64,000 nt of DNA from a virus: the UHGV virus genome UHGV-1356548. The stretch is one strand, 5' to 3'. Shown piece by piece: positions 1 to 64,000 of the stretch. Under the pieces are notes generated by a model. The model had not been told where the DNA came from. It saw nothing but the letters and a program-made list of their open reading frames with translations, and made no database searches. Both the position numbers and the translations under genes were made by a program. Every line of letters begins with the position of its first letter. Positions within the stretch are counted from its first letter, which is position 1.

Positions 1-51
1 CAGATGACCCTCGTATTCGGGCTGATTTAGAAGCCTCTGCCAACAAACTGG

Positions 52-82
52 AAAAAAAAAAAATGAGAGCATCCTTGCTCTC
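52..82 (-). terminator. rho-independent terminator downstream of nrdD
   Basis: Inverted repeat GAGAGCA-TCCT-TGCTCTC (65-82) followed on the minus strand by a 12-nt U tract (A run 52-63 on plus strand), immediately 3' of the nrdD stop at 94. Confidence 0.55.
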
Positions 83-93
83 CACCTCTTTCC

Positions 94-2232
94 TTATTTA
101 CTCAACGGACAACAGTCTACATTCCCAACATGTTTAACACGTTCGATAACCTCTGCTTGTTTACCTGTGTTATACGGCCTACTGTTCGGGCTGGAGAGAT
201 AGCCAGACACTCTTCGGATCACTGAGATATATTGTTCATCGTGGCATCCGCACGCAGGGCAGCAGAACCCTTTAGCTGTTGCACTGAACTCACCAGAGAA
301 ACCACACTTGAGACATTTATCCACAGGTTGGTTAATACCAAAATACATAATGTGTTTATACCCGAAGTCAACAAGAGCCTCTAAAGCATCAAGGTTGTTT
401 TTCAGGTTAGGTGTCTCTACGTATCCGATGTTGCCACCGGAGGAGATCATAGCAAAACCTTCCTCATACTCCCACTTATCAAAAGGAGAGCTATTGATCC
501 ATACTGGCTGATGGAAACTGTTGGTGAGATATTCATGCTCGTGCTTTAACACTTCTGGATATTCACGATCCAGACAGGTTGCAGCTTTATAGCATAGACT
601 CTCAGAAGGAGTGCCGTACAAGCTAAATGCTAGTCTACTTTCCTTCTTGTATCGCTCACAAGCATCTCTCATGTGCTGAAGGATTCCAAGAGCTAAAGCC
701 TTGTCACCTTCTCTGCCCAAAATCTGACAGGTTTCATACACACCAATGTACCCAATGCTGATGGAAGCGTACCCGTCATAGAAGAGTTTATCAATACTTT
801 CTTCAGGATCCAGGCGAGCAAGAGCGCCTTCACACCACATGATGGGGTTCTGCCCTGCCTTTGTTCCTTTTAGACGGTTAACCCTTACAAGGTGAGCCTC
901 GTATGCAAGATCTAAGTATTCGTCAAGAACTGCAAAGAAATCAACACCTTCCGTCTTAGCTTTTGCCGCAATCATTGGCAGGTTAAGGCTAACAACGCCT
1001 AAGTTAAATCTGCCAAGGTATTTCTCCTCGCCTGTTTCCAAGTCATTGTATTTGCTAAGAAAACTCCGGCAACCCATGCTCGTTACTTTGCCATCTGTCG
1101 AGCCTGTCACTTTTCTATTTAGTGGTACAGATACGAAGTCAGGATAGATACGTTCTGCACAGCATTCCAGAGCTAATCGTTTCAAATCATAGTTAGGATC
1201 TCTAGGGCTCATGTTGACACCCTCTTCTAGGAAGAACAGCACTTTAGGGAACACAGGTGTGATCCGTTCTTCACCAAGACCCATTTTGTGGACTTTCAAG
1301 TAATTTTTGGTAATCATTCTACCAAAGACCGAGGTATCCAGTCCTAAACTTAATGTGATGAATGGAGTTTGCCCGTTGACAGAGGTTAACGTATTGATTT
1401 GATAGAGCAAAGTCTGCATGCTGTCAAACACGTCTTTATCTGTCATTTGCATTGCAACGGTCTCAGCATCTGGCAACCAATGTTCCTGGCAAAATTTAAG
1501 GTTCTTCTCATAGGTCGCTTCAGCATACTGTGCCAGATAATGATCAATATGGCTCATAGTCTGACCACCATATTGAGCACTAGCTACCGCACTGGAGATT
1601 TGGCTAAGGATTGTTGTTGCAACCCCTATTGACTTCGGCTTACTGACATGGGCGTTACCAATGTTGAATCCGTTTTCCAGCATATCTGGATAATTTACCA
1701 AACAACAGTTTGTTAACGGACTGATCAAGTAGTCAAGATCATGCACATGGATGAAGCCTTTATTGTGCTCTTCGGAGACACGGTCTGGCAGGATCTGTGT
1801 TGATGCAAGGTGTTTGCTAAGGATGCCTGCAAGCAGGTCACGATGAGTGTGTACATGATTAGTGGGCTTATTTGCGTTTTCTTTTGTAAATTCATCACAA
1901 GTTCGATCCAAGAAGCCACTAATATCTGCAAGCAGTTTTCCACCTGCCTCTCTGTTATTATCTCTTGTCTGTCTATACTGGATGTATTCTCTGGCTGCAC
2001 ATTTTAAACCCATATCCATAAGAGCATCTTCAACAAGGATATGGATATTTTTTACAGAGATCGTGCACTGGTCGGTTGGCAGATTGTTAGCAACAACTTC
2101 ATTAACCGCACAAGCGATCCGGTAAGCTTCTTCTTCAGTATGTCCAGACTCAAGTAAGGCGGACTCTGCCGCCTTGATCACCTTAATTCCGTTATAGAAC
2201 TCTTCTCTACCGTCCCGTTTTACAACTTTCAC
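94..2232 (-). CDS. nrdD: anaerobic ribonucleoside-triphosphate reductase (class III RNR)
   Basis: 712-aa ORF; C-terminal Cys cluster (CLKCG...CPACGC) followed by glycyl-radical motif RRVSGYL; sits in an nrd gene block. Confidence 0.85.
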   Translation of the reverse strand: MKVVKRDGREEFYNGIKVIKAAESALLESGHTEEEAYRIACAVNEVVANNLPTDQCTISVKNIHILVEDALMDMGLKCAAREYIQYRQTRDNNREAGGKLLADISGFLDRTCDEFTKENANKPTNHVHTHRDLLAGILSKHLASTQILPDRVSEEHNKGFIHVHDLDYLISPLTNCCLVNYPDMLENGFNIGNAHVSKPKSIGVATTILSQISSAVASAQYGGQTMSHIDHYLAQYAEATYEKNLKFCQEHWLPDAETVAMQMTDKDVFDSMQTLLYQINTLTSVNGQTPFITLSLGLDTSVFGRMITKNYLKVHKMGLGEERITPVFPKVLFFLEEGVNMSPRDPNYDLKRLALECCAERIYPDFVSVPLNRKVTGSTDGKVTSMGCRSFLSKYNDLETGEEKYLGRFNLGVVSLNLPMIAAKAKTEGVDFFAVLDEYLDLAYEAHLVRVNRLKGTKAGQNPIMWCEGALARLDPEESIDKLFYDGYASISIGYIGVYETCQILGREGDKALALGILQHMRDACERYKKESRLAFSLYGTPSESLCYKAATCLDREYPEVLKHEHEYLTNSFHQPVWINSSPFDKWEYEEGFAMISSGGNIGYVETPNLKNNLDALEALVDFGYKHIMYFGINQPVDKCLKCGFSGEFSATAKGFCCPACGCHDEQYISVIRRVSGYLSSPNSRPYNTGKQAEVIERVKHVGNVDCCPLSK

Positions 2233-2507
2233 TTTTTCTCTCCAAAACCATTCTTAACAAAAGAGATGAAATCGTCGGCACCGCCTATATGGATACTGTC
2301 AAGATCGCTTTCTAAGAAGATCTGCGGCAACGTTCGGGGGACGATTGGACTACACTTCTCAATAAGCTCTTCTTTTGTGTAGCCCTCGCCAAGTGTCTTA
2401 TATACAAAAGGCAGACCTTTGCTGATTGCAAATTCTTTTGCTCTGACACAATGTGGGCAGTTATCCTTACCGTAAATGATGATGAAAAAAGATTTTTCGC
2501 AGCTCAT
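2229..2507 (-). CDS. glutaredoxin-like redoxin (NrdH/Grx-type)
   Basis: 92-aa ORF with N-terminal CPHC active-site motif (IYGKDNCPHCVRAKEF); 4-nt overlap with nrdD start, between nrdB and nrdD. Confidence 0.7.
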   Translation of the reverse strand: MSCEKSFFIIIYGKDNCPHCVRAKEFAISKGLPFVYKTLGEGYTKEELIEKCSPIVPRTLPQIFLESDLDSIHIGGADDFISFVKNGFGEKK

Positions 2508-2510
2508 ATA

Positions 2511-3599
2511 TTAAAACTCCCAAATTTCTTCTTCAGCGTCGTTAACAGTTGTGTTGACGCGGTAGTCAGTGTTCGACATTTCTTGGTTCGCCGTCTGTTG
2601 CAATGAAGGTTTCATCCACACCTGCATAAACGGTAGCGGGTCCTTTGTTGGCGGCACAAAGTCTTTGTCGATGTCGTAGTAATCATAAATCGGTGAGCAG
2701 TTATAGTCAACCCATTCTTTAAGCAACGGTGAGTTAAGACCTATAATCGCTCTTCCTTCGCTGAAAATATAGTCACTCCAACCGTACTCTTTGGTTCGTA
2801 CTTCATCAAGAATCTCTTTTAACTCCCCTTTTATCTCCAGGAAGCTTTTCTCCCATGCGGGATCGTTAAGCAAGATATCAATGATGGCAAAATCACCTTT
2901 CGAATGTAGCATTTCGTCAAGCATGATTTTTTGAACAAGCTGCGCCACCTGAACAAAAATACCCTGTTCAGCTACTGCGAAAGTGCATGCAAAACTTGCA
3001 ATAAACTCAATACTTTCCAGGGCTAAAAGTGCAAAAAGCGCTCTAAGAATGCATTTCCGCACAATATCTTCTTCAACACTAGAAGGATCCAGGCGGTATT
3101 TTGCACCAATAACCTCAAGCTCTTGCATGTATTTGACAATAACGCCGGATCTGCTCAGAACGTTTTGGTTTTCCTGAATCTCTTCTATAATCTCACGGGC
3201 ATTGGGGAGGCATTGTCTAACAATCTCTGAGTAAGTTAGTGCGTGAAGAACTTCAATCTCTGACTGTTTCATCAATAGAGTGAAAAGCTCACTATTAGTG
3301 ATGAATGGTGAAAAGAGGCAGATGATCGATCTTGCCGCAACGCTATCAGCCTCCCATTGCCACATCAAGGTCTGTACCATCACGTCATAAGTTGACTTTG
3401 AGCATGTTACAAAATCTGAAATAGATTGCGACAAATCCACTTCATCCTCTGCCCAATCTTGCTCTTTTTGTTTTTTGTATAGTTCAAACAGTTGTGGATA
3501 TTTTTTGTTGATAGAGTCGTACATACCCATTTGCTGTCCCAGAAACAGCGGATAGTCACCAGTTTTATGAGCGGTGTTCTCAGCATTAAATACAGCCAT
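2511..3599 (-). CDS. nrdB: ribonucleotide reductase small subunit (class Ia beta)
   Basis: Ferritin-like di-iron type sequence (ESIEFIASFA region); start trimmed to ATG at 3597-3599 (MAVFNAEN) with GAGGTAG RBS, because the longer ORF start at 3659 would overlap the nrdA 3' end and the intergenic hairpin. Confidence 0.75.
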   Translation of the reverse strand: MAVFNAENTAHKTGDYPLFLGQQMGMYDSINKKYPQLFELYKKQKEQDWAEDEVDLSQSISDFVTCSKSTYDVMVQTLMWQWEADSVAARSIICLFSPFITNSELFTLLMKQSEIEVLHALTYSEIVRQCLPNAREIIEEIQENQNVLSRSGVIVKYMQELEVIGAKYRLDPSSVEEDIVRKCILRALFALLALESIEFIASFACTFAVAEQGIFVQVAQLVQKIMLDEMLHSKGDFAIIDILLNDPAWEKSFLEIKGELKEILDEVRTKEYGWSDYIFSEGRAIIGLNSPLLKEWVDYNCSPIYDYYDIDKDFVPPTKDPLPFMQVWMKPSLQQTANQEMSNTDYRVNTTVNDAEEEIWEF

Positions 3600-3609
3600 T
3601 ATTCTACCT

Positions 3610-3630
3610 CTAAAATGGGGCCGAAGCCCC
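3610..3630 (-). terminator. intergenic stem-loop between nrdA and nrdB (attenuator or weak terminator)
   Basis: Minus-strand GGGGC-TTCG-GCCCC hairpin followed by AUUUUA, in the 38-bp gap between nrdA stop and nrdB start. Confidence 0.35.
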
Positions 3631-3637
3631 TTTAAAA

Positions 3638-5953
3638 TTATAGTGCACAGCTTTCGCAATACGGATCTTCAACTGAACTATCTGCAATCAAAGGATAGTT
3701 CTTTCTGGTTTCATCTTCAGCCTGTTTCTTGGCATGAAGTTCCTCTGCCAAGGAGTCACCAGCACCAACCCTAGAGTTTAAATAATACCATGTCTTCATC
3801 CCGAATTTAGTGGCACGGATAAGGTACCCTAACTGCTCCTTCATTGAAATTTTACCATCTTTCAACTTGGTGTAGTCTATGTATAAATCCGCGCTGATTG
3901 CCTGACCTGTGAATTTTTGAATTACAGCATACATATCGATCATGTCGTTAGTATCAACGTCCCAAGCCGAGGTGTAATACTCTTTCAACTCATCATAGTC
4001 AGGAACGATAAACAGCACCTGCCCTTGTGGCGACTTTTTAAAGATAATGTGCTCACGGACAGGATAAACCCCGTTAGTGGTGTTTGTTGCCAGCGAAGAG
4101 CTTTCATTAGGCATATATGCTTCAAGAACGCTATTACGTAGCCCACCATTTTCAATGATTTCTTTACGTAACCCTTCCCAATCCTGTTTAAGAGAAGGAT
4201 CTTTCACCACGCTATCGACCTCTTTGTTGTAGGTGTCGATTGGTAACCAACCTTCTGGATATTTTGTTTTATGCATCCACTCGCAGACACCACGCTCTTT
4301 TGCCAACCGTAAACTTGCCTTATGCAAGCTGTAGCTGTGAAGTTCTGCAAGATCGTGAACGAGCTGTTTACTTTCAGGAGATCCGTAAGTAACCTTGTGG
4401 CTGGCAATAAAATGTGCAACATTGGTAAGGCCAACCCCGATGGATCTGCGTTTTTTAACTGTGCTTTCCATATTTTCATACGGATATGTCATGATTTCCA
4501 TAACATTGTCAATCATAAGCACCGTGTAGTATGCAACATCCTCATACTCCTCTGGGGTAACCCTTCCAGCTACAAGAGATGACAGGAAGCACAATGCAAC
4601 TTCGCCATCATCAACATCGTGCTTGAAGATATTACGCATATCTGAATAGCCTTTTGTCGGGAGAGCTATTTCTGCACACAGGTTACTTGAATAGATCACA
4701 TCTTTAAAAGGTGTATGTCTATTCATCTCATCTGTCCAGTATACGTACAGTCTTCCCACCTCGGTACGCTGCGTGATCAGCTCAACAGCAAGATCTCTAG
4801 CTCGGATCCATGTTTTAGGAATACTGTCATCTTTAGCGATACGATCAACCTCTGCATCAAACTCCTCCATAGACATGGTGAAGATACCCTCATGCAGTTG
4901 AGGCGCGTGCTTATAAGAAACAAGCATCCAATCCAAATTCTTAGCCACACGGTTGATAAACGACCTATTAATACCGATGGAGTAGTCCATGGTGTTGATT
5001 CTTTTTGAAGCAACAGTCATAGGGTTTCTCAAACGGATTAGCTCATCAATCTGCGGGTCCAGTGCAAGGAATGATACTGTTGCAGAACCGCCACGTGATT
5101 GTTGTCTGTTCTCCTTAACCCCAGCATCAATACCTCGATAATATGGAATCTTACCCATATGTTTAATAGTGTTACCACGAACACCATCGCCTGCAGATCT
5201 TGATGATAAATAGTAGCCGATACCTGCTTGGTTAACCGTCATTGTGTACGCAACTTCACGTGCCACACCAATAGATTTTGCTGTATCGTCAGCTTTTATT
5301 ACACAACAAGATGCATACCCTGTCTTACCTGTGCGCAGCCCGTTTAAGTACGGTGTCGGGGCATTGATCTTTAAGTCGGACAGATAAGTGTACAATTTTA
5401 CAACATCGTTGATACGACGTTCTTTCGGCATATTCTTCATGACAGCCATTGCTATCCCCATAAACATCATCTGGGGAGATTCAAACAGGGTGTCTTTAAG
5501 AGTATCCTTGATCCCGTATTTGTCGCGAAACTGTTTAAGGACTGCATAGCCATAACCGAGATCTTTACTGTGGTCAATAACAGCGTCTAAAGTGTTTAGC
5601 TCGGTAAAGCTATAGCCCATATCCTCCCAATACCCTTTCTCAACCATGGTATTGTAAAATGATGGTAAGGAAGGGATCTTTGTAAACCCTCCAAAAGCCT
5701 CTTTATAAATCTGACCAATAAGAACACGACCAGCCATACGGGAATGTGCTTCGTCTTTACGGCTAACACAGGAGTCTATGATAGCTTGGTTAACTTCTTT
5801 GGTTGTACATCCATCATACAGTCGTTTGTATGCATCCAGTGCAATGTGTGACCAATTGCCGTTACCGTCGTCACCGAAAATAGCTGCCTTATTTAAACGT
5901 TCTGGATCGAATGCCACTTCACATCCGTTGCTTTTAATTACCTTGGTGATCAA
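3638..5953 (-). CDS. nrdA: ribonucleotide reductase large subunit (class Ia alpha)
   Basis: 771-aa ORF; N-terminal ATP-cone-like segment (VIKSNGCEVAFDPERL), C-terminal CESC redox pair; directly upstream of nrdB. Confidence 0.85.
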   Translation of the reverse strand: MITKVIKSNGCEVAFDPERLNKAAIFGDDGNGNWSHIALDAYKRLYDGCTTKEVNQAIIDSCVSRKDEAHSRMAGRVLIGQIYKEAFGGFTKIPSLPSFYNTMVEKGYWEDMGYSFTELNTLDAVIDHSKDLGYGYAVLKQFRDKYGIKDTLKDTLFESPQMMFMGIAMAVMKNMPKERRINDVVKLYTYLSDLKINAPTPYLNGLRTGKTGYASCCVIKADDTAKSIGVAREVAYTMTVNQAGIGYYLSSRSAGDGVRGNTIKHMGKIPYYRGIDAGVKENRQQSRGGSATVSFLALDPQIDELIRLRNPMTVASKRINTMDYSIGINRSFINRVAKNLDWMLVSYKHAPQLHEGIFTMSMEEFDAEVDRIAKDDSIPKTWIRARDLAVELITQRTEVGRLYVYWTDEMNRHTPFKDVIYSSNLCAEIALPTKGYSDMRNIFKHDVDDGEVALCFLSSLVAGRVTPEEYEDVAYYTVLMIDNVMEIMTYPYENMESTVKKRRSIGVGLTNVAHFIASHKVTYGSPESKQLVHDLAELHSYSLHKASLRLAKERGVCEWMHKTKYPEGWLPIDTYNKEVDSVVKDPSLKQDWEGLRKEIIENGGLRNSVLEAYMPNESSSLATNTTNGVYPVREHIIFKKSPQGQVLFIVPDYDELKEYYTSAWDVDTNDMIDMYAVIQKFTGQAISADLYIDYTKLKDGKISMKEQLGYLIRATKFGMKTWYYLNSRVGAGDSLAEELHAKKQAEDETRKNYPLIADSSVEDPYCESCAL

Positions 5954-6258
5954 TTTGCTTCCTCCACTTCACTAACGTATTTATCAAGGCAGGTATCAGT
6001 ATCTTGCTGGATAAAAGTATCCTCTTCTACAGAGATATTTATAATTTTACCTGTATACTCGTCATAATAGACATCATCATACATTTTAATATCGTTTGTC
6101 AGGCCATTGAACCAAAGCCAACCAACATACTCTGCCCGGCTTGCAAAACCAAGATCCTTCCACTTGGAGTTATGACTCATCTTCACCACCTTAGCTTTCA
6201 ATACCGAATAATTTTTCCAGGCGATGCAGATCTTCAAAATTGAAAGGTTCATCAACAA
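5950..6258 (-). CDS. hypothetical protein
   Basis: 102-aa ORF, 4-nt overlap with nrdA start; true start may be an internal Met. Confidence 0.3.
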   Translation of the reverse strand: MLMNLSILKICIAWKNYSVLKAKVVKMSHNSKWKDLGFASRAEYVGWLWFNGLTNDIKMYDDVYYDEYTGKIINISVEEDTFIQQDTDTCLDKYVSEVEEAN

Positions 6259-6691
6259 TATGAATATCTTCAGCCTTTTCAGATTGTTTTGTATACTTTC
6301 TTACATTAACACGATCCTCTACAGGGATATCATACGGAAGATCTTGAACAAGCATTGCCTCACCGGGTGCTTTATCTACATCTAAAATATCTACACCGTT
6401 ATACATTTGCGGATATCTAAAGTCTGCACGCATGACACCAGCAAATACATCTGCCTTTCGATAATGTGTTGGCTTATTTTTGCATCGAACGTTTTTTCCA
6501 CGAAGAACATCAATACTTTTTAAATCGAACCCTACGGCAAAGAGTGCAGCTCGGAGACCGTTTCGTGTGCGAACGTTAAACCCGGGAACGGTAGATAGGA
6601 AATCCAAAGTAACTGAAATAAATGTCTTTTTAGGAATCATAACATTACTCATATCTGTCTCCATTTCTGGCTCACTAACAAAGTGAGCCAT
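6191..6691 (-). CDS. hypothetical protein
   Basis: 166-aa ORF in the same operon orientation; no motif recognised. Confidence 0.35.
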   Translation of the reverse strand: MAHFVSEPEMETDMSNVMIPKKTFISVTLDFLSTVPGFNVRTRNGLRAALFAVGFDLKSIDVLRGKNVRCKNKPTHYRKADVFAGVMRADFRYPQMYNGVDILDVDKAPGEAMLVQDLPYDIPVEDRVNVRKYTKQSEKAEDIHIVDEPFNFEDLHRLEKLFGIES

Positions 6692-6750
6692 TATTATAGA
6701 TTATCTGATACTATTAGTCAACACAAAAGTTACCTATCGCTGTGATAGGA

Positions 6751-7734
6751 TTAACCTTTCACGAAGTGGTTATTAAGCAGTTGTCTGTGCTGAACCCACC
6801 CACAAAAGTTGGCAGACCAGAATTTACCATCACGGTCTTGATGGGTTACACCTTCCTGCCAAGTACTGATGTCTTGTGTGATTTCACATGAAGACAGGTA
6901 GTAGTTTAAACGTTCCATTGCGTTATCGTGATCCATAGGTGTTGCCTGGTGCTCGTAAGGGCTTGCATGAATACGATCCCCACCAATCAATTTTTTAGCC
7001 ACACTGTCTGCCTTTTCAAACGTGCTGTCAATATTTCGATAAGATACTTGTGCACAGCAACTAGCACTGATAGACAGAGCTTCTTTAGTATCGAGAATGC
7101 AGAGCTTTCCTTCTGTGTCACGCACAGCGTAGTTAAACTCTCCGTCCAAATAAACGTGCTCTACATATGGGGTGTGCCATTGACCCGGTTTAAGGATTTC
7201 AGGAGTGCTATTCCCAAGAGCCTCCCACATACAATTAGCCAACATCTGAATCGTAGGATCCGCATCGTGCCAGCAACGGAGGTGGAAAAAATTATTCCAC
7301 TCGGTGCTTGTTACAACTGTTTTCATGCGCTGAAAAGGCTCCACTAAGCGGTTACATACTTGCTTATGGTAACCAGCAAGTGCGAACTTCTCTGCATGCC
7401 AGGCTGCATTTTTGGCAGCTTCTTTCCAGAACTCTTCAGGAGAGAACTCAAGATCAGTATACTCTACACGGATCTTCTGATCGTGATCGCCACCATCCTC
7501 CATACCTCGCTGGTTTACACCAAAACGAACTGGCATTGCAGGATTTTCCACAACCTGCTGCAGCATTTTGTTAACAGGTACTGCACGAGAGGACATGGCG
7601 TTTCTGCTGAAAACTCGGTGTGTCATGAGTTCAGAGTGAATGATTCTAGGATACTCTAGCTCAAAAGTGGTTATACGCTTACCTTTCTCGGAAATGCTGT
7701 CAGCAATAATCTTTGCAGTGCACAGTTTTAGCAT
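6751..7734 (-). CDS. thyX: FAD-dependent thymidylate synthase (ThyX-like)
   Basis: 327-aa ORF with an RHR-x7-S-like segment (ELMTHRVFSRNAMSSR) typical of ThyX; nucleotide-metabolism neighbourhood. Confidence 0.5.
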   Translation of the reverse strand: MLKLCTAKIIADSISEKGKRITTFELEYPRIIHSELMTHRVFSRNAMSSRAVPVNKMLQQVVENPAMPVRFGVNQRGMEDGGDHDQKIRVEYTDLEFSPEEFWKEAAKNAAWHAEKFALAGYHKQVCNRLVEPFQRMKTVVTSTEWNNFFHLRCWHDADPTIQMLANCMWEALGNSTPEILKPGQWHTPYVEHVYLDGEFNYAVRDTEGKLCILDTKEALSISASCCAQVSYRNIDSTFEKADSVAKKLIGGDRIHASPYEHQATPMDHDNAMERLNYYLSSCEITQDISTWQEGVTHQDRDGKFWSANFCGWVQHRQLLNNHFVKG

Positions 7735-7934
7735 TATTTAGCTCTCCTTGTTTTAATTTTGGAAATTTCGTCTGGGTTTATGTTGGCCTTAAATGCAAGG
7801 TACCTGTTAAACATATCAGAGCACATATCCTGGGTGATCCTGGAAGCATACACTAGCTTTCCCTCCAGATTATATACCTCTAGCCAGTCTCCGTATCTGA
7901 CTACAGGATCGCCACCTTTAGAACATCTGCCCAT
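7734..7934 (-). CDS. hypothetical protein
   Basis: 66-aa ORF, start/stop overlap with thyX-like gene. Confidence 0.3.
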   Translation of the reverse strand: MGRCSKGGDPVVRYGDWLEVYNLEGKLVYASRITQDMCSDMFNRYLAFKANINPDEISKIKTRRAK

Positions 7935-7935
7935 T

Positions 7936-8529
7936 TCAAATACCTTCTAAAAACTTTCCTATTTTATACCAGCTATTGGCGGTATAGTCAATACTGACCT
8001 TTAACTCCTCGAATTGCTCATAAGGCGTATCTTTTAGGATTTTAATAACTTCAGGTCGTGAAGCGAATTGGTTCAGGTATTCATGCCTGTCGTCAATTAT
8101 AACATCTACAGCCACATTCCCTTTGAAATGTGTGGCGTAGAATCCGTGGCCCTGGGTGTGATCGTCCAGATCCATAAAATCACTGGTCCAACGCTTTAAG
8201 AACCTTGATTTAGATGCAAGGTGACCTTTCTTGCATACCGAGATAAACGCAAGCTTGTGACCACGAGCCACCAAATCTTTCATAACCTCAATAGCCCCCT
8301 CTTCAGGCTTAAGAAAGTCGTAAAGGAACGGGTCACTCCAGAAATCAAAAGGCCCTATGATGTTTTCTTTGGGGCGATCAGGCCAATACTTTGACAGATC
8401 GTAATACATTAACCCATTAGAAGGTTTAGCGACTGTCTTACTGGCTGGACCATACAAACGCTCCAACCACTCCCACCATGCTGTTCCTGAATCTACCAGT
8501 GTCAGATCTACATCAATTCCGATTAACAT
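7936..8529 (-). CDS. HAD-superfamily phosphatase (possible nucleotidase)
   Basis: N-terminal LIGIDVDLTLVD matches HAD motif I (DxDxT). Confidence 0.45.
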   Translation of the reverse strand: MLIGIDVDLTLVDSGTAWWEWLERLYGPASKTVAKPSNGLMYYDLSKYWPDRPKENIIGPFDFWSDPFLYDFLKPEEGAIEVMKDLVARGHKLAFISVCKKGHLASKSRFLKRWTSDFMDLDDHTQGHGFYATHFKGNVAVDVIIDDRHEYLNQFASRPEVIKILKDTPYEQFEELKVSIDYTANSWYKIGKFLEGI

Positions 8530-9140
8530 TCTTCTTGGGCCTCTTTAGCATCAATATACTTGCACACAATCTCCGATGCACACTCCCAAGGTGCACCTTC
8601 AGGGTTTACAACATCAAACTCAACCCCTTTTATTCCGTTCTTTTCCAGACTTAGGTAGGTTCTGGAATCATTTCCCCAGTCATATCCTACACGGTGAATA
8701 CGGAACAACAACAGATCTCCACCTGTACTGTATGCGTACTCACTAAGGCATGCCAGCTCCTCTTTGAATCCCCCATCGGAGTAAACAATAACCCCTTTAC
8801 CTTCAGGGAAATCTTTCTTCAAAGATGTGACTGCGGCTTTACCGAAAGCATCTTCACCAAAGATAGGTTTAATCAGATTTTCACTACAATGGATCATCCA
8901 TTCTCGCGGAGAAACATGCTTGCCGTCTATCATTAAGAAAGGGCAAGGCTCTTCTTTGTAGTGGCGGTCATAAAGGGCATTCCAGAGTTGAGGAGTTACA
9001 CCAGCTGCCTTAATTGCCACACTGAAGAGCATCTCCTTAACCTCACGGTGGTGTGAGTTAGGAATAGCTTCCAACAAGAGATCTGCAATGTGATCCTTAC
9101 CACTGCTGGGTGGGGCGTTAAGAACAATAATATCCATCAA
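8523..9140 (-). CDS. P-loop kinase-like protein (possible dNMP kinase)
   Basis: N-terminal NAPPSSGKDHIADLL resembles the GxxxxGKD P-loop of T4 gp1-type dNMP kinases. Confidence 0.4.
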   Translation of the reverse strand: MMDIIVLNAPPSSGKDHIADLLLEAIPNSHHREVKEMLFSVAIKAAGVTPQLWNALYDRHYKEEPCPFLMIDGKHVSPREWMIHCSENLIKPIFGEDAFGKAAVTSLKKDFPEGKGVIVYSDGGFKEELACLSEYAYSTGGDLLLFRIHRVGYDWGNDSRTYLSLEKNGIKGVEFDVVNPEGAPWECASEIVCKYIDAKEAQEEC

Positions 9141-9340
9141 AAACCTCCGTGGTATTCTTCAACTGCATCAATAATACTTTTACACTTATCTACCAGCTCG
9201 TTAGCCACTACAGCATCGTCTTCCCAAACAGCCTCCTCAATCTGATCAAGCAATGATCGCATCTTACTCATCATTTCTGGGATAAAGTTTTCTGAAAAGC
9301 TGTCTGGAATTGTTAACTTTAGTGTCATTGTGGTCTCCAA
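9137..9340 (-). CDS. hypothetical protein
   Basis: 67-aa acidic ORF with 4-nt overlap to upstream gene. Confidence 0.3.
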   Translation of the reverse strand: METTMTLKLTIPDSFSENFIPEMMSKMRSLLDQIEEAVWEDDAVVANELVDKCKSIIDAVEEYHGGF

Positions 9341-9355
9341 TCATATTATGCGTTA

Positions 9356-9814
9356 TTAGAAGTTTGTTTTTACACGTCCCTTTTCATCAACCTCGTTGTT
9401 AGCTAAAAGCGTTACAAAGTCTGTGAAACGGACATGAAGAACTCTTTTCTTATCAAGGTATCCTAAAGCCACCCCTGAGAAATTTAGCATCAAAGGGGCT
9501 AAAGAAGCTCTGGCACTGAAATGCTGTTGTTCTACCCTTCCAACACCCTTAGTGTAGGATGGGTTAAGATTGTAAGTTCTGAATCCCAGTTTTGTTGGAG
9601 CTTTAGAATTAAAAACAACTTTATAGCGTTTCTTACTCAACTTATGCTCCAGGATAAGCATTCCCTTATCGCCCTTGATAAGTTGAAAATCTGTAAAGTG
9701 CTCTTTTAAGACGAAAGGTAGTGCCAGTCCCATTGCCTGCCCCCTTTGTACCGCTGTCTCACCAAAAGCTTTCGCATCAGTGAGTTCTTTGGTCAAGTCT
9801 ATGCTTTTGATCAT
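9356..9814 (-). CDS. hypothetical protein
   Basis: 152-aa ORF; overlaps the 3' end of the methyltransferase ORF, so the start may be internal. Confidence 0.3.
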   Translation of the reverse strand: MIKSIDLTKELTDAKAFGETAVQRGQAMGLALPFVLKEHFTDFQLIKGDKGMLILEHKLSKKRYKVVFNSKAPTKLGFRTYNLNPSYTKGVGRVEQQHFSARASLAPLMLNFSGVALGYLDKKRVLHVRFTDFVTLLANNEVDEKGRVKTNF

Positions 9815-10625
9815 ACCTGGTCTCCAAAATGTATTGTAGTTCTTTCTTGCCTATACTCTTCATTCCGGCAGTCTTACCTGCTTCTTCTTGAAAAGAAGAA
9901 TAGCATTCAGAAAACACTCTGTCAACACCGTCAACTAAAGATTTTATGAAATATGTCGATTCTTCAGATTTTGGGTCATCATCCCCCAATACTTTTCCAG
10001 CATTATACCCAACACGTCTTACACAGAAGTCGTAGTCATCTGGAGTGCTAAAAGAAAATAACTTATTCTCTCCAATCTCTACAGGATCCCTATTACACGC
10101 CTTTTTCTCCCAAATTTGGAAAACACACGGCACGTCATAAGGTTTGCCATTAAGTAAAAACGAATTCTTAGGGCACCTTTCGCTGTAGACAAGGTGCATC
10201 GACATGTCCAATTTGTTTGCAAAAAATATTTTTTCAAATGTCCGTGGCAAGATGAAGGCTATGGCCCCTCCAAGCTCTAGCAATGATGCACAATGGTTGA
10301 AGAATTTGCAAGCTAAAGATGAATTCTTGCCAAATGGTGGGTTACCTATGAAGACATCTGCCTTGGGGTGCACCTCCAAGAAGTTTGCCTGAATGCACGG
10401 TGTTGGCCCTTCAAATTCAGGATCTGGTACTAAATCGTACGACAGTATCTCTGAAAATAGTTTTGAAAAAGAACCTCTTCCAGCAGAAGGCTCAACGTAT
10501 GCACAATTTCCATACTTATCTTTTACTTTACCAACAAGATATTCTGCATACTCAGGGTTTGTGTAATATTTGTCGTTGGACTCTTTCTTGCTCAAAGTGC
10601 CTCCAAAAGGAAAAGGGAGGCGCAA
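9777..10625 (-). CDS. DNA N6-adenine (or N4-cytosine) methyltransferase
   Basis: Motif X-like YYTNPEYAEYLV, SAM-binding EPSAGRGSF, catalytic NPPF (GNPPFG). Start uncertain because the annotated ATG lies inside a terminator hairpin; an alternative TTG start exists 9 codons downstream. Confidence 0.75.
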   Translation of the reverse strand: MRLPFPFGGTLSKKESNDKYYTNPEYAEYLVGKVKDKYGNCAYVEPSAGRGSFSKLFSEILSYDLVPDPEFEGPTPCIQANFLEVHPKADVFIGNPPFGKNSSLACKFFNHCASLLELGGAIAFILPRTFEKIFFANKLDMSMHLVYSERCPKNSFLLNGKPYDVPCVFQIWEKKACNRDPVEIGENKLFSFSTPDDYDFCVRRVGYNAGKVLGDDDPKSEESTYFIKSLVDGVDRVFSECYSSFQEEAGKTAGMKSIGKKELQYILETRYDQKHRLDQRTH

Positions 10626-10631
10626 GCCTCC
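10600..10631 (-). terminator. rho-independent terminator after exonuclease gene
   Basis: Minus-strand hairpin GGGAGGC-TTGC-GCCTCCC followed by U-rich CUUUUCCUUUU; 10 bp downstream of the stop at 10641. Confidence 0.5.
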
Positions 10632-10640
10632 CTATAATTG

Positions 10641-11624
10641 TTAGATTATCTGAATCAGGGTGTTTTTCATTTCTTCTCTGGTACGGATGTTGTTACGGTC
10701 ACGAACAACAGATCCACAACCTTCGCAGCGGTATGTTTTAAATGCACTCAGCTGAGTATATGCCAAAGCTTCTTCCTCGTGAAGGTGTTCTCCACCACAG
10801 CGTGGGCAACGAACCTTTGGCTCCTCGTCCTGGTAGTACAATGACATGTTTGGGTGCTGCTTAGCAAACGGGCGAGCCAGCAAATACAGTCCTTCCAGAG
10901 ACAGGATATCACCAACATTATACTCCCGCATCTGTTTAAATGCCTCAAGATCGCCATGGACACACTTGATCCACATTTCAAATGTGTGATCAATCAGTTT
11001 CTGTCTGGCCAGTTGGAAGTATTTGCATGCATACTCCAAAGTGTTTGCATTCAAACGGAATGCCTTCTTGATCATTTTAAGGGTGTCAACCTCTTTGTAG
11101 GGGCTTGTTGGAGGCAACCCGTGAAATGCAAATCGTTGGTTGGCCCACCCGCAGTCAAAACCTGAATTGTGGGCTACTGCGACATCGCATTTATCCAGAT
11201 AATACCACAAATCCTGAATCAATTCGAGATCATTGTGAATATCCTCATCCCACATTTTGTAATCGGGAAGAGCGCAGTCAACCACACTAGGGCTGTCTAA
11301 CCACTTACCTGCGAAAGTTAGCATATAAGGCATAACTTCAATACCACAGGTTTGAATGTTGGTCTTATAGTGCCCAAAGAACCAGCCGTTTGTTGGGGAT
11401 GTCTCTGTATCATACACCCAAACTTTAGCGCCTTTGTGCTCTTCAAGGAAGCGCTCCGTTGCTTCTCCTACAATCTCTGACATATTCTCTTGTGCACGTT
11501 TAAGCTGTAGTCGGATCCAGCTCTCACGTGACTCACGGCCTAAAAATTCACGAGCAATTTGTCTATTAGTGTATCCCTGTTGCTTTAGTGTTAAAATTTG
11601 CTCAAGAGTTAACTTTGTCATCAT
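10641..11624 (-). CDS. DEDD-type 3'-5' exonuclease with N-terminal HTH and C-terminal zinc ribbon
   Basis: Exo I-like VWVYDTETS and Exo II-like AHNSGFD motifs; N-terminal QQGYTNRQIAREF helix-turn-helix; C-terminal CPRCG...CEGCG. Confidence 0.55.
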   Translation of the reverse strand: MMTKLTLEQILTLKQQGYTNRQIAREFLGRESRESWIRLQLKRAQENMSEIVGEATERFLEEHKGAKVWVYDTETSPTNGWFFGHYKTNIQTCGIEVMPYMLTFAGKWLDSPSVVDCALPDYKMWDEDIHNDLELIQDLWYYLDKCDVAVAHNSGFDCGWANQRFAFHGLPPTSPYKEVDTLKMIKKAFRLNANTLEYACKYFQLARQKLIDHTFEMWIKCVHGDLEAFKQMREYNVGDILSLEGLYLLARPFAKQHPNMSLYYQDEEPKVRCPRCGGEHLHEEEALAYTQLSAFKTYRCEGCGSVVRDRNNIRTREEMKNTLIQII

Positions 11625-11636
11625 CGTTAAGATTCC

Positions 11637-11858
11637 TTAGTAAAACTGAAGAATGTCTTTTAAAGCGAAGTCACGATATTCGCCCTTGTCTACATCGAAG
11701 GCACGCATCAACCACTGCTCTTCTTTATGATACTCTGTAGAGCCAAACCATAAATTAGGCTCAGTAACGCAGCGATCTGCAACAACACCTTTCCAGTTAC
11801 GGTATTTCATCCTGATCAGGACTGAGTCGCAAGGATTGAATACCTTTTTCATCCCCAT
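11637..11858 (-). CDS. hypothetical protein
   Basis: 73-aa ORF. Confidence 0.3.
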   Translation of the reverse strand: MGMKKVFNPCDSVLIRMKYRNWKGVVADRCVTEPNLWFGSTEYHKEEQWLMRAFDVDKGEYRDFALKDILQFY

Positions 11859-12402
11859 AGAAATCTCTCTCCTCAGTTTTCTTTATAAACTCCTGCATGT
11901 AGAACTCAATAGCCTCATGCTTGGTGCACTCCGGATTAATGACAAGATTGAGATCTGATTCTGCTCGTGCAATGATCGTAGCTTTAGAGCATCTCCTCAA
12001 GAACTTTGTCATATCATCTCTGTAGTTTTTGTGGAGCGGGAAGTCGCTGTAGTCTTTCTCCAAATAGTCAGCCATCCGGCGCAACGCCTCTGATAAACTG
12101 CAATCTGTATACTCGTTACAGTATTTCATCCAGTATTTAAGCACATACCCCTCAAAGGTATTAGTGCATTGAGACAAAACACCCCTGCAACGACCAGTCA
12201 GATGATCATGATCTAAACAAGGCTTACGAAGTGGCTCGCACAAGATTGGATCAAGACCATCCTGCTCCTCTGACAATTCTTTTCGAAAGTTGGCTATGTC
12301 CTTAGAATCTTTTAACCACCCGTTATGAACGGGAGCTTTGACAGCTTTCTTTCTTATTTTACGCTTTGCGATAATCCCTCCAGATGCGCCCTGCCTATCC
12401 AA
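11797..12402 (-). CDS. endonuclease VII-like (T4 gp49 family) nuclease
   Basis: CLDHDHLTGRCRGVLSQCTN matches the Endo VII C-x-DHDH-x-G-x-RG-x-L-x-CN signature; start ambiguous (ORF overlaps upstream gene by 49 nt). Confidence 0.55.
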   Translation of the reverse strand: MDRQGASGGIIAKRKIRKKAVKAPVHNGWLKDSKDIANFRKELSEEQDGLDPILCEPLRKPCLDHDHLTGRCRGVLSQCTNTFEGYVLKYWMKYCNEYTDCSLSEALRRMADYLEKDYSDFPLHKNYRDDMTKFLRRCSKATIIARAESDLNLVINPECTKHEAIEFYMQEFIKKTEERDFYGDEKGIQSLRLSPDQDEIP

Positions 12403-12983
12403 TAAGCATCTGCAAGATCGGCCTTACCTTGTACCAAATTGATCCCATCTAGGAACCCAGGTTCAGATACTTCGCAGGCCTTAACCATCAACTTTTTATC
12501 CATCGTAACAGGTTTCTTCACAGTATGCTCTTTACCTGTCCTTTTGTCAAGCTTTTTCTTCTCCTCAAAAGCAAGTTCCTCAGGAAGATGACTACGAGCA
12601 AACTTTTTGGCAGTTGTTGGTGTCACTGTGTGAACCTTAAACAGGCCGTCATTTTCACAATCAGCTAAAGCATCCCAAAGCATAACTTCGAGACCGTAAA
12701 ACAACCCAGCCAGTTCACGTGTGGCATCCCCGCGTGATCCAAAGGAAAGCCCTTCCATAACCACGGTGTCAACGTGGTGCGTGTGGATATAATATCTGAC
12801 CTGTTTGCAGATCCAGTCAATACGCTCAGCAGCTGTTGCAAAAGAAACCGTCCCTGGTTTCTTCTCTTTTGCAGATGAGCTTTGAGTTCGTAACACAACC
12901 TTGTGAACAGGCTTTCCATCGTCCCATACAACGCAAGCTGTGTGTGTCAACGACTGGTCTATGGATAATAGACGCTCTCTCAT
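12354..12983 (-). CDS. RuvC-like (RNase H fold) resolvase candidate
   Basis: N-terminal LSIDQSLTHTACVVWDDG and later VVMEGLSFG resemble RuvC-family catalytic segments; weak assignment. Confidence 0.35.
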   Translation of the reverse strand: MRERLLSIDQSLTHTACVVWDDGKPVHKVVLRTQSSSAKEKKPGTVSFATAAERIDWICKQVRYYIHTHHVDTVVMEGLSFGSRGDATRELAGLFYGLEVMLWDALADCENDGLFKVHTVTPTTAKKFARSHLPEELAFEEKKKLDKRTGKEHTVKKPVTMDKKLMVKACEVSEPGFLDGINLVQGKADLADAYWIGRAHLEGLSQSVK

Positions 12984-13315
12984 GCTTCCTCATCCTCCTC
13001 TCCTTCATCAGGAGCATAAGCCTTATCTTTGAACAGGACGAGAGAGCAAAGCTTAACATCTGTTTCCACACTGGTGAACATGCATAACCGCTCGCCCTCA
13101 ATCAGCTCACAATCCTCTTTTAAAACAGCAGACCATACACGGTCATCTGCGTAATCATCCGTGTACAGGATGTATGAAATAGTGTCATCTTCATACAACC
13201 GCCACATACCTGTGGCAACAATAAATGTATTTTTTGTTTTAATGGTCCCTGTTGTATGATCATCCTCAAAAACAGCTTCCATAATTGCATTATCTACAGA
13301 ATTTTTAGTCATCAA
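12980..13315 (-). CDS. hypothetical protein
   Basis: 111-aa acidic ORF with 4-nt overlaps on both sides. Confidence 0.3.
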   Translation of the reverse strand: MMTKNSVDNAIMEAVFEDDHTTGTIKTKNTFIVATGMWRLYEDDTISYILYTDDYADDRVWSAVLKEDCELIEGERLCMFTSVETDVKLCSLVLFKDKAYAPDEGEEDEEA

Positions 13316-14451
13316 ATTGCTCCAACATTTCTAAGAACGTTAACAAGTTTTGTTTGATCATTGAATGTTCGCTTCATATACAAACAGTCAAAAATTATAC
13401 TCATCCATTGACCTACGGAAATTCTACGATCAACACCATTGAAGTCAGTATACTTAACAACACCTTTCGGGAACCACTTCTTGTACTGATCAATAATAGC
13501 CACCCACATCTCCTTTGGAGTGCTGCACTGAGACAGTAGGTAGAATGCTGAGGCATCCCCGAACTTACCCTTACCGATAAGTCCTTGATACGGCTTAATG
13601 TTGTCAGCAGAGTCACCACACAGCATTTGGTATCCGAAGAACAGCATTCCGTAACCACCAACCTCTCCATTAGGCTTCATGAAGATGTTCCCCATACCGT
13701 TATCGATCAGCATAGGGGTTTCCCTTACAAAATCCCCCTTATCGTTTCGCATGGGATCGAACACAAGCCCAGGTAGTGTTCTTTGGTCCTTATCAATAGA
13801 GATAATAAACTTGTTGAACTTACCTGTTTTTTGGTAGTGGTTCCAACCTTCAAATTGCTGAATAGCTAACCAGTCGTCAGCCTCGATACCGTTGATCACT
13901 TGAGCATTATACTGCTTTTGTAGATACTGTCTTGCATCTCCAAGCAGCAGTGGTCGAAGAGTATTGTTACGGTTGGCCTTGTATCTTTCCGGCATTGGAA
14001 GATCTAGTCTGAAGTTACCTGTGCCTCCCAACACCCCGACACATCGCTCTTCCGGAATACCTAGATAGTTAAGAACTGCATTAGCTTTACACTTAATTGT
14101 GTGTAAGCAGTTCTCTACAGGATCAGGGGTTTGGATATCCAAGACATCGAAATCTTCGCGTGTCCACGGAATAAACTCCTTTCCAGCCTTTTTACATGCG
14201 GCTTCACGGTTGGTATTCTCAGCTTTTAACCAACCACCAACGGTGTTCTTCTGCCGCCCCCAGAACTCTGTTCGTGTTTTAAACATCTTCTTGCGTCCGG
14301 AGGCTTTGTGTGTTACCTCAATTGTCCTTTTTTCACAACTTGCCGCAGCTTGATATGCAACCTGGTCGAAGTCATAATAAACTATAGCGTCAGGTTCGAG
14401 AAGATCAGCAAGACAATCTACAGATTCAATAAGTGGATATTCTCTACTCAA
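13312..14451 (-). CDS. 5'-3' exonuclease / flap endonuclease (FEN, T4 RNase H-like)
   Basis: GIEADDWLA (GxEADD) and CGDSADNIKP (GDxxDNIP) motifs characteristic of FEN/5'-exonuclease family. Confidence 0.7.
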   Translation of the reverse strand: MSREYPLIESVDCLADLLEPDAIVYYDFDQVAYQAAASCEKRTIEVTHKASGRKKMFKTRTEFWGRQKNTVGGWLKAENTNREAACKKAGKEFIPWTREDFDVLDIQTPDPVENCLHTIKCKANAVLNYLGIPEERCVGVLGGTGNFRLDLPMPERYKANRNNTLRPLLLGDARQYLQKQYNAQVINGIEADDWLAIQQFEGWNHYQKTGKFNKFIISIDKDQRTLPGLVFDPMRNDKGDFVRETPMLIDNGMGNIFMKPNGEVGGYGMLFFGYQMLCGDSADNIKPYQGLIGKGKFGDASAFYLLSQCSTPKEMWVAIIDQYKKWFPKGVVKYTDFNGVDRRISVGQWMSIIFDCLYMKRTFNDQTKLVNVLRNVGAI

Positions 14452-14752
14452 AGCCCCTCCTGTTAGTTACTCTGCAAGATGGTTGGATGCTGTAATGAAA
14501 TGCATCATCACTTTCTGCAATAAGTGACTCAACATCCCAATACTTTTCAAAAAGGAACGGATTAGACCCCCAGTGGTGGGTTATTTTCATCAAGGAGTCT
14601 GGTATCAGATAGCCACAGATCTTAATTACATCGCCAGGTTGAATTGTGTTTTCATGAAGGTTGCTTGCCTTCTTCAGAATCATACCTTTGTGATTCTCAT
14701 TTGCATACAACTGGACGATATCTTTATCTTCAACAATAAAAATTTTAAGCAT
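14444..14752 (-). CDS. hypothetical protein
   Basis: 102-aa ORF preceded by a minus-strand sigma70-like promoter. Confidence 0.3.
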   Translation of the reverse strand: MLKIFIVEDKDIVQLYANENHKGMILKKASNLHENTIQPGDVIKICGYLIPDSLMKITHHWGSNPFLFEKYWDVESLIAESDDAFHYSIQPSCRVTNRRGFE

Positions 14753-14785
14753 ACCTAGTTCTCCTAGTTAATAAATAGTTAACTG

Positions 14786-14815
14786 ATAATATCAGATCAG
14801 AGACTCATTTGTCAA
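14786..14815 (-). promoter_or_regulatory. sigma70-like promoter (minus strand)
   Basis: Minus-strand TTGACA (14815-14810), 17-18 bp spacer, TATTAT/ATATTA -10, upstream of ORF starting at 14752. Confidence 0.45.
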
Positions 14816-15105
14816 GACTTTTTAGTCTTTCTTGGAGAGCTTTTTGTTGATCTTTTTCTTTTGTGGTAAATTCCAAGTGCAGCATTTTCTTGGGCACACG
14901 TTTTAACGGTTTTTAGATCAGAGCTTTCAGCTTTAGGTAGATTAAGCTCCCACCAACCCAACCAGTAAAGCTCTGATTCCGACAACTGCTCAGATTCAGA
15001 CTTCCGATACAAGGCTTGCATACCTCTGATGATATCGTCCAGAGGTGTATCGAATACAAAAGCTGTCTTATCAAATTTCTCTTTTGCAGGTTTCTTAGCC
15101 ATCAA
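14812..15105 (-). CDS. hypothetical protein
   Basis: 97-aa Lys-rich ORF. Confidence 0.3.
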   Translation of the reverse strand: MMAKKPAKEKFDKTAFVFDTPLDDIIRGMQALYRKSESEQLSESELYWLGWWELNLPKAESSDLKTVKTCAQENAALGIYHKRKRSTKSSPRKTKKS

Positions 15106-15559
15106 GGTAACCTTCTATCCACGAAAAGTCAGTCTTCCATTCTGGAACTTTACTAAGCTCACGCCACTCTGCAAAGCAGTCTCGGTAATAGGCCTCTGCC
15201 ATACCCTTGGTGATCTTATTCACCTTAGCCAACTGATTAACTGCCTGAGCATACTTTCCACGGATATTTGCTAACCCAGGATGCACAGATGTGTGACAAT
15301 CTGGGCACAACGCTATCAGTCCGACAAGCCGGATCACTCCCTCTTCGAAAGTGTAAAGTTCATGACACTCCACTGGATGTTTGCTGCCTTTACCTCCGCA
15401 CACCTCACAAGTGTAGTTGGCTTCTCTGTAGCACTTCTTACGGATCTTATCCCACTCACTCTTCTTCACAGCGTTTCGTAGGTTATTATACCAAGCTGTT
15501 TCTGGGATCAGTTGCACAATAAGCCTGCGTTCAGACTTCATTAAACGTCCGTCTTCCAC
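15095..15559 (-). CDS. HNH-type zinc-finger endonuclease candidate
   Basis: CEVCGGKGSKHPVECHEL ... LCPDCHTSVH arrangement (CxxC...H...CxxCH) typical of HNH nucleases. Confidence 0.4.
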   Translation of the reverse strand: MEDGRLMKSERRLIVQLIPETAWYNNLRNAVKKSEWDKIRKKCYREANYTCEVCGGKGSKHPVECHELYTFEEGVIRLVGLIALCPDCHTSVHPGLANIRGKYAQAVNQLAKVNKITKGMAEAYYRDCFAEWRELSKVPEWKTDFSWIEGYLDG

Positions 15560-15568
15560 GTATTCTCC

Positions 15569-15775
15569 TCATTCAAAGAAATGGGTGCGAGGACAAGATC
15601 CAGCCTCGCCTTGTTTCACAAGCTCGTAGAGCTCACCTTGGCTTGTCTCATAAAGGCAAATACGTTTACCATTGTCCCGATATACATCGACAAGATACGC
15701 TGTTTCACCTGCAAACACGACACCACAGGCCAGACATGCTGCCATGAACAAAATTGCCAACAGAAAATCTTTCAT
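15569..15775 (-). CDS. small secreted/membrane protein (signal peptide)
   Basis: 68-aa ORF with hydrophobic N-terminus (LLAILFMAACLACGVVFA); lies downstream of the endolysin. Confidence 0.35.
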   Translation of the reverse strand: MKDFLLAILFMAACLACGVVFAGETAYLVDVYRDNGKRICLYETSQGELYELVKQGEAGSCPRTHFFE

Positions 15776-15838
15776 GGTTAAACCCTTTCGAACATTCTAT
15801 GAGGCAACAATACCACGTCCGTGTGGTTATGTCAATGA

Positions 15839-16309
15839 TCAATCAAGGACAACACCGCCTGCCTTTTTAAACACCTCGATCAACTTCTCAATCTTCTGTT
15901 CATGCTGACCATATCCAGCACCAGGTAACGAAGCCCAGCGGGAACGGCATTTATGGATAGCCTCGTGGATACGCCCTTCGTCAATGTCGGCGAGAGCCTT
16001 GCACTCACGGATCAGTTGCAACGCAATCTTGTCCTGACTGGCAGGGCCAAAATCTGGCAATCCTAACTGTTCCATGTAGTGTTTAGCAAACTTCTCCAAA
16101 ACCTGGTAACGCCCAGCAGCGGAGGAGGTAAGTTTAGCATTTAGCTTAACGTACACACCTGGATGCTTGCTGTAATCGCTAAACAGCTTGCCACCAACTA
16201 TGACATCATAGCCCCGATCCTTGGTGGGTTGTCTACCATTATCTGTGCCTTCTGAATATGCGATCATATCCAAGAAAGCTTTTCGTTGAACATTTTTATC
16301 AAGTTTCAT
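15839..16309 (-). CDS. endolysin, lambda R-like lytic transglycosylase
   Basis: Near-collinear match by eye to phage lambda R along the whole 156 aa (NVQRKAFLDMIAYSEGTDNGRQ..., GYDVIVGG, AGRYQ, WASLPGAGYGQ). Confidence 0.85.
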   Translation of the reverse strand: MKLDKNVQRKAFLDMIAYSEGTDNGRQPTKDRGYDVIVGGKLFSDYSKHPGVYVKLNAKLTSSAAGRYQVLEKFAKHYMEQLGLPDFGPASQDKIALQLIRECKALADIDEGRIHEAIHKCRSRWASLPGAGYGQHEQKIEKLIEVFKKAGGVVLD

Positions 16310-16433
16310 TTTTCATACTCTCCAGTTTACTCATAACTAACCAGATCAACAACACTACACAGTGTGGTTATGTAGGTGCCAATTGAAAAACCATCATTCG
16401 ATTGGCTACCGTTACCTACTAAACCTTCCTACA

Positions 16434-17717
16434 TCATTCCAGAACCTCCCAAGTGTCTGGGTCAACATTTCGGACGCAGATACCGACAGGGAATTGGTAG
16501 TTGTTGTCTTCTGTCCTTGATTGATATTTGAAGGTGACAAACTTGCCGATCATTTCCTGCATCCTGTCATAGCTACGCTCCTCGTGCGTGCCTTTCATCT
16601 TCATTTTAACAATAACACCTTCCTTGTCAACACAGATAAGAACACCTTCATCATTCTTATCTTTCTCAACGTCAATAACTTTCACCTCTGCGTCGTTGAA
16701 CTTTTTCCATTTCAATGCTTCAGATGTTCGCTGACCGTACTCGTATTTACCGCAGAAATTACGCATGATAGTACCTTCATATCCTTCGGACATGAATATA
16801 CCAACAGATTCTTCGCAATGATCAACTGTGTACGCAAGCTCTGCGTCAACAACCTTGATATGGTCAAGCATCAGAGTGGTAACGGTATCCTCTGCATCCA
16901 TAAGATCCTTGCAGCGTCCAGACTCTGTTTCTGGATCCCACCACACCTTGTCGCTAGGAATATCAAAAATGTGATACTCCAGATCGTAGCTACAGTACCC
17001 ACCGTAACGCAAATCATCACGAACAGGCTCAACATCGACAGGAATATCTACCTTGTTGAAGTTTTTGTATGTTGATAAACCTGCCTTAATTGCTGCATGA
17101 CGGCGTTTTTTATCTGCCTCATAGTCTTTATCGATCTCGGCCTGAATCTCTTCCTGTGTGCGCCACCGTTTAGCAAGAGACACTATTTTCTGCAAAGGAA
17201 GACCATGAATGTATAGTTCCCCATCAAGTTGTTTAATCCCAGTGGTAGAATGGAAAGAACGAAGTTGCTCTAAAAGCTTTCCTTGAATAGGGTAGGACTT
17301 ATTACCACGGGAAATAAATTTAGGCTCACCATTTTGGAAAACAACAAGCAGACGAAGGCCATCTAACTTACGCAAGATCCAGCAAGGTAATTTAAGTGCC
17401 TTGCCACGCTTCAGGTAGTCATGCACCAGCATGGGTAAAAGATCAACACCCTGCTCGCAATCTTCCATGTTTTCAACATACCCCAGACGGACTTGTTTTT
17501 CCCACTTGCTGATAGCCTCAAGCTCGGCCTGTTGCTCAGCTGTAGTCTCGTTGGCACGACCTACGTTCTTAGGTGTGCATACCGTCTCTTTGTACTGCAG
17601 TTTACCATCAAGCTTGCCAAACTCTACGATAACCTTATCACCATCCGTGAATACTTTCCACTGTTGGTAGCTGCCATCTTTATTCAGTGCGTACAGTGTT
17701 GTTTTGATCTGATGCAT
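16434..17717 (-). CDS. ATP-dependent DNA ligase (intact copy)
   Basis: Motif I KLDGLR (KxDGxR), motif III LDGELYIHG, motif IV EGTIMR, motif V LKWKK; 427 aa. Its last 47 codons lie outside the duplicated unit. Confidence 0.7.
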   Translation of the reverse strand: MHQIKTTLYALNKDGSYQQWKVFTDGDKVIVEFGKLDGKLQYKETVCTPKNVGRANETTAEQQAELEAISKWEKQVRLGYVENMEDCEQGVDLLPMLVHDYLKRGKALKLPCWILRKLDGLRLLVVFQNGEPKFISRGNKSYPIQGKLLEQLRSFHSTTGIKQLDGELYIHGLPLQKIVSLAKRWRTQEEIQAEIDKDYEADKKRRHAAIKAGLSTYKNFNKVDIPVDVEPVRDDLRYGGYCSYDLEYHIFDIPSDKVWWDPETESGRCKDLMDAEDTVTTLMLDHIKVVDAELAYTVDHCEESVGIFMSEGYEGTIMRNFCGKYEYGQRTSEALKWKKFNDAEVKVIDVEKDKNDEGVLICVDKEGVIVKMKMKGTHEERSYDRMQEMIGKFVTFKYQSRTEDNNYQFPVGICVRNVDPDTWEVLE

Positions 17718-17986
17718 TACTCGGCCTCTTCCTTAAAAATTTTAAACATCTCTTCTTTACTCATTACCAACCAGTCTCCCATAAAGTCAACTAGCCAATC
17801 TCCCTGGTACAAGACAAGGTTACCAAAAGGCTCGACAAGCTCACACATGCGACGAAGATCTCTGGTCCGAACAGGTGACGATGTAAACACACCTGTATCA
17901 ATCCACCGTTGCAGATCAGATACTGATGAAGAGCTTCCGTCAAACTGATGTGCTTCTACAGGTTTAGCAAGATTAAATAACGGCAT
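17717..17986 (-). CDS. hypothetical protein
   Basis: 89-aa ORF; stop overlaps ligase start (TAATG). Confidence 0.3.
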   Translation of the reverse strand: MPLFNLAKPVEAHQFDGSSSSVSDLQRWIDTGVFTSSPVRTRDLRRMCELVEPFGNLVLYQGDWLVDFMGDWLVMSKEEMFKIFKEEAE

Positions 17987-18281
17987 TGCAGTCCTCCTTC
18001 TGTAGTAGGTCTTTTATAGGATAAACAAGTAAGTGTGGGTCGTAATAACGTATAGTCCTATTCTGCCACACTATGAACTTTATTACAACCAAATTTACAA
18101 TATCTTTATCACCATGTAGCCCAACACACACATTTGTCCATATTTTGTGGTTGAAGACCTTGCTATCGATGTAGATTTTAGTGTCAAACTTATCTTCCAT
18201 TCTACCAATAAGTTTGATCAGCTCCTTCATCTGGTCGCCAAACACAGCATCTTTTTCAAGATCTCTGGAATGCTTGTACAT
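17973..18281 (-). CDS. hypothetical protein
   Basis: 102-aa ORF. Confidence 0.3.
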   Translation of the reverse strand: MYKHSRDLEKDAVFGDQMKELIKLIGRMEDKFDTKIYIDSKVFNHKIWTNVCVGLHGDKDIVNLVVIKFIVWQNRTIRYYDPHLLVYPIKDLLQKEDCNAVI

Positions 18282-18310
18282 AACTGACTACCTCACTGCA
18301 TACTTTCCAT

Positions 18311-18336
18311 AATAAGTAAAGCCGGGTAATCCCGGC
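18311..18336 (-). terminator. rho-independent terminator (copy 1)
   Basis: Minus-strand GCCGGG-ATTA-CCCGGC hairpin followed by UUUACUUAUU, just 3' of the MazG-like gene stop. Confidence 0.5.
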
Positions 18337-18343
18337 TATGTTG

Positions 18344-19057
18344 TTAAATATACTCTGTTACATCCTTGAAGCTCGAAGGCTTCATAATCTTACCTTTACT
18401 GTCAAGGAATATAATAACTTTATTGCCGTTGTAGAACTCCTCTTTAGCAACGAAACCTTCGTAGCGACCACCAAAACGACGCTCAAGATCTTTAATCTCC
18501 AACTCGATGAGTTGTTCAGCAGGCATATCTGCACTGGCACCGTGTGAATGCCGTAGATGGTTGATCCGTGCAAACTTACTGTCATTAGATTTTAGAACCT
18601 TCCGCATCATCCCACACACATCCCCGCTAAGCTGGAACAGCAAAGCTGTTGATAACTCCGCTAGTCGGTAAGCTGACGCTCTTTGCTTGGATGTGTTTTT
18701 CGCAGCGATCAGTGTATCATAGAACTCACCGATCTTGAACTTAAGACCTCGCGGATTATCAAACAGGTTTGACCACTTTTCGTGGTTATCATTAACAAGA
18801 TAAGCTGCATAACTTGTGACAACGTGAAGATCGCAGGCCTCTTTTAGCAGGTGATCTCCACCATCACCTTTCTCCAGCTCTTCCAAAACCTCATTGAACT
18901 CTTCCTCAATGAAGCTAAGCTGTAATTCGAATGGTGTGTATGATTTTTTCACTTTAGCTGCCACACGGTTCCAGTTTTCCACCCAGTTGGCAGACCAAAG
19001 GTAGTTTTCAGGCTGGGACAGTTTTTCCAGGTTGTCGATCAGTTTAGTATTCAGCAT
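18344..19057 (-). CDS. MazG-like nucleotide pyrophosphohydrolase domain protein
   Basis: FIEEEFNEVLEELEKGDGGDHLLKEACDLHVV fits the EExxE...E...D acidic helix pattern of MazG/NTP-PPase family; C-terminal ~100 aa unassigned. Confidence 0.4.
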   Translation of the reverse strand: MLNTKLIDNLEKLSQPENYLWSANWVENWNRVAAKVKKSYTPFELQLSFIEEEFNEVLEELEKGDGGDHLLKEACDLHVVTSYAAYLVNDNHEKWSNLFDNPRGLKFKIGEFYDTLIAAKNTSKQRASAYRLAELSTALLFQLSGDVCGMMRKVLKSNDSKFARINHLRHSHGASADMPAEQLIELEIKDLERRFGGRYEGFVAKEEFYNGNKVIIFLDSKGKIMKPSSFKDVTEYI

Positions 19058-19070
19058 TAAAGGTCTCCTT

Positions 19071-19832
19071 TTAAAGTTCCATAAAGTTTTCTACAGTTTC
19101 AATAAATGCTTTATCAGAGAAAGCGTCAACAGCACCGTTAAACCATACAGGGATCCCGCGATCCTCATATTGATAAAGGTCGCTACGTGAAATGCCACTT
19201 CCATCTGCACTCTGCGAATCATACTTGTTTACAATCAGCAGTTTTGTGCCTTTACAAGTAGCAGGAAACAATTCCCAGTTAAAATTAATAACTGTGTTAG
19301 AACAACCTACCAGGATCACCATATCATTGCTTGTGAGAGATGTCAACAGGTCATACATGTCTGTATACTTAGGAGCAACCTCACCGAAGAACACTACATT
19401 GGGCTTAACCCAGGTATACTTGCCTGTATCTACCTCCGTGTATCCGATATTTTTAATTACATCATTACCTTCAGCATCTTCGTAGGTGATTTCAGGCAAA
19501 TACCCGTGGACATGTAAAATATCTTCATGTTTTACACCAGCACGCTCCAGCAAATCATCTACATTGGTAGTAAGGTTGATCACACGACCAGACCAGCGGG
19601 AATACCACTCAGCGATCCGAAGATGTGCAAGGTTAGGATCAACACTGCCCAGAGCTACACGACGTGCATTGTAAAAGTCATGCACCTTATAGTAGTTCTT
19701 GGCAAAGGTGTGGATGTTGCACACCTCATCGATGCTGAAATTCTCCCACATTGCAGTGCTACCAGATCGGAAAGTGGGAATACCAGATTCAGCGCTCAAA
19801 CCAGCACCGGAGATAATAATCAGTCGTCGCAT
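19071..19832 (-). CDS. Sir2-family (sirtuin-like) NAD-dependent protein, Zn-module absent
   Basis: GAGLSAESGIPTFR (sirtuin GAGxSxxSGIPxFR), DPNLAHL...TTNVDDLLERAG (PNxxH...TQNxDxLhxxAG), HVHG, KPNVVFFGE (RPxVVxFGE); no CxxC...CxxC zinc tetrad. Confidence 0.8.
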   Translation of the reverse strand: MRRLIIISGAGLSAESGIPTFRSGSTAMWENFSIDEVCNIHTFAKNYYKVHDFYNARRVALGSVDPNLAHLRIAEWYSRWSGRVINLTTNVDDLLERAGVKHEDILHVHGYLPEITYEDAEGNDVIKNIGYTEVDTGKYTWVKPNVVFFGEVAPKYTDMYDLLTSLTSNDMVILVGCSNTVINFNWELFPATCKGTKLLIVNKYDSQSADGSGISRSDLYQYEDRGIPVWFNGAVDAFSDKAFIETVENFMEL

Positions 19833-19840
19833 AAGTGTCC

Positions 19841-20191
19841 TCAGTAGATGTTTTGTTTAATCTCTATTCCAAACTTCTTGAATGAGTCAGCAGCAAGCAT
19901 AAATTTACGAGCTGCCGATGGATTAGAAGTATGCACGAAAATAATCACGTTGTCAATAAGTGGTGGCTTTCCGAATACAAGTTTCTCCTCTAGCGCAGAG
20001 AAGCAGTCGTACCCTTCAAGCACTTCACCTAGATCATTGTCAAAATGCCACTCAGAAACGCGCCTGTAGAGCTTTCTATTATCGTTAATAAAATCCATGA
20101 ACTCAGAAGAGTTCTTCAGCCAAAGAGCATCTTGGATTCCGTAATTTGACGGATCTCTCAAGTCATCTAGCCACACAATCAACTTCTTCAT
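19841..20191 (-). CDS. hypothetical protein
   Basis: Start set to ATG forming an ATGA overlap with the RNA ligase stop (MKKLIVWLDD...); 116 aa. Confidence 0.4.
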   Translation of the reverse strand: MKKLIVWLDDLRDPSNYGIQDALWLKNSSEFMDFINDNRKLYRRVSEWHFDNDLGEVLEGYDCFSALEEKLVFGKPPLIDNVIIFVHTSNPSAARKFMLAADSFKKFGIEIKQNIY

Positions 20192-21123
20192 TGCATATAG
20201 TCCTCGTTGTGAAAATAGCAATCAAGTATCTCACGGCGTTCCTGCTCCAGGAGGCAGTTCCACACATCTTCTGTGTAATTGCTACGAATGAAGTTTACCA
20301 TGCCATAAAACTCTTCGTCAATACGTTTAAAGATATCATCATCCCAAATCTTCCAAGCTTTACCCCTCATTACGGCCTTCCGTGCCAAATAGTATGGAGA
20401 CTTGATCTTCAGCTGCAGGTCATAAGGGTAGTAAGGCTTACGGATCATATACCCTTCGCCCCTTGTTTCTGCAGCTAATTCTTTTGCATAGCTGAACGGG
20501 ATTTCACGCACAGTGTGAGGACGTTTTGCACCAAGGTATTTGGCAATCCCATCTAAAGCTGCTTCTGGTAGCATTATTCCAGAATCATTATATCTGCAAC
20601 CTATCAAATATGCGCCATGGTCTTCTTGAACAATATGCGGATCTGAAGGGTGACAAATTTCAAACATGAATGTCATGTTTTCATTGCCCATAACCTTCTT
20701 GATAAGATCTAAATTACCACATTGCTCTTGGATGGTTTCCTTTGCAAGGTTACAATATGGAGAATCAAGAGACCCGGTTGTTGAGAACAATAGGTCACCT
20801 TTATGAGATGATACCACACCAAGGAATCCGTTCTTTTTCTCTACCGCAGTCACAAGCTTATTGTCAGGCAGGTTGGTGGAGTTTTCTCCCAAGTTAAACA
20901 CTTTTGTGAAGGGCCATGCCACAACATTTCCTTCATTACCTACAACAATGCCTCGGCACTCCAGTAAACGAGGGGACAAATGCCATAAATTGTTGTAAAA
21001 TACTTTTCTAGCATATTTATAGATCTTTAACCCGAGATCTGGGTAATACCTACTGGTTACAAGACCTTTGTCAACTAGGTCGTCTGCATTAAAATACTTC
21101 ATCATACGTTCCTCATTTGTCAT
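20188..21123 (-). CDS. RNA ligase-like nucleotidyltransferase
   Basis: Candidate motif I VEKKNGFLG (K-x-N-G), motif IV EGYMIRKPY, motif V LKIKSPYY; 311 aa; adjacent to kinase/phosphoesterase genes. Confidence 0.55.
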   Translation of the reverse strand: MTNEERMMKYFNADDLVDKGLVTSRYYPDLGLKIYKYARKVFYNNLWHLSPRLLECRGIVVGNEGNVVAWPFTKVFNLGENSTNLPDNKLVTAVEKKNGFLGVVSSHKGDLLFSTTGSLDSPYCNLAKETIQEQCGNLDLIKKVMGNENMTFMFEICHPSDPHIVQEDHGAYLIGCRYNDSGIMLPEAALDGIAKYLGAKRPHTVREIPFSYAKELAAETRGEGYMIRKPYYPYDLQLKIKSPYYLARKAVMRGKAWKIWDDDIFKRIDEEFYGMVNFIRSNYTEDVWNCLLEQERREILDCYFHNEDYMQ

Positions 21124-21166
21124 TTTGTCAGTCTATCCTGCCACACAAATAACCTAGTGTCAACAC

Positions 21167-21195
21167 TTGAAATTAACAAAACAGTCAGGTATACT
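21167..21195 (+). promoter_or_regulatory. sigma70-like promoter, duplicated copy at the duplication junction
   Basis: TTGAAA-N17-TATACT identical to the kinase promoter at 25828-25856; here it points into the antisense of the truncated ligase copy. Confidence 0.45.
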
Positions 21196-21235
21196 ACCGT
21201 TGAAATTAAAACGGAGGGTCACTATGTCTAAAATG

Positions 21236-22378
21236 CTATATATCGTGCGTGCCTTTCATCTTCATTTTAACAATAACACCTTCCTTGTCAACACAGATAA
21301 GAACACCTTCATCATTCTTATCTTTCTCAACGTCAATAACTTTCACCTCTGCGTCGTTGAACTTTTTCCATTTCAATGCTTCAGATGTTCGCTGACCGTA
21401 CTCGTATTTACCGCAGAAATTACGCATGATAGTACCTTCATATCCTTCGGACATGAATATACCAACAGATTCTTCGCAATGATCAACTGTGTACGCAAGC
21501 TCTGCGTCAACAACCTTGATATGGTCAAGCATCAGAGTGGTAACGGTATCCTCTGCATCCATAAGATCCTTGCAGCGTCCAGACTCTGTTTCTGGATCCC
21601 ACCACACCTTGTCGCTAGGAATATCAAAAATGTGATACTCCAGATCGTAGCTACAGTACCCACCGTAACGCAAATCATCACGAACAGGCTCAACATCGAC
21701 AGGAATATCTACCTTGTTGAAGTTTTTGTATGTTGATAAACCTGCCTTAATTGCTGCATGACGGCGTTTTTTATCTGCCTCATAGTCTTTATCGATCTCG
21801 GCCTGAATCTCTTCCTGTGTGCGCCACCGTTTAGCAAGAGACACTATTTTCTGCAAAGGAAGACCATGAATGTATAGTTCCCCATCAAGTTGTTTAATCC
21901 CAGTGGTAGAATGGAAAGAACGAAGTTGCTCTAAAAGCTTTCCTTGAATAGGGTAGGACTTATTACCACGGGAAATAAATTTAGGCTCACCATTTTGGAA
22001 AACAACAAGCAGACGAAGGCCATCTAACTTACGCAAGATCCAGCAAGGTAATTTAAGTGCCTTGCCACGCTTCAGGTAGTCATGCACCAGCATGGGTAAA
22101 AGATCAACACCCTGCTCGCAATCTTCCATGTTTTCAACATACCCCAGACGGACTTGTTTTTCCCACTTGCTGATAGCCTCAAGCTCGGCCTGTTGCTCAG
22201 CTGTAGTCTCGTTGGCACGACCTACGTTCTTAGGTGTGCATACCGTCTCTTTGTACTGCAGTTTACCATCAAGCTTGCCAAACTCTACGATAACCTTATC
22301 ACCATCCGTGAATACTTTCCACTGTTGGTAGCTGCCATCTTTATTCAGTGCGTACAGTGTTGTTTTGATCTGATGCAT
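21236..22378 (-). pseudogene. 3'-truncated duplicate of ATP-dependent DNA ligase
   Basis: Identical to residues 1-377 of the 16434-17717 product, then ends ...GTHDI* at the duplication junction, losing the last 47 residues. Confidence 0.6.
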
Positions 22379-22647
22379 TACTCGGCCTCTTCCTTAAAAA
22401 TTTTAAACATCTCTTCTTTACTCATTACCAACCAGTCTCCCATAAAGTCAACTAGCCAATCTCCCTGGTACAAGACAAGGTTACCAAAAGGCTCGACAAG
22501 CTCACACATGCGACGAAGATCTCTGGTCCGAACAGGTGACGATGTAAACACACCTGTATCAATCCACCGTTGCAGATCAGATACTGATGAAGAGCTTCCG
22601 TCAAACTGATGTGCTTCTACAGGTTTAGCAAGATTAAATAACGGCAT
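22378..22647 (-). CDS. hypothetical protein (duplicate of 17717-17986)
   Basis: Identical translation to copy 1. Confidence 0.3.
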   Translation of the reverse strand: MPLFNLAKPVEAHQFDGSSSSVSDLQRWIDTGVFTSSPVRTRDLRRMCELVEPFGNLVLYQGDWLVDFMGDWLVMSKEEMFKIFKEEAE

Positions 22648-22942
22648 TGCAGTCCTCCTTCTGTAGTAGGTCTTTTATAGGATAAACAAGTAAGTGTGGG
22701 TCGTAATAACGTATAGTCCTATTCTGCCACACTATGAACTTTATTACAACCAAATTTACAATATCTTTATCACCATGTAGCCCAACACACACATTTGTCC
22801 ATATTTTGTGGTTGAAGACCTTGCTATCGATGTAGATTTTAGTGTCAAACTTATCTTCCATTCTACCAATAAGTTTGATCAGCTCCTTCATCTGGTCGCC
22901 AAACACAGCATCTTTTTCAAGATCTCTGGAATGCTTGTACAT
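22634..22942 (-). CDS. hypothetical protein (duplicate of 17973-18281)
   Basis: Identical translation to copy 1. Confidence 0.3.
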   Translation of the reverse strand: MYKHSRDLEKDAVFGDQMKELIKLIGRMEDKFDTKIYIDSKVFNHKIWTNVCVGLHGDKDIVNLVVIKFIVWQNRTIRYYDPHLLVYPIKDLLQKEDCNAVI

Positions 22943-22971
22943 AACTGACTACCTCACTGCATACTTTCCAT

Positions 22972-22997
22972 AATAAGTAAAGCCGGGTAATCCCGGC
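22972..22997 (-). terminator. rho-independent terminator (copy 2)
   Basis: Duplicate of the 18311-18336 hairpin. Confidence 0.5.
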
Positions 22998-23004
22998 TAT
23001 GTTG

Positions 23005-23718
23005 TTAAATATACTCTGTTACATCCTTGAAGCTCGAAGGCTTCATAATCTTACCTTTACTGTCAAGGAATATAATAACTTTATTGCCGTTGTAGAACTC
23101 CTCTTTAGCAACGAAACCTTCGTAGCGACCACCAAAACGACGCTCAAGATCTTTAATCTCCAACTCGATGAGTTGTTCAGCAGGCATATCTGCACTGGCA
23201 CCGTGTGAATGCCGTAGATGGTTGATCCGTGCAAACTTACTGTCATTAGATTTTAGAACCTTCCGCATCATCCCACACACATCCCCGCTAAGCTGGAACA
23301 GCAAAGCTGTTGATAACTCCGCTAGTCGGTAAGCTGACGCTCTTTGCTTGGATGTGTTTTTCGCAGCGATCAGTGTATCATAGAACTCACCGATCTTGAA
23401 CTTAAGACCTCGCGGATTATCAAACAGGTTTGACCACTTTTCGTGGTTATCATTAACAAGATAAGCTGCATAACTTGTGACAACGTGAAGATCGCAGGCC
23501 TCTTTTAGCAGGTGATCTCCACCATCACCTTTCTCCAGCTCTTCCAAAACCTCATTGAACTCTTCCTCAATGAAGCTAAGCTGTAATTCGAATGGTGTGT
23601 ATGATTTTTTCACTTTAGCTGCCACACGGTTCCAGTTTTCCACCCAGTTGGCAGACCAAAGGTAGTTTTCAGGCTGGGACAGTTTTTCCAGGTTGTCGAT
23701 CAGTTTAGTATTCAGCAT
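23005..23718 (-). CDS. MazG-like domain protein (duplicate)
   Basis: Identical translation to 18344-19057. Confidence 0.4.
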   Translation of the reverse strand: MLNTKLIDNLEKLSQPENYLWSANWVENWNRVAAKVKKSYTPFELQLSFIEEEFNEVLEELEKGDGGDHLLKEACDLHVVTSYAAYLVNDNHEKWSNLFDNPRGLKFKIGEFYDTLIAAKNTSKQRASAYRLAELSTALLFQLSGDVCGMMRKVLKSNDSKFARINHLRHSHGASADMPAEQLIELEIKDLERRFGGRYEGFVAKEEFYNGNKVIIFLDSKGKIMKPSSFKDVTEYI

Positions 23719-23731
23719 TAAAGGTCTCCTT

Positions 23732-24493
23732 TTAAAGTTCCATAAAGTTTTCTACAGTTTCAATAAATGCTTTATCAGAGAAAGCGTCAACAGCACCGTT
23801 AAACCATACAGGGATCCCGCGATCCTCATATTGATAAAGGTCGCTACGTGAAATGCCACTTCCATCTGCACTCTGCGAATCATACTTGTTTACAATCAGC
23901 AGTTTTGTGCCTTTACAAGTAGCAGGAAACAATTCCCAGTTAAAATTAATAACTGTGTTAGAACAACCTACCAGGATCACCATATCATTGCTTGTGAGAG
24001 ATGTCAACAGGTCATACATGTCTGTATACTTAGGAGCAACCTCACCGAAGAACACTACATTGGGCTTAACCCAGGTATACTTGCCTGTATCTACCTCCGT
24101 GTATCCGATATTTTTAATTACATCATTACCTTCAGCATCTTCGTAGGTGATTTCAGGCAAATACCCGTGGACATGTAAAATATCTTCATGTTTTACACCA
24201 GCACGCTCCAGCAAATCATCTACATTGGTAGTAAGGTTGATCACACGACCAGACCAGCGGGAATACCACTCAGCGATCCGAAGATGTGCAAGGTTAGGAT
24301 CAACACTGCCCAGAGCTACACGACGTGCATTGTAAAAGTCATGCACCTTATAGTAGTTCTTGGCAAAGGTGTGGATGTTGCACACCTCATCGATGCTGAA
24401 ATTCTCCCACATTGCAGTGCTACCAGATCGGAAAGTGGGAATACCAGATTCAGCGCTCAAACCAGCACCGGAGATAATAATCAGTCGTCGCAT
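23732..24493 (-). CDS. Sir2-family protein (duplicate)
   Basis: Identical translation to 19071-19832. Confidence 0.8.
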   Translation of the reverse strand: MRRLIIISGAGLSAESGIPTFRSGSTAMWENFSIDEVCNIHTFAKNYYKVHDFYNARRVALGSVDPNLAHLRIAEWYSRWSGRVINLTTNVDDLLERAGVKHEDILHVHGYLPEITYEDAEGNDVIKNIGYTEVDTGKYTWVKPNVVFFGEVAPKYTDMYDLLTSLTSNDMVILVGCSNTVINFNWELFPATCKGTKLLIVNKYDSQSADGSGISRSDLYQYEDRGIPVWFNGAVDAFSDKAFIETVENFMEL

Positions 24494-24501
24494 AAGTGTC
24501 C

Positions 24502-24852
24502 TCAGTAGATGTTTTGTTTAATCTCTATTCCAAACTTCTTGAATGAGTCAGCAGCAAGCATAAATTTACGAGCTGCCGATGGATTAGAAGTATGCACGAA
24601 AATAATCACGTTGTCAATAAGTGGTGGCTTTCCGAATACAAGTTTCTCCTCTAGCGCAGAGAAGCAGTCGTACCCTTCAAGCACTTCACCTAGATCATTG
24701 TCAAAATGCCACTCAGAAACGCGCCTGTAGAGCTTTCTATTATCGTTAATAAAATCCATGAACTCAGAAGAGTTCTTCAGCCAAAGAGCATCTTGGATTC
24801 CGTAATTTGACGGATCTCTCAAGTCATCTAGCCACACAATCAACTTCTTCAT
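24502..24852 (-). CDS. hypothetical protein (duplicate of 19841-20191)
   Basis: Identical translation to copy 1. Confidence 0.4.
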   Translation of the reverse strand: MKKLIVWLDDLRDPSNYGIQDALWLKNSSEFMDFINDNRKLYRRVSEWHFDNDLGEVLEGYDCFSALEEKLVFGKPPLIDNVIIFVHTSNPSAARKFMLAADSFKKFGIEIKQNIY

Positions 24853-25784
24853 TGCATATAGTCCTCGTTGTGAAAATAGCAATCAAGTATCTCACGGCGT
24901 TCCTGCTCCAGGAGGCAGTTCCACACATCTTCTGTGTAATTGCTACGAATGAAGTTTACCATGCCATAAAACTCTTCGTCAATACGTTTAAAGATATCAT
25001 CATCCCAAATCTTCCAAGCTTTACCCCTCATTACGGCCTTCCGTGCCAAATAGTATGGAGACTTGATCTTCAGCTGCAGGTCATAAGGGTAGTAAGGCTT
25101 ACGGATCATATACCCTTCGCCCCTTGTTTCTGCAGCTAATTCTTTTGCATAGCTGAACGGGATTTCACGCACAGTGTGAGGACGTTTTGCACCAAGGTAT
25201 TTGGCAATCCCATCTAAAGCTGCTTCTGGTAGCATTATTCCAGAATCATTATATCTGCAACCTATCAAATATGCGCCATGGTCTTCTTGAACAATATGCG
25301 GATCTGAAGGGTGACAAATTTCAAACATGAATGTCATGTTTTCATTGCCCATAACCTTCTTGATAAGATCTAAATTACCACATTGCTCTTGGATGGTTTC
25401 CTTTGCAAGGTTACAATATGGAGAATCAAGAGACCCGGTTGTTGAGAACAATAGGTCACCTTTATGAGATGATACCACACCAAGGAATCCGTTCTTTTTC
25501 TCTACCGCAGTCACAAGCTTATTGTCAGGCAGGTTGGTGGAGTTTTCTCCCAAGTTAAACACTTTTGTGAAGGGCCATGCCACAACATTTCCTTCATTAC
25601 CTACAACAATGCCTCGGCACTCCAGTAAACGAGGGGACAAATGCCATAAATTGTTGTAAAATACTTTTCTAGCATATTTATAGATCTTTAACCCGAGATC
25701 TGGGTAATACCTACTGGTTACAAGACCTTTGTCAACTAGGTCGTCTGCATTAAAATACTTCATCATACGTTCCTCATTTGTCAT
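24849..25784 (-). CDS. RNA ligase-like nucleotidyltransferase (duplicate)
   Basis: Identical translation to 20188-21123. Confidence 0.55.
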   Translation of the reverse strand: MTNEERMMKYFNADDLVDKGLVTSRYYPDLGLKIYKYARKVFYNNLWHLSPRLLECRGIVVGNEGNVVAWPFTKVFNLGENSTNLPDNKLVTAVEKKNGFLGVVSSHKGDLLFSTTGSLDSPYCNLAKETIQEQCGNLDLIKKVMGNENMTFMFEICHPSDPHIVQEDHGAYLIGCRYNDSGIMLPEAALDGIAKYLGAKRPHTVREIPFSYAKELAAETRGEGYMIRKPYYPYDLQLKIKSPYYLARKAVMRGKAWKIWDDDIFKRIDEEFYGMVNFIRSNYTEDVWNCLLEQERREILDCYFHNEDYMQ

Positions 25785-25827
25785 TTTGTCAGTCTATCCT
25801 GCCACACAAATAACCTAGTGTCAACAC

Positions 25828-25856
25828 TTGAAATTAACAAAACAGTCAGGTATACT
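25828..25856 (+). promoter_or_regulatory. sigma70-like promoter of kinase/phosphoesterase operon
   Basis: TTGAAA (25828-25833), 17-bp spacer, TATACT (25851-25856); GGAGGG RBS precedes ATG 25885; direct repeat TTGAAATTAA occurs twice in this region. Confidence 0.5.
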
Positions 25857-25884
25857 ACCGTTGAAATTAAAACGGAGGGTCACT

Positions 25885-26295
25885 ATGTCTAAAATGCTAT
25901 ATATCGTGCGTGGTCTACCAGGGTCTGGCAAATCAACACTGGCAAATGCGCTATCTTTAGAGGGTCTGTATCCACATTTTGAGAACGACATGTTCTGGTA
26001 TGACGATGACGGCAATTACAACTGGGATGCAAGTAAAGTAACACTCGCAGCAAAATGGTGCAAAGATAACGTAGAAGATATGATGCGTATGGGATACGAC
26101 CGTATCGTGGTAAGTAATACGTTTACAAAAGAAAAACATGTGCAGGAATATGTTGACATGGCAATCAGTCATGGGTATAGTTATACCGTGATCGTGGTTG
26201 AAAACCGCCACGGTAATAAAAGCATTCATGATGTTCCAGACAAGGTTGTGGATCGTATGGAACGCCAGCTTAAAAACTGCATTAAACTTAAATGA
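25885..26295 (+). CDS. P-loop polynucleotide 5'-kinase-like protein
   Basis: Walker A RGLPGSGKST at residues 9-18 and overall resemblance to the kinase domain of T4 Pnk; start moved to ATG 25885 (the ORF-track TTG start at 25828 lies in the promoter). Confidence 0.55.
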   Translation: MSKMLYIVRGLPGSGKSTLANALSLEGLYPHFENDMFWYDDDGNYNWDASKVTLAAKWCKDNVEDMMRMGYDRIVVSNTFTKEKHVQEYVDMAISHGYSYTVIVVENRHGNKSIHDVPDKVVDRMERQLKNCIKLK

Positions 26296-26302
26296 GGAAT
26301 GT

Positions 26303-26857
26303 ATGAAATACTTTGTAACAAGCGACACACACTTTCTCCACCAGCGGGTCATGGAGTTTGATTCATGTCAAAAACACAGATCTCAGTATGATCACAATCT
26401 TGACAGTATGAATGCGGGAATCATCGCCAAGTGGAACTCTGTTGTGTCACCTGCAGACACTGTGTTCCACTTGGGAGATATTGCGTGCACTAATGATAAG
26501 AATATCAACAACTTACTTCCAGATATTCTAAATATGTTGAACGGACATATTATTCTTGTTCGTGGCAACCATGACACAAGGACGACTGTCAGAATTATGA
26601 AAGAGTTCGGTCATGAGGTTGTAGATTATTACGAGCTTCGCCACAACAAGAATTTGATCTGTATGAGCCATTACCAGTTTGCAAAGTGGAACAGAAAGCC
26701 TCACGGATCAGTCCAACTGTTCGGTCATGCTCACGGAACCACACAACAGTTGTTTGGCAGGCAGCTTGATGTCGGTTGGGATGTGTGGGGGAGACTCTTA
26801 CCATTAGAAGAGGCATACCGTATTGCAATGAGTTTTGATATTGACAGCAGGGAGTAA
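26303..26857 (+). CDS. calcineurin-like metallophosphoesterase
   Basis: Motifs VTSDTHF (DxH), GDIA (GD), GNHD, GHAH in canonical order; start at ATG 26303 (MKYFVTSDTHF). Confidence 0.7.
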   Translation: MKYFVTSDTHFLHQRVMEFDSCQKHRSQYDHNLDSMNAGIIAKWNSVVSPADTVFHLGDIACTNDKNINNLLPDILNMLNGHIILVRGNHDTRTTVRIMKEFGHEVVDYYELRHNKNLICMSHYQFAKWNRKPHGSVQLFGHAHGTTQQLFGRQLDVGWDVWGRLLPLEEAYRIAMSFDIDSRE

Positions 26858-26870
26858 TCCCTGCTATTTT
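26846..26870 (+). terminator. rho-independent terminator
   Basis: AGCAGGGA-GTAA-TCCCTGCT hairpin (stop codon in loop) followed by ATTTT. Confidence 0.5.
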
Positions 26871-26904
26871 AAAGAAAATTGCCACACAAGGAGAATCAGG
26901 AGAT

Positions 26905-27255
26905 ATGAAAGATGGGGATAAGCTGCTATATCTTAAAGTCCCCCTTGAAATACTATCTATGTCAAAAGTTTTGAATGACACAACTGGGGAGGTTGTTGTT
27001 CTTGACTTGTATGACAAGATCGTATACTGCTACCTGCACAACTGGTATAAGCTTGGAGGAAATTCACGCTTCACACCAAGCACAAGGAAAATTGCAGCAG
27101 ATGTTGGGATAAAGAAAACAAAAGCAGCAGCGTGCGTTAAAACTTTAGAATGTGCAGGAGTGGTTGAAACATCCACACAAGGGAGAGGTAAAAGATGCAC
27201 ATTTTCCAAAGTTTTGCCACCAGAAGAAGTTATTCGGATGTCAACAACTGGTTAG
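26905..27255 (+). CDS. small putative DNA-binding protein (possible winged-helix)
   Basis: 116-aa ORF with AGGAGA RBS; segment PSTRKIAADVGIKKTKAAACVKTLECAGVVE resembles an HTH/winged-helix recognition region; sits directly upstream of the iteron array. Confidence 0.3.
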   Translation: MKDGDKLLYLKVPLEILSMSKVLNDTTGEVVVLDLYDKIVYCYLHNWYKLGGNSRFTPSTRKIAADVGIKKTKAAACVKTLECAGVVETSTQGRGKRCTFSKVLPPEEVIRMSTTG

Positions 27256-27329
27256 ACCAGTAAAAACTTAAATATCTGTACTATAAGGATTCGTATGTTT
27301 TATGTTCGCCATGGAACGGATACTATTAA

Positions 27330-27412
27330 CTGTCCGTGATACGGACACTACTGTCCGTCACGCGGACACATCTGCCCGTAATACGGACACTAGCTGTCCG
27401 TGATACGGACAC
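27330..27412. repeat. iteron array: four 19-bp dyad-symmetric repeats
   Basis: CTGTCCGTGATACGGACAC (27330), CTGTCCGTCACGCGGACAC (27351), CTGCCCGTAATACGGACAC (27372), CTGTCCGTGATACGGACAC (27394); spacing 21/21/22 bp; each has inverted half-sites GTCCG...CGGAC; a degenerate half-site ACGGATAC sits at about 27316. Confidence 0.85.
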
Positions 27413-27916
27413 ATAAAGAATATAACTAAAATAACTAAATAATAAAAAAATAAAAGATCTAGTACTTATGGTACTAAGTACATATACTTAACTTATGTAG
27501 AATATACTAGATCCTAAGTACCATGTTTTAAATTTATTACTTACTATGGGCAGTGTCGGCCCTTCATTGGCACTCGCCTACGAGGGGCGAGATGCCGGGC
27601 CTCTTTGGTGCACACAATAACAGAAGTTCATACATACAGGTCTGTTAACATGTGTGGGAGCGAAGCGATAGCGCAGGCCAAAGGCCGAGCACTGATGTGG
27701 ACCACCGACGAAAGCTTGCCAGCGCCGTAAGGAGTCGGTTGAGAGTCTCCCGCGCGAGCTTGGATGAAGTTTATGTGTGGAAACTGACAAGAAGGCCCCT
27801 AAATCGCTCCACAGCTATATAAACTATACCAGGTAATGCAATCGCACCAGTTTGATAGAAAAGCTCGTTACAAAGCGATACAGTTAGTTTTTCTATAACT
27901 TGAAGAGGAGGCAGCT

Positions 27917-28495
27917 ATGGGTTCACGCAAAGATGACCGTGAAAAGATTGCAAAACGTTATCAGAATGAAGAACAGATGGAGAAAACTTTCAAGTGGAAG
28001 CCCGGTTTCCAGCGTAATCATTCTAACGCTCGTGATCGTAAGCATCCGGATAAGTGGCTAACACCGCCAAATGATGGCATGCAGGTTGGGGATGAGAAGG
28101 AGATGTCGCCTGGAAAAGATGGCAACTACATTCGCACTAAGGACGCTGGTCCAAAGGATGACAGCTATCTTGTAGATAAGGTTCTTGATGGTATCAATGT
28201 AGATGTTGACACTGCACGAAACCTTTTTCTTGGGTGGTATCGCACAGGTTTTTTCGACATCAAGGCTATTCGTCGTGTTTGTGATATTAAAAAGTCTGCA
28301 TATGATGACGACTCGTTACATCGCACCCTGAGACAATATTCAGAAAGATATGGTCATCCGGTTATCACTCTTGACGATGTTAACGAAGTGATGTATCATG
28401 CAGAGGTTGTTGCAGGAAGATTTGGTGATGCATATCTTGATATCCTTTCTGCAAAGGATGAGGTAATGTTAAATAAGATTTACTATGAACGCTGA
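27917..28495 (+). CDS. hypothetical protein
   Basis: 192-aa ORF with GAGGAGG RBS. Confidence 0.4.
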   Translation: MGSRKDDREKIAKRYQNEEQMEKTFKWKPGFQRNHSNARDRKHPDKWLTPPNDGMQVGDEKEMSPGKDGNYIRTKDAGPKDDSYLVDKVLDGINVDVDTARNLFLGWYRTGFFDIKAIRRVCDIKKSAYDDDSLHRTLRQYSERYGHPVITLDDVNEVMYHAEVVAGRFGDAYLDILSAKDEVMLNKIYYER

Positions 28496-28505
28496 GGAGC
28501 GCTTA

Positions 28506-28694
28506 ATGAACAACCCGGTAGCAAAGAACTGTAATAAGTTCAACAAGTCTGCAATTCACACTGACAGGAAAAAGAGCTGGTCTCCTGACATTGACGAGGA
28601 GCTTGAGAGTTACTTTGAAGACCTGGTCACTAATGCAGATGAGGTTGCGATTAAAGAATACGCAGACAGGAAGGATAAGGCCGGAATCTGTTGA
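28506..28694 (+). CDS. hypothetical protein
   Basis: Start trimmed to ATG 28506 (RBS GAGGAG) to avoid overlap with the upstream stop; acidic small protein. Confidence 0.3.
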   Translation: MNNPVAKNCNKFNKSAIHTDRKKSWSPDIDEELESYFEDLVTNADEVAIKEYADRKDKAGIC

Positions 28695-28719
28695 CAAAAA
28701 TAGTGTTACCTGATAAGAT
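28691..28719 (+). promoter_or_regulatory. sigma70-like promoter with extended -10
   Basis: TTGACA, 17-bp spacer ending TGA, TAAGAT; upstream of ORF 28771. Confidence 0.5.
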
Positions 28720-28770
28720 CTGCAATATGATGTGATGCAATTTTAACTTACGAGGTCTACAGGTAATGCT

Positions 28771-29013
28771 ATGTTTAAGGTTAAGCTCGTTTTTCGTTCC
28801 ATGAATGAGGATTATTTAGAAGATGAAGGTGAATTTCGTGCACTGGATGATGCAATAGATTTTGCCAACGACTTAGCTTGTATGAATACGGGTTATGGGC
28901 TATGCTGTTGGGATGGTGGTGTTCAGATCGGTGATAGCAAGATCTTCTACTTCTACCCTGAGCCTGATAACAAACAAATTAAGTATGTTTTATTTATTTG
29001 TGCTTTACAATGA
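28771..29013 (+). CDS. hypothetical protein
   Basis: 80-aa ORF downstream of promoter. Confidence 0.35.
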   Translation: MFKVKLVFRSMNEDYLEDEGEFRALDDAIDFANDLACMNTGYGLCCWDGGVQIGDSKIFYFYPEPDNKQIKYVLFICALQ

Positions 29014-29300
29014 GGTTGTTTTCGTGTATCATGATGAATATCCAATTTAAAGATGAATTTGATGGCTTTATCTCCGGATGCTTTGAAACAGGGTTCGGAG
29101 AAGGCTGAGTTCCCCTTAGAGGGCTTGATAGTGCACCACACTTAAAATGGTAGGGGCAGCCAGCACATGACGATGTGACCCCAGCCAACCTGTAATAAGG
29201 TCGAGCCAAAGTGCGGTAATGGGCTCTGGTAACCCACTTGTTGGGTCTTTCTGGTCCAGGACGCTGGACAAGTCGCAGGGAATACCACCCTGCGGCGAAC

Positions 29301-29329
29301 TTGACAATCAGTATTTGCTATGATAAAAT
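29301..29329 (+). promoter_or_regulatory. sigma70-like promoter with extended -10
   Basis: TTGACA (29301-29306), 17-bp spacer ending TGA, TAAAAT (29324-29329); followed by GGAGGA RBS and ATG 29358. Confidence 0.55.
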
Positions 29330-29357
29330 CCACCTATCACGTGATAATGGAGGAAAC

Positions 29358-29696
29358 ATGGCGGATACAACTAAAAAGCGTCGCCGTAGAGGCAGACCTC
29401 TGAAAGAGGAGTCCAACGCCATTCAGCTAGAGAAGAACATCCTTGATATGAAGGAATCTTTTATAGCGATGGTTCCAGAAGCTCACAAAGTTTTAAGAGA
29501 GCTGATGTTGGACCCGAAAACCAAACAAAATATTCGTCAAAGCATTGCAGAGTATGTTCTTGATAAGGCAGACCGAATGCAGGAAGAATATGATGAGATG
29601 TTTGGTGAAGAGGAAGAGGTGGTAGTAGAAGAGGCTGAAAAACCAGCACCTTTTATGCCATTTACCACAGAAATACAACCTGTTAGCAATAGCTAA
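29358..29696 (+). CDS. small basic/acidic protein with AT-hook-like motif
   Basis: Start at ATG 29358 (MADTTKKRRRRGRPLK...); RGRP AT-hook-like N-terminus and acidic C-terminal tail; the longer ORF-track start at 29238 lies upstream of the promoter. Confidence 0.4.
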   Translation: MADTTKKRRRRGRPLKEESNAIQLEKNILDMKESFIAMVPEAHKVLRELMLDPKTKQNIRQSIAEYVLDKADRMQEEYDEMFGEEEEVVVEEAEKPAPFMPFTTEIQPVSNS

Positions 29697-29705
29697 AATA
29701 TTTTC

Positions 29706-29734
29706 TTGACAAACTTTGCTTAACAGTGTAATAT
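29706..29734 (+). promoter_or_regulatory. sigma70-like promoter of tRNA cluster
   Basis: TTGACA (29706-29711), 17-bp spacer, TAATAT (29729-29734), about 60 bp upstream of the first tRNA. Confidence 0.5.
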
Positions 29735-29792
29735 TGTAAACATGGTCTCCCACCTTTTCTGGCGGCTAAGGTGTAAAAGAAAGCCACCCAGT

Positions 29793-29867
29793 GCCCTGTT
29801 AGCTTAGTGGATAAAGCAGCGGCCTTCTAAGCCGTTGACACTGGTTCGAGTCCAGTACGGGGTGCCA
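29793..29867 (+). tRNA. tRNA-Arg (anticodon UCU)
   Basis: Cloverleaf by hand: acceptor GCCCTGT/ACGGGGT, D-arm GCTT...AAGC, anticodon loop CTTCTAA, T-loop TTCGAGT, encoded CCA. Confidence 0.75.
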
Positions 29868-29871
29868 AATT

Positions 29872-29958
29872 GGGGAGTTATCCCGTAGGGGTAGCGGTGT
29901 AGACTGTAAATCTATTGTCATTGCGACTCGGGTGGTTCGACTCCACCACTCCCCACCA
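29872..29958 (+). tRNA. tRNA-Tyr (anticodon GUA), class II
   Basis: Acceptor GGGGAGT/ACTCCCC, anticodon loop CTGTAAA, long variable arm resembling E. coli tRNA-Tyr, T-loop TTCGACT, encoded CCA. Confidence 0.8.
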
Positions 29959-30072
29959 AATTTATAGTTTTAAATGCATAAATCATACAGATAATGGCAT
30001 TGATATTTATCGTCGTTTATACTAGTCACTAACTGCTCGAAAATCAGTGTCATTATCAGTATTGTTTATAAA

Positions 30073-30163
30073 TGAGGGTAGGGAGCAATGGTGCTCAAGC
30101 GGTCTTGAAAACCGTCCCGTTGAGGATGACTTGATGATGGTTCGATTCCATTACCCTCAGCCA
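30073..30163 (+). tRNA. tRNA-Ser (anticodon UGA), class II
   Basis: Acceptor TGAGGGT/ACCCTCA, anticodon arm GCGGT-CTTGAAA-ACCGT, long variable arm, T-loop TTCGATT, encoded CCA; 5' boundary +/-1 nt. Confidence 0.7.
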
Positions 30164-30260
30164 TATTGTTGACCTTGTAATTAAGCGAAAGCCGGAAGCA
30201 GAACCGGATTATCAAATGTTACAGTCGTCATCGCCGACTAGCAACATGGTCAACATACTG

Positions 30261-30359
30261 AGCTAGGTAAGCCCTTTGGCAAGGGCGAGGATTTTTAATC
30301 CTGAAAATAGACGAGGTAGTCGTTGAATACATAGGTGGTTCGATTCCATCACCTAGCAC
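30261..30359 (+). tRNA. atypical tRNA-like gene, Lys-type anticodon loop (UUU), oversized variable region
   Basis: Perfect 7-bp acceptor GCTAGGT/ACCTAGC, D-arm GCCC-TTTGGCAA-GGGC, anticodon arm AGGA-TTTTTAA-TCCT, T-arm GGTGG-TTCGATT-CCATC, but 32 nt (with its own GACGA-GGTAG-TCGTT hairpin) between anticodon and T arms; 3' end is CCT not CCA. Confidence 0.4.
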
Positions 30360-30364
30360 CTTTT

Positions 30365-30440
30365 TGCTGATGTAGCACAATTGGTAGTGCAATTGATTTG
30401 TAATCAATAGGTTGCAGGTTCAAGTCCTGCCATCAGCACC
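30365..30440 (+). tRNA. tRNA-Thr (anticodon UGU)
   Basis: Acceptor GCTGATG/CATCAGC, anticodon arm ATTGA-TTTGTAA-TCAAT, T-loop TTCAAGT, encoded CCA. Confidence 0.85.
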
Positions 30441-30441
30441 A

Positions 30442-30516
30442 TGGCCCTGTAGCTGGAAGGTTCAAGCAAGCGACTCATAATCGCCAGACGGTGGTTCAAT
30501 TCCACCCAGGGCCACC
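30442..30516 (+). tRNA. tRNA-Met (anticodon CAU; elongator or Ile-lysidine type)
   Basis: Acceptor GGCCCTG/CAGGGCC with G1-C72 pair, anticodon arm GCGA-CTCATAA-TCGC, T-loop TTCAATT, encoded CCA. Confidence 0.8.
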
Positions 30517-30527
30517 AAATAATAAAT

Positions 30528-30604
30528 ACTCCGCGTAGCTCAGCTTGGTAGAGCGCCTGATTTGGGATCAGGAGGTCGAGTGTTCGAATCACTCCGTGGA
30601 GACC
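30528..30604 (+). tRNA. tRNA-Pro (anticodon UGG)
   Basis: Acceptor CTCCGCG/CGTGGAG with the C1-G72 pair typical of bacterial tRNA-Pro, D-arm GCTC...GAGC, anticodon arm CCTGA-TTTGGGA-TCAGG, T-loop TTCGAAT, encoded CCA. Confidence 0.85.
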
Positions 30605-30650
30605 ACTTTCAGTTATACTTTAAACATATACAAACAAAAGGAACCTTTAA

Positions 30651-30921
30651 AATGTATACACTTAAAATTGTAGAGCGTGTAAATCCAACCCATACCGTAG
30701 ATTTTCGTGACGATTTCAATCCTCTGGCTGTAAATCTTCGAGAGTCATATCATGAACTCAGCTGCGATGCAGTGGTGGTCTTTTTTGAAGACAACTCTGA
30801 AGGGGCGGTAGCTTGTGTTGTTGATAGTGAGCAGAAGTTTTATATTTACAGAGATGTAGATGCATACTTGATGAATGAAAATGCAGTTACTGTTAGAATC
30901 ATCCACCGAGTGCCTCGATAA
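30651..30921 (+). CDS. hypothetical protein
   Basis: Start trimmed to ATG 30651 (MYTLKIVERV) because the longer ORF overlaps tRNA-Pro. Confidence 0.4.
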
Positions 30922-30972
30922 GTATTAGTCTCCTTTTAGTTAGTTTCGATCTATTTAGGTTACTCAATTTTA

Positions 30973-31010
30973 ACCCGCCCCGTTAGCTGTATAGCTGCGG
31001 GGTTTTTTCG
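30973..31010 (+). terminator. rho-independent terminator
   Basis: CCCCG...AGCTGTATAGCT...CGGGG hairpin followed by TTTTTT. Confidence 0.55.
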
Positions 31011-31026
31011 TTTCTGGAGCCTTAAA

Positions 31027-31425
31027 ATGATTTCAGTTTTAACATGGCTGAGCAGGTATAGAGGGATCATAAAAGGTTTAGTTTTTGCAGCTGCGATAGG
31101 TACAGCTTATCTTGGGGCCGTGTATTGGTTTAACTCTAAGCTTAATGATGCCTACCAAGAAGGTGTGTCAGCAACAGAGTTAAAGTGGGAACGGATCCTT
31201 GATCAGCAACAAAAGCAGGCCGACAAAATTAAAATGGGCCACGCAGAGGAGGTTAAAAACCTTGAAAAATCCCTTTCTGATCTACAGGATAAATTAAATA
31301 TGGCTGAGAAGGCAGGTAAAGAAAAGCAGATTATTTACCTCCAGTCACCTGAGGGTAAGAAGTCAACACTCCCTGATCAGCTTATAGATATTTATAATGA
31401 GAGTATTAATCAGGAGGGTAGATGA
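31027..31425 (+). CDS. i-spanin (Rz-like)
   Basis: N-terminal transmembrane helix (GIIKGLVFAAAIGTAYLGAVYWF) then charged coiled-coil-like periplasmic domain; ATGA overlap with the downstream lipoprotein gene. Confidence 0.6.
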   Translation: MISVLTWLSRYRGIIKGLVFAAAIGTAYLGAVYWFNSKLNDAYQEGVSATELKWERILDQQQKQADKIKMGHAEEVKNLEKSLSDLQDKLNMAEKAGKEKQIIYLQSPEGKKSTLPDQLIDIYNESINQEGR

Positions 31426-31709
31426 GAGTTGCTACACTGTTTATTGTGTGCTTGTTATTATGTGGGTGTGCAACCAGCGTTGAGAGAGAATACAAGATTG
31501 ACCCTCCGGATGTAGGAAGGTTGATTGTTAAACCCCCGGAAGGTGCCATGAAACCACCTGCTAAAGCTATGCCTTTGAAGAAAGGTGCGCCAGATGCAGT
31601 GAATTCTGGCATTATGAGGGATAATAATCTGTCTTGTAGCAATGATAGAGCTAAATTGATCATTTTGCAAGACTATATTAGAACACTGTTTCCAAAGGAG
31701 AGAGGTTAA
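31422..31709 (+). CDS. o-spanin (Rz1-like outer-membrane lipoprotein)
   Basis: Signal peptide with lipobox-like LLLCGCA, proline-rich mature region (PPDVG...KPPEGAMKPPAKAMP). Confidence 0.6.
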   Translation: MRVATLFIVCLLLCGCATSVEREYKIDPPDVGRLIVKPPEGAMKPPAKAMPLKKGAPDAVNSGIMRDNNLSCSNDRAKLIILQDYIRTLFPKERG

Positions 31710-33256
31710 TGTCTAAGATTTACGGACCGTGTTCTGAAAAGCAGAAGATGATCCTAGAAAACGATGCAGATATTTTGGTAATCGGCGGTGCCGCAGGGTC
31801 TGGCAAGTCGTTCCTCTTGCAGTTGATGCCACTTAAAATTATTGATGACCCCCACAGCTCTGTGGTTATGTTCCGAAGAACAACCCCACAGTTGGAAGGT
31901 GAGGGTGGACTATGGCCTAAAGCAGTAGCTATTTACAGTGATCTGCCTGAAAACATTAAGCCAAAGTTCAGAGAGAAGGATCATAAGTTCATTTTTCCAC
32001 GGTTTGATCCGAACACTGGTAAGTGGGATAGAAGCAAAAAGGGAGCTGTTGTAAAATACTGCCATATGGAGTATGTACAAGATAAGCTTAACCATCAGGG
32101 GCTTGAGTACACCATGGTTTGCTTCGATGAGGGCACGCAGTTCGAATGGGAGCAGATAGACTATCTGATGTCTCGTCTGCGATCTCAGTCAAAGTATCCA
32201 TCAAGAATGGTTATCAGCTGTAACCCCGATTCAGAACACATGCTTGCCAAACTGGTTAGATGGTGGTTGGACGATGAAGGGTATCCAGATCCGGAGAAAT
32301 GCGGTAAGAAAAGATATTTTATCCGACGCGACGGTGAATTTATCTGGGGAGACTCTAAAGAAGAGTTGATAGAGAAATACACCACGGTTAACGGACTTGG
32401 CGTAGAGATCAAGCCAAGACCGTTGTCATTCTCGTTCATAGGCGCAACAATATTCGATAATCCTGTCTGTTTGAGAGACAACCCAGAATACCTTGCTTTC
32501 CTCGAAGGTCTACCAGAGCTGGAAAAAGCTCAGCTTCTCCATGGTAACTGGTTTGCAAAGCCTGAGGGTGCAAACTATTTTCAAAGATCTTTCCTTCGTG
32601 ATGCCGATAGAGTACCTCTTGGGTCAGTATCTTGCAGGGCATGGGATAAGGCAGGAACCGAGAGAACTTCCGGTAATAAATTTCCTGACTTTACTGCCAG
32701 TATTAAGGTAAGTAAAGATAGCGACGGCTTTTATTACCTGTCCGGTGATTATTGTCCTGAGAACGTGGATGACGGGAGGTATTCCACAGGTCTGGAAGGC
32801 AAGTTCTGTAAAAAGGCTGGTGAACGAGATGTGATCATCAGGAAACAGGCGCAGTTCGATGGTGATGATTGCATAATCGTCTTCTCTGTGGACCCAGGGC
32901 AGGCAGGTAAGAGTGAGTTCTTAACCTCCTCCAGATCCTTGCTTGCCGAAGGGTTCAGGGTTGAAGAAGACCCAATGCCTTCCAACAAGTCTAAACTGAC
33001 AAGGTTCTCACCTTTTGCCAATCTTGCCCAACAAGGAATGGTGAGGATTGTAAAATCCAGTTTCCATCCTGATACTCTGGAAGCATTTCTGACTGAACTT
33101 GAAAAATTCAACGGGGAAAGATCAACATTTAACAGAAAAGACGACTGGGCCGACTGTGTAGCTTCTGCGATTAATTTCCTAGAGAAAGAGGAGGTAGCAC
33201 TTCCTTGTGTGATTCCATCAATCTCATCACCTTCTATGTTCAAGCGTTTTATCTAA
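31709..33256 (+). CDS. terminase large subunit
   Basis: 515 aa; Walker A ADILVIGGAAGSGKSFLL near N-terminus; acidic nuclease-type C-terminal half; precedes portal-sized ORF. Confidence 0.8.
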   Translation: MSKIYGPCSEKQKMILENDADILVIGGAAGSGKSFLLQLMPLKIIDDPHSSVVMFRRTTPQLEGEGGLWPKAVAIYSDLPENIKPKFREKDHKFIFPRFDPNTGKWDRSKKGAVVKYCHMEYVQDKLNHQGLEYTMVCFDEGTQFEWEQIDYLMSRLRSQSKYPSRMVISCNPDSEHMLAKLVRWWLDDEGYPDPEKCGKKRYFIRRDGEFIWGDSKEELIEKYTTVNGLGVEIKPRPLSFSFIGATIFDNPVCLRDNPEYLAFLEGLPELEKAQLLHGNWFAKPEGANYFQRSFLRDADRVPLGSVSCRAWDKAGTERTSGNKFPDFTASIKVSKDSDGFYYLSGDYCPENVDDGRYSTGLEGKFCKKAGERDVIIRKQAQFDGDDCIIVFSVDPGQAGKSEFLTSSRSLLAEGFRVEEDPMPSNKSKLTRFSPFANLAQQGMVRIVKSSFHPDTLEAFLTELEKFNGERSTFNRKDDWADCVASAINFLEKEEVALPCVIPSISSPSMFKRFI

Positions 33257-33259
33257 GTG

Positions 33260-33288
33260 TTGCCAATCTTAATTAGATGTGGTACAAT
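33260..33288 (+). promoter_or_regulatory. sigma70-like promoter with extended -10
   Basis: TTGCCA, 17-bp spacer ending TGG, TACAAT; followed by a hairpin (33307-33324) in the 5' leader of the portal gene. Confidence 0.4.
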
Positions 33289-33356
33289 AAAGTAATTGGA
33301 GATACTAGCCCTCTGACGAGGGCTATTTTGTTATACTGTTTTGAGGGGTAAAGCTT

Positions 33357-34913
33357 GTGTCCAAAAAGAACCGCAGGAAACACAACGCCACAGCCAAAAC
33401 TGTGAATAAATCTGGGAACGCAGGCGCACCAACTCATAATGTTCGTATGAGTGAGATCGGTTCTGGCGCACTTTCCCAAATTATGGCAGAATCGCAATCT
33501 ATGATGGTTGAGGAATTGCGTTGGCCTCAGCTGATTGCCACAGTGGAGACTATGAAATGTGATTCCACAGTTGCTACTGCCTTAGATACAAAATATGTTT
33601 TCATCACGAAAGCATTCAATGATTTTAAGATCCTTTATAATGTTAAAAGTGAAGACTCTAAGAAAGCTGCCGAGCTTATAGAGTATTCTTTGCGTAATTT
33701 GGCAAACCAACAAACTCTTCGAGATATTGCAAGAAGCGCAGCTACCTTTAACGAGTATGGTTTTTCACTGTTTGAGAAAGTATACCGCAGAGAGAAAGAA
33801 GGTAAATATGCCGGGATGCTTCTTATCGATAAAATTGCATTCCGGCCTCAGGCCAGCCTGTCCAGATCAGAGCCGTTTGTTTTTGATAAGAATAGCAGAA
33901 CACTGACAGGTATTTATCAGTCACCTAATGCATTTCTAAACACTCAGAATGCACGCTGGGCTGGACCTCTTGCTGCAATGCCTTCAAAAGGCTTTAATGA
34001 GCCTGAAATTTTCATCCCTGCTAAAAAGCTTATGCTCATGACCCTGTCAGGAACAGAATCTAACCCTGCAGGTGTGTCACCTATGATAGGTTGCTACAGA
34101 TCTTTCCGTGAGAAAGTTCTGATTGAAAACCTTGAGGTTGTTGGCTGTTCCAAAGACCTTGGTGGTGTGCTTGAGCTGAAAATTCCTTCCAATATTTTGA
34201 ACAAGGCCAGCATTGACCCGAATTCAATGGAAGGGAGAATGGTTGCAGACCTTATGCTTGACGCAGCAAACGCCCATAGTGGTGAGCAAAGTTTCTTTAT
34301 ACTTCCGTCTGATAGAGATAAGTCTGGTAAAGAGCTTTACTCCATGACCCTGAAGGGGGTTGACGGTATGGGTAAGCAGTATTCCACTAAAGATTTGATT
34401 GATGCCCGTAAGAAGGCGATTCTTGACCGTTTCGGTGCTGGCTTTATTAACCTCGGTAACGATAACGTTGGATCCTTCTCTCTGTCTGAGTCAAAACAGT
34501 CTATCCATGGTCATTTTGTTCAGCGTGATATAGATATTATCACTGAAGCCTTCAATAAGGATCTTATTCCACAGCTTCTGGCATTGAATGGTATCATCCT
34601 TGAAGATGATGATATGCCTAAACTGAAACCTGGTCTGATTGAAGAAGTGGATATGGAGAGCTTCTCCAAGTTTGTCCAGAGGATCGGTGCTGTAGGTTAC
34701 TTGCCAAAAACTCCTGCAGTAATTAATAAGATTCTTGAAGTAGGCGGGTTTGATGAAAGATTTGACGAGGACATGGATCAGGAAGAGCTGATGAAGCTCT
34801 TGGGCCAGGACATCAGTAGAGCTGGTGATGGAATGGCTGCAGGATCCACTGGCAACGGCACTTCTAAGATATCATCAACCAGAGATAATTCCATATCCAA
34901 CATGGAAAATTAA
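33357..34913 (+). CDS. portal protein (candidate)
   Basis: 518-aa ORF immediately after terminase, GTG start; assignment by position and size only. Confidence 0.5.
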   Translation: MSKKNRRKHNATAKTVNKSGNAGAPTHNVRMSEIGSGALSQIMAESQSMMVEELRWPQLIATVETMKCDSTVATALDTKYVFITKAFNDFKILYNVKSEDSKKAAELIEYSLRNLANQQTLRDIARSAATFNEYGFSLFEKVYRREKEGKYAGMLLIDKIAFRPQASLSRSEPFVFDKNSRTLTGIYQSPNAFLNTQNARWAGPLAAMPSKGFNEPEIFIPAKKLMLMTLSGTESNPAGVSPMIGCYRSFREKVLIENLEVVGCSKDLGGVLELKIPSNILNKASIDPNSMEGRMVADLMLDAANAHSGEQSFFILPSDRDKSGKELYSMTLKGVDGMGKQYSTKDLIDARKKAILDRFGAGFINLGNDNVGSFSLSESKQSIHGHFVQRDIDIITEAFNKDLIPQLLALNGIILEDDDMPKLKPGLIEEVDMESFSKFVQRIGAVGYLPKTPAVINKILEVGGFDERFDEDMDQEELMKLLGQDISRAGDGMAAGSTGNGTSKISSTRDNSISNMEN

Positions 34914-34980
34914 AAATTATCAACACAGGGGGTTGCAAAACCTCCTTTGGCGTGATAAAATAATCCACATGGGGAATAAG

Positions 34981-35400
34981 ATGCCACAGGAAGAAATGAT
35001 TTCCTACGAAATCATCTACGAGCCTGACACTAAAGATGCTCACGGTGAGTGGATGAGTAAAGACACCATCAAAAAGGCTAAAGATAACTGGGACGCAGCA
35101 TACGCTGCAGGCCTAGTTTCTGAAAACCTTTTCCACTTGACCTCTACAGATGCTTTCACTATTGAAAAGACGTGGATTCAAGAAGAGTTTGATGTTGTAG
35201 TAATTGGCACTGAGCAGGTCATCAAGGCTGGCTCTTGGGTTGCTAAAGTTAAATACAATAATCCTGAACTATGGGAAGCTAAGAAGGCTGGCATTGTCGG
35301 TGGCCTAAGCATTCAGGCAACAGGTAATGTTGATGAAGAAACTGGTGAAATTACCAACGTAAACTTCGGGATCAGTGTTGTAGAAGAGGGCAATGAATAA
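34981..35400 (+). CDS. hypothetical head-morphogenesis protein
   Basis: Start at ATG 34981 with GGGGA RBS; between portal and scaffold. Confidence 0.3.
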   Translation: MPQEEMISYEIIYEPDTKDAHGEWMSKDTIKKAKDNWDAAYAAGLVSENLFHLTSTDAFTIEKTWIQEEFDVVVIGTEQVIKAGSWVAKVKYNNPELWEAKKAGIVGGLSIQATGNVDEETGEITNVNFGISVVEEGNE

Positions 35401-36377
35401 TGTCTGAAAAAACGATTACTATTAAAGAGAAGGGGATCGCCCTGTGCCATAAGGCGCAAGGCTATAGCGCTAACAACAGACCTGTATCTCTTTTGATGAA
35501 GAGTGATCTTAAGCCGGAGCAGTTAACAGACGATATTGTTAAGGCACTTCGCCAAGTTACTGTGGAGCTTAGTTTTGAAGAATACCTGCGTCGTTTCTTC
35601 GATATGTGGTATGATGATGCTAAAGCACTTGCACACATGCTTGGTTTTGAGATTGAAGAAGAGGCTTGGGCTAAAGAGCACCCCGATTGGGAATGGGCGC
35701 AAGCTGACGCAGAGTCTTGTATTGCATGGCTGGAAGAGCGTTGTGATAACGTGACCATTCATAAAGCTGCAAAAGAAGGCAAGCAGCTTAGTGTGGTAGA
35801 TCAGTACAGTCTGTTAAAAACACAACAGATTTTTGAACAAGTAACCGCTGATCTCTTCGATAAAGAAGGGAACCTGATCAAGGCGGTACAGGAACCTGCT
35901 GAGGTGGATAAAACTACCGAGGTGGATGATGTTGCAAAATCCGCAAATACCGAGGAGAATCCGGTGGACGTAACCAAAACTAAAGAGTATCTGGATCTGC
36001 TGAAGCAAGTAGAAGAGCTGAAAGCAACCCAGAGTAAAGCTGAAGAAATTATCAAGGCCCAGGTTGAAGTTGAAAAAGCTAAAATGCTGACTAAGGCTCA
36101 AGCTTTAAGCTTTGTTGGTGAAGAAGATCACGCAACCCTGGTTGACTTCATGCTGGAAAAAGCTAACGAACCTATCGTAGCTATGCTGGAGAAAGCTCAA
36201 GCAAAAATTGAAGAGCTGGAAGCAGAGGTTCATAAAACCAAAGAAGAGTTTGCCACCACTGAACATGGTAATGATGGCGAACCTGTTGTGGATGATATTG
36301 CAAAATCCGCAGAAGAAATTCTTGCTGAAAACGTTGCAAAAGCACTTGCTCGTGCACGTGCAGAATCTAACAAATAA
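35400..36377 (+). CDS. scaffolding protein (candidate)
   Basis: 325-aa highly acidic, helix-rich sequence with repeated DD(V/I)AKSA segments; immediately upstream of capsid genes. Confidence 0.5.
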   Translation: MSEKTITIKEKGIALCHKAQGYSANNRPVSLLMKSDLKPEQLTDDIVKALRQVTVELSFEEYLRRFFDMWYDDAKALAHMLGFEIEEEAWAKEHPDWEWAQADAESCIAWLEERCDNVTIHKAAKEGKQLSVVDQYSLLKTQQIFEQVTADLFDKEGNLIKAVQEPAEVDKTTEVDDVAKSANTEENPVDVTKTKEYLDLLKQVEELKATQSKAEEIIKAQVEVEKAKMLTKAQALSFVGEEDHATLVDFMLEKANEPIVAMLEKAQAKIEELEAEVHKTKEEFATTEHGNDGEPVVDDIAKSAEEILAENVAKALARARAESNK

Positions 36378-36397
36378 GACATTAACGGGGGAAATAA

Positions 36398-36787
36398 ATG
36401 ATTACCGCTCAATATTCTGATATCGTGCTCGGCAAAGTTGATTCTAGCGATGCTGGCTACAATTTTAAAGAGATGGAAATTACACTGACAGAGCACCATC
36501 ATGCTGGCACGGTTGTGACCAAAGATGGCAGCATTGCTAATCAGGACGGTTCAGACGCCTACGGCGTTCTGGTGGATCGTGCTTTAATTCCAGACTCTGC
36601 TGGTAAAGTACATATCGCTGAACCTCTTGGCACAAAGAAATATAAACTGGTTGTTGCTGTGCGTGGTGTTACTTTTGCCAAGGATAAATTGCTGGCAACT
36701 GGTGGCGCTAAAGCAGAACAGGCTGTGTTAGACAAGCTTGAGGCTCTGGGCAACAAGGTTCAGGTCCAGACTCTTGGTGAAGAGTAA
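36398..36787 (+). CDS. hypothetical head protein (possible decoration protein)
   Basis: 129-aa ORF between scaffold and major capsid genes. Confidence 0.3.
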   Translation: MITAQYSDIVLGKVDSSDAGYNFKEMEITLTEHHHAGTVVTKDGSIANQDGSDAYGVLVDRALIPDSAGKVHIAEPLGTKKYKLVVAVRGVTFAKDKLLATGGAKAEQAVLDKLEALGNKVQVQTLGEE

Positions 36788-36835
36788 GCCCTAAATTGTT
36801 CGGGAAAATATTTAAGTTTTATTTTGGAGAAATAA

Positions 36836-37846
36836 ATGATTACTCGTAAAGATGAATTTGGCATTGTTGATTTAGGTGCTACTCTGGACCTTGTTCCGCG
36901 TCAATTCCGCCTGATTACTGGTATGGATCTGTTCGAAACTCGTCTCGGCACCTCAACAATTGCTCAGATCGAACGTGTTGATGAAGTTGTAACCGACATT
37001 CCGGCACGCCGTCGTGGTGGTGAGCGTAACTACGTTGGTAGTGAACGTGCTCAGGTTAAAAACCTGAACATCCCGTTCTTCCCTCTGGACAAAGGCATCA
37101 CTGCCGCAGATGTTCAGAACTTCCGTCGTTACTTCACTCCTGATGCTCCGAAAACTGTTCAGGACGTAGTAACCCGCGTTGTTCGCCGTATCCGTGTTTC
37201 TCATGAAGCACTGCGTGAGAAAGCGCTGTTCCAGGCTATTCTGGGTAAATCCTATGCACCTGGTGACACCACCTGTCAGTATGATTACTACACTCTGTGG
37301 GGTGTGTCTCAGAAATCTGTTGAAATTGACCCTGCAAAAGCAGATCAGGATCCTATGGAGGTTCTGGAAGAAGCTCGTCTGCACATCGCACTGCAAGCTG
37401 GTGATAATGCAGCTGGCTATCGTATTGTAGCCCTGTGCTCACCAGAGTTCTTCAGTGCTATTACCCATCACCCGCTGGTAGAACTGGCATACACCTATTA
37501 CGGCTCTGCTCAGGAACCTCTGCGTCGCCGTCTGGGTGCTGGCGGTCAAGACAGCGTATACCGTGTGTTTGAGCATAAAGGTATCACCTTTATCGAAGAT
37601 ATCTCTGGCAATATTCCTAAGAAAGAAGCTCGCATTCTGCCGATGGGTATTGATCAGATGTTCCAGCTGCACTTTGCTCCGGCAGACGATGTTAACGAAG
37701 CAAATACCCCAGCACAGGAACTGTATATGTGGTATAAACACTCTGCATACCTGCGTGAAGAGAAGATTGAATCTGAAACTTCTATGCTGGCAGTTAACAC
37801 CCGCCCAGAGCTGGTTGTTAAAGTAACTCTGAAAAACGGTGGCTAA
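36836..37846 (+). CDS. major capsid protein (candidate)
   Basis: 336-aa ORF with strongly biased high-expression codon usage (CTG, CGT, GGT), followed by a strong terminator; position after scaffold. Confidence 0.6.
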   Translation: MITRKDEFGIVDLGATLDLVPRQFRLITGMDLFETRLGTSTIAQIERVDEVVTDIPARRRGGERNYVGSERAQVKNLNIPFFPLDKGITAADVQNFRRYFTPDAPKTVQDVVTRVVRRIRVSHEALREKALFQAILGKSYAPGDTTCQYDYYTLWGVSQKSVEIDPAKADQDPMEVLEEARLHIALQAGDNAAGYRIVALCSPEFFSAITHHPLVELAYTYYGSAQEPLRRRLGAGGQDSVYRVFEHKGITFIEDISGNIPKKEARILPMGIDQMFQLHFAPADDVNEANTPAQELYMWYKHSAYLREEKIESETSMLAVNTRPELVVKVTLKNGG

Positions 37847-37870
37847 TCACTAAGGTGATTCATCCCATAT

Positions 37871-37900
37871 GGGGAGGGGGTTCTCCCCTCCCCTTTTTAT
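37871..37900 (+). terminator. rho-independent terminator
   Basis: GGGGAGGGGG-TTCT-CCCCTCCCC hairpin followed by TTTTTATTTATT. Confidence 0.7.
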
Positions 37901-37926
37901 TTATTAGGGTTTAACAGGAGTGTCCC

Positions 37927-38772
37927 GTGAAGAGAGCTGTATATCCAGTTGAGTATGATCCTCTATTAAGAGTTTTCAACAATCAATTAAGTTTTTATCA
38001 ATTTTTAGCACAATACAATCAAGAAATCAATGTTGGTTTATCAGCTCTGCTGCCACCAACAGAATTCGTTATTGGCAGTGTTCACTATCCATGTAGAACG
38101 ATTGTAGACTTCTTCGAGAAGATTGCAAAACATACAGGCCTGCCAATTGATACTGGTATTTCAACTATCCGTATGGGTGTTATTCTTCTGTTCTTCACAG
38201 AGAACCTTGATGAAAGCACTTTAACACTGCAAAGCGGGGATGTCAATATCACCCTCACCCCGTCAGTGTTTAAAGAGGTAGATGCTGCTTTCCAAGTTTC
38301 CGTGGCAGAGGGCCATCTATGGGACCCTGTAGGGATGCCTAAAAAAGTGACCATAAACGATGAGCAATGCAACATTGTTTATGAAGAAGATACCCAAACT
38401 TTCACCATTGAGTGGCCTAAGAAACGTTCTCAGGTTGTAAATCTTGGACTGGTTTCTACGATAGCTCCACCGCCTGAACCAGAACCGGAGCTGCCTGTAG
38501 GTCCTACTGAACCTGGTGGTGACGGTGAAGAATCCCCAGATCCGGCTGCACCGGGAGGTACTGAGCAGGATCCTGAACAGGCACAAGAATCAAGATCTTC
38601 TCGCAGTGATATTGATGCCATACTGCAGCAGGCCGCAGCTCTTAACAACGAAGATGACAAAAGTGGTTCAAAAGATGCACTCCAAACCTTCGCCAAAGAG
38701 CACGGTGTTACCTTAAGTAAGGCAAAAACTTTCCAAAATATGATGAAAGATTTTGAGGCTGCACTGGCATAA
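37927..38772 (+). CDS. hypothetical structural protein
   Basis: 281-aa ORF (GTG start) with Pro/Glu-rich linker PPPEPEPELPVGPTEPGG. Confidence 0.35.
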   Translation: MKRAVYPVEYDPLLRVFNNQLSFYQFLAQYNQEINVGLSALLPPTEFVIGSVHYPCRTIVDFFEKIAKHTGLPIDTGISTIRMGVILLFFTENLDESTLTLQSGDVNITLTPSVFKEVDAAFQVSVAEGHLWDPVGMPKKVTINDEQCNIVYEEDTQTFTIEWPKKRSQVVNLGLVSTIAPPPEPEPELPVGPTEPGGDGEESPDPAAPGGTEQDPEQAQESRSSRSDIDAILQQAAALNNEDDKSGSKDALQTFAKEHGVTLSKAKTFQNMMKDFEAALA

Positions 38773-38782
38773 TTTTGTTAAG

Positions 38783-38816
38783 GCCCCTTCCAAATCAGGA
38801 ATGGGGCTTTATTTTT
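38783..38816 (+). terminator. rho-independent terminator (imperfect stem)
   Basis: GCCCCTTCC...GGAATGGGGC hairpin followed by TTTATTTTT. Confidence 0.45.
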
Positions 38817-38831
38817 ACGAGGTATTTTCAA

Positions 38832-39452
38832 ATGGCATGGTATGAAGATGAAGAGATTATCCCGTCCCCGCCTAACCATGATGGTGTAGTCGATACCCCA
38901 GAAGAACCACCAAAAGAAGATCCTGTACCTCCGGAACCTGATCCAGACCAACCTCTTATTAATATTATGAGGTTGTTGCTTGGCAATGTTGATGAGGAAA
39001 CCCTCCCTGATGAGGTAATTAAAACATTCCTTGACATGGAGAAGTTGAAACTAAATTATCCGGCAGATCCTGATAAGCTGCCCCTGCTTAAGTACAATGT
39101 GCTTGTGCAGCTTGTGCGGTGGCTGATGATGCAGGAAGTGTCCAGCGGTAATGCAAGTATAACTTCCCGTCTGGAAAAAATAGGTGATGAGACCATAGAG
39201 ATTCGTGGTGGATCTTCCTACGCCCAATGGAAAGATTTCCTTGATTGGCTGCTGGCACACCCAGACTATGTAGATTCTGAGCTAGATGCTTACAGCAGAA
39301 TGATTATCATTGGTGGTGTTCGTGTAGATGAAGGAATTCGGGTTAAATTTAATGAAAACAGCAACGGGCCGTTCGATGTCCAGGGTATTACACCTATCAG
39401 TGGTCTAAATAACCAACCTCCCCGCCACCCAAGACGCAAACGCAGTTTTTAA
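38832..39452 (+). CDS. hypothetical structural protein
   Basis: Start at ATG 38832 (MAWYEDEE); acidic, Pro-rich N-terminus. Confidence 0.35.
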   Translation: MAWYEDEEIIPSPPNHDGVVDTPEEPPKEDPVPPEPDPDQPLINIMRLLLGNVDEETLPDEVIKTFLDMEKLKLNYPADPDKLPLLKYNVLVQLVRWLMMQEVSSGNASITSRLEKIGDETIEIRGGSSYAQWKDFLDWLLAHPDYVDSELDAYSRMIIIGGVRVDEGIRVKFNENSNGPFDVQGITPISGLNNQPPRHPRRKRSF

Positions 39453-39458
39453 AAATTG

Positions 39459-39487
39459 TTGCTTTTGATGTATCTTTGTGGTAAAAT
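39459..39487 (+). promoter_or_regulatory. sigma70-like promoter with extended -10 (TGgTAAAAT)
   Basis: TTGCTT, 17-bp spacer ending TGG, TAAAAT; the TGGTAAAATA motif recurs at 43001, 57143 and 62414. Confidence 0.5.
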
Positions 39488-39505
39488 ACATTAGTGAGGG
39501 ATATA

Positions 39506-39964
39506 ATGCTAAAGGTTAAATGTCAAACAAGGTTCAACCTAAAGCGTTTAGATAGCTTCTACAAAGAACTTGTGAGACTTGAAAGTAAAACAATAACCTA
39601 CGGCTTTTATGATGAACCTCACCCGTCAGGCTTAAATATGGCAACATTGGCAGCCATTCACAACTTCGGTTGGAACGGGCTGCCTGTTCGCAATTTCATG
39701 GAGACAGCCTTTGCATTTCACAGCACTCAACTACAGACCTTGACAGAAAAATTGTTGAGAGCTATGGCTAGAGGATCAAGTGCAGAGGCTATTCTTAAGC
39801 AGATGGGGGACACAGGGGCCAAAGCTATCCAGTTTGTTATTGAGGCTGGGCAGTTTAGTAATCCTACTGTTAGCGAGCAGTGGGCACAAGAGAAAGGCTT
39901 CAACGAGGCTATGCGGCATTACGATGTGCTGCTTGAATCTGCAACCTTTAAAATCGGACAGTAA
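39506..39964 (+). CDS. hypothetical protein (head-tail region)
   Basis: Start at ATG 39506 with GAGGG RBS. Confidence 0.35.
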   Translation: MLKVKCQTRFNLKRLDSFYKELVRLESKTITYGFYDEPHPSGLNMATLAAIHNFGWNGLPVRNFMETAFAFHSTQLQTLTEKLLRAMARGSSAEAILKQMGDTGAKAIQFVIEAGQFSNPTVSEQWAQEKGFNEAMRHYDVLLESATFKIGQ

Positions 39965-39980
39965 AAAATAAGGGGGTTGA

Positions 39981-40406
39981 GTGGCAGCAGGTTATAAGCT
40001 GATAGGAAAGAACAGACTAATACCTCGTAAAACATTCAAAGGTCGCCACAGAGTGTATAACAAAACAGTTGGTGGCCCTTTTGCCAACGAGGGGTTAGAA
40101 CTTGAGTATGAAGAGTTTGATGTCTTAGAGTGTGTTGTGCAGCCGTTGACAGGAAGGGCAGCTAAAGATTACTCCTCTCAAATAAACCCTGAAGGTGACA
40201 GACAGTACGAGGCTTTTACAGTTTACTCCTCAACCAAGTTGTATAGTCCGGACGAAGGAACATATGCAATGGCTGACCAAATTCAGCTGCCTGACATCCG
40301 TGGTGACTTGAAATGGTTTACTGTTTTAAAATGCGATGCATATGTTACCTCTGGTGGTGGGAGATATAGATTTTTTGTGGTAGAAGAGCCTGAAGGAGAA
40401 AACTGA
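39981..40406 (+). CDS. hypothetical protein (head-tail region)
   Basis: GTG start after AGGGGG RBS; 141 aa. Confidence 0.35.
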   Translation: MAAGYKLIGKNRLIPRKTFKGRHRVYNKTVGGPFANEGLELEYEEFDVLECVVQPLTGRAAKDYSSQINPEGDRQYEAFTVYSSTKLYSPDEGTYAMADQIQLPDIRGDLKWFTVLKCDAYVTSGGGRYRFFVVEEPEGEN

Positions 40407-40957
40407 TGGAAGCTTTCGAAAAAGTTTTTTCTGATCTTGAAACAACCATTGCTAAGCTTGTCAAGGTTGCCACAGGAAGAACTGTAGTTCTGGCAGAAAG
40501 CTCTACCATACCGAAGCCGGAAGGTGAGTTTGTACTCTTACAAACCTTGGCGATCAATCCCACCACTTGGGAAGATAATGAGTTTCAAGATGCGGAGGGT
40601 AATGCTTACGTCACCCACAGCTACACTGTTACTTATCTGTTAACAGCTTATCGTGGCAGGGCATATGCTGCACTTAGCAGAGTATTGCAAGCAATAAACC
40701 TTCCAATGTTTTATGACAAGTATTTCCCTCTGGGATCGTGCTTTGCCTACTCTAACAATTCAACAATCTCACCTCAAAGAGTGCCGTTGAATAAGCAGAC
40801 GTATGAAAATAGAGCCACTGTGATGCTGACATTTAACGTAAGGTTTGTTGAAACAGACATTGGGGCTTTTGAGGATCTTCAGGGAATTAAGGCTGAAATA
40901 ACCACACACTTCCCTTCACCCAATTCTGGTAAAGCGGTTACAGACAGTGGTCAGTAA
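40406..40957 (+). CDS. hypothetical protein (head-tail region)
   Basis: 183-aa ORF, ATGA overlap with upstream gene. Confidence 0.35.
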   Translation: MEAFEKVFSDLETTIAKLVKVATGRTVVLAESSTIPKPEGEFVLLQTLAINPTTWEDNEFQDAEGNAYVTHSYTVTYLLTAYRGRAYAALSRVLQAINLPMFYDKYFPLGSCFAYSNNSTISPQRVPLNKQTYENRATVMLTFNVRFVETDIGAFEDLQGIKAEITTHFPSPNSGKAVTDSGQ

Positions 40958-41029
40958 TCGTTATAATTGTGTAGTGTAATGATTACACTGCGTGTTTGAT
41001 ATCCGTGCACAGATATTAAGAGGAAACAA

Positions 41030-42406
41030 ATGCCATATTTAGATAAAGTGGTAGATGTTACAGTTAACCTCGGAACCCAGCCTATTGACACTGTAGGTTT
41101 CGAAACTCCCCTGTTCATCGCTATCCACAACAACTTTACTGAGCGAGCTCGCGTATATGCAGAGCTGGATCAGATGGTGGAAGATGGTTTCGCACAAGGC
41201 TCTGCAGCGTATGAGTTTGCAGCAAAAGCTTTTGGTGGTGTATTCCCTCCACAATACGTTATGATCGGCAGACAGGCCAAAGAAAAGACCACTGTAGATT
41301 TTAAAGGTATTGCTGCCGCAGCTGATACCGATGTCGTAATGACTATTGCAAAAGGTAGCTACAATACCTCTTTGATAGTCCCTATCTCTGGTGGAACAGC
41401 TGCAACTCAGATTGCAGAGTCAATGAAGACTAAAATCGAAGCAGATGATAACTTGGACGATATCACTGTAGAGGCTGCTGATGGTGTTATCACCATCACT
41501 GGTGACTGTACTGTTGGTTACCATACTGGTAACTATACAATCAAAAATATCGCCAATGCTGAAAAACCTTCTACAGTAGTTGATAAGATCAATGCTGAGC
41601 GTGACAATTGGTACTTCCTGTGCCATGAAGACCACACCGACATTGAAGCATGTGCTAAGTGGGCTCAGGCTAACTACAAGCTGCATGTCTACTCTACTGC
41701 AGAAGATGTGACTGGTAAAGATAATAACATCGCCACCAAACTGAAATCTGCACAATATGACAGTGTCGGCATGTACGATCCTCGTGCAGATAAGGACTTC
41801 CCGGAGGGTGGTATCATAGGTGCTATGGCATCCAACGATCCGTCTTACGGCGACAGCTTGCACTTAAAACAGATGCCAGGTGTGATTGCACCGTCTCTGA
41901 CTTTAACTCAGCGTATGGCTATTTGGGAAAACCACGTTAACTTCTACAGAATGATTAACGGTGTTGGCGCTTTCTGGGAAGGTAAGTGTGCTTCAGGTCA
42001 GTATGCAGACGCTATTCGTTTTGCACACTGGATCAAGTTCAGATCTGAAGAATCTATGTTTGGGTACATGCATCGTCGCTCCAACATGGGTTTAAGCATG
42101 AAGATGTCTGATGATGATCTTCCGGTTATCAAGTCTGTTCTGATGAACAACCCGATCAATACTGGCATTAAGAATGGCGCGATCCTGACAGGTTTTGACG
42201 AAGACAACAATGTGTTCTACGACCCGATCATCACAGTTCCTAAACGTGCAGAAATCCCAACCAATCAGTTGGCTGCTCGTGTTCTGGAAGGTGTGAAAGT
42301 AGAACTGGTGTATAACAACGCCCTGCACTTCGTTCGTATCCGGATCAACGTCCTTCTGGACAAAGTTGGTTCTAAATCCACCAATGCTGTTGCAATGACT
42401 GAATAA
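41030..42406 (+). CDS. major tail structural protein (sheath-like or large tube-class, undetermined)
   Basis: 458-aa ORF with high-expression codon usage, two genes upstream of the chaperone pair and tape measure; family cannot be decided by eye. Confidence 0.45.
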   Translation: MPYLDKVVDVTVNLGTQPIDTVGFETPLFIAIHNNFTERARVYAELDQMVEDGFAQGSAAYEFAAKAFGGVFPPQYVMIGRQAKEKTTVDFKGIAAAADTDVVMTIAKGSYNTSLIVPISGGTAATQIAESMKTKIEADDNLDDITVEAADGVITITGDCTVGYHTGNYTIKNIANAEKPSTVVDKINAERDNWYFLCHEDHTDIEACAKWAQANYKLHVYSTAEDVTGKDNNIATKLKSAQYDSVGMYDPRADKDFPEGGIIGAMASNDPSYGDSLHLKQMPGVIAPSLTLTQRMAIWENHVNFYRMINGVGAFWEGKCASGQYADAIRFAHWIKFRSEESMFGYMHRRSNMGLSMKMSDDDLPVIKSVLMNNPINTGIKNGAILTGFDEDNNVFYDPIITVPKRAEIPTNQLAARVLEGVKVELVYNNALHFVRIRINVLLDKVGSKSTNAVAMTE

Positions 42407-42416
42407 GGAAGCCTAG

Positions 42417-42890
42417 ATGGAAACTCAAATTTTAACTCCTTATGCGTATGACCCTAAAAAGGTCAAACTGTATCTGATGCAGCAGCGTGTCACTGGCTTC
42501 GCTGCTGACACCAAGATTGTTGTTTCAAGAAACGAAGACAACATTTATCCTCACGTTGGTGTGGATGGTGAAATGTCTGCAGCTCTGTCCCGTAACCAAT
42601 CTGGTGTTATGACTGTGTCTTTGCAGAACACTTCTGTATGGAACGCTTACCTTTCTGACTGGCAGAAACAGGCATCTATTACTGGCCTGGTATTCTTCCC
42701 GGTTCTGCTGGAAGGTAGCCAGGGCCCTGGTATTTCCACAATCGGTTGGATCCAGAAACAGCCTGACCTGACTTACGGAACCGAAGTAGGTCAACTGGAC
42801 TGGGATATCGGTATTCTGGATGCATGGCTCAACCGTGATAACATTACTGGTGCTCTCACTGGCCTCGCAGGTCTTGCAGGTATTATCTAA
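42417..42890 (+). CDS. tail tube-like protein (candidate)
   Basis: 157-aa ORF with high-expression codon usage, followed by a terminator and then the chaperone/tape-measure genes. Confidence 0.4.
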   Translation: METQILTPYAYDPKKVKLYLMQQRVTGFAADTKIVVSRNEDNIYPHVGVDGEMSAALSRNQSGVMTVSLQNTSVWNAYLSDWQKQASITGLVFFPVLLEGSQGPGISTIGWIQKQPDLTYGTEVGQLDWDIGILDAWLNRDNITGALTGLAGLAGII

Positions 42891-42918
42891 GGGCACATTT
42901 TAGCATAAGCCTCACCTT

Positions 42919-42945
42919 AGGGTGGGGCTTTTTGCTTTTATGGTT
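42919..42945 (+). terminator. rho-independent terminator
   Basis: GCCTCACC-TTAG-GGTGGGGC hairpin (one G-U pair) followed by TTTTT. Confidence 0.6.
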
Positions 42946-42980
42946 TTGACACACGTTCTTGAATTGCTTGAAAGGTTAAA

Positions 42981-43009
42981 TTGACAATGCACCATAATCA
43001 TGGTAAAAT
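42981..43009 (+). promoter_or_regulatory. sigma70-like promoter with extended -10
   Basis: TTGACA, 17-bp spacer ending TGG, TAAAAT; upstream of the tail assembly chaperone gene. Confidence 0.55.
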
Positions 43010-43052
43010 ACACAAATATGGTGCACAACATGACTAATAAGGATGCTATAAA

Positions 43053-43526
43053 ATGGCTATAAACTTTAGACCTACAACAGAGATTGATTTAGCAGGGCAC
43101 AACTTTGTGATCACCCACTGGGGACCGATGAAAGCAATGAAAAACATGCCTAAAATCGGTAAGATTGTGGCTGTCCCGCTAGGTGCTATCGGTGGATCTA
43201 TTATCTCTGGTGGTCAGAATATGGCAGAGGTCCTTCCTACTGCTCTGGCTTACCTGTTCCAAGAACTTGATGATAATTCTATTGAAGAGTTATTTAAAAT
43301 CTTGTTCGAAGATATTACCGTAGATGGTGTGGATAAGCTTAACCCGGATGTTGTGTTTGCAGGGCATCTGCTGGAGATGATTAAGCTGGCAGGTAAGGTT
43401 CTGGAGGTTAACTACGGCTGTTTTTTCACACAAGACGGTTTAGGAAGCCTTCTGGAGATGTTACAGCAGATGGGTATGATTCAGCAGGTGAACAACCTGG
43501 ATCAGACTCCGGAAGAGCAGGAATAA
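43053..43526 (+). CDS. tail assembly chaperone (G-like)
   Basis: 157-aa acidic ORF immediately upstream of the tape measure gene; contains an internal slippery heptamer. Confidence 0.55.
   Translation: MAINFRPTTEIDLAGHNFVITHWGPMKAMKNMPKIGKIVAVPLGAIGGSIISGGQNMAEVLPTALAYLFQELDDNSIEELFKILFEDITVDGVDKLNPDVVFAGHLLEMIKLAGKVLEVNYGCFFTQDGLGSLLEMLQQMGMIQQVNNLDQTPEEQE
43421..43427 (+). promoter_or_regulatory. programmed -1 ribosomal frameshift slippery site
   Basis: U UUU UUC heptamer in the zero frame (codons TTT 43422-43424, TTC 43425-43427); the -1 frame is open from here to 43786. Confidence 0.5.
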
Positions 43527-43786
43527 GTAAGGTTGTTGTGAGGGCCAGTGAGTGGGCAGCCAAGAACAGTTCACTCAACTGGTTCGACTTTCTTTGGTGC
43601 AGGGTGCTCAAGAATTTCAAAGGGGAAAATTTTGAATCGCTAAATCTTGCAGATATGGCGTATTTCCTGAAGCTCTGTGAGTATCTTGATATCGAAGAAT
43701 TCCTAGATACCGTCCAAAACAGGGAAATGGAGCGGGAGCAGAAGGCTGCCGCAGCTGCTGCGAAAGCTAAGCGCAGGAGAGGATAA
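43427..43786 (+). CDS. tail assembly chaperone frameshift extension (GT-like)
   Basis: -1 frame open with no stop from 43427 to 43786; would yield a fusion of about 244 aa (43053-43426 plus 43427-43786), as in lambda G/GT. Confidence 0.45.
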   Translation, partial: HTRRFRKPSGDVTADGYDSAGEQPGSDSGRAGISKVVVRASEWAAKNSSLNWFDFLWCRVLKNFKGENFESLNLADMAYFLKLCEYLDIEEFLDTVQNREMEREQKAAAAAAKAKRRRG

Positions 43787-43840
43787 TCTAAGGGCCGGAT
43801 TCCTTTTCTGGGATCTGGCCCTTTTTATTATGAGGAAACC

Positions 43841-46177
43841 ATGGCTACAAACAAAATAGTTGCCACAACAGTCAACAAGATTGGCTTTGAGATAGAGAAC
43901 TCCTCCTACAAAAAAGCTGTAGAGAAAATTCGCAGTATTGGGAGGGAGTTCAGGAAACTGGGCGAAGATTTTAACTCAGCCAACCCCATGAGCAGATGGC
44001 AGGCGGTAGCTGTTAAAACCCAGCAGACAATGCAGCGGGTTGCCAGACAGCAATCTCAGGCAAATGCTAAACTGCACAGAGAGAGCGTAGCACAGGCCAA
44101 GAAAGAGGCTGCAGTAAGGGCTGCAATAGAACGTAGGGAGAATGCGAGACGTAAACAAGCTGTAGGTAATCTTACCGCTAAAAATCCAGAAATGGCTAGG
44201 ATGCGTAAGTTCTACCAGCAGCAAGCTAAAGAGGCCAAAAAGGCTGCCAAATCTGCACCAGTGTCTTACGGTGGTTATAAGGCACCTAAGGCAAGAGTTT
44301 TGGCTAATGCCAAATCTTTCAAATATATCCCCGGTAACCCTAATATGGGTGGTGTGGCTTCCGACCCTAACCTTGTGAAAGCTCAGACAGCCGCTATGAA
44401 TCGTTATCATAGACAGCTAAGAAGAGACAGTAAAGCTGGTATGGATAATAAGCTTATGTCGGATCGTGAGGCAAGGAGAACCCACCTCTACAACTCCGCG
44501 ATAAGACTTTCTGCCAAGTATGGGGCCGGATTCCGTGGAAGCTTACCAGGATACTCAGAGTTAGAGTCCAGGTTTGCTCGCGGGGAGATGAAGAAGTCAA
44601 CCTTTAACGCCCACCTGTCAGCGCTGCAGTCTGGGTTTAAAAGCGCCACCAGCCAAACGCTTACACTAGGCGATGCCATGAGAGACTTACGTAGATCTGT
44701 TATTAATGCAACAGCTGCGTATACGGCTTTTTCTGGATTTGCTGCGGTTAACAGATCCGGTCACATGATGGAGGGGGCAAGTGCTGCTCTTACTGCTGTT
44801 ACTGGAGATCCAAACAAAGCCAACAGTGAGGTTGCGTTTGTCCAGCAAGAGGCTATGCGTCTTGGTTTTGATCTCAAATCTGGTCTTCAAGGTTACGCCC
44901 AGATGTCGGTAAACGCCAAAAACCAGATGACAAATCAGGAAGTGCATGAGCTGTTTTCTGCATACTCACAGTATGCTGCTGCTTATGGTGCCGATGAGGT
45001 AAAATACCAGCGCGGTATTATGGCTATCCAACAGATGCTTGGCAAGGGACAAGTAATGTCCGAAGAACTGAAGCAACAACTTGCTGAAGCATTGCCCGGT
45101 GCATACGAACCTTTTATCAAGGCCACCAAAGAGGCTTTTGGTCTTTCTGAACTCTCCATGGATCAGTTCATGGACATGATGAAGAAAGGTGAGGTTAAAA
45201 CAGCCAAGATCATGAAGTATGTGGCTAAGTACATGAACGAGGCATCTGCAGCTGGTTATGAAAGAATGCAGAAGTCTAACGTGCTGGCAGAAAACAGACT
45301 GAAAACCTTCATCGAACTGACTCGTCAGAAACTGTTCACCCGTTGGTCCGACGAACTAACAGAGTTCTATTATACACTAATCCGCACTGGTGAGACTCTG
45401 CAATTTGTGTGGGATGCCTCTGGTGATTTTGTTAGCGGGTTTGTGAGAGGCCTTAACTGGGTAGTTGGTGAACTAAACAACACCATAGTCAAGATCCGCA
45501 TGTTTTTCCTTGAATGGGGGATTAAATGGGGATTCATAACAGCTAAGACGAAGGAATATTCTGAAGAGCTTCATGACACCTTTAGCTATGCTAAATGGGC
45601 AGGGTTTGCTGCTGCCATCATGCTGGTAGTCAATGCCCTAACAAAAGGTTTTGTCATGGCATCCATGCTTGTAAAAACCTTTAAATTCCTTAACTCTCTA
45701 AGGGGTGCAGCCGGAGCAGCGGGTGCCGCTACTACAGAAGGATCTGGTGGTGGAGCTCCGGCAGGAAAAGGTGGGGGTGGCCTCAAGACACCTGGTGGCA
45801 AAGTTGGTCTGCTCGGTAAGCTGGGCATTATCGGTACAATACTAAGCGCCGGGGAATTATTTAATGACCGTTACAACCCACTAAGTGAAAGAAATCAGCA
45901 GCTGGACACTATCAGCGATATGATTCGCAAAGATATCATATCGGGAGGTAACGGGTTTGTTAATCCTTTGGACACCTTACCGGGCGGGACTCTTCCGTTG
46001 CCGGGTGGCCCTGGTTTTGCTTCTCAATTAAGAACTATGGAAATGCTACCTTTAGAGATCAGTGATGGGAAAATCACGATTTCAATAGATGAGGGTGAGT
46101 TTAACAAAATATTTGATGCAAAACTTGAGTGGGAGAACAATAAAGATATCAACTTCATGTCTACCGACCTTTGGTAA
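43841..46177 (+). CDS. tail tape measure protein
   Basis: 778-aa ORF, extended helical/Ala-Lys-rich N-terminal half, Gly-rich hydrophobic segment (GGGAPAGKGGGGLKTPGGKVGLLGKLGIIGTILSAG); directly follows the chaperone pair. Confidence 0.75.
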   Translation: MATNKIVATTVNKIGFEIENSSYKKAVEKIRSIGREFRKLGEDFNSANPMSRWQAVAVKTQQTMQRVARQQSQANAKLHRESVAQAKKEAAVRAAIERRENARRKQAVGNLTAKNPEMARMRKFYQQQAKEAKKAAKSAPVSYGGYKAPKARVLANAKSFKYIPGNPNMGGVASDPNLVKAQTAAMNRYHRQLRRDSKAGMDNKLMSDREARRTHLYNSAIRLSAKYGAGFRGSLPGYSELESRFARGEMKKSTFNAHLSALQSGFKSATSQTLTLGDAMRDLRRSVINATAAYTAFSGFAAVNRSGHMMEGASAALTAVTGDPNKANSEVAFVQQEAMRLGFDLKSGLQGYAQMSVNAKNQMTNQEVHELFSAYSQYAAAYGADEVKYQRGIMAIQQMLGKGQVMSEELKQQLAEALPGAYEPFIKATKEAFGLSELSMDQFMDMMKKGEVKTAKIMKYVAKYMNEASAAGYERMQKSNVLAENRLKTFIELTRQKLFTRWSDELTEFYYTLIRTGETLQFVWDASGDFVSGFVRGLNWVVGELNNTIVKIRMFFLEWGIKWGFITAKTKEYSEELHDTFSYAKWAGFAAAIMLVVNALTKGFVMASMLVKTFKFLNSLRGAAGAAGAATTEGSGGGAPAGKGGGGLKTPGGKVGLLGKLGIIGTILSAGELFNDRYNPLSERNQQLDTISDMIRKDIISGGNGFVNPLDTLPGGTLPLPGGPGFASQLRTMEMLPLEISDGKITISIDEGEFNKIFDAKLEWENNKDINFMSTDLW

Positions 46178-46188
46178 TAAACTGTGCA

Positions 46189-46213
46189 GGGGGCTCCGGC
46201 CCCCTTTATTTTA
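46189..46213 (+). terminator. rho-independent terminator
   Basis: GGGGGC-TCCG-GCCCCC hairpin followed by TTTATTTTA. Confidence 0.65.
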
Positions 46214-46219
46214 TCGGTG

Positions 46220-46248
46220 TTGTAAAAACGGCTATTTTATGATACAAT
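46220..46248 (+). promoter_or_regulatory. sigma70-like promoter with extended -10
   Basis: TTGTAA, 17-bp spacer ending TGA, TACAAT. Confidence 0.45.
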
Positions 46249-46281
46249 ATCTAGATGGTATAGGAGTGTCCTGGAGAGGTT

Positions 46282-47166
46282 ATGCCAAGCAATATAGTTG
46301 ATGAAAAAGACCTGTACAAGCCTCAAGAGGTTAAATCTCCAAAGGCTGAAAAGGCAGAGCAGCAAACTGAAAGCGATGTAAAGTATACTATGTTTGTCAG
46401 CGGTCTTAACTATGGTGGTCGCAATACGGAGATGAAGGGTAAAAACTTTACTAACGATCTTGCCATTATCTTCGATCAGGTTGAGAATTACTCTTTCAAA
46501 CATTCTGTTGATAAGACTGGGTTTGCGGTGGAAGATAAATCTACCCTGTCAGACCACGCTGTAATTAAAGATGGTGTATTTTCTTTTACTGGCAGGGTAA
46601 ATACATCTCCACATATAATCTATGAGCAAAACTACATTGACAGGAATACTGACTCTAAAAACCCTGCAGCATCTATGCGACCGGGCGCTGCACTGGAGGC
46701 TTTGACTGAGATCATTAATAAGCGCCAGTTGGTTTCTTTGGTTACCGAGGAGAGACTTCTTGAGAACTACATCATAACCAGTCTTTCTGCCAACAAGTCT
46801 GTTGGTGAAGGCGCTGCAATGGTGTTTGATGTAGAACTTACAGAGTTCCGCACATTCTACTTGAATAAGGTTGTTAATGCAACTGTATACAGCAATCCTA
46901 AGAAAGTAGGCAAGACCCAACAAAAAGGCGCTGTCAACGACTGTAAGAATGGTAGTAACGTAGGTAACAAGAGGGACACAGGAGCATTCGCAGACACTGC
47001 ATCCACAAACGCTGCAGAGGAGTGGCAGCCATACAAATCTATGATGTGGACAGATGAAAACGGTGTTACCCAATCGGCTGCGGATTGGTATTATCAGGAA
47101 TATGGAAGACCTTCTACCATAGTCCCATCTGAGCAGGGAAACTACAACAAAGTTAACGGGAAATAA
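46282..47166 (+). CDS. hypothetical tail protein
   Basis: 294-aa ORF first after the tape measure. Confidence 0.35.
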   Translation: MPSNIVDEKDLYKPQEVKSPKAEKAEQQTESDVKYTMFVSGLNYGGRNTEMKGKNFTNDLAIIFDQVENYSFKHSVDKTGFAVEDKSTLSDHAVIKDGVFSFTGRVNTSPHIIYEQNYIDRNTDSKNPAASMRPGAALEALTEIINKRQLVSLVTEERLLENYIITSLSANKSVGEGAAMVFDVELTEFRTFYLNKVVNATVYSNPKKVGKTQQKGAVNDCKNGSNVGNKRDTGAFADTASTNAAEEWQPYKSMMWTDENGVTQSAADWYYQEYGRPSTIVPSEQGNYNKVNGK

Positions 47167-47178
47167 GGGGAGCGTATA

Positions 47179-47559
47179 ATGGAGCTTAAAGATTGGTGCA
47201 TAATCACCTTTGTGTGGGACATTGACGGCTTTCCTGATCAAACCATGCGTGTTGTTTTAGACAATGAAACGTATGAAATGCGTATGCAATGGAATGAGAG
47301 GGATGAGTCCTGGTGGTTATCTCTTGGTCCAGTAGGTGACAGTCCTTTAGTAACCAGAAAAGTAACAGCTTGTCAAGATATTTTAGACGGACTGCATTAC
47401 AGAGATGATTTACCGAAAGGTAGACTGATGGCGCTGTCGTTTAAAGACGATCAATATTGGGGCAGGGTTGGAAGATATAACCTTGGGGCGAGATCTGAGC
47501 TACAACTTGTATACGGCACCCCGGTTGATCTTTACAAGGAACAGCAAGGGTTAGAATAA
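47179..47559 (+). CDS. hypothetical tail protein
   Basis: 126-aa ORF. Confidence 0.3.
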   Translation: MELKDWCIITFVWDIDGFPDQTMRVVLDNETYEMRMQWNERDESWWLSLGPVGDSPLVTRKVTACQDILDGLHYRDDLPKGRLMALSFKDDQYWGRVGRYNLGARSELQLVYGTPVDLYKEQQGLE

Positions 47560-48563
47560 TGGCAGAGTACAGACGTAGAACATGGCGATTATTGTTTGGT
47601 CGTCCTGTAGAACATGGCGGCAAATCAAAAACCAATATCCCAAAATCTGTTGAAAAGAAAGGGGAGAGTGATTCCGGAGTTTATGAAGTTAGCTCGGACA
47701 CTGGTGCTGCCAATATAGAGTTTGACATACAAAAGGACAATACCAAAGAGCCAAACAAAGGTTATGTGACAGTTTACAACCTGTCTGACGATACAGTTAA
47801 CTACTTGGATATGCATCAGGCTGATGCCCTTGCAGTTATGTTTGAAGCTGGCTATGATAATGAGAACCAGTTGATATTCTCCGGAACTGTGGAGTTTGTT
47901 GAAGACAGATGGGAAGGCCCTACCAGAAAAACTAAGTTCATCTTTGGGGATGGCACTGAGAACATCATTAAGTGCCAAAGCACAAGATCTTATCAGAAAG
48001 GCACGCCTCTGAACTCTGTGCTTAATGACCTACTGAAGGATATGAACTTGCCAAAAGGTAGGGTTGTTGGTTTTGGAAACCAGACTTTACAATACTCTAT
48101 GGCTTTCTCTGGAAACACTGCAGAGAACCTCCGCAGGTTTGCAAGGCTGACCAACTCCACATTTAGCGTTCAGGATGGGGCTTTGTATTGGACCAAGGTT
48201 GGAAAAAGGTTCAAAGACTCTGTGTTTGAAATAAGTGCAGAGTCTGGGATGCACGGATCTCCTACCCCTAAAAATCCAGAACCTGCTAAAAAACGAAAAG
48301 CTAAAGCTGCTGCCAAAGGTGGTTCGACATCTAAAAAGAAAAAGAAAAACCCGAGAGAGGATGTTGGCCTTACTGTAACCACATGCCTTAACGGAGCTAT
48401 CCTCCCAGAGTCCACTATTTATCTTAAAAGCAAGCAATATACAGGCTTCTATAAGGTGATCACGGTGCATCATAAAGGAACCATAGAAGGAGGTGATTAC
48501 ATCACAGAGCTTGGCCTTGGGGAAACAGTCGGTGGGGTTGTTGACAAAACTGAGGAGGTATAA
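47559..48563 (+). CDS. hypothetical tail/baseplate protein
   Basis: 334-aa ORF with Lys-rich segment KKRKAKAAAKGGSTSKKKKKNP; function guessed from position only. Confidence 0.3.
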   Translation: MAEYRRRTWRLLFGRPVEHGGKSKTNIPKSVEKKGESDSGVYEVSSDTGAANIEFDIQKDNTKEPNKGYVTVYNLSDDTVNYLDMHQADALAVMFEAGYDNENQLIFSGTVEFVEDRWEGPTRKTKFIFGDGTENIIKCQSTRSYQKGTPLNSVLNDLLKDMNLPKGRVVGFGNQTLQYSMAFSGNTAENLRRFARLTNSTFSVQDGALYWTKVGKRFKDSVFEISAESGMHGSPTPKNPEPAKKRKAKAAAKGGSTSKKKKKNPREDVGLTVTTCLNGAILPESTIYLKSKQYTGFYKVITVHHKGTIEGGDYITELGLGETVGGVVDKTEEV

Positions 48564-49240
48564 TGGCAATAAATAGGAAAGATGCTGCTGTAAGATCCTT
48601 TATAGAAAAAATAATGAGGGACTACCACACCAGTATCAGGGCCAGAGTTGTCAGTGTAGACTACAGTATCCCTTCTGCAGCCGTGCAGCCAATAGCTGAA
48701 ACCACGTTTGATGATGGAGATGTGGAGAGATACCCTCTTATCTATGACGTTCCAATTCAAGTGATGTCTGCAAACAGTGGAAAGGCAAGGTTAACACTTC
48801 CTATTAAAGCTGGTGATGTTGTAGGATTGCAGTTTTCAGAGAGAAATGAAAACAATAACGACGATCAACAAACTCACGGCCTGTTTCCTGGGTGGGCAAT
48901 AACCTCTGTTCATTCAGACTCAAACGCTTTACAGATCGATCCTGATAACGTAGAGTTATGGAATGATAAGGTCTATTTTAAACTGACACCTTCTGGAGAT
49001 TTTGAGCTTCAAACACCGGGTGGGACATTACGGTGCGACAGCAGCGGGGAGTTTTCTTTCACTAACGGTGCTGCCAATTTGCGAGCTGCTGTGGATGGAA
49101 ATATCAGAATGAATGGTGCCACAATAGACCCATCTGGTAGAATTATAACTGCTGCTGGTGTGGATTTGGATTCATTCTATGCAGAATATAAAGGTCATAC
49201 CCACTCTTGCCCTGATGGCGAGACAAGTGGACCGCACTAA
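48563..49240 (+). CDS. hypothetical tail/baseplate protein (possible spike)
   Basis: 225-aa ORF, start overlaps previous stop. Confidence 0.3.
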   Translation: MAINRKDAAVRSFIEKIMRDYHTSIRARVVSVDYSIPSAAVQPIAETTFDDGDVERYPLIYDVPIQVMSANSGKARLTLPIKAGDVVGLQFSERNENNNDDQQTHGLFPGWAITSVHSDSNALQIDPDNVELWNDKVYFKLTPSGDFELQTPGGTLRCDSSGEFSFTNGAANLRAAVDGNIRMNGATIDPSGRIITAAGVDLDSFYAEYKGHTHSCPDGETSGPH

Positions 49241-49252
49241 TAGAGGGCTTTC

Positions 49253-49969
49253 ATGGCTACGCTTTATAGTGATATATTGATGGACCCACAGACAGGCGAT
49301 TTGGCGATAGACAAAGGTCTTGAGTTGATAGATTCAAACCAGGTAAGTCTGCGCCAGCGCTTGTGGATGAGGTTTAATACGTGGAAGGGGAGCTGGTACT
49401 TTGACGAGTTGTTTGGCTTCCCTTATATGGACTTTCTCAGTAAGAAGGTCATGAAGACTGTTCTTGATAACAAGATTATGGAAGTGGCAAGACAAGAGCC
49501 GGATGTGCTAAACATCGTAAACTTCCAGTCTACCATGGATCGAAGATCGAGAACATACCAAGCGTTCTTTGAGGTTGTTACCAAAGAGAACGAGATTGTA
49601 AGGCTGGCTTTCGTAGGTCTTGATCAGTTTACCTACCCACAGCCTGATTCTGGGACAACCTCTCTCTGTGATGATGAAGGTTGGATTAAGTGGGCCAATA
49701 AACTGTACTACCTGATCAACTTCAGATTGCCTAGAACCGGAGATGCCACATGGTGGAACCAGTATGCTGGTCCTGAGATGGAAAACCCTATCCCTGTAGG
49801 CTCTCTGTTGACTCAGGATAAAGATCTGCTGATGACCGAGGCAGAACAAACCATTAACCGCAATACCTGGACTCTTGCTCCAGATGAGCGCGAATACTCT
49901 GGTGTTATTGCTACCTCCAATGATGAGGCTATTGCCAACCAGTCTGGTCGTGCTATTGATGTTAACTAA
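49253..49969 (+). CDS. hypothetical tail/baseplate protein
   Basis: 238-aa ORF. Confidence 0.3.
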   Translation: MATLYSDILMDPQTGDLAIDKGLELIDSNQVSLRQRLWMRFNTWKGSWYFDELFGFPYMDFLSKKVMKTVLDNKIMEVARQEPDVLNIVNFQSTMDRRSRTYQAFFEVVTKENEIVRLAFVGLDQFTYPQPDSGTTSLCDDEGWIKWANKLYYLINFRLPRTGDATWWNQYAGPEMENPIPVGSLLTQDKDLLMTEAEQTINRNTWTLAPDEREYSGVIATSNDEAIANQSGRAIDVN

Positions 49970-49978
49970 GGAGAAATC

Positions 49979-50647
49979 ATGGCTGTAGCTTATCCTACAA
50001 TACCAATTCCAGATCTTGAAGATGCAGAAACAGTCCTGAGTGATGACTTCTTGGTTGTCAACCAGACTGATGGGACAAGAAAGGCTAAGATTGACGATGT
50101 TGTCAACGATCTTAGCATTACTAAGATAGTCTATTTCACAGAGGGTGGTTATCTTAAGAGCAAGAAGGACTTTGCTTATGATCCAGAAACTAAGCGCTAC
50201 TACACGTGGAACGGGGATTATCCTAAAATAATCCTCCCAGACTCCACTGTAGAGGGTGCTGGGGGTGTGTCTGCAAACGCCTGGTCTGTTTTTGGTGAGC
50301 TTGCTGCAACTTCTTCTGGCAGAATAGTTGATTACGGATCTATCGGTGGTCAGCTTGATATGGATCTTGAAGTTGCGGATACCTTTAAGGTTCGACTAAC
50401 TTCAAATACCACAATCTCTTTTGAAAATCAAACAGAAGGTCTTGAAGGGGTGGCGAGAACTATAACCGTATGCATTACTCAGACCTCTGGCGGCAACAAA
50501 GTCTATTGGCCTGGTAATGTTAAATGGTCCTACGGAAGAGATCCTATCCTAACATTTACAGCTGGTGCAACAGACATTTTCAAGTTGGAAACCTACGACA
50601 ACGGGTTAACTTGGTACGGGGCATTGATTATCGCAGGAGCTATCTAA
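49979..50647 (+). CDS. tail fiber-related protein sharing N-terminal anchor motif with the long tail fiber
   Basis: N-terminus (DDFLVVNQTDGTRKAKIDDVVNDL) parallels the N-terminus of the 53283 product (DDYLVVQQPDLTRRVKIGDVVHV). Confidence 0.4.
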   Translation: MAVAYPTIPIPDLEDAETVLSDDFLVVNQTDGTRKAKIDDVVNDLSITKIVYFTEGGYLKSKKDFAYDPETKRYYTWNGDYPKIILPDSTVEGAGGVSANAWSVFGELAATSSGRIVDYGSIGGQLDMDLEVADTFKVRLTSNTTISFENQTEGLEGVARTITVCITQTSGGNKVYWPGNVKWSYGRDPILTFTAGATDIFKLETYDNGLTWYGALIIAGAI

Positions 50648-50648
50648 G

Positions 50649-53246
50649 ATGCGTATTCAACACAACATTGATAACGTATTTCAGATGATTGAGGGGCACA
50701 GGAAGTGCCTCGATAACAACACAGGTATTACCAACACACCTACACAAAATAAGCTAGTAAACCCTGATGGTCTTATAGCTGCAGGGTGGGCAGGTAATAA
50801 GATAAATAACGATTGGGCAATGCATGAGTCCCAAGCTGTGTTGATTCTGGGATACATTGAAGCATACAGGGCATCGAAAAGCGATTTCTATCTGGATAGG
50901 GCAAAAGATGCTTGGGAAGCTTACAATAGTCATCTTCTGGGTGCATATGCCGTAGAAAGTAAAATGCAAAGATTGTCCCACTACCCTCTATCCACAGATG
51001 GGGTTCCATCACACGGTGGGTTTAAAGATGTGGTAGTGTCTTTTACCAACGGTAGAGGAAAAATCCCAGCTGGATCTCCGACATGGGGGGAATACCTGGA
51101 CAAGGCATTCCAAGCGTATAACGGTGTGTTAGGAAGAAACACTGTAGACTCTGATGTTTACGGTGGCACAGATGCTAACCCAGATTGGACAACATCAGGA
51201 TTAAGTTGGTGGGTTGAGTGGTACATAGCATGGGATGGTAACCGCTATTGGGCTAACGGGAGCATAGCCGACAGTGGGCATACGTCTATAGAGTTCGGCA
51301 CAATCCAATTACAAGATAAGGGTGTTACAGGAAGCCACAAGGTGACCTATTGTGTAAGATTACCTCAAGAGCAGGGTGGATCGGTGATACCTGCTGGATC
51401 CCCTGTAATTGTAAATCCTATAAACGTGGTTGCAGATAATCAGGCCCCAGAGTTGGACGGGGAAGAAATGTGGTGTGACGCTTGTTATCAACTCTACACC
51501 TTGACAGGTGAGGAAAAGTATTACACCGCGTTTAAACAGTCTTACAACAAGTTGCTTAATTTCAGTGATATAAACGCCTACGACAAGTTGTTTAGAAAGA
51601 CCACGTTGATTAAGGCACCGTTTACAGACGGTACTTGTCTTGTTGCAGGAACAGTTCCTGTCATGAGCAGAGACAGTGACGGGTATATCAATTTTAGAAT
51701 GAACGCACGCCAGCCTTGCGAAATAATTCAAAAAGGGACTACATACAAAATAGGCAGAGATGCTGAAATTGTTATGAATTTCGGAGGAGAAGGGGTTCTG
51801 TTCCAGCCACATTTCATCCTTAATGATGGCAACAATAACAAAAAACAGTACAGGATAGGGGTTCCTTTTGGAGGGGCAGAGGTAACAGAAATAGTTGCCA
51901 AGGTTACTGATTTCGTAGAGGTAGTTGGTAAAGACGGTAATCCGTACCTCTTACCTAAAGAGGAAAACATTGCCGTGAGCGGTGGTGCCAGTGTTAGTAT
52001 GCAGTACGATACTGACATTTACAACCACTCTGACAACTTCACCCGTTGTAATATAGCAAGAGGCAAAGTAACTTTCAACTTTGGAAGAGAGATTTCTTTA
52101 AACTCAGTAACTTATCGATCAGATGATGAGATGGTAAGGGTCAAATTTCTTGACAAAGACAGGTGGTTATGGTATGCTGATCTATATGCCACTAATGGAC
52201 AATGGATAACAGAAACTCTTACTCTAGGAGATTTCAAACTAGATCCGACACAACCTCATCACACTGAAGAAGAGATTAAACCTTTCTTTGCTAATCCTAA
52301 GGGACTCACCTCTGTAGATTTCAGCCTAAGCGACAGGCAGATAGGTAATGGCTTGTTTGATCTATATTGCGTCAACACACTGCCGCAATTCTATATTGCA
52401 GATAGGGATGCTTATCTAATCTGGTTTAGCGTATGGATGGCAAGCAAGACAGAATCAACCGCCAAGGTTGGTGATTGCTATGTCAGAAACTACAAGCAAG
52501 GTGCATACAGGCACACACCAGGTGTGTTCCCTGCCGGAAAGGTGATAGATAAGGAAAACTATCTCTTAGAGGAAAGGCCAAATTGGCCCTACCCTGGCAT
52601 GCAATACCCAGCAGTCTACTGCATGGGTGCAGAAAACATAGATCGCCATAGATTGTCAAATACAATAGGCTTTCTGTATGACGCTCAAGTCTGGTATAAT
52701 AATACATTTAAGACAGAGGGTCCAGTTGCCTCACGTTATGTATGGCAAAGAGGTAATGAAGGGTTGACTGGTTGGTGGGAGATGGTAGATAACTCTAAGC
52801 TCCAGTCAAGATCTTTTGTTGCTGCGTGCCGCACAATATATGAGCTCAAGAAACATAAAGAACCTGTTGATGAAAGACTATTCCTGTTCTGCCAGAAATG
52901 GGCATGGTTCCTCAACAGATTCCAGTCATCTCATTCAGGAAATCTGCCTACAGACTTTAACACCTCTGGGGGATATTCTTATCAGGACAGAGGAGACAGG
53001 ATGTGGGTGGTAGGTGAATGGCTTGCAGGTTGCTGCTGGCTAGGTCTGTGCGGGTATTCAGAGACAATACCTCAAATAGATATTGTTGTGGAAGCCTGTG
53101 TGAAGCTACTGCAAAAGCACCACTTCATTAATGGGGATAATATTTTAAACGGCTGCTGGGCAGTTTCTGATCCGGTTGGCTATCACTCTGGCGAAATCCT
53201 TCGCGGTCTGGGCCTTTATGCTCAATACCGTGGATTGTACCTTTAA
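50649..53246 (+). CDS. large tail-associated protein (possible tailspike/enzymatic fiber)
   Basis: 865-aa Trp/Tyr/Gly-rich ORF between the two anchor-motif proteins; no motif recognised by eye. Confidence 0.3.
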   Translation: MRIQHNIDNVFQMIEGHRKCLDNNTGITNTPTQNKLVNPDGLIAAGWAGNKINNDWAMHESQAVLILGYIEAYRASKSDFYLDRAKDAWEAYNSHLLGAYAVESKMQRLSHYPLSTDGVPSHGGFKDVVVSFTNGRGKIPAGSPTWGEYLDKAFQAYNGVLGRNTVDSDVYGGTDANPDWTTSGLSWWVEWYIAWDGNRYWANGSIADSGHTSIEFGTIQLQDKGVTGSHKVTYCVRLPQEQGGSVIPAGSPVIVNPINVVADNQAPELDGEEMWCDACYQLYTLTGEEKYYTAFKQSYNKLLNFSDINAYDKLFRKTTLIKAPFTDGTCLVAGTVPVMSRDSDGYINFRMNARQPCEIIQKGTTYKIGRDAEIVMNFGGEGVLFQPHFILNDGNNNKKQYRIGVPFGGAEVTEIVAKVTDFVEVVGKDGNPYLLPKEENIAVSGGASVSMQYDTDIYNHSDNFTRCNIARGKVTFNFGREISLNSVTYRSDDEMVRVKFLDKDRWLWYADLYATNGQWITETLTLGDFKLDPTQPHHTEEEIKPFFANPKGLTSVDFSLSDRQIGNGLFDLYCVNTLPQFYIADRDAYLIWFSVWMASKTESTAKVGDCYVRNYKQGAYRHTPGVFPAGKVIDKENYLLEERPNWPYPGMQYPAVYCMGAENIDRHRLSNTIGFLYDAQVWYNNTFKTEGPVASRYVWQRGNEGLTGWWEMVDNSKLQSRSFVAACRTIYELKKHKEPVDERLFLFCQKWAWFLNRFQSSHSGNLPTDFNTSGGYSYQDRGDRMWVVGEWLAGCCWLGLCGYSETIPQIDIVVEACVKLLQKHHFINGDNILNGCWAVSDPVGYHSGEILRGLGLYAQYRGLYL

Positions 53247-53250
53247 CATA

Positions 53251-53272
53251 GGGGGGCTGTTTGCCCCCTTTC
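53251..53272 (+). terminator. stem-loop / weak terminator
   Basis: GGGGGC-TGTT-TGCCCCC hairpin followed by TTTC, then RBS AGGAGA for the fiber gene. Confidence 0.4.
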
Positions 53273-53282
53273 AGGAGAAAGA

Positions 53283-56200
53283 ATGGCTGATATTAAAGTT
53301 GTCAGAATTGAATCTCTTCCTGCCACTACCGCAGTGACAGAGGATGATTACCTGGTTGTTCAACAACCAGACCTGACCCGTCGTGTAAAAATTGGCGATG
53401 TTGTCCATGTTGATGGGACTGTTTCTCATGTAATCTCCTTTAAGGAAGGTGGTAAGTTAAACGGCCCAATGGATTTTGCCTACTTCGAAGAGGAAGACCT
53501 CTACCTACGTTGGAAAGGCGAATTTCCGCACACTGTTCCTGCACTGTCTTCACCGTACTCCGATGGTGGGATCACTGATGCTGCATGGATGGTATATACT
53601 GACCCGTCCTTAAGGGAGGAGCTGGAATCTACCATTGGCGCATCTATGATCATGACAGCCGAAGGGCAGTCTGTCCAGGATGTAATGGATGTTACTGTTC
53701 AGACAGCTAACGATGCCAAAGCACTTGCACAGCGTGTAGATTTTGGTACAGTGCACACTGTAGGCGATGTTATTCACCTTGATAACTTTGTTGGCCCTGC
53801 AGTTATTGAAGAGGGAAGAACTACCAACTACCCTTCTGTAGCAGCTGGTGAAAAATTTCTGAACGGTGTGGTATCTCGTCGTGATACTACAACTGTTGAT
53901 GGTATTTTCCGTGGCGCTACCACCGGAGCCATGTACACCATTGCAGTAACCAACGGTGTAGCAACAACGAAAAGAATAGCACTTCGTGATGAATTTAAAC
54001 GCCTAGAGGCAAACAACCCAACAAGAACAGTTATCCGTGCTGGAGATGATTTAAATACGGCAGGGTACTTGCAGCTTGATGCAACAGGCCGTTGGGGTAT
54101 GTGGAACCAACAAACAGCTTCGTGGCAACCTCTTGCTATAGAGCAAGGCGGCACAGGGGCTAGAGATGCCGCTGGAGTCCGTATCAATATCGGTGCTTTC
54201 TATAAGCAACGTGCAGCCCTTGAGCCAAATTTCAATATCAATAACTTGACTGGTAATCAGGATGGTGTATACTACCAGCCGATGACTGCTTATGCAACTG
54301 AGGCAAATGGTTACCCTGCAGGTTCTGGTGCTGGTCACTTGATTGTCTGGCAGAACAATGCTAACGGCGGTACAGGTTGTCGTCAGGAATACTATCCATT
54401 CTCTAACGTAGATGTTTGGTATTTGAGAACCTATCAGGCCAACACAAATCAGTGGACTGCATGGCAGCCGATGGTCAGACCTCGTAACGATGATACCTTT
54501 AGATCGCACATCGGTCTCGGGTCTAGAAATACCCCTACCTTCGGGCACCTTTACCTATCTCAAAGCACTTCTGAGGTTAAGTCTCCATCAGGTATTCTCC
54601 ATGGGGATAAATACGGCGCTGACGGTGTCCTTGAGCATGGGTATAGGATCTACTCTGAGGTAAGAAACGACAATAAGGCTTGGTTGACAATCCACCTGCA
54701 CAAAGGCGCAAAAGGATCTGAAACTCATAGCTATTTAGGCTTCCGTGAGGATGGGGTCTTAGATTGTCCTAAATATATGCAGGTTGGTGATCTGAACGGT
54801 CAGCTGGCAAACTGGGGACTTGGAGAGTGGATCCGTAGTTCAGGGGCAGAAAGAGGCTTCTGGGGGTCCAAGAAAGCCGCCAAGATGGTTGTCTGGGATG
54901 GCGGTATGGACGAGCAAGGTGAAGGAACGCTTGAATGGGGTGTTTATAACAACCGGAAGGCCAAGTGGGAACCTCTACCTCAAGCCGCAGGTGGCACTGG
55001 GGCTACAACTTTAGCAGATGCTCAGAATCTGTTCAAAGTTCCTATAGCAGCAGGTGTAAAAGACTTCTTAACACTGCCAAGAACCGCAGGGATGGAAGAT
55101 GGGAAATACTACCCAATCATCGTTAGAACAGATCCGTATTACGCCCCTTCGACAGGTACAGATATTACTATAGTCACCAGGTCTTCATCTGGAAATGACC
55201 CTATGAACTGTGCGACCTTACAGTGTCACTATAGAACTGGTGGTTGGACAGACAGAGGAGACTCTTTCTACGGGGTAGTAAATTTCTACCAGAATGAAAA
55301 AGCACTTCTTGGGATGGTTGCTCCAACAAGGGGTAAACAAGAATATGTTGCTTTCTATGCAGAGGCGCGTGCTTTCCCTGTCAGCATATACGCAAGTAGA
55401 AATGTTGTCGAGGTGTTTACCAGGGAGCAAGATTACCAGGTTGGCTCTGTAACAGACAATCAGGACGGTGTTAAGTTCGTTGCACCTCTCCAGTCAGCAG
55501 ATTTGAATCTTGCTGTTCTTGGAGATAATAATACCAACACCAGACCTATTGTTGACTTCAAAGGGACTTCAGGGTTCTACACTGGTGGCGGCACACAGTG
55601 GCACTATATAGGCACTGCTGAACGCTATGCTGTGATGAGCAAAATGAATATGCCAAAAGTCGAGCTATGGGCAGACGGTCTTAACTATTTGTGCTACGGC
55701 AGTCCTAGAAAGGCGTTATTCTCTAATGCAGGCTTCCAGTGTGCATCAGATGGGACAGAGGATCTGACTAACGGTACGTTTACCTCTAAATGCGGTAATG
55801 GTGCTGGTCTCAAAGGACAGGCAGAGTTCAGATCTACTCCAGAGGCTGGTCAAGTTATTGTTCGTGATGTTGTAGGTTCTGCTCACAAATTCTACAACTT
55901 CAACAAAGATGGCACTTTCTCAGCTCCTGGTGGTTTTGTATGCCACACAGGTGCAGACTGGAACAACCAGTTCGGAAATAACAACCCTTCTAAAATAATG
56001 GCTGGTAACGTCAACGGACCTGAAGGTTCCATGGTTGTAGCAGGGTTGTCGGTTGGTTTTTCTGGAAACTACGCTTTCCAGATGGCAGGTCGTTTAGACC
56101 AGCTGTACACTCGTTCCATAGAGCAGGGAAACCACAGAGCGTGGAACAAAGTTATTCAGCACCGTGGTCAAGGGTTGGGAACTAATGACCTTAACGACTA

Positions 56201-57083
56201 CAAAGGGGATAGAGAGGGTTTTTATCACCAAGAGGCCAATGCTCAGGCCACTCCGGAGAGAAACTACCCTTGTGCTCAGGCAGGTACACTTATTGTGTAC
56301 AGGAATTACGCCAACGTGCCTGAGAGCTGTGTGCAGGAATATGTATCATATCTTGGGGAAAAATTCCTGCGTTATGGAACAACAATAGGTAGTGTTTTCA
56401 CATGGGGACCTTGGCAGCAGCTTGGTGGCAAAGGGATCACTTTGAAAACTCAAGGTTCGAATCTTGACCCAGAGTTTATAATCCACACTGGCGGCGGAGC
56501 TACTGTTGGCAACAGTTCCAACATACCTGCTAATACAGGTAGGTTATATTATTGGGGCAATGGTGCAGACCGGAAGAATGTGCTTGAGTTCCAGATAAGT
56601 GATAACTCAACACTCTCCAACTGGGTATTCCATTGCGGGGCCAAGACAGATGAGGCCAAATCAAGATATTTTGCTGTCAATGGTGCAGTAGAATGCACCA
56701 CTGTTAGTCAAAGTTCTGACCGTGACCTGAAGGATAATATCGAGGTCATACCTAACGCTGTAGAAGCTATCCGGAAGATGAAAGGCTATACCTATACTTT
56801 AAAAGAGAATGGTATGCCTTACGCAGGGGTAATTGCTCAAGAAGTTATGGAAGCATTACCAGAAGCGGTTGGGTCTTTCGTGCAAAGGAAAGAGGTTCCA
56901 GGGCCTACTCAAGACGGCACCCCTCTGATGACTGAGGAAAGATTCTATAACGTTGACTATGCAGCTGTAACAGGCTTGCTTGTCCAGGTTTGCAGGGAAC
57001 AGGACGATAAAATAACCGCCCTTGAGGAGCAGGTTAAAAAATTGACAGAGGTTGTTACTGGGTTGCAAGAGAAACTGAAGTAA
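53283..57083 (+). CDS. long tail fiber with C-terminal S74-type intramolecular chaperone (autoproteolytic) domain
   Basis: 1266 aa; C-terminal SDRDLKDNIEV...GVIAQEV...coiled-coil signature of endosialidase/L-shaped-fiber chaperone domains; internal duplicated module (GHLIVWQNNANGGTGCRQEYYPF / GTLIVYRNYANVPESCVQEYVSY). Confidence 0.75.
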   Translation: MADIKVVRIESLPATTAVTEDDYLVVQQPDLTRRVKIGDVVHVDGTVSHVISFKEGGKLNGPMDFAYFEEEDLYLRWKGEFPHTVPALSSPYSDGGITDAAWMVYTDPSLREELESTIGASMIMTAEGQSVQDVMDVTVQTANDAKALAQRVDFGTVHTVGDVIHLDNFVGPAVIEEGRTTNYPSVAAGEKFLNGVVSRRDTTTVDGIFRGATTGAMYTIAVTNGVATTKRIALRDEFKRLEANNPTRTVIRAGDDLNTAGYLQLDATGRWGMWNQQTASWQPLAIEQGGTGARDAAGVRINIGAFYKQRAALEPNFNINNLTGNQDGVYYQPMTAYATEANGYPAGSGAGHLIVWQNNANGGTGCRQEYYPFSNVDVWYLRTYQANTNQWTAWQPMVRPRNDDTFRSHIGLGSRNTPTFGHLYLSQSTSEVKSPSGILHGDKYGADGVLEHGYRIYSEVRNDNKAWLTIHLHKGAKGSETHSYLGFREDGVLDCPKYMQVGDLNGQLANWGLGEWIRSSGAERGFWGSKKAAKMVVWDGGMDEQGEGTLEWGVYNNRKAKWEPLPQAAGGTGATTLADAQNLFKVPIAAGVKDFLTLPRTAGMEDGKYYPIIVRTDPYYAPSTGTDITIVTRSSSGNDPMNCATLQCHYRTGGWTDRGDSFYGVVNFYQNEKALLGMVAPTRGKQEYVAFYAEARAFPVSIYASRNVVEVFTREQDYQVGSVTDNQDGVKFVAPLQSADLNLAVLGDNNTNTRPIVDFKGTSGFYTGGGTQWHYIGTAERYAVMSKMNMPKVELWADGLNYLCYGSPRKALFSNAGFQCASDGTEDLTNGTFTSKCGNGAGLKGQAEFRSTPEAGQVIVRDVVGSAHKFYNFNKDGTFSAPGGFVCHTGADWNNQFGNNNPSKIMAGNVNGPEGSMVVAGLSVGFSGNYAFQMAGRLDQLYTRSIEQGNHRAWNKVIQHRGQGLGTNDLNDYKGDREGFYHQEANAQATPERNYPCAQAGTLIVYRNYANVPESCVQEYVSYLGEKFLRYGTTIGSVFTWGPWQQLGGKGITLKTQGSNLDPEFIIHTGGGATVGNSSNIPANTGRLYYWGNGADRKNVLEFQISDNSTLSNWVFHCGAKTDEAKSRYFAVNGAVECTTVSQSSDRDLKDNIEVIPNAVEAIRKMKGYTYTLKENGMPYAGVIAQEVMEALPEAVGSFVQRKEVPGPTQDGTPLMTEERFYNVDYAAVTGLLVQVCREQDDKITALEEQVKKLTEVVTGLQEKLK

Positions 57084-57090
57084 CTGTTTT

Positions 57091-57118
57091 GCCCTCGCTT
57101 CGGCGGGGGCTTTTTGTT
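57091..57118 (+). terminator. rho-independent terminator
   Basis: GCCCTCGC-TTCG-GCGGGGGC hairpin followed by TTTTT. Confidence 0.65.
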
Positions 57119-57122
57119 TGTA

Positions 57123-57151
57123 TTGCGTATTAACTCAAAATCTGGTAAAAT
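57123..57151 (+). promoter_or_regulatory. sigma70-like promoter with extended -10 (TGgTAAAAT)
   Basis: TTGCGT, 17-bp spacer ending TGG, TAAAAT. Confidence 0.5.
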
Positions 57152-57182
57152 AACTATCATGATTGTTTAACCTGGAGGCACA

Positions 57183-57773
57183 ATGTTTTTATGGGAAAGG
57201 CCTAGATACCTTCCAGATATTAGATTGGAGCTGCTGGCAGATATTGTTACGTTTAAAAGTCCGTTTACAGGTAAAACGCAAAAAGTAACCTATGCCACAC
57301 CTAACTGGAAAGGCACTTTGACGGTCTCCAATATCAGCGAGTCACAGTTGCTAGAGCTTAAGAGCTTTGTTGATCAGGTGTATAAAGATGGGAACATCTT
57401 TCTTATTAAAACTTACGGTCACTCTGTAACAGCTAACGAGCCAATCGCCCTTGGGCCTACTGGTAACGACGATTTTTTGAAGACGGTCGGGTGGGAGCCA
57501 AACAGAGACATAGCCAGAGCTGGTGATAAAATATCTGTGAACGATGAGTTGAAAGTGGTAACAGCTCCAGTGCGTAGTGATGGTGTTGGGTCTGCTGTTA
57601 TAGGCATATCTCCAAGACTTAGAAAACCTATTGCCGCAGGGGACACCATGAAGATAATAACTCAATCTCCGAAGGGTAGGTTTCATATCAGAGATATTTA
57701 TAAAATTAAGCAAAAAGTCGATGCTATGCAAAAAGGTGATAATATAGTTATCAACTTCTTTGAGGATTTTTAA
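57183..57773 (+). CDS. minor tail protein (candidate)
   Basis: 196-aa ORF opening the operon that ends with the J-like gene. Confidence 0.35.
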   Translation: MFLWERPRYLPDIRLELLADIVTFKSPFTGKTQKVTYATPNWKGTLTVSNISESQLLELKSFVDQVYKDGNIFLIKTYGHSVTANEPIALGPTGNDDFLKTVGWEPNRDIARAGDKISVNDELKVVTAPVRSDGVGSAVIGISPRLRKPIAAGDTMKIITQSPKGRFHIRDIYKIKQKVDAMQKGDNIVINFFEDF

Positions 57774-57774
57774 G

Positions 57775-58326
57775 ATGATCAGAGCGCCATTAGATAATTT
57801 ATTTCTTGAAAAGCTGGAGCTTGATGGTGTTGAGATCTTAATTGCTGCAAAGCTGGAGCTACCGACAGGAACTGTCAGAGTGTGCTCAGGCACTGGTGTT
57901 GTAGTAATTGAGGGGCAACATTTTATAGGGATAGGTGGATCAGCAACATTAACTGCTGTGTCTGAGAAAGATGCCACCAACTTCGGATCTGTGGTAGCAA
58001 CATTAAACGGGTTTGATCCCAAGTATGTGGGTGATCTGCTGAAGACGGAGTATTCTGGTTGTCGTGCCACGTTGTACATTACCGCTATGGAGAATGGTCT
58101 ACCTGTTACAACTAATGGCTTGTTTGACGGACTTATAACAGATATGGCTATTCAGACAGGTGAGAATAGTGCTTTGTCCATATCCATCTCTTCCATCTTC
58201 AACAGCTGGTTAAGAGGTTTTCCTTATCGGTACACGGAGGAAAGCCACAGCTCAAGAAACGATAATGACAGATTTTTTAAATATGTGGATCAGGTGGCGA
58301 GCCGCCCGATCATTTGGGAGGTTTAA
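57775..58326 (+). CDS. minor tail protein (candidate)
   Basis: Start at ATG 57775 right after the previous stop; 183 aa. Confidence 0.35.
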   Translation: MIRAPLDNLFLEKLELDGVEILIAAKLELPTGTVRVCSGTGVVVIEGQHFIGIGGSATLTAVSEKDATNFGSVVATLNGFDPKYVGDLLKTEYSGCRATLYITAMENGLPVTTNGLFDGLITDMAIQTGENSALSISISSIFNSWLRGFPYRYTEESHSSRNDNDRFFKYVDQVASRPIIWEV

Positions 58327-58751
58327 TGAGCACACACCCTCGTTTAGTGGATTGGCAAGAAAGATTGTGGAGAGTGTTTGACGAAGAGGCCACCATACCT
58401 TTTGAATGGGGATTCCACGATTGCTGCACCTTTGCAGCTAAGTGTGTTGATGCCCAATACGGAACAGATTTTCTTTCTAACTTCGAAGGAACGTATAAAA
58501 CAGAGTTGGAAAGCAAAAGATGGTGCATGCTCCGTTTCAAAACCACACACCTGCCTACTATTTTTGATCTCTTTATGACTCGACTAGATACTCCTAAACA
58601 GGTTCAGCGTGGCGATATTGTTATCTTCGAAGGTCTGAACGGGCTCACCGCTGGTGTGTTCTGGAACAACCAGATTTGGGCGAAAGGTGATAAAGGGGTC
58701 TTTATGTTCGACATGAAAGATTCTATCGTTGTTGATGTCTGGAGGTATTAA
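58326..58751 (+). CDS. minor tail protein (candidate, Cys/His-containing)
   Basis: Start ATG overlapping previous stop (TAATG); WGFHDCCTF segment; 141 aa. Confidence 0.35.
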   Translation: MSTHPRLVDWQERLWRVFDEEATIPFEWGFHDCCTFAAKCVDAQYGTDFLSNFEGTYKTELESKRWCMLRFKTTHLPTIFDLFMTRLDTPKQVQRGDIVIFEGLNGLTAGVFWNNQIWAKGDKGVFMFDMKDSIVVDVWRY

Positions 58752-61700
58752 TGCCAATTGCAATGATTGATAACATCGTTGCTTCTGCAAGATCTTCAAG
58801 TTATGACTGGAACGCATCCAAGGCAGCTCTGGCTGACAGCCTGAACACTGTTACCACCAGAACTCTGGATAAGATTTTTGAGGGCAACAAATCTTACAGA
58901 AGTCAGCAAGATAGACAAAAGCTTCTCAGATCTTCTGCTGCACCCTGCTCTGTAGTGTATGGGAAGACACGCACGTCTGGACTGCTTGCGTTTTTGGAGC
59001 AGGACAGAGACAGAACCCTCCATTGTGCCATTGTTCTTGCTAATCATCCTCTGGAAGGTATAGAGGACATACTCATCGACGGTAATCCTATTTCCTCGTA
59101 TGGAGATCTGGTATCGTGGGAGCTACATAACGACAGAAAAACATCTGATCCTTTCATGGGTACACACTGCCCATCATGGTCACCTGACATGATAGGTAGA
59201 GGGATCAGTTGGCTACGTGCCAGCTTCAGGTTTGACCCTAACAAGTTTCCTTTTGGGTTGCCAAACGTTACACTCGTTAAGGTTGGTAAAAAATGCTATG
59301 ATCCTCGCATCAGTAAAGAGGTGTATACCAATAACGCGGCCTTGGTGATTCTAGACTATTTAAGAACGTACCTTAAATGTCCTGACGAAACCATCAACTG
59401 GGAGTCCTTCAAGGAGGCTGCTAACATATGCGACGAGGCGGTAAAAAACGCAGACGGAACCAGTGAGCGCCGATACACCATTAATGGCGAGTTTGACATG
59501 GACGAGGCTCCGGCAAGCATTATGGCAGAGATGCTGAAAGCTTGTGGCGCAGATCTCAGCTATGTAGCTGGTAAGTATGGTTTGCTGGTTGGTGCATACT
59601 ATGGCCCGGCAACAATGACGCTGAGTGAGGATTGTGTCTGTGGTGAGGTCAAGATCTATCCGGAAGCCTCATTTGACAAAAGATCCAACACAATAACTGG
59701 CAGATTCACTAGTCCGACCAAAGGGTATTCTGAAACAGATTTTCCATCAGTGTTTGTCCCAGAGTGGATAGGGAAGGATGGAGAAAGAAAGATAATCGAT
59801 ATAGACTATCGCTTTGTTACCAGTCCTTATCAAGCTCAACGTGTTTCTGCAATCTTCCTAAGACGTGCCAGAGCTGGCAGGATTATTGAAGTCACCTGCA
59901 ATATGCGAGGTTTCAAATTTAAACCTGGTCGTTACGTTACAATGGACCTCCCAAGTATTGGTATAGTAGGCCAAGAAATGAGAGTTCTTGAATGGGAGTT
60001 TACCAAAAAGGGTGGTGTCAAGGTAAAACTTCGTCAAGATGCTAAAGAGTGGAATGATGCCACAGGGCAACTTCCGGATTCTGGCGATGTAGATATTCCG
60101 ATATCTCCATCTGGTGTAGCTCAACCGCAAAACTTCAGATATTCCGTTCTCCAAGCTGGAGAAGTAACTCACGGTGTTTTGGCTTGGGACAACGTTGGGA
60201 CTTATGCTCAAAACATTGTGCAGGTCAGGAAAAACGGAGAGATTGTCTGGACAGCGCAGACAGTTGAGCAGTTTGTCCGTGTTGAAGGTCTGACTAAAGG
60301 TTCCTACACAGCCACTGTTGTTGCAACATCTTATAAAGGTGGTGTATCTCCAGAAGCATACTGTGAGTTTAACATTCAGGCACCTGAGGCTCCGGTTTCT
60401 GTAGAAGTTAAACAGGGATACTTTGCTATTACCCTGATCCCGCATAGCAGAGCCTTGGCCAGTGTAAGCACCCAATATGACTTTTGGACATCTGGGATGA
60501 CAAGATTGCCAGATACCAGTGATGCAACCGTTACTTCAAAAGCCACTCGTATGGGTGTTGGTTCAACTTGGACATCTGAAGGTCTGCAGAACGATAAGAT
60601 TTATTATTGGTATATCAGGACAACAAATGCTTTTGGTTCATCTGCTTTTGTGGAGTGTGCAGCCCACTGTTACACATCCATAGAAGATCTTATGCCGCAG
60701 ATTGATGCTGAGTTCAAAAAGACAGAGACTTATAAAGAGCTTACCGCCAATCTCGATAATGCAGTCAAGGAAATGGATAAAAATGTTGGTGCAGTCAATG
60801 ACCGTGTTACTAGCATTTTTGAAGAGCTTGGAGATACAATAGAGGGTGTTGTCAGAGAGACGACAGAAAAATTTACAGGGGTTAATGGAGAAATTTCTGC
60901 CCTTAACAGTAAGCTGGTAGCAGCTCAGCAATCCTTTGACGATAAACTTGCAGCAGAGTCTGGTAGGCTTGGGTCACTAATCGAGACAACAAATAGATCA
61001 ACCGTTGATCTTGTTAATCGTAAAACTCAAGCATTGAGTGAGCAAATAACTGCAACTCAAGGTACTCTGCGGGAAGAGTTGAAGAACACTGAGAGCAAAC
61101 TTAACTCCTCTATTCAAGAAACCAACAAGGCAACAACCGACCTGCTAAATAAGACAACGGAAGCTATTAAGCAGGATCTGGTGGCAGCTACAGGGAAGAT
61201 CACCAAGCTGGAAGATGATGTGCAGAAAGAGGTTGCCAATCTGCAAGCATCTATTCAAGAAACTAATAGTACAACAGTTGATCTTGTTAATAATACAGCC
61301 ACAGCGATCCGTCAAGAACTTACCTCTGCAAAACAAGAAATTGTTGACGAAATGGGTAATATTGATGAGCTTAGGGCTACAGTATCTAATACCTCTAAAG
61401 CTGTAACAACACTTGAGGGTAAAATAGATGCTCAGTGGGGGGCTAAGATTCAGGTTGACAGCCATGGTAATAAATATGTGGCAGGTATCCAGCTGGGCAT
61501 GGAGGGGTCTGGAGGACAAGTTCAATCATACTTTATGGTTAGTGCAAACAACTTTGCGGTGTACAACCCTGGTAACGGCACAGCAACCCTTGCTTTCGCA
61601 ATCAAGAATAACCAAGCGTTCTTGAAAGACGCTTTTATAGAGAATGGCACGATCTCCTCTGCCAAGATCGCACAAGAAATTTCGTCAAACAACTACGATA

Positions 61701-62350
61701 GCAACGGGTACCATAACTACGGTTGGTATATTAACAAGAACGGGCACGCCCAATTTATGGATGTGTGGGTGAAAGGTAACATCAACGCCAGTTCTGGTAA
61801 CTTCACAGGGGCAGTTAACGCCACCAGTGGTACCTTCCGTGGTGATGTTTATGCCAATAATGGTAGCTTTAGAGGCACCATAGATGCAACCGGAGGTACC
61901 TTCCGTGGTCGTGTAGAAGCTTCTGTTATCCGTGCTAACCAGTTCGAAGGTGCGATTGTTGCACACAGGACTTACGGAGATTGTGCTCCAGTATATAACT
62001 CCCGGCAAAGGGTTTGCCGTTGGAGGTGGAGATACGTAGATAACGTTTCAGGTCAGGGTAAGAACGTAACATTCTTCTTTAAACTGAACGGTACTCTTGC
62101 CAGCTCCCAACTGAATGCATGGATAGCTGGTCATCAGATCCTTGCTGGCAAGAAGTATTTTAACGACAACAACGGCATGTGTGCGGTAGGGATAACAGGT
62201 CTGGGTGAACAAACTATAGACATTGTTATCGAGATTTACACACCGTGGTCAACGTCGAGCGTGACAGGTGTCACAATCTCCTGTCCCACTGTGATCGTTA
62301 GTCGTTCTAACTCAAGCTTCCAGGGACCTTGGAACGAGTCTCACGACTAA
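58751..62350 (+). CDS. host-specificity / central tail fiber protein, lambda J-like
   Basis: 1199 aa; several blocks align by eye to lambda gpJ (GYFAITLIPH vs GYFQITATPH; IRTTNAFGSSAFVE vs IRSVNTVGKSAFVE; KYVAGIQLGMEG vs HYVAGIGLSMED; YFMVSANNFAVYNPGNG vs QFLVAANRIAFIDPANG); C-terminal about 150 aa diverge. Confidence 0.7.
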   Translation: MPIAMIDNIVASARSSSYDWNASKAALADSLNTVTTRTLDKIFEGNKSYRSQQDRQKLLRSSAAPCSVVYGKTRTSGLLAFLEQDRDRTLHCAIVLANHPLEGIEDILIDGNPISSYGDLVSWELHNDRKTSDPFMGTHCPSWSPDMIGRGISWLRASFRFDPNKFPFGLPNVTLVKVGKKCYDPRISKEVYTNNAALVILDYLRTYLKCPDETINWESFKEAANICDEAVKNADGTSERRYTINGEFDMDEAPASIMAEMLKACGADLSYVAGKYGLLVGAYYGPATMTLSEDCVCGEVKIYPEASFDKRSNTITGRFTSPTKGYSETDFPSVFVPEWIGKDGERKIIDIDYRFVTSPYQAQRVSAIFLRRARAGRIIEVTCNMRGFKFKPGRYVTMDLPSIGIVGQEMRVLEWEFTKKGGVKVKLRQDAKEWNDATGQLPDSGDVDIPISPSGVAQPQNFRYSVLQAGEVTHGVLAWDNVGTYAQNIVQVRKNGEIVWTAQTVEQFVRVEGLTKGSYTATVVATSYKGGVSPEAYCEFNIQAPEAPVSVEVKQGYFAITLIPHSRALASVSTQYDFWTSGMTRLPDTSDATVTSKATRMGVGSTWTSEGLQNDKIYYWYIRTTNAFGSSAFVECAAHCYTSIEDLMPQIDAEFKKTETYKELTANLDNAVKEMDKNVGAVNDRVTSIFEELGDTIEGVVRETTEKFTGVNGEISALNSKLVAAQQSFDDKLAAESGRLGSLIETTNRSTVDLVNRKTQALSEQITATQGTLREELKNTESKLNSSIQETNKATTDLLNKTTEAIKQDLVAATGKITKLEDDVQKEVANLQASIQETNSTTVDLVNNTATAIRQELTSAKQEIVDEMGNIDELRATVSNTSKAVTTLEGKIDAQWGAKIQVDSHGNKYVAGIQLGMEGSGGQVQSYFMVSANNFAVYNPGNGTATLAFAIKNNQAFLKDAFIENGTISSAKIAQEISSNNYDSNGYHNYGWYINKNGHAQFMDVWVKGNINASSGNFTGAVNATSGTFRGDVYANNGSFRGTIDATGGTFRGRVEASVIRANQFEGAIVAHRTYGDCAPVYNSRQRVCRWRWRYVDNVSGQGKNVTFFFKLNGTLASSQLNAWIAGHQILAGKKYFNDNNGMCAVGITGLGEQTIDIVIEIYTPWSTSSVTGVTISCPTVIVSRSNSSFQGPWNESHD

Positions 62351-62359
62351 CCTTTAAAG

Positions 62360-62386
62360 CCCCGCTTCGGCGGGGTTTATTTTTAT
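62360..62386 (+). terminator. rho-independent terminator
   Basis: CCCCGC-TTCG-GCGGGG hairpin followed by TTTATTTTTAT. Confidence 0.7.
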
Positions 62387-62393
62387 GCTCAGA

Positions 62394-62422
62394 TTGACTA
62401 TTGTTACAAAATTTGGTAAAAT
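62394..62422 (+). promoter_or_regulatory. sigma70-like promoter with extended -10 (TGgTAAAAT)
   Basis: TTGACT, 17-bp spacer ending TGG, TAAAAT; followed by GGAGGA RBS and a GTG start at 62456. Confidence 0.5.
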
Positions 62423-62455
62423 ACCTTGTAGAGATTTTCATACCGGAGGAGTGAC

Positions 62456-63946
62456 GTGGCTAAGTATGGATTGACAGAGGCTGGTTTCGTTATACCAACC
62501 CTAAATGACCTAATCGTTGAAACTAAGCAAAGCCTGATCCGTGCTTTTGGCGAAAACTTCAACGTACAGAGTAACTCCGTTGCAGATAAGCTGACCACTA
62601 TCTTCAACGAGCGAGAGTATCAACTTATTCTTATGGCAGCATCTGTATACGCATCACAGACGCTGTATGGGGCAGAAGGTATTTACCTAGATGAGCTTCT
62701 TGGAAGACAGGGTATTTACCGAAGAGGCCGTTCTAAATCATCAGGTACCTGCCAGTTGACAATCAACACAACTGTGCCGTACAATATGATTTATGATTCC
62801 AAAACTTATACGCTGGACAGTGGCAACTTTGTTCTTAGCAACGATGTGCAAGTAGCAGGGAATCTTATTGCTCACAGAATAAATGCTCCAGACCTAAGGA
62901 TTGGGAAATACAACTTCCAAATTACCAACCAGACAGATGGAAGTATCAAAACAAAAAGCCTGGTTTTAACAGATAAGTCTCTGGACTCTTCTGATTTGCC
63001 AAGCTTTTACGGAGAGATTAAGCAATTCATTGTCGATAATACAACCCTGTTGAACGACGATTTGATTCAGATCGATATGTTGACAGGAACGTTGTGGATA
63101 GGGTACAATTCGAATCTTGATCAAGTTGGGCTTAACAGCAGGGTAGATTTCAGAGTATCCCCGATTGTAGGGGAAAGAACTATCACACTGGATGTTATCG
63201 CTAACGAGGCTGGTGAGCTGTCAAGAGAAGCAGAAACCGTGACAACAATGTCACCTACTCCTAGTGGATTTATCAAGCTTACCAACCGAGAAAGATTCAA
63301 TGAGGGCAGGGATGTTGAGAAAGACTCAGAGTATCGCTTAAGAGCTTCCAGCACAAAACAGTTAACATCTAAGGCTACCCGTCCTGCAATCCTTAGCGCT
63401 GTAAGCGAGGTGAAAGGTGTTGAGAAAGTGAGAGTGTTCTCCAACAACACCGATAAAACTGATGCTAAAGGTATACCTCCTTACAAGTTCCAAGTGGTTG
63501 TGTTTGGTGGTGCAACGGAAGACATTTGCCAAGCACTTTACCAAACTATAGCCTGTACGAACAGGACTTATGGTAATATTTTCTACGATGTCACTACATC
63601 TGACGGTCAAACTGAAAGAATTTATTACTCCAAGGCAAACACCTACCGCCTGGATATGAGAATTACCTACTCCGGTGCTGCGCTTTCTACAACCGAAAAA
63701 GATGCCATTATAGAGGCTCTTTTGCAGGTTGTTAACGGACTGGATGTTGCAGATACGTTGTATAATATCCAATTGGTAGGTGCTGCATCTGCTGCTGTGT
63801 CAATAGGCAGATTTAATAGACTGGTAATTCAAGTTAAATCCGTAGGAGCTTCTGATGAAGCTTACACTACAAACGATATTGTTGCGAACATGACCGAGGT
63901 GTTTGACCTCGACGAAAGTAATATAACTTTCCAACAAACTATTTAA
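62456..63946 (+). CDS. hypothetical tail protein
   Basis: 496-aa ORF after the J-like gene. Confidence 0.35.
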   Translation: MAKYGLTEAGFVIPTLNDLIVETKQSLIRAFGENFNVQSNSVADKLTTIFNEREYQLILMAASVYASQTLYGAEGIYLDELLGRQGIYRRGRSKSSGTCQLTINTTVPYNMIYDSKTYTLDSGNFVLSNDVQVAGNLIAHRINAPDLRIGKYNFQITNQTDGSIKTKSLVLTDKSLDSSDLPSFYGEIKQFIVDNTTLLNDDLIQIDMLTGTLWIGYNSNLDQVGLNSRVDFRVSPIVGERTITLDVIANEAGELSREAETVTTMSPTPSGFIKLTNRERFNEGRDVEKDSEYRLRASSTKQLTSKATRPAILSAVSEVKGVEKVRVFSNNTDKTDAKGIPPYKFQVVVFGGATEDICQALYQTIACTNRTYGNIFYDVTTSDGQTERIYYSKANTYRLDMRITYSGAALSTTEKDAIIEALLQVVNGLDVADTLYNIQLVGAASAAVSIGRFNRLVIQVKSVGASDEAYTTNDIVANMTEVFDLDESNITFQQTI

Positions 63947-63957
63947 GGCGGCGAGAT

Positions 63958-64000
63958 ATGGCAGAGATTAAGTCGGATGTTAACCACATCCACGCTCTGC
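63958..64000 (+). CDS. hypothetical protein (5' fragment, runs off window)
   Basis: ATG at 63958 (MAEIKSDVNHIHAL...) open to the window end. Confidence 0.25.
   Translation, partial: MAEIKSDVNHIHAL

Follow-up and report, generated by a model that had tools for sequence, protein, structure and literature searches.

A conserved, hairpin-forming non-coding element beside the probable replication origin of an rV5-like Escherichia coli phage

A GC-rich island of about 260 bp in an rV5-like Escherichia coli phage is a conserved, non-coding, hairpin-forming element which, judging from sequence comparison, flanks the probable replication origin of the phage. The rV5-like phages are widely used as therapy and biocontrol candidates. 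To our knowledge, neither an origin of replication nor any cis-acting element has been established in this group, and the locus represents a concrete and testable candidate for one. Moreover, modules of the island recur in small plasmids that carry rV5-like capsid, tape-measure and baseplate genes, which suggests an undescribed helper-satellite pair; if this relation is true, the common sequence would be the most likely point of molecular hijacking. Additionally, the modules reuse the boxC motif found in ribosomal RNA operons (rrn) exactly, and the system may therefore offer a natural route to what reads boxC. Among the functions considered, the island is tentatively read, with rather more doubt than conviction, as a signal associated with the origin and specific to one strand, which in single-stranded form would serve priming or the entry of a helicase, comparable to the ssi signals of plasmids.

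The whole stretch of DNA analysed, 64,000 nucleotides in length, is called the window here. As a first-pass annotation of this DNA had proposed, positions 27541-27800 are conspicuously rich in GC, with 55.4% against a window mean of 43.6% (sd 3.2% in 260-bp windows), and they form the richest 260-bp stretch of the 64-kb window (99.97th percentile). The island directly adjoins a stretch of 19.8% GC at 27415-27540 and sits in a 660-bp gap between a gene for a 116-aa protein (26905-27255) and one for a 192-aa hypothetical protein (27917-28495). Its position beside iterons, also pointed out in the first pass, was borne out and proved to be the most informative clue. The features of the locus are as follows.

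26733..27173, - strand: three TGTGTGG copies (26733-26739, 26876-26882, 27167-27173), antisense to genes and pointing away from the iterons.
26782..26799, + strand: TGTGTGGGGGAGACTCTT within a phosphoesterase gene, tentatively the best complement to the module E tail in the window.
26905..27255, + strand: 116-aa winged-HTH protein annotated as 'putative transcriptional regulator', a probable origin-binding initiator by its match to phrog_12838.
27327..27412, no strand assigned: four iterons, each with the palindrome TGTCCGTnnnnCGGACA, at spacings of 21, 21 and 22 bp; found by repeat search and near-invariant in 9 aligned phages.
27415..27540, no strand assigned: conserved AT-rich stretch (19.8% GC), a candidate unwinding element, with an internal inverted repeat (27468-27478 / 27514-27524).
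27553..27603, + strand: module H1, consisting of GTGTC and then an interrupted hairpin at 27558-27601 (GGCCC/GGGCC, GGCA/TGCC, CTCGCC/GGCGAG) that shows covariation.
27604..27650, + strand: variable spacer ('module 2'), the most variable part of the island, with 18 bp deleted in rV5 and Murica.
27651..27693, + strand: module C', near-invariant in phages, with TGTGTGGG (equal to rrn boxC positions 3-10), a GCGAAGC mini-hairpin at 27660-27666 and GGCC-AAA-GGCC at 27676-27686.
27695..27756, + strand: module E, with ATGTGGACC, helix P2 (27704-27709 / 27734-27739), an invariant 24-nt loop GAAAGCTTGCCAGCGCCGnAAGGA and the tail GAGAGTCTCCCGCGCG at 27741-27756.
27774..27780, + strand: a further TGTGTGG copy downstream of E, not conserved in phage L006.
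27792..27846, + strand: a downstream block, AAGGCCCCTAAATCGC ... ATGCAATCGCA, for which the plasmids have a syntenic counterpart, AAGCCCCCTAAATGGC ... GTGCAATTGCA.
27863..27873, + strand: GCTCGTTACAA, a conserved, weakly boxA-like sequence with one mismatch and one deletion relative to the rrn boxA GCTCTTTAACAA (PMC2724277), about 45 nt before the next gene; a resemblance only.

The window belongs to an rV5-like (Vequintavirus) genome. The region 27200-27950 is 100% identical to Escherichia phage I29 and shows 88-100% identity to 119 records, all of them Vequintavirus and all retaining the island. Some of these records are mislabelled as Campylobacter phages. In an alignment of 13 phage sequences, the iterons and the AT-rich stretch are near-invariant, as are H1 (27553-27603), C' (27651-27693) and E (27695-27756), and the variable parts of the gap are 27535-27552, 27604-27650 and everything beyond 27759; across the 119 genomes, modules H1, C' and E are likewise more conserved than their flanks. 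The island is present in single copy, with no paralogue found in the phage genome. A search of IMG/VR added one real phage, L006, the most divergent of the set, and a metagenome search returned three phages and two plasmid-like contigs, whereas a search of 185,579 genomes with an 18-mer core gave only chance matches. The flanking proteins are confined to the genus Vequintavirus, so that a deep covariation analysis is out of reach.

The composition had originally raised the possibility of a captured, host-derived or otherwise foreign fragment. BLASTN against 5,426 E. coli chromosomes gave no match, and the island is fixed and single-copy throughout the genus; a captured host-derived or foreign origin is therefore not supported, the sole host resemblance being the 8-10 nt rrn boxC motif. 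The related notion of inert foreign or host-derived DNA without function can appeal to a GC content far above the genome mean. However, besides the absence of a chromosomal match, it has to contend with modules that are better conserved than their flanks, with the compensatory evolution of their stems and with their retention in plasmids. Inert DNA is already contradicted by the conservation pattern, and very little credence is given to it. Searches for known RNA classes were equally negative: no Rfam 15 covariance model matched 27541-27800 at its gathering threshold or even at E<=10, none matched five plasmid loci at E<=0.1, and ARAGORN and RF00005 placed tRNAs only at 29793-30605, with no tRNA or tmRNA in the island. 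Neither a sigma-70-like promoter nor an intrinsic terminator was found in 27200-27950. The motif of the downstream block (27792-27846) occurs once in the window and is therefore not a general promoter; CCCTAAAT and GAGTCTCCC were likewise discarded as general promoter motifs, each being single-copy in the relevant context.

Because the island DNA is GC-rich, all six frames are open across it, and the antisense ORF listed in the first pass (27578-27790) does exist, with 70 aa and a TTG start. A small protein gene could correspond to this ORF, to 'ORF78' of rV5 (27652-27822) or to the ORFs of 27-40 aa annotated in some records. In its favour, the two deletions observed, of 18 bp and 3 bp, each have a length divisible by three, and AAGGAG precedes a TTG at 27739. 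However, the 67 variable columns split 27:20:20 over the three codon phases without any excess at the third position, and the substitutions in stems are paired, not synonymous. Furthermore, each candidate ORF is truncated, split or without a start in some homologue, leaving none intact in all of them; for instance, the island ORF of L006 stops after 11 codons and the plasmid copies are startless. In view of the lack of codon periodicity and of a conserved ORF, a protein-coding island was rejected and retains next to no credibility. Taken jointly, coding and inert DNA are very improbable.

The nested complementarity noticed in the first pass was traced to GGCCCTTCATTGGCACTCGCCTACGAGGGGCGAGATGCCGGGCC at 27558-27601, the 15-bp interrupted hairpin of H1, which has an RNA dG of -28 kcal/mol and, compared with shuffled sequences, a z of about -3 for each strand. 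Taken as a whole, the 296-nt island exceeds shuffled sequences in stability only weakly (z -1.7 on the + strand and -1.4 on the - strand), and module E alone is not unusually stable. Owing to this weak overall stability, the case for structure rests on compensatory substitutions and not on folding energy. Over 21 base pairs compared between phage and plasmid copies, there are five double compensatory substitutions and no disruptive one. The H1 copy of plasmid NZ_CP020521 differs by two G-C to T-A double changes in its stems and by loop changes, with no broken pair, and the three H1 sites that vary among phages all lie in loops. Helix P2 reads ACCGAC/GTCGGT in the phage and GCTGCC/GGCAGC in the plasmids, which amounts to three double changes. 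Additionally, A27704G in two phages yields a G.T at the first P2 pair; on the opposite strand the same change makes an A.C mismatch, so it is tolerated only on the + strand. When the same number of substitutions was placed at random in a simulation, the retention of all pairs had p=0.0016 for H1 and p=5e-6 for P2, with the helices defined on the same sequences as were tested. These data support the view that the stems are selected at the nucleic-acid level.

Module E is common to seven plasmid or metagenome copies. In a second plasmid type, P2 and the 24-nt loop are replaced at the same place by a different 8-bp hairpin, GTCCGGAT-N18-ATCCGGAC, and the flanking ATGTGGA and the pyrimidine ...CGCGCG tail are kept. 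GNRA variation (GUAA/GGAA) occurs within E, and nearly all hairpins in phage and plasmids, including GCGAAGC, have 3-nt loops closed by C-G. Three further helices were dropped. The first, GGAC/GUCU around 27701/27746, occurs in five combinations, of which two contain a mismatch; the second, CUUGC/GUAAG within the loop of E, is disrupted by a T27728G variant; and the third is a hairpin of module 2, whose predicted pairs lack covariation and are partly deleted in rV5. Of the structured RNA proposed in the first pass, the part that stands is a structured nucleic acid on the + strand which is not a gene, given the compensatory changes and the missing coding signature; the folded strand may be either RNA or single-stranded DNA.

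Outside phages, the only matches are to E. coli plasmids, circular and of small size (13.2-13.9 kb), and to the two metagenome contigs; one plasmid record of 39.6 kb is a tandem trimer. All the plasmids are typed as non-mobilizable, and a literature search found no paper describing them. Among their annotated products are major capsid, tape measure, baseplate and HTH proteins. By tblastx, they share 48-54% amino-acid identity with the baseplate and neighbouring proteins of the window, and the capsid proteins of plasmids and phage belong to one PHROG. The plasmids carry at least three unrelated iteron families and an initiator-like HTH protein of their own (phrog_428/391), and their layout follows the order of the phage, with iterons, an AT-rich stretch and GC-rich cassettes ending in E. 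Phage and plasmids match at the nucleotide level in only a few places, and H1 (27558-27601) and E (27695-27756) are two of these. The GC-rich region of the plasmids is built as a mosaic from hairpin cassettes, named A, B, C, D, F and H1, which vary in number and order with E always last; each cassette starts with (U)CUGUGUGGG, and its hairpin mostly has a 3-nt loop closed by C-G. On this basis, the plasmids look like episomal satellites of rV5-like phages, and the modules common to both point to a common cis-acting signal. Satellites typically have cis sites in common with their helper. The cos site of P4/P2 and those of cos-type PICIs offer a parallel, as there too a non-coding site is conserved at the nucleotide level in a lytic, helper-like phage and in a small element with a few helper-like structural genes. 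However, cos and pac are duplex protein sites, whereas the present modules show stem covariation and lie at a probable origin, and the helper-satellite relation is here a putative one.

The iterons beside the island look like part of an iteron-type origin, laid out as an initiator-like gene, four phased iterons, an AT-rich stretch and the GC-rich modules. The 116-aa protein matches phrog_12838, 'replication initiation protein', with E=5e-80, and phrog_8102 and phrog_428 more weakly; Pfam HTH_36 and DUF6945 fall just under the cut-off, a RepA_N-like match is weak (E 0.8), and the protein is restricted to Vequintavirus. Iteron origins are expected to hold at least three direct repeats in helical phase, of which four are present at 27327-27412, and an adjacent AT-rich unwinding region, found at 27415-27540; an initiator gene next to the iterons is suggested, at annotation level, by the phrog_12838 match. 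In the I29 genome, the cumulative GC-skew minimum at 72 kb lies 1.3 kb from the iterons at 73.3 kb, a skew that is confounded by gene orientation. Furthermore, genes for nucleotide metabolism and replication lie on one side of the locus, and the tRNA cluster and the TerL (31709-33253), portal and capsid genes on the other. The phage encodes a primase/helicase of the DnaB family. An 'anti-termination protein' annotated in I29 has no Pfam support.

In such a setting, the initiator would bind the iterons and open the AT-rich stretch. The + strand of the island would then become single-stranded and fold into compact hairpins, many with 3-nt loops including GCGAAGC. These hairpins could resist coating by SSB and mark the entry and first primer site of the phage DnaB-type primase/helicase or of the host primosome. 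With the same H1 and E modules beside the unrelated iterons and initiator of the plasmids, the same replisome could serve the plasmids as well. Known ssi signals, such as ssiA/ssiB of RSF1010 and the G4-type G-site, act in this manner next to plasmid oriVs. The strand-specific hairpins under selection that such a signal should have next to an oriV are matched here by the changes of H1 and P2 and by the position beside iterons in phage and plasmids alike. This ssi-like reading is based on the co-location with unrelated iterons in two settings, on the mini-hairpins with 3-nt loops and on motif copies that lie antisense to genes. That the locus is an origin, that the folded strand is DNA and that it serves in priming or loading are all points that we infer.

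Several observations count against an ssi-like signal. The G.T pair of P2 and the wobble-dependent complementarity between the E tail and boxC suit RNA better than DNA, and an ssi-like signal gives no reason why the cassette motif should be identical to rrn boxC, which is an RNA element. No consensus DnaA box (TTWTNCACA) was found between 14.3 and 33.4 kb, nor within 6 kb of the locus, and GC-rich hairpins stand on one side of the iterons only. Moreover, no sequence similarity to ssi signals (G4-, phiX- or RSF1010-type) was found by blastn against 72,556 plasmids, which matched only the 13-kb plasmids and one phage record.

Among characterized systems, the iteron origin oriV of RK2 has a GC-rich block just beyond its AT-rich unwinding element, as has the present locus; the block of RK2 is about 70 bp without described covarying hairpins, whereas here it comprises 210 bp of modular hairpins. 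A closer likeness is found in the IncQ oriV of RSF1010 with ssiA/ssiB, in G4 oric and in the G-sites of R1/R100, where iterons, AT-rich and GC-rich segments and strand-specific priming hairpins come together, corresponding to the iterons, the 20%-GC stretch and the hairpins seen here. Mini-hairpins of the GCGAAGC type are reported at the priming sites G4 oric and RSF1010 ssiA (PMC13037366), the GNA-type examples being CCGAAGG in ssiA and GCGAAAGC in G4 (PMC13037366). In contrast to RSF1010, there is no sequence similarity, the hairpins are one-sided and not paired on opposite strands, the modules are led by a repeated 8-10 nt motif and shuffled as cassettes in plasmids, and the priming role is putative. 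By analogy, its closest counterpart appears to be the flank of an iteron oriV that carries ssi signals (RSF1010, G-sites), and the element is best filed as an origin-associated structured cis element. Its unusual side is the cassette-like hairpin modules, headed by an rrn boxC motif and common to a phage and a probable satellite.

The boxC motif is one of the reasons to consider RNA. The cassette motif UCUGUGUGGG is identical to boxC of the Enterobacteriaceae rrn operons, as confirmed in rrnH. In rrn leaders, UCUGUGUGGG is near-invariant while its partner varies by Watson-Crick or wobble exchange, and its role has been called 'unclear' (PMC10250234). The plasmid cassettes match boxC at 10 of 10 positions, and the phage matches 8 of the 10 at 27651-27658 (all eight of its motif), with weaker copies at 27695 and 27774; all seven TGTGTGGG copies in the window lie on the sense strand. 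Accordingly, the island could be a structured cis-acting leader RNA that mimics rrn boxC or the leader-trailer helix and acts through RNase III processing and/or the engagement of Nus/S4 antitermination-chaperone functions; its boxC-like motifs and hairpins would pair with the CGCGCG tail into helices of the leader-trailer type. In this way it would protect or process a transcript that continues through the tRNA cluster, which is untranslated, to the genes for terminase, portal and capsid. This reading draws on the boxC identity, on the P2 wobble allowed on the + strand only, on the GNRA variation in E, on a long-range complement of the E tail and on the untranslated tRNA cluster downstream, with TerL beyond. 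Additionally, co-transcription is to be expected as the intergenic region lacks a promoter and a terminator. As a whole, we consider a leader RNA of this kind doubtful.

The search for a boxA gave a mixed outcome. Plasmid arrays begin with ACUCUUUAGGCAAUCUGUGUGGG and cassette F ends with CGCUCUUUGUGUGGG, in both cases a boxA-like sequence followed by boxC, which favours the leader RNA. However, GCTCTTTA (boxA, (U/C)GCUCUU(U)A) is absent from 27200-27950, where the closest sequences are GCTCGTTACAA at 27863-27873 and, near the motif, GGTCTGTTAACA at 27639-27650, which is variable and imperfect. Where a boxA-like sequence exists, it is 0-7 nt from boxC, and the canonical spacing of 18-19 nt does not occur. 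An alignment of the island to the rrn leader did not rise above shuffled controls, and boxC itself is reported to be dispensable for antitermination (PMC2724277). By eye, a promoter-like TTGACA...TATAA(G/A) was noted downstream of the plasmid cassettes, which also speaks against a leader, as do the motif copies antisense to genes that flank the iterons.

The E tail gave evidence in both directions. With the help of G.U pairs, its sequence GAGAGUCUCCCGCGCG can form duplexes with boxC-like sequences, and its best partner in the window lies within a boxC-like sequence at 26785-26799, with an RNA duplex of -27.5 kcal/mol against -20.8 kcal/mol for the next independent site. In L006, synonymous changes at 26782-26799 are matched by a change in the tail, from G-C to A-U. 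However, in many phages C or A at 27746 breaks the pair with 26794 without compensation. The corresponding tail-boxC pairing in plasmids was rejected, as the duplexes are no better than those of shuffled tails.

Compared with the rrn leader (boxA-boxC, 16S leader-trailer helix, rrnTAC/RNase III), the likeness consists of the identical UCUGUGUGGG motif, a pyrimidine/CG-rich tail that pairs with it only through G.U, and a downstream untranslated tRNA cluster. The differences are the missing canonical boxA at 18-19 nt, the multiple boxC copies, the lack of any wider similarity and a tail pairing without statistical support in plasmids. The lambda nut and HK022 put RNAs resemble the island in combining short conserved linear boxes and hairpins in a leader that acts in cis on RNA polymerase, and lambda nut also has a GU-rich boxC (PMC2724277). 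Unlike them, the island has no N-type boxB, no match to a curated family and no identified promoter directly upstream. As far as its sequence goes, the element has one defining feature of the rrn and nut antiterminators, boxC, without boxA or its spacing. The origin-based and RNA readings are compatible, since both would hold for a transcript or R-loop that acts at the origin. For instance, arrays of rrn boxC mimics, each with a small hairpin and closed by the wobble-pairing CGCGCG tail, might act as RNA or as an origin R-loop that captures host Nus/S4 and RNase III, an idea we hold to be unlikely. If it were true, transcription through the origin would be coupled either to the start of replication or to how the operon of tRNA and packaging genes is expressed, and the arrays would form an undescribed, modular and shufflable class of cis-RNA common to a lytic helper and its satellite.

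Other resemblances were set aside. The likeness of the island to domain IV of SRP RNA (CCGGAAGGAGGCAGC), those to the I-F repeat stem, Chi and N15-type tel sites, that of GTGTC/GGGTC before H1 to T7-type primase pentamers and that of sequences after E in plasmids to Xer cores are each short or not conserved. Positions 27743-27771 agree with the E. coli type I-E CRISPR repeat at 20 of 29 positions, have no hairpin and vary in their 3' half among phages.

The distribution of TGTGTGG bears on both the ssi-like and the RNA readings. It is the most over-represented 7-mer in the plasmids (6-7.5 fold, on both strands), and in phage and plasmids alike the copies that flank the iterons point away from them on either side. 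In the phage, the left side has the three - strand copies within 600 bp, two of which are kept at homologous positions in L006, and + strand copies lie in the island. This polarity is more in keeping with a signal for replication than with one in a transcript. A further explanation is that the island is an array of duplex DNA sites (TGTGTGG / ATGTGGA with flanks) for a binding protein, either a headful pac site read by the small terminase of the helper or a partition or regulatory site, which a satellite would copy so that the helper packages or controls it. Such sites would suit the rank of TGTGTGG in the plasmids, the place of H1 and E among the few nucleotide-level matches, as satellites typically have helper cis sites, and the location of the island, which lies upstream of TerL by 4 kb and has the orientation of that gene. 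Furthermore, rV5-like phages are reported to be headful/pac packagers (PMC13211470). However, covarying stems with conserved loops are not expected of duplex protein sites, the E hairpin is replaceable, and the adjacency to unrelated iterons in both settings is left unaccounted for. Immediately upstream of TerL, the ORFs carry spanin annotations, with no evident link to terS, and a second common non-genic segment of 35 bp (window 38588-38622) is an alternative pac candidate. Altogether, duplex sites are an improbable explanation of the island, and some of the probability falls to none of the readings weighed here. In the complete I29 genome, TGTGTGG occurs 52 times, with a second cluster in a gene-poor region far beyond the window.

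A family of E. coli records annotated as plasmids shares modules with the GC-rich, hairpin-forming non-coding island beside the iterons of the candidate replication origin. The members (L102 = NZ_CP020521.1, L103, L110-L113, L117, L195, L200-L202) are circular, non-mobilizable and about 13.2-13.9 kb long, and a 39.6-kb record within the family consists of three exact copies in tandem. Their genes include those for a major capsid protein, a tape measure, a baseplate protein and an initiator-like HTH protein, but none for a terminase or portal. The baseplate protein and others share 48-54% amino acid identity with proteins of the window phage. These plasmids appear to be episomal satellites, so far undescribed, of rV5-like phages.

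Outside the island, further segments are common to phage and plasmids. The block AAGGCCCCTAAATCGC...ATGCAATCGCA (27792-27846), which lies 3' of the island and occurs once in the window, has a similar and syntenic block in every plasmid. Additionally, a 35-bp segment, AATCAAGATCTTCTCnCAnTGATATTGAnGCCATA, is 91% identical between the window (38588-38622) and L102 (2594-2628). In the phage it falls within a gene located downstream of the one for the capsid, but in the plasmids it is found upstream of the capsid gene, where the DNA is non-annotated. This segment is a candidate for a second shared cis-site, such as a pac site or a late promoter.

Four plasmids (L195, L200-L202) carry an alternative form of module E, the island hairpin and its tail, in which GTCCGGAT-N18-ATCCGGAC takes the place of the conserved 24-nt loop and helix P2; the L195 copy lies at 2390-2470 on the minus strand. 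The tail of this alternative module differs among plasmids (GGAGTCTCCCGCGCG, GGTTTCTCGCGCGCG, GGGATTCCGCGCGCG). In two of the four, the tail GGAGUCUC is complementary to the hairpin loop GAGACUUC, a possible pseudoknot.

The 8-mer TGTGTGGG is 4-fold over-represented in the window (7 observed against 2.25 expected, a count reached in 0 of 100 shuffles), and each of the seven lies on the sense strand of the local genes.

Sites of TGTGTGGG in the window
18611, 23272, 26782, 27651, 45406, 47211, 61762

The window also contains an exact tandem duplication (about 16582-21242 and 21243-25903, spacing 4661 bp) spanning the RNA ligase, Sir2-like and neighbouring genes together with their promoter. The record of Escherichia phage I29, identical apart from the duplication, has one copy of the 4661-bp unit. 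Either the source phage genuinely carries this duplication, or the assembly introduced it.

Outside the window, at about 104.4-104.6 kb of I29 (4451-4528 in L199, a part of that record), a perfect palindrome without spacer, at least 76 bp long and about 100 bp by eye, occupies a 3.5-kb gene-poor region. Direct repeats of 594 bp, each containing UCUGUGUGGG, flank the palindrome, and the region holds a cluster of eight copies of TGTGTGG. The adjoining GGTGCGCATAATGGGTATTATGTTAAAT agrees with the E. coli dif site at 26 of 28 positions.

A 99-nt tRNA-like gene (30262-30360) is assigned a four-base anticodon by ARAGORN, scores low against Rfam (35.5 bits) and is annotated as tRNA-Lys in other records; it may be intron-containing or aberrant. 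Furthermore, near-identical genomes of rV5-like phages are deposited as 18 'Campylobacter phage' records and as a 137.6-kb E. coli 'plasmid' (CP057073.1); these are probably mislabelled or contaminating phage.

Follow-up and report, generated by a model that had tools for sequence, protein, structure and literature searches.

A putative late variant of the host-type promoter upstream of structural operons in the rV5-like Escherichia phage I29

In Escherichia phage I29, an rV5-type Vequintavirus, the predicted promoters of the structural module make up a recognisable late form of the host-type promoter. Sites of this class follow the layout TTGnnn-N14-TG(G/A/T)TA(A/C)AATA, with a weak -35 element reduced to TTG and a third -10 base that is never T; seven lie in the window, the whole 64,000-nucleotide stretch of viral DNA analysed here, which corresponds to I29 in reverse orientation, and eight in the I29 genome. 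The favoured reading, to which a probability of roughly 0.6 is given, is that the predicted promoters are genuine start signals for the host E. coli sigma70 holoenzyme and fall into two sequence classes.

The rV5-like phages (Vequintavirinae) are widely used as therapy and biocontrol candidates, and to our knowledge their transcription programme has never been mapped. In the literature searched, there were no measured transcription start sites or expression timing for any Vequintavirinae phage and no Vequintavirus transcriptomics, the sole RNA-seq paper mentioning the group having studied a Tequintavirus; a search with the literal motif TGGTAAAAT returned no relevant matches. The promoter-like sites themselves were already known as predictions from the rV5 genome paper (Kropinski et al. 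2013, Virol J 10:76; Table S4), which listed 33 sigma70-like promoters (11 having an extended -10) and singled out a MEME motif, TggTAaAAtA, with 8 occurrences upstream of late genes, as a "putative late promoter" (PMC3606486). Sites in the window have the same sequences, at orthologous positions, as rV5 P036, P040, P048, P051, P056, P064, P074, P075 and PtRNA. Six of them (P036, P040, P048, P051, P056 and P064) correspond to the rV5 late motif; a seventh late-class site, at 34933 upstream of the prohead protease gene, is additional and missing from the rV5 table.

Promoter-like sites in the window

The 64 kb contain 8 matches to the pattern TTG-N17-TGNTANAAT (-35 hexamer, 17-bp spacer, TGn-extended -10), at 29301, 33260, 34933, 39459, 42981, 46220, 57123 and 62394, all on the + strand, compared with a mean of 0.27 and a maximum of 2 in 100 dinucleotide-preserving shuffles of the window. 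Seven of the eight pattern sites claimed in the initial annotation fit exactly, the exception being 28691, where the -10 TAAGAT is one base off, and its TTGACA-N17-TAATAT site at 29706 is present as described, without a TG. The list reflects a real excess but was incomplete, having overlooked 34933, and its notation, TTGnnn-N17-TGn, was loose, the actual layout being TTGnnn-N14-TGn-TAnAAT. All ten window sites lie between genes, on the coding strand, and 18-68 nt separate the end of the -10 from the following start codon or tRNA. Every one has TTG at a 17-bp spacer, and nine of the ten (all except 29706) have TG at -15/-14, one base before the -10 hexamer, which reads TAAAAT, TACAAT, TAAGAT or TAATAT (all TAnnnT).

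Could such sites be chance products of A+T-rich intergenic DNA and of the T tracts of terminators? Plain -35/-10 scans that ignore the TG give 51 matches against 34 expected and 34 against 29 expected, barely above chance and near the shuffled expectation, and several -35 hexamers do overlap terminator T tracts; the related phages A7_1 and KaOmega have TTTTTT or TTTTAA at the -35 position. Because the plain scans perform close to chance, the non-random signal resides in the TG-extended intergenic subset, and for that subset the explanation fails on the excess over shuffles, on the strict strand bias and intergenic placement, on the fixed distance to start codons, and on the conservation of the elements but not of the spacers between them in five lineages. 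It was rejected as extremely improbable. At the genome-wide scale, where the expectation was taken from an analytic Markov model, TGNTA[AC]AATA has 13 matches, all on the late-gene strand and 10 of them intergenic in a genome where non-coding DNA makes up only 10.5%.

Late-class sites and the layout of the structural cassettes

Each late-class site heads its own operon, mostly right behind the intrinsic terminator of the preceding one. The first, on the + strand at 33260..33289 (TTGCCA-N14-TGGTACAATA; rV5 P064), lies upstream of the portal gene (33357-34913). Here the arrangement is less straightforward, as an intrinsic-terminator-like hairpin and T tract that closes the terminase operon (33306..33334, + strand; rV5 t064ABC) sits between the promoter-like site and the portal gene, and its presence there fits poorly with a simple promoter at 33260. 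The site absent from the rV5 table (34933..34962, + strand; TTGCAA-N14-TGATAAAATA) precedes the operon running from the prohead protease to the major capsid gene (34996-37846), after which a terminator-like hairpin and T tract is found at 37871..37903 (+ strand; rV5 t060).

Further downstream, the site at 39459..39488 (+ strand; TTGCTT-N14-TGGTAAAATA; rV5 P056) heads the operon extending to the tail sheath and tube genes (39506-42890), which is closed by a terminator-like hairpin and T tract at 42907..42940 (+ strand; rV5 t052), just before the next site at 42981..43010 (+ strand; TTGACA-N14-TGGTAAAATA; rV5 P051), upstream of the operon for the tail chaperone and tape measure (43053-46177). 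The hairpin and T tract that follow the tape-measure gene (46188..46215, + strand; rV5 t049) abut the -35 of the site at 46220..46249 (+ strand; TTGTAA-N14-TGATACAATA; rV5 P048), upstream of the baseplate and tail operon (46282-57083); P048 was misaligned by MEME in the rV5 paper. The last two sites have the same organization, with a terminator-like hairpin and T tract directly 5' of each: 57091..57120 (+ strand; rV5 t041) before 57123..57152 (+ strand; TTGCGT-N14-TGGTAAAATA; rV5 P040), which precedes tail genes (57183-62350), and 62357..62388 (+ strand) before 62394..62423 (+ strand; TTGACT-N14-TGGTAAAATA; rV5 P036), which precedes a baseplate gene starting at 62456. As the initial annotation had stated, four late-operon sites share an identical extended -10: TGGTAAAAT occurs 5 times against 0.89 expected, four of the copies being the sites that it named and the fifth, at 3849 on the - strand, lying within a gene. 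Outside the structural module, a late-like copy is found at 123524-123553 of the I29 record, upstream of an operon that contains an endonuclease gene.

Three further sites lie upstream of the structural module, all on the + strand. At 28691..28719, TTGACA-N14-TGATAAGAT combines a perfect -35 with a TG-extended -10, TAAGAT, upstream of small ORFs (28771-29108), and equals rV5 P075. The site at 29301..29329 (TTGACA-N14-TGATAAAAT; rV5 P074) is of a "hybrid" type, with a perfect -35 and an extended -10, and lies upstream of an ORF at 29358-29696, while TTGACA-N17-TAATAT at 29706..29734 (rV5 PtRNA) has no TG and precedes seven tRNA genes (29793-30605). With the perfect TTGACA of the early/middle class, all three appear early-type by sequence, and they would drive the small ORFs and the tRNA cluster.

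Two promoter classes

In all eight I29 late sites the spacer is exactly 17 bp, the -35 begins with TTG, TG occupies -15/-14 and the -10 reads TAnAAT. Early and middle promoters in other parts of the genome instead take the form (A-rich)-TG-TTGACA-N16-18-TAtaaT. When the late sites (n=8) were compared with the other intergenic promoters (n=31), the Fisher p values spanned 7e-7 to 0.012, although the latter set was picked by a score that rewards TG and a good -35, so that the contrast is partly shaped by selection. With that proviso, an exact TTGACA is found in 1 of 8 late sites and 22 of 31 others (p 0.0045), T at the third -10 position in 0/8 and 21/31 (p 7e-4), a -10 of TA(A/C)AAT in 8/8 and 2/31 (p 7e-7), and an A directly 3' of the -10 in 8/8 and 14/31 (p 0.006); the spacer is always 17 bp in the late class and 16-18 bp in the other. 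This contrast in -35 quality, spacer and third -10 base was not drawn in the rV5 paper.

The early/middle class fits the Certrevirus early promoter described in the phage CB7 paper, AAAA-N3/4-TGTTGAC-N17-TATAAT, the two sharing an A-rich upstream region, TG-TTGACA, a TATAAT-like -10 and a concentration in small-gene regions (PMC7344957). The Certrevirus consensus describes this other class and not the late sites, and the CB7 paper gave no late motif (PMC7344957).

A simpler alternative is that all of these sites belong to one undifferentiated sigma70 family that carries no late signal, with timing set by copy number, mRNA stability and the like. All sites do fit TTG-N17-TGnTAnAAT, TG is also present in 15 of the 31 early or middle promoters, the site at 29301 pairs a perfect -35 with TGATAAAAT, and the rV5 authors saw sigma70-like promoters scattered genome-wide (PMC3606486). 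However, the late sites differ significantly from the rest in the quality of the -35, the spacer, the third base of the -10 and the base that follows it, their core is conserved across five Vequintavirinae lineages, and the Certrevirus early consensus is a separate one confined to early regions (PMC7344957), which together make a single family improbable. The initial annotation had concluded that late operons appear to use host-type promoters, with no separate late-promoter consensus visible. Bipartite sigma70-like sequences are indeed present, but the distinct late subclass, TTGnnn-N14-TGnTA(A/C)AATA, was overlooked, and the denial of a late consensus does not stand, the motif having already been singled out in the rV5 paper.

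Conservation across Vequintavirinae

The late modules of five lineages were compared, namely I29, a Seunavirus, a Mydovirus, the unclassified phage A7_1 and a Certrevirus. Outside I29, the other four lineages (three genera and one unclassified phage) all keep the late core TGnTAAAAT(A), and across the five the late motif is found in 27 of 63 late-module intergenic gaps. Among these 27 sites, 19 have TTG at a 17-bp spacer, 25 have A as the third -10 base, which is never T, and 22 have A at -6. In whole-sequence counts of 8-mers over the five late modules, tail-fibre coding repeats dominate and GGTAAAAT ranks only 15th; an intergenic-only word count was used in their place, and in it TAAAATA and TGGTAAAAT head the list once terminator words are set aside. 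At two orthologous sites (34933 and 39459) the -35 and extended -10 blocks are invariant in the five lineages and the spacer has diverged, the invariant blocks at 34933 being TTGCAAAA and GTGnTAAAATAA. The rV5 paper did not show cross-genus conservation; its account and the present one are both sequence predictions. The preference for A at the third -10 base and at -6 exceeds what optimisation for sigma70 alone would be expected to yield, and could reflect recognition by something else.

Recognition of the late sites

One such possibility is that TGnTAAAATA is read by a phage late specificity factor, either a divergent sigma- or gp55-like protein or one that reprograms the holoenzyme, with sigma70 alone being inefficient at these sites. 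Kropinski et al. remarked on a resemblance between the motif and the T4 late promoter TATAAATA; the two share an A-rich -10-region motif that ends in ATA at -6 and a specificity for late structural genes (PMC3606486). Also in its favour, T is absent from the third -10 position and A is strongly preferred at -6, which goes beyond the sigma70 consensus, the late-like copy at 123524-123553 suggests a regulon marker, and most I29 early proteins are without known function. T4 late promoters carry neither TG nor -35 and require gp55, gp33 and the sliding clamp (gp45). In I29, by contrast, TG at -15/-14 and a -35 TTG with a spacer of exactly 17 bp are the signatures of sigma70 region 3.0 and region 4, both absent from T4 late promoters, and the -35 blocks are phylogenetically conserved. 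Homologues of gp55, gp33 and gp45 were not reported for rV5 (PMC3606486), and a Pfam search of 88 hypothetical I29 proteins turned up no sigma or anti-sigma domain, though very divergent homologues are possible; I29_11 (below) is the only lead. A dedicated phage factor is thus considered unlikely. A T4-type gp55 late promoter in particular was rejected, with both TG and -35 conserved here and no gp55 or gp33 found among the proteins searched.

Closer parallels exist among promoters of the extended -10 type. The late sites share with the E. coli sigma70 extended -10 class the TG at -15/-14 directly before TAnnnT, a weak or dispensable -35 and, where a -35 is present, a 17-bp spacer (PMC2988021). 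They differ from that class in a much tighter core, TGnTA(A/C)AATA, whose third -10 base is A and not T, and in that TTG is still retained at the -35 in I29. The Thermus phage P23-45, likewise without an RNA polymerase of its own, has its middle and late genes on extended -10 promoters, and its early promoters, as well as those of the host, are of the -10/-35 type (PMC3950348). Unlike those of P23-45, the I29 late promoters keep a partial -35, and no gp39 or gp76 homologue was detected in I29.

On the favoured reading, that of two sequence classes used by the host holoenzyme, the late sites would be read by sigma70 holoenzyme via extended -10 contacts, in which sigma region 3.0 contacts the TG and region 2.4 the -12/-11 positions. 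Because the late promoters lean on the TGn/-10 and not on -35 or UP contacts, one of two mechanisms probably governs late timing. Initiation that relies on -35 or UP contacts may be weakened by a phage function, in the manner of T4 AsiA or P23-45 gp39, both of them blockers of -35 recognition to which TGn/-10 promoters are immune (PMC2988021; PMC3950348). Alternatively, simple competition together with post-replication template copy number may suffice.

Candidates for such a phage function were sought by Pfam in 88 hypothetical I29 proteins (20 candidates and a further 68 of at least 85 aa, the latter as 10 concatenated sequences). No sigma-like, anti-sigma, gp55, gp33, AsiA or MotA domain was found among them, the only matches being to DUF2201/VWA, cREC_REC, T5orf172 and DUF7238, plus a weak one to AAA ATPase below the cutoff. 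Homologues of AsiA, gp39 or gp76 were not detected in I29, and the rV5 paper reported no phage RNA polymerase or sigma factor (PMC3606486). The protein I29_11, whose gene lies outside the window, has PHROGs matches to the families "decoy of host sigma70" (1e-14) and "Srd anti-sigma factor" (6e-9). Its best PHROGs match, however, is to a family labelled HNH endonuclease, and searches with it gave no match in Pfam or PDB and no meaningful one in NCBIfam; neighbouring proteins likewise gave nothing meaningful in NCBIfam or PDB. It is conceivable, if doubtful, that the late core marks a subfamily-wide switch in which a phage factor without detectable similarity to AsiA, gp39, gp55 or MotA retargets sigma70 holoenzyme away from the UP/TTGACA early promoters and towards the late ones.

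Implications

Taken as a pure sequence observation, these sites represent little gain over the 2013 rV5 paper, the additions being one extra site, a quantified early/late contrast and conservation in four other Vequintavirinae lineages. A distinct, subfamily-wide late class would nonetheless offer precise targets for 5'-end mapping, for the design of reporter phages and for the search for the early-to-late switch.

A family of predicted extended -10 promoters

Over positions 28000-48000 the window is 100% identical, in reverse orientation, to Escherichia phage I29 (ON286975.1), a phage of the genus Vequintavirus (Vequintavirinae), to which rV5 also belongs. The plus strand from ~26 kb to 64 kb encodes spanins, terminase, and the entire head/tail module, besides small ORFs and a tRNA cluster; nucleotide-metabolism genes occupy the minus strand of window 1-26 kb. 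The pattern TTG-N17-TGNTANAAT, in which a 17-bp spacer joins a -35 hexamer to a TG-extended -10, has 8 matches in the window, all on the plus strand, against a mean of 0.27 and a maximum of 2 in 100 dinucleotide-preserving shuffles, confirming the family of promoter-like sites seen in the initial annotation. Seven of these matches had been listed there exactly (29301, 33260, 39459, 42981, 46220, 57123, and 62394). The eighth, TTGCAA-N14-TGATAAAATA at 34933 on the plus strand upstream of the prohead protease, had been overlooked, and the -10 of another listed site, 28691 (TTGACA-N14-TGATAAGAT), is one base off the pattern. Site 29706 is TTGACA-N17-TAATAT with no TG, as described, and four late sites do share TGGTAAAAT, which occurs in 5 copies in the window versus 0.89 expected. 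All 10 window sites lie in annotated intergenic gaps, with the next start codon or tRNA 18-68 nt downstream. A plain -35/-10 scan, free of TG and intergenic filters, exceeds chance only slightly (51 vs 34 expected, and 34 vs 29 expected), so the actual signal is the TG-extended intergenic subset. Across the whole I29 genome, TGNTA[AC]AATA occurs 13 times, compared to about 5 expected on both strands; every occurrence is on the late-gene strand, and 10 of the 13 are intergenic in a genome with a non-coding share of 10.5%. Statistically, the observation of promoter-like sites is on solid ground.

For the type phage rV5 the feature had already been predicted in silico (Kropinski et al. 2013, PMC3606486): Table S4 of that paper gives the same sequences as P036 (window 62394), P040 (57123), P048 (46220), P051 (42981), P056 (39459), P064 (33260), P074 (29301), P075 (28691), and PtRNA (29706); relative to Table S4, only site 34933 is new. 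Of 33 rV5 promoters described as extensively similar to the E. coli consensus, 11 have an extended -10; a MEME motif, TggTAaAAtA, found in eight copies upstream of late genes 27-66, was likened to the T4 late promoter (PMC3606486). A literature search turned up neither transcriptomes nor 5'-end mapping for any Vequintavirinae phage. Our additions to the rV5 work are site 34933, a quantified contrast between promoter classes, and conservation across lineages.

Other features of the genome deserve mention. Three isolated single-base changes relative to I29 (31063, 62004, and 62102) and diverged sequence from about 63648 on leave the promoter sites untouched. Positions 1-55 correspond to I29 record 88358-88412 in the orientation opposite to the remaining window, with the junction at a poly(A) run, suggesting a rearrangement or an assembly artefact. 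A perfect tandem duplication of 4661-bp period (16582-25903, units beginning at 16582 and 21243), not present in the deposited I29 record, spans RNA ligase 1, a cREC_REC-domain protein, a Sir2-like protein, and part of DNA ligase, whose ORF is truncated (380 vs 427 aa) in the copy met first along transcription. The small protein adjoining RNA ligase 1, I29_76 (24502-24852 and 19841-20191, minus strand), has a cREC_REC 'cyclic-phosphate processing receiver' domain (Pfam, 1e-12) and, together with nearby phosphoesterase and kinase-like genes, suggests an RNA-repair module. In the I29 record, the 661 nt at 27256-27916 are free of annotated genes.

Predicted late promoters are a distinct sequence class

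The full I29 genome was assembled and the best sigma70-like site was taken from each intergenic gap of at least 45 nt. Promoters of the structural module (n=8, 7 in the window) were compared with other intergenic promoters scoring at least 10 (n=31), a set picked by a score that favours TG and good -35 matches. With that selection in mind, the -10 is TAAAAT or TACAAT in 8/8 late promoters versus 2/31 others (Fisher p 7e-7), the third -10 base is T in 0/8 versus 21/31 (p 7e-4), A directly follows the -10 in 8/8 versus 14/31 (p 0.006), and TG lies upstream of it in 8/8 versus 15/31 (p 0.012). Exact TTGACA is found in 22/31 of the others and in a single late promoter (1/8, p 0.0045), TTG being kept in all eight, and the late spacer is always 17 bp, as opposed to 16, 17 or 18 bp. 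TG and an A-rich stretch usually precede the other promoters, which thereby match the Certrevirus early promoter AAAA-N3/4-TGTTGAC-N17-TATAAT, restricted to early gene regions. The early-class TTGACA occurs in perfect form at the three upstream window sites (28691, 29301, and 29706), joined at 29301 with TGATAAAAT. Half of the initial reading holds: late operons do have host-type promoters. The other half, the lack of a separate late consensus, does not, as a late sub-consensus can be seen.

A ninth site of the late class, TTGTAA-N14-TGCTAAAATA, lies beyond the window in the early/replication region (I29 record 123524-123553, minus strand), upstream of I29_194, I29_193, and a putative endonuclease.

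Conservation in the Vequintavirinae

Late modules were compared among I29, Seunavirus NINP13076, Mydovirus Seu621, the unclassified Vequintavirinae phage A7_1, and Certrevirus KaOmega, the four relatives having tail sheath proteins 52-60% identical to that of I29. Leaving aside terminator loops and T tracts, the commonest words in the 63 late-module intergenic gaps are TAAAATA (20 gaps), TGGTAAAAT (11), and TGATAAAAT (8). TGnTAnAAT is present in 27 of the 63 gaps, with a start codon nearly always 16-43 nt downstream; among these 27 sites, 25 have A as third -10 base and none has T, 22 have A directly behind the -10, and 19 have TTG with a 17-bp spacer, the rest being T-rich at -35 (TTTTAA, TTTTTT, TTTATA). 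In two alignments of orthologous sites, invariant islands (TTGCAAAA and GTGnTAAAATAA in one, G-TTG-TTTTG and TGTGGTAAAATA in the other) flank a diverged spacer. From this pattern, the conserved core is the extended -10, with a useful yet dispensable -35, as is characteristic of sigma70 TGn/-10 promoters. More distant relatives, an Aeromonas phage (sheath 41% identity) and Phapecoctavirus ESCO13 (28%), have only one or two such sites per late module.

Terminators, hairpins, and tRNAs

Strong hairpin and T-tract terminators lie directly upstream of promoters 42981, 46220, 57123, and 62394, with another after the capsid gene, and I29 terminators at these places correspond to rV5 t052, t049, t041, and t060; the structural module is thus divided into at least seven terminator-promoter cassettes. 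The late-class promoter at 33260-33288 is upstream of the terminase-operon terminator (33306-33334). Because a terminator-like hairpin (33306-33325) and UAUUUUGUUAU separate its -10 end (33288) from the portal start at 33357, this promoter is within the terminase-operon termination region, and portal transcripts from it would need to read through the hairpin at about +12 to +40.

A strong 14-bp hairpin and T tract (43790-43833), with no promoter behind it, directly precedes the tape-measure gene, an arrangement also found in NINP13076, Seu621, A7_1, and KaOmega, and may be an attenuator that balances chaperone against tape-measure protein. A 12-bp hairpin lacking a T tract (40968-40994), in the gap that precedes the tail sheath gene, may act in RNA processing or stability; at this place relatives have another hairpin, followed by GTCAATAA.

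The promoter-like site at 29706 heads a cluster of seven tRNA genes by ARAGORN (29793-30605; Arg, Tyr, Ser, an odd 99-nt tRNA, Thr, Met, and Pro), of which only four are annotated in the I29 record. The odd tRNA (30262-30360) receives a 4-base anticodon call, and Rfam identifies 30262-30358 as a tRNA (35.5 bits).

Recognition of the late promoters

The sites have bipartite elements at canonical spacing, TG at -15/-14, and TAnnnT at -10, and elements of this kind are the contacts of sigma70 regions 4, 3.0, and 2.4 (PMC2988021). Most likely, the host sigma70 holoenzyme initiates at all sites, the late ones leaning on the extended -10. For rV5, neither an RNA polymerase nor a sigma factor of the phage's own was reported, nor homologues of T4 gp33, gp45, and gp55 (PMC3606486), and in 88 hypothetical I29 proteins Pfam revealed no sigma, AsiA, MotA or related domain. 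It is possible that a phage-specific recognition factor reads the late sites, since sigma70 optimisation does not account for the prevalence of A at -6 and as third -10 base. The only candidate transcription modifier found, judging by similarity searches, is I29_11 (346 aa, I29 record 6682-7722, beyond the window), annotated as 'anti-termination protein'. Its PHROGs matches are 'HNH endonuclease' (3e-110, the best), 'decoy of host sigma70' (1e-14), and 'Srd anti-sigma factor' (6e-9); Pfam and PDB gave no match and NCBIfam only a negligible one. The rV5 gp11 is Srd-like (PMC3606486).

If host sigma70 does read both classes, the early-to-late switch in these widely used phages could come from a putative phage factor that disables -35 recognition. 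TGn/-10 promoters are immune to such a factor, T4 AsiA (PMC2988021), and to gp39 of P23-45, a phage whose middle/late promoters are of the extended -10 type (PMC3950348); an AsiA/gp39-like factor would fit the two-class pattern. Template amplification, together with competition from early promoters that are much stronger, would also fit it.

Follow-up and report, generated by a model that had tools for sequence, protein, structure and literature searches.

The window analysed here, a stretch of 64,000 nt, comes from an rV5-like coliphage and contains an ORF-poor island just upstream of a tRNA cluster (29793-30605). A preliminary description had placed a GC-rich noncoding island at 29040-29300, with no plus-strand ORF and only overlapping short minus-strand ORFs, ending at a TTGACA-N17-TAAAAT promoter at 29301. 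The island is real: GC content is 0.551 in the ORF-poor gap at 29105-29300, compared to 0.436 for the entire window (0.55 across 29100-29299, with flanks at 0.37-0.44). The first ~65 nt of the described interval (29040-29105) are not GC-rich and instead hold a long imperfect hairpin at 29064-29106. The plus strand is ORF-poor rather than free of ORFs, as it carries three short ones of 36 aa (28998-29108), 30 aa (29053-29145) and 34 aa (29219-29323), and a TTG-started frame at 29238-29696 is a mere upstream extension of ORF74 (29358-29696). The minus strand has the overlapping ORFs described, three of them, 62-71 aa long. In the rV5 annotation (NC_011041) no CDS is placed between gp071 and promoter P74, which is the promoter that ends the island here and which matches the consensus at 11 of 12 positions. 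Close relatives differ within the island by indels of +1 and +3 nt, giving total lengths of 197, 198, 199 and 201 nt, which argues against coding. ARAGORN and Rfam detected no tRNA or tmRNA in 29040-29300, while finding 7 and 5 tRNAs, respectively, at 29793-30605. A first GC-rich island in the window (27545-27805) was considered as a relative and rejected, being conserved only in Vequintavirus and lacking a match to the covariance model R1 used below.

Within the island lies a 78-nt core (29153-29230) made up of the Pa/Pb hairpin, a three-way junction (Pc, P2 and P3) and a pseudoknot, flanked on either side by further hairpins (Table 1). The three-way junction carries about 25 invariant bases (A-CCUGUAANAAGG-UC...GGUAA). 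The window contains the core pattern that defines the family, A-CCN-GNRNNA-N'GG-UC-(N)(N)-[G N ... N C]-GGUAA, with a covarying Pc stem enclosing it, and the 5' internal loop of its upstream hairpin pairs just 3' of Pc, as in the rest of the family.

Table 1. Positions of the promoters, helices and modules in and around the island.
Feature	Positions	Strand	Remarks
Candidate sigma-70 promoter, TTTACA-N17-TATCAT	29004-29032	+	10/12 consensus matches; putative RNA start near 29039-29041
H0, long imperfect 5' hairpin (GGCUUUAUCUCCGGAUGC...GGGUUCGGAGAAGGCU)	29064-29106	+	MFE and centroid folds; Vequintavirus-specific
M1, 5' peripheral module	29108-29152	+	H1, CUUGAUAGUGC, H2, A/U-rich linker
H1 hairpin, CCCC-UUAG-AGGG	29112-29123	+	Within M1
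H2 hairpin, AGUG-CACCA-CACU	29130-29142	+	Within M1
Pa/Pb hairpin	29153-29182	+	
Pa, GGGG/CCCC	29153-29156 with 29179-29182	+	
Pseudoknot 5' strand, GCCAG	29159-29163	+	In the Pa/Pb internal loop (29157-29163)
Pb, CACAU/AUGUG	29164-29168 with 29173-29177	+	Loop GACG
Invariant three-way-junction core	29183-29225	+	R1 66.7 bits, E = 1.5e-21 (window sequence in seed)
Pc	29183-29187 with 29220 and 29222-29225	+	G29221 bulged; A29188 unpaired
P2, CCU-GUAAUA-AGG	29189-29200	+	Followed by junction UCGA
P3, GC-CAAAGU-GC	29205-29214	+	Followed by GGUAA at 29215-29219
Pseudoknot 3' strand, CUGGU	29226-29230	+	Pairs with GCCAG at 29159-29163
3' peripheral module, hairpins H4-H6	29232-29294	+	MFE and centroid folds
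H4, ACCCA-CUUGU-UGGGU	29232-29246	+	UCCCA/UGGGA in L080 (compensatory, within Vequintavirus)
H5, GGUCCAG-GACG-CUGGAC	29253-29269	+	GCUCAG/CUGAGC in L080 (compensatory)
H6, CGCAGGG-AAUACCA-CCCUGCG	29274-29294	+	Variation confined to loop
Promoter P74, TTGACA-N17-TAAAAT	29301-29329	+	Promoter scan 11/12, rV5 annotation; serves ORF74 and tRNA cluster

The core pattern matched once in the window and in none of 100 shuffles. By R1, the next best score in the window after the core was 13 bits, which falls in a duplicated coding segment; no extra core copies were found in the window by R1, the look-alike modules M1 and M3 included. Independently of R1, BLAST aligned window positions 29181-29223 to T4-like phages with E = 6e-10 (2.3-Gb database). 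Among the fetched loci, R1 gave 95 matches of 38-68 bits, whereas forced pattern matches to bacterial genomes did not exceed 26 bits.

Comparison with relatives, suggested earlier as a check, shows the region to be clearly conserved, and well beyond close kin. About 1,000 phage records contain the core; they span Vequintavirus, Tevenvirinae (including T4), N4-like, Dhillonvirus-like and Vibrio phages and a 359-kb contig, and many uncultured phages carry it as well. Across 29183-29225, identity to an intergenic site is 90-97% in ~870 records of T4-like and other phages. It was not found in 5,426 E. coli genomes; across 185,579 bacterial species genomes a strict pattern gave 0 matches and a loose pattern 12, at the chance level of 14-26 bits. 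Most genomes carry a single copy, with tandem copies in L048/L069/L062 and in L067. Within Vequintavirinae the family is patchy: no motif was found within 1.5 kb of ORF74 homologues in KB57, PVP-SE1, Av-05, DU_PP_I or Hena1, and in other genera of the subfamily the slot upstream of ORF74 is occupied by tRNA genes. A segment of Av-05 carrying the motif together with vs.8 was considered as evidence of horizontal transfer and dropped because it matches phiC120, which comes from the same laboratory, at 100% identity and is probably a chimeric assembly.

An Rfam scan, also suggested earlier, returned no family for the island: Rfam 15 gave no gathering-score match there and only tRNAs in nine homologous loci, and at E <= 10 the queries 27300-29800 and 29100-29305 yielded only noise (miRNA, snoRNA, lncRNA). 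No published description of the motif was found by sequence string, locus names or topic in a body of literature that takes in few subscription journals. The predicted RNA is thus a widespread, so far unnamed, phage-only family absent from Rfam 15. The motif may bear some resemblance to twister, the SRP Alu UGUAAU motif, RNase P J11/12 and 23S GAC loops; these likenesses have no Rfam support, and the P3 loop is variable.

The proposed fold is supported mainly by compensatory change, which is seen in every helix that varies and in the pseudoknot. Double-sided changes occur at 23 of its 31 pairs, including 6/6 Pa pairs and 6/8 Pb pairs among 32 sequences; in L027, for instance, Pa becomes GGAAC/GUUCC and Pb becomes CUACG/CGUAG, both compensatory. 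Covariation is seen at all five Pc pairs (6/20,000 permutations in an unbiased test), the second P3 pair may be CG, UA or GC, and P2 is CCA/UGG in Vibrio phage 1.012.O. The P2 loop is a GNR-NN-A hexaloop across the family. The natural variants GUGAAA, GGAAUA and GUAGNA suit such a loop and weaken an alternative idea, that its UGUAA mimics the tRNA-Tyr anticodon loop. The pseudoknot strands likewise covary across lineages (CUCCGG/CCGGAG, GUGAGGG/CCCUUAC, GGGUA/UACCC, GGGAG/CUCCC, GCCUA/UAGGU and CACAC/GUGUG). When cognate and non-cognate helices were compared over 17 lineages, no derangement reached the cognate mean, and none of the other 16 lineages' partners scored as well with the window's strands as its own GCCAG/CUGGU pair. 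The exception is the T4 (group A) lineage, where the pseudoknot is unsupported, with only 3 bp and no advantage over non-cognate pairs.

When the Vequintavirinae copies were simply aligned with MAFFT, RNAalifold recovered Pc along with several hairpins. Because variable stems were mis-aligned in that analysis, an alignment curated by hand (A1) was used, and as A1 was fitted to the proposed structure it inflates the percentage of paired cells. The covariation score was 0.576, compared to 0.130 in shuffles (0/500 as high) and 0.02-0.08 with partners slid. Of the cells in the proposed helices, 33 are G·U and 3 are non-pairs, a balance that places the structure on the plus strand. Folding energy departs only mildly from expectation (z = -2.4 for 29040-29300, -1.7 for 29105-29300), so the case rests on the comparative evidence. 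Judged on these comparisons, the island is not noise, and it very probably encodes a member of a conserved structured-RNA family.

The peripheral hairpins differ by phage lineage; here they are M1, 5' of the core, and H4-H6, 3' of it. M1 is nearly 100% conserved between two Vequintavirinae lineages that share only ~75% identity in the flanking genes; its invariance means that it offers no covariation. In the L027 lineage the module CCC-WUAGA-GGG-CUUGAWAGUGC is found again 3' of the core. The candidate promoter upstream of H0 is identical in Vequintavirus loci L001, L002, L032 and L074, has TATTAT in L080, and is missing from the rV5 annotation. Another promoter, TTGACA-N17-TATACT, lies immediately 5' of the RNA in the related L027/L019 lineage of Vequintavirinae, in the place of H0, so H0 does not belong to the shared RNA. 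On the other side, P74 forms the 3' boundary of the island RNA and lies outside the RNA itself; no U-tract terminator was found after H4-H6 in the window.

The preliminary description had compared the island with the stable RNAs of T4. Like rnaC and rnaD ('species 1' and 'species 2'), which are small stable RNAs in or beside the tRNA cluster of a virulent coliphage and are co-transcribed with tRNAs, the island RNA would lie by such a cluster and may share its transcript. The kinship does not hold up, as rnaC and rnaD are unrelated in sequence and structure and score at most 9 bits by R1 (NC_000866), and rnaC ends in a tRNA-like T-arm that the island RNA lacks. T4's true copy of the motif sits 6 kb away, upstream of vs.8, at 64858-64900 of NC_000866 (65.2 bits by R1 with filters off, 63500-74500 scanned). 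In the T4 reference it lies inside an over-extended vs.8 ORF, and a stop codon interrupts the frame of this 'vs.8 extension' in RB32. The motif is present in the best-studied phage, T4, where the over-long vs.8 annotation masks it and would explain why it went unnoticed. In all Tevenvirinae the motif is directly 5' of vs.8 or one gene upstream. The vs.8 protein is a terminase-ATPase-like candidate trigger of Avs2, with no known connection to RNA.

Outside the T4-like phages, same-strand tRNA genes almost always lie 46-720 nt from the motif, whose orientation always matches that of the flanking genes and tRNAs. A shared neighbouring protein was rejected, as vs.8 is restricted to T4-likes and ORF74/gp071 to rV5-likes, and Pfam and PHROGs assigned no function to the neighbouring proteins. 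In L083 and L087, intrinsic terminators follow the core by 45-89 nt.

We tentatively favour, at somewhat less than even confidence as a whole, the explanation that this family RNA is made from the plus strand and acts in trans as a binder. The structured noncoding RNA that the island very probably encodes would measure about 190-260 nt and is probably transcribed with or beside the tRNA genes, starting at the 29004 candidate promoter and/or reading through from P75. It would build up as a discrete, stable molecule, and its rigid invariant junction would form a putative binding surface for a conserved gammaproteobacterial host factor, either a protein or an RNA such as tRNA; it may work as a decoy, sponge or cofactor that aids virulent phages, as accessory tRNAs and pseudo-ToxI do. 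We are more reserved still about the mechanism itself, in which the product is a discrete and stable RNA acting in trans by binding to a host factor. The earlier proposal of a small RNA or regulatory leader is borne out as regards a structured plus-strand RNA, to which the invariant core, the compensatory changes, the tRNA neighbourhood and the L027/L019 promoter all point; 'leader' suits only the T4-like copies. A stand-alone gene is favoured over a leader by the dedicated L027/L019 promoter, the L083/L087 terminators, the downstream promoters and the lack of a common neighbour protein, and an accessory character by the patchiness in Vequintavirinae and the absence from the searched bacterial genomes. 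Against a binder count the leader-like site 5' of vs.8 in Tevenvirinae, the unsupported group A pseudoknot of T4, and the fact that ribozymes and riboswitch aptamers have invariant junction bases just as typically.

Two kinds of known RNA offer parallels to a binder. The pseudo-ToxI of the rV5-like phage PhiTE is a type III antitoxin mimic (PMC3475682), and so another pseudoknotted noncoding RNA of an rV5-like virulent phage, accessory, patchy and with an anti-defence logic; ToxI-like phage sequences also lie beside tRNA clusters. Pseudo-ToxI differs in being a tandem 36-nt repeat that copies a bacterial/plasmid RNA, whereas the motif is a single unit of ~80 nt, occasionally doubled. The tandem ~34-45 nt repeats of ToxI-like RNAs are absent, as the window has one core, and no bacterial homologue by a ToxN-family toxin was found in the bacterial genomes searched. 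The two may have a short resemblance, an ACCU/AGGU hairpin followed by AAGUGC. GOLLD and ROOL are also orphan, highly structured, pseudoknotted RNAs of phages and prophages, frequently tRNA-adjacent (PMC12286853), but they are 5-10 times larger, belong to phages of other host phyla and are curated in Rfam, which gives no match to the island.

Rather unlikely, in our estimate, is a second reading, in which the motif is a new class of self-cleaving ribozyme, or a processing signal directed to RNase P or RNase E, that cuts polycistronic transcripts so as to release tRNAs or part upstream mRNA from downstream RNAs. The compact pseudoknotted fold and invariant junction nucleotides are consistent with this, as are the tandem copies and the varied but always co-directional contexts within operons and arrays of tRNA genes; the L083 and L051 motifs begin 5-22 nt past a tRNA 3' end. 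The strand order Pa5'-PK5'-hairpin-Pa3'-domain-PK3' is, in our reading, the nested double pseudoknot of HDV-like and theta ribozymes (set beside the HDV fold and the descriptor of PMC10879173), a topology that does not by itself define membership. Theta ribozymes of gut phages give a precedent for phage-encoded, tRNA-adjacent ribozymes, but they lie within +/-5 nt of tRNAs (PMC10879173), a spacing far tighter than that of the motif, and their hosts are Bacteroidota or Bacillota rather than Gammaproteobacteria. In HDV-like and theta ribozymes the catalytic cytosine is the first nucleotide of J4/2 (PMC10879173); the motif's equivalent linker has no conserved C, being 0 nt long here and U-, A- or G-initial elsewhere. 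Moreover, HDV-like ribozymes have a conserved core around P1.1/P3 and a variable P4, whereas the invariant bases of the motif, its most conserved part, fall in the equivalent of the dispensable P4. No Rfam ribozyme family matched, even at E <= 10 on a 206-nt query, and the usual single copy per genome also speaks against this reading.

A cis-acting leader, or riboswitch-like aptamer for a metabolite, ion or protein, is an improbable alternative; it would control downstream read-through or translation, of vs.8 in T4-likes and of ORF74 and the tRNAs in rV5-likes. A three-way junction with invariant bases, combined with a pseudoknot, is a classic design for an aptamer, tandem copies are known from some riboswitches, and the L083 and L087 terminators come directly after the motif. 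In Tevenvirinae the motif and a conserved 3' extension stop 15-20 nt before the vs.8 start codon, in a synteny that spans genera, and in rV5-likes a 5' GUUCC(CC) is able to pair with the Pa 5' strand in place of Pa, a possible switch. A constant site in the 5' UTR of related genes, with an overlapping expression platform, was found within Tevenvirinae only. Across the family no downstream gene or pathway is common, the next element being vs.8, a promoter, tRNAs, a terminator or a long noncoding stretch depending on the lineage. A promoter intervenes between the motif and the next gene in the window, L027 and L006 (in the window and L006 it is the very next element), and many copies stand in 200-700-nt noncoding stretches or before tRNAs. 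No conserved alternative pairing of the aptamer 3' strands with a terminator or RBS was seen, and absence from the searched bacterial genomes would be unusual for a metabolite sensor.

We consider it very improbable that the motif lacks an RNA function of its own and is a horizontally spread DNA-level element, such as a recombination or shuffling cassette like the T4-type promoter-early stem-loops, a homing target or a mobile-element remnant. The near-identical 43-nt core is patchy across unrelated phages and often adjoins early promoters, and the junction of a T4 deletion mutant falls inside the element's 3' extension. However, compensatory stem changes around a fixed core indicate selection on the fold rather than recent transfer, and on the opposite strand the G·U pairs would turn into A·C mismatches, making the constraint specific to the transcribed strand. 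The orientation always follows that of flanking genes and tRNAs, and the motif is accompanied neither by flanking repeats nor by an endonuclease or transposase. Finally, some phage records annotate short 'hypothetical proteins' here, the T4 reference runs vs.8 over its copy and the fold z-scores are modest, but a chance GC-rich spacer or unannotated small protein gene has scarcely any likelihood left and is already refuted by the comparative data, given the +1 and +3 nt indels, the RB32 stop codon, the lack of conservation of the annotated small ORFs in the L027 lineage, and a cross-family conservation with covariation that rules out noise.

Orphan structured RNAs this invariant, pseudoknotted and broad have repeatedly proved to be ribozymes, riboswitches or protein-sequestering RNAs. 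It is conceivable, if somewhat unlikely, that the island RNA founds a functional class of RNA that is new and specific to virulent phages of Gammaproteobacteria, either a new self-cleaving ribozyme fold or a decoy RNA. As a ribozyme it may be a double pseudoknot with a three-way-junction active site; as a decoy it may neutralise a host factor, or a defence system, that targets tRNA or translation. The motif is confined to virulent phages and keeps company with tRNA genes, the neighbourhood of RNA-based counter-defence (accessory tRNAs, pseudo-ToxI), so that learning what it binds or does could open up a new layer of conflict between phage and host, or of RNA processing in phages. With the covariance model and its coordinates the motif can be annotated at once, and mis-annotated small ORFs corrected in hundreds of phage genomes. 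Its carriers include therapeutic-candidate rV5-like and Klebsiella phages.

The source phage is a Vequintavirus, an rV5-like coliphage, and the 1,051 bp around the RNA locus match phage I29 at 100% identity and rV5 at 99.4%; in rV5, no gene is annotated between gp071 and promoter P74. The GC content of positions 29100-29299 is 0.55, compared with 0.37-0.44 in both flanks and 0.436 in the whole window, and only short ORFs lie across this island. The preliminary description had placed a GC-rich, ORF-poor island between 29040 and a TTGACA-N17-TAAAAT promoter; this holds, as does the right edge at the promoter, but the left edge does not, since the GC-rich part begins near 29105. Position 29040 is almost exactly where a candidate promoter, a sequence match at 29004-29032, would start transcripts. 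As no intrinsic terminator was found 3' of the window copy in a scan of its locus, the 3' end, if discrete, must arise by processing.

The comparative alignment proposed in the preliminary description found the island conserved among Vequintavirus and its core across phage groups. A sensitive BLAST search with the island against 50,697 phage records matched 988, of which 119 were full-length Vequintavirus matches, while ~870 matched just 32-47 nt (88-97% identity) at window positions 29181-29223. These short matches, almost all in unannotated spots, come from T4-like phages of Escherichia, Shigella, Klebsiella, Yersinia, Salmonella and Citrobacter, the N4-like Klebsiella phage Pylas and one 44-kb siphovirus. 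In RB32 the spot is flanked by Ip4 and vs.8, in a T4 deletion mutant it lies between denV and regB, and the hairpin directly upstream of the core differs between rV5 and T4 by compensatory changes. Scanning IMG/VR and JGI metagenomes with sequence patterns, and then with a less strict one, yielded ~90 loci in 28 sequence clusters, among them a contig of 359 kb and numerous uncultured phages of 15-90 kb; two environmental-lineage queries reached further T4-like phages (Enterobacter, Citrobacter, Aeromonas, Erwinia) and 60-kb and 130-kb Vibrio phages. The core motif had no match among 5,426 complete E. coli genomes, nor the strict core pattern in 185,579 bacterial and archaeal species (one genome each); a loose pattern gave 12 matches in the latter set, scoring 14-26 bits with the family model versus 38-68 bits for phage copies. 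The element is phage-only in the collections searched, and the isolates carrying it all belong to lytic groups (T4-like, rV5-like, N4-like and Dhillonvirus-like). The Av-05 record (Avunavirus; NC_025830 107674-108495, locus L028) also includes a T4-type motif with a vs.8 segment; as this stretch shows 100% identity to phiC120, a T4-like phage that the same laboratory sequenced, the record is probably a chimeric assembly, and it was rejected as evidence of horizontal transfer.

The common plan of the RNA was read from a side-by-side comparison of variants.

Features of the locus and common plan of the RNA (window coordinates, + strand; a slash separates paired strands)
Feature	Position	Description
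gp071 equivalent	28771-29013	From the rV5 annotation
Promoter-like site	29004-29032	TTTACA-N17-TATCAT; kept among Vequintavirus loci
H0	29064-29106	Long hairpin, separate from the GC-rich part
Pa	29153-29156 / 29179-29182	5'-most stem, enclosing a 5' internal loop, usually with hairpin Pb
Pb	29164-29177	Hairpin
PK	29159-29163 / 29226-29230	3' strand, 0-13 nt beyond Pc, pairs with the Pa internal loop, forming a pseudoknot
Pc	29183-29187 / 29220 and 29222-29225	Stem closing the three-way junction, then one invariant A; 3' strand often with one bulged purine
P2	29189-29200	CCN-GNRNNA-N'GG, usually CCU-GUAAUA-AGG
P2-P3 linker		UC plus 1-2 nt
P3	29205-29214	Outer pair G-C, then C-G, U-A or G-C; loop variable
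GGUAA	29215-29219	Invariant, after P3
P74	29301-29329	TTGACA-N17-TAAAAT, from a promoter scan
ORF74	29358-29696	Downstream of P74
tRNA cluster	29793-30605	Seven genes, after ORF74

For covariation, 32 sequences from 17 lineages were aligned by hand, with gaps written as N so that MAFFT retained columns. Double-sided changes occur in 23 of 31 pairs, with 64 additional pair types, and the covariation score is 0.576, compared with 0.130 +/- 0.012 for column shuffles (0/500 as high), dropping to 0.02-0.08 with the partners shifted by 1-3 columns. The proportion of paired cells (99.6% of 702) is inflated by construction, because the helices were chosen by the analyst, and tests independent of strand choice were therefore run for Pc and PK. 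For Pc, the 9-nt stretches on either side of the core gave a duplex energy of -4.5 kcal/mol in cognate and -3.3 kcal/mol in non-cognate combinations (6/20,000 permutations as good). For PK, ungapped helices were scored between the internal loop of Pa, delimited by Pa and Pb alone, and the 20 nt after Pc; the best of them scored 12.1 in cognate and 9.1 in non-cognate lineage pairs, and none of ~37,000 derangements of the 17 lineages attained the cognate mean; in the T4-proper lineage, PK has only 3 bp and was not better than chance in this test. The search patterns fixed P2, hence its invariance in everything they returned; in the BLAST-found Vibrio phage 1.012.O, P2 is CCA...UGG, a clean compensatory change. 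The hand alignment holds 33 G·U cells versus 3 non-pairs, so the constraint is on the + strand, that of the flanking genes. R1, a covariance model built from the 43-column junction core of 42 distinct sequences, finds exactly one copy in the window (29183-29225, 66.7 bits) and one per phage locus, with tandem second copies in L048/L069/L062 and L067. The window finding is real: it belongs to a widespread family of pseudoknotted phage RNAs that even T4 carries, and by sequence comparison the family is structurally well supported; covariation and cross-phage matches thus argue for the earlier idea of a small RNA, in the form of a conserved structured + strand RNA. Separately, GUUCC(CC) at 29110-29116, in the 5' part of the rV5-type RNA, can pair with the Pa 5' strand (29153-29157), rivalling the Pa helix (29178-29182), and in the L027 lineage both competing strands are GUUCC; this alternative pairing may represent a conformational switch or an intermediate in folding.

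The core is decorated differently in each lineage. Two Vequintavirinae lineages share a nearly unchanged 45-nt 5' module (H1, CUUGAUAGUGC, H2), with only ~75% identity between the genes around it. Three hairpins make up the 3' module in the window, and two of these, H4 and H5, show compensatory changes inside Vequintavirus. The second lineage (L019, L027, L086, L091) is without H0 and H6, and has a TTGACA-N17-TATACT promoter ~35 nt ahead of the RNA and the ORF74 promoter directly 3' of it, a layout that looks like an independent small-RNA gene. In L083 and L087, an intrinsic terminator 45-89 nt past the core closes the unit. In Escherichia phage EcoPhCCP1 (L006 1552-1680) and its relatives (L026, L039, L043), a TTGACA-N17-GATACT promoter directly after the motif is followed by a ~70-nt stretch with CACCUCCU, which is like the 16S anti-Shine-Dalgarno sequence, and then by a strong intrinsic terminator, an arrangement that makes a candidate small RNA gene.

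Outside Tevenvirinae, same-strand tRNA genes lie 46-720 nt from the motif in almost every lineage; the motif directly follows a tRNA in L083 and L051, and lies ~120 nt past tRNA-Tyr in Vibrio phage 1.012.O. Five other Vequintavirinae genera have tRNA genes, and no motif, in the interval upstream of their ORF74 homologue. Given these positions, the RNA resembles an accessory component of the tRNA cluster with a patchy distribution; across lineages, no protein family common to its neighbouring genes was found. Within the window cluster, ARAGORN predicts a tRNA of 99 nt whose anticodon has four bases (atcc) at 30262-30360, which scores only 35.5 bits with Rfam, is annotated as tRNA-Lys in phage EmilHeitz and unannotated in rV5, and may be unusual or intron-containing.

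Tevenvirinae copies of the motif occupy a fixed place upstream of vs.8, ~6 kb away from the tRNA genes, and carry a conserved 3' extension ending 15-20 nt ahead of the vs.8 start codon. The T4 reference motif (NC_000866 64858-64900; L095 1359-1401, - strand) lies inside the annotated vs.8 ORF, which has 219 aa starting at 64912 in T4 and 189 aa in RB32; RB32 has a TAG in the frame of the T4 extension, and the 30-codon N-terminal extension over the motif is probably spurious. Several phage records likewise annotate short 'hypothetical proteins' over the motif. The 3' extension carries GGA motifs in hairpin loops, AUGGA(C/U) and GCC-ANGGAAY-GGC (L003 2545-2590, L007 1541-1590), just ahead of the vs.8 ribosome-binding site, reminiscent of CsrA-type binding sites.

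Rfam scans of window and island, a check suggested at the outset, gave no match for the island, and any Rfam ribozyme or riboswitch was rejected accordingly. A tRNA or tmRNA was rejected on a negative ARAGORN search of the island, and T4 rnaC/rnaD ('species 1' and 'species 2' stable RNAs) because R1 gives no match there. HDV-like/theta ribozymes have the same nested topology, but comparison with their descriptor (PMC10879173) led to rejection: the J4/2-equivalent linker lacks a conserved C, and it is the P4 equivalent that is conserved. The family is new; no description was found in the searchable literature, of incomplete coverage. A ToxI-type repeat was likewise rejected for the window RNA. 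In all, 80 phage records (Klebsiella, Salmonella, Escherichia, Pectobacterium, Vibrio), Certrevirus relatives of rV5 among them, carry ToxI-like (pseudo-ToxI) sequences; in the two loci inspected (MF979560 143739-143809, OP586623 66806-66844) these are next to the tRNA cluster or shortly after it, a place that in Certrevirus DU_PP_I is ~2 kb downstream of the ORF74 homologue. The neighbourhood therefore hosts RNA counter-defence elements.

Because every genomic context is easier to reconcile with a self-contained RNA than with a regulator of one particular gene, we tentatively favour a stable RNA that would act in trans, its invariant junction binding a conserved host factor. A self-cleaving or processing element of a new kind is less likely, and a cis-leader or aptamer, for which the T4-like copies make the strongest case, is less probable still. 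That the locus reflects a DNA-level element or noise is unlikely.

Two identical weak R1 matches in the window (16847-16888 and 21508-21549), at 13.2 bits, are at chance level; they expose an exactly repeated segment ~4.66 kb apart, presumably a duplicated gene segment. The 'first' GC-rich non-coding island, at 27545-27805 (GC up to 0.535, fold z-score -2.37), is conserved within Vequintavirus alone (119 records, at 88-100% identity), shows no cross-family match and no relation to the core RNA family, and may be a separate lineage-specific RNA. Just downstream of a GntR-like gene (rV5 gp075, 'replication initiation protein'), positions 27327-27412 hold four head-to-tail 21-22-nt units, each with the palindrome CTGTCCGTGATACGGACAC, an array that looks like operators or iterons.
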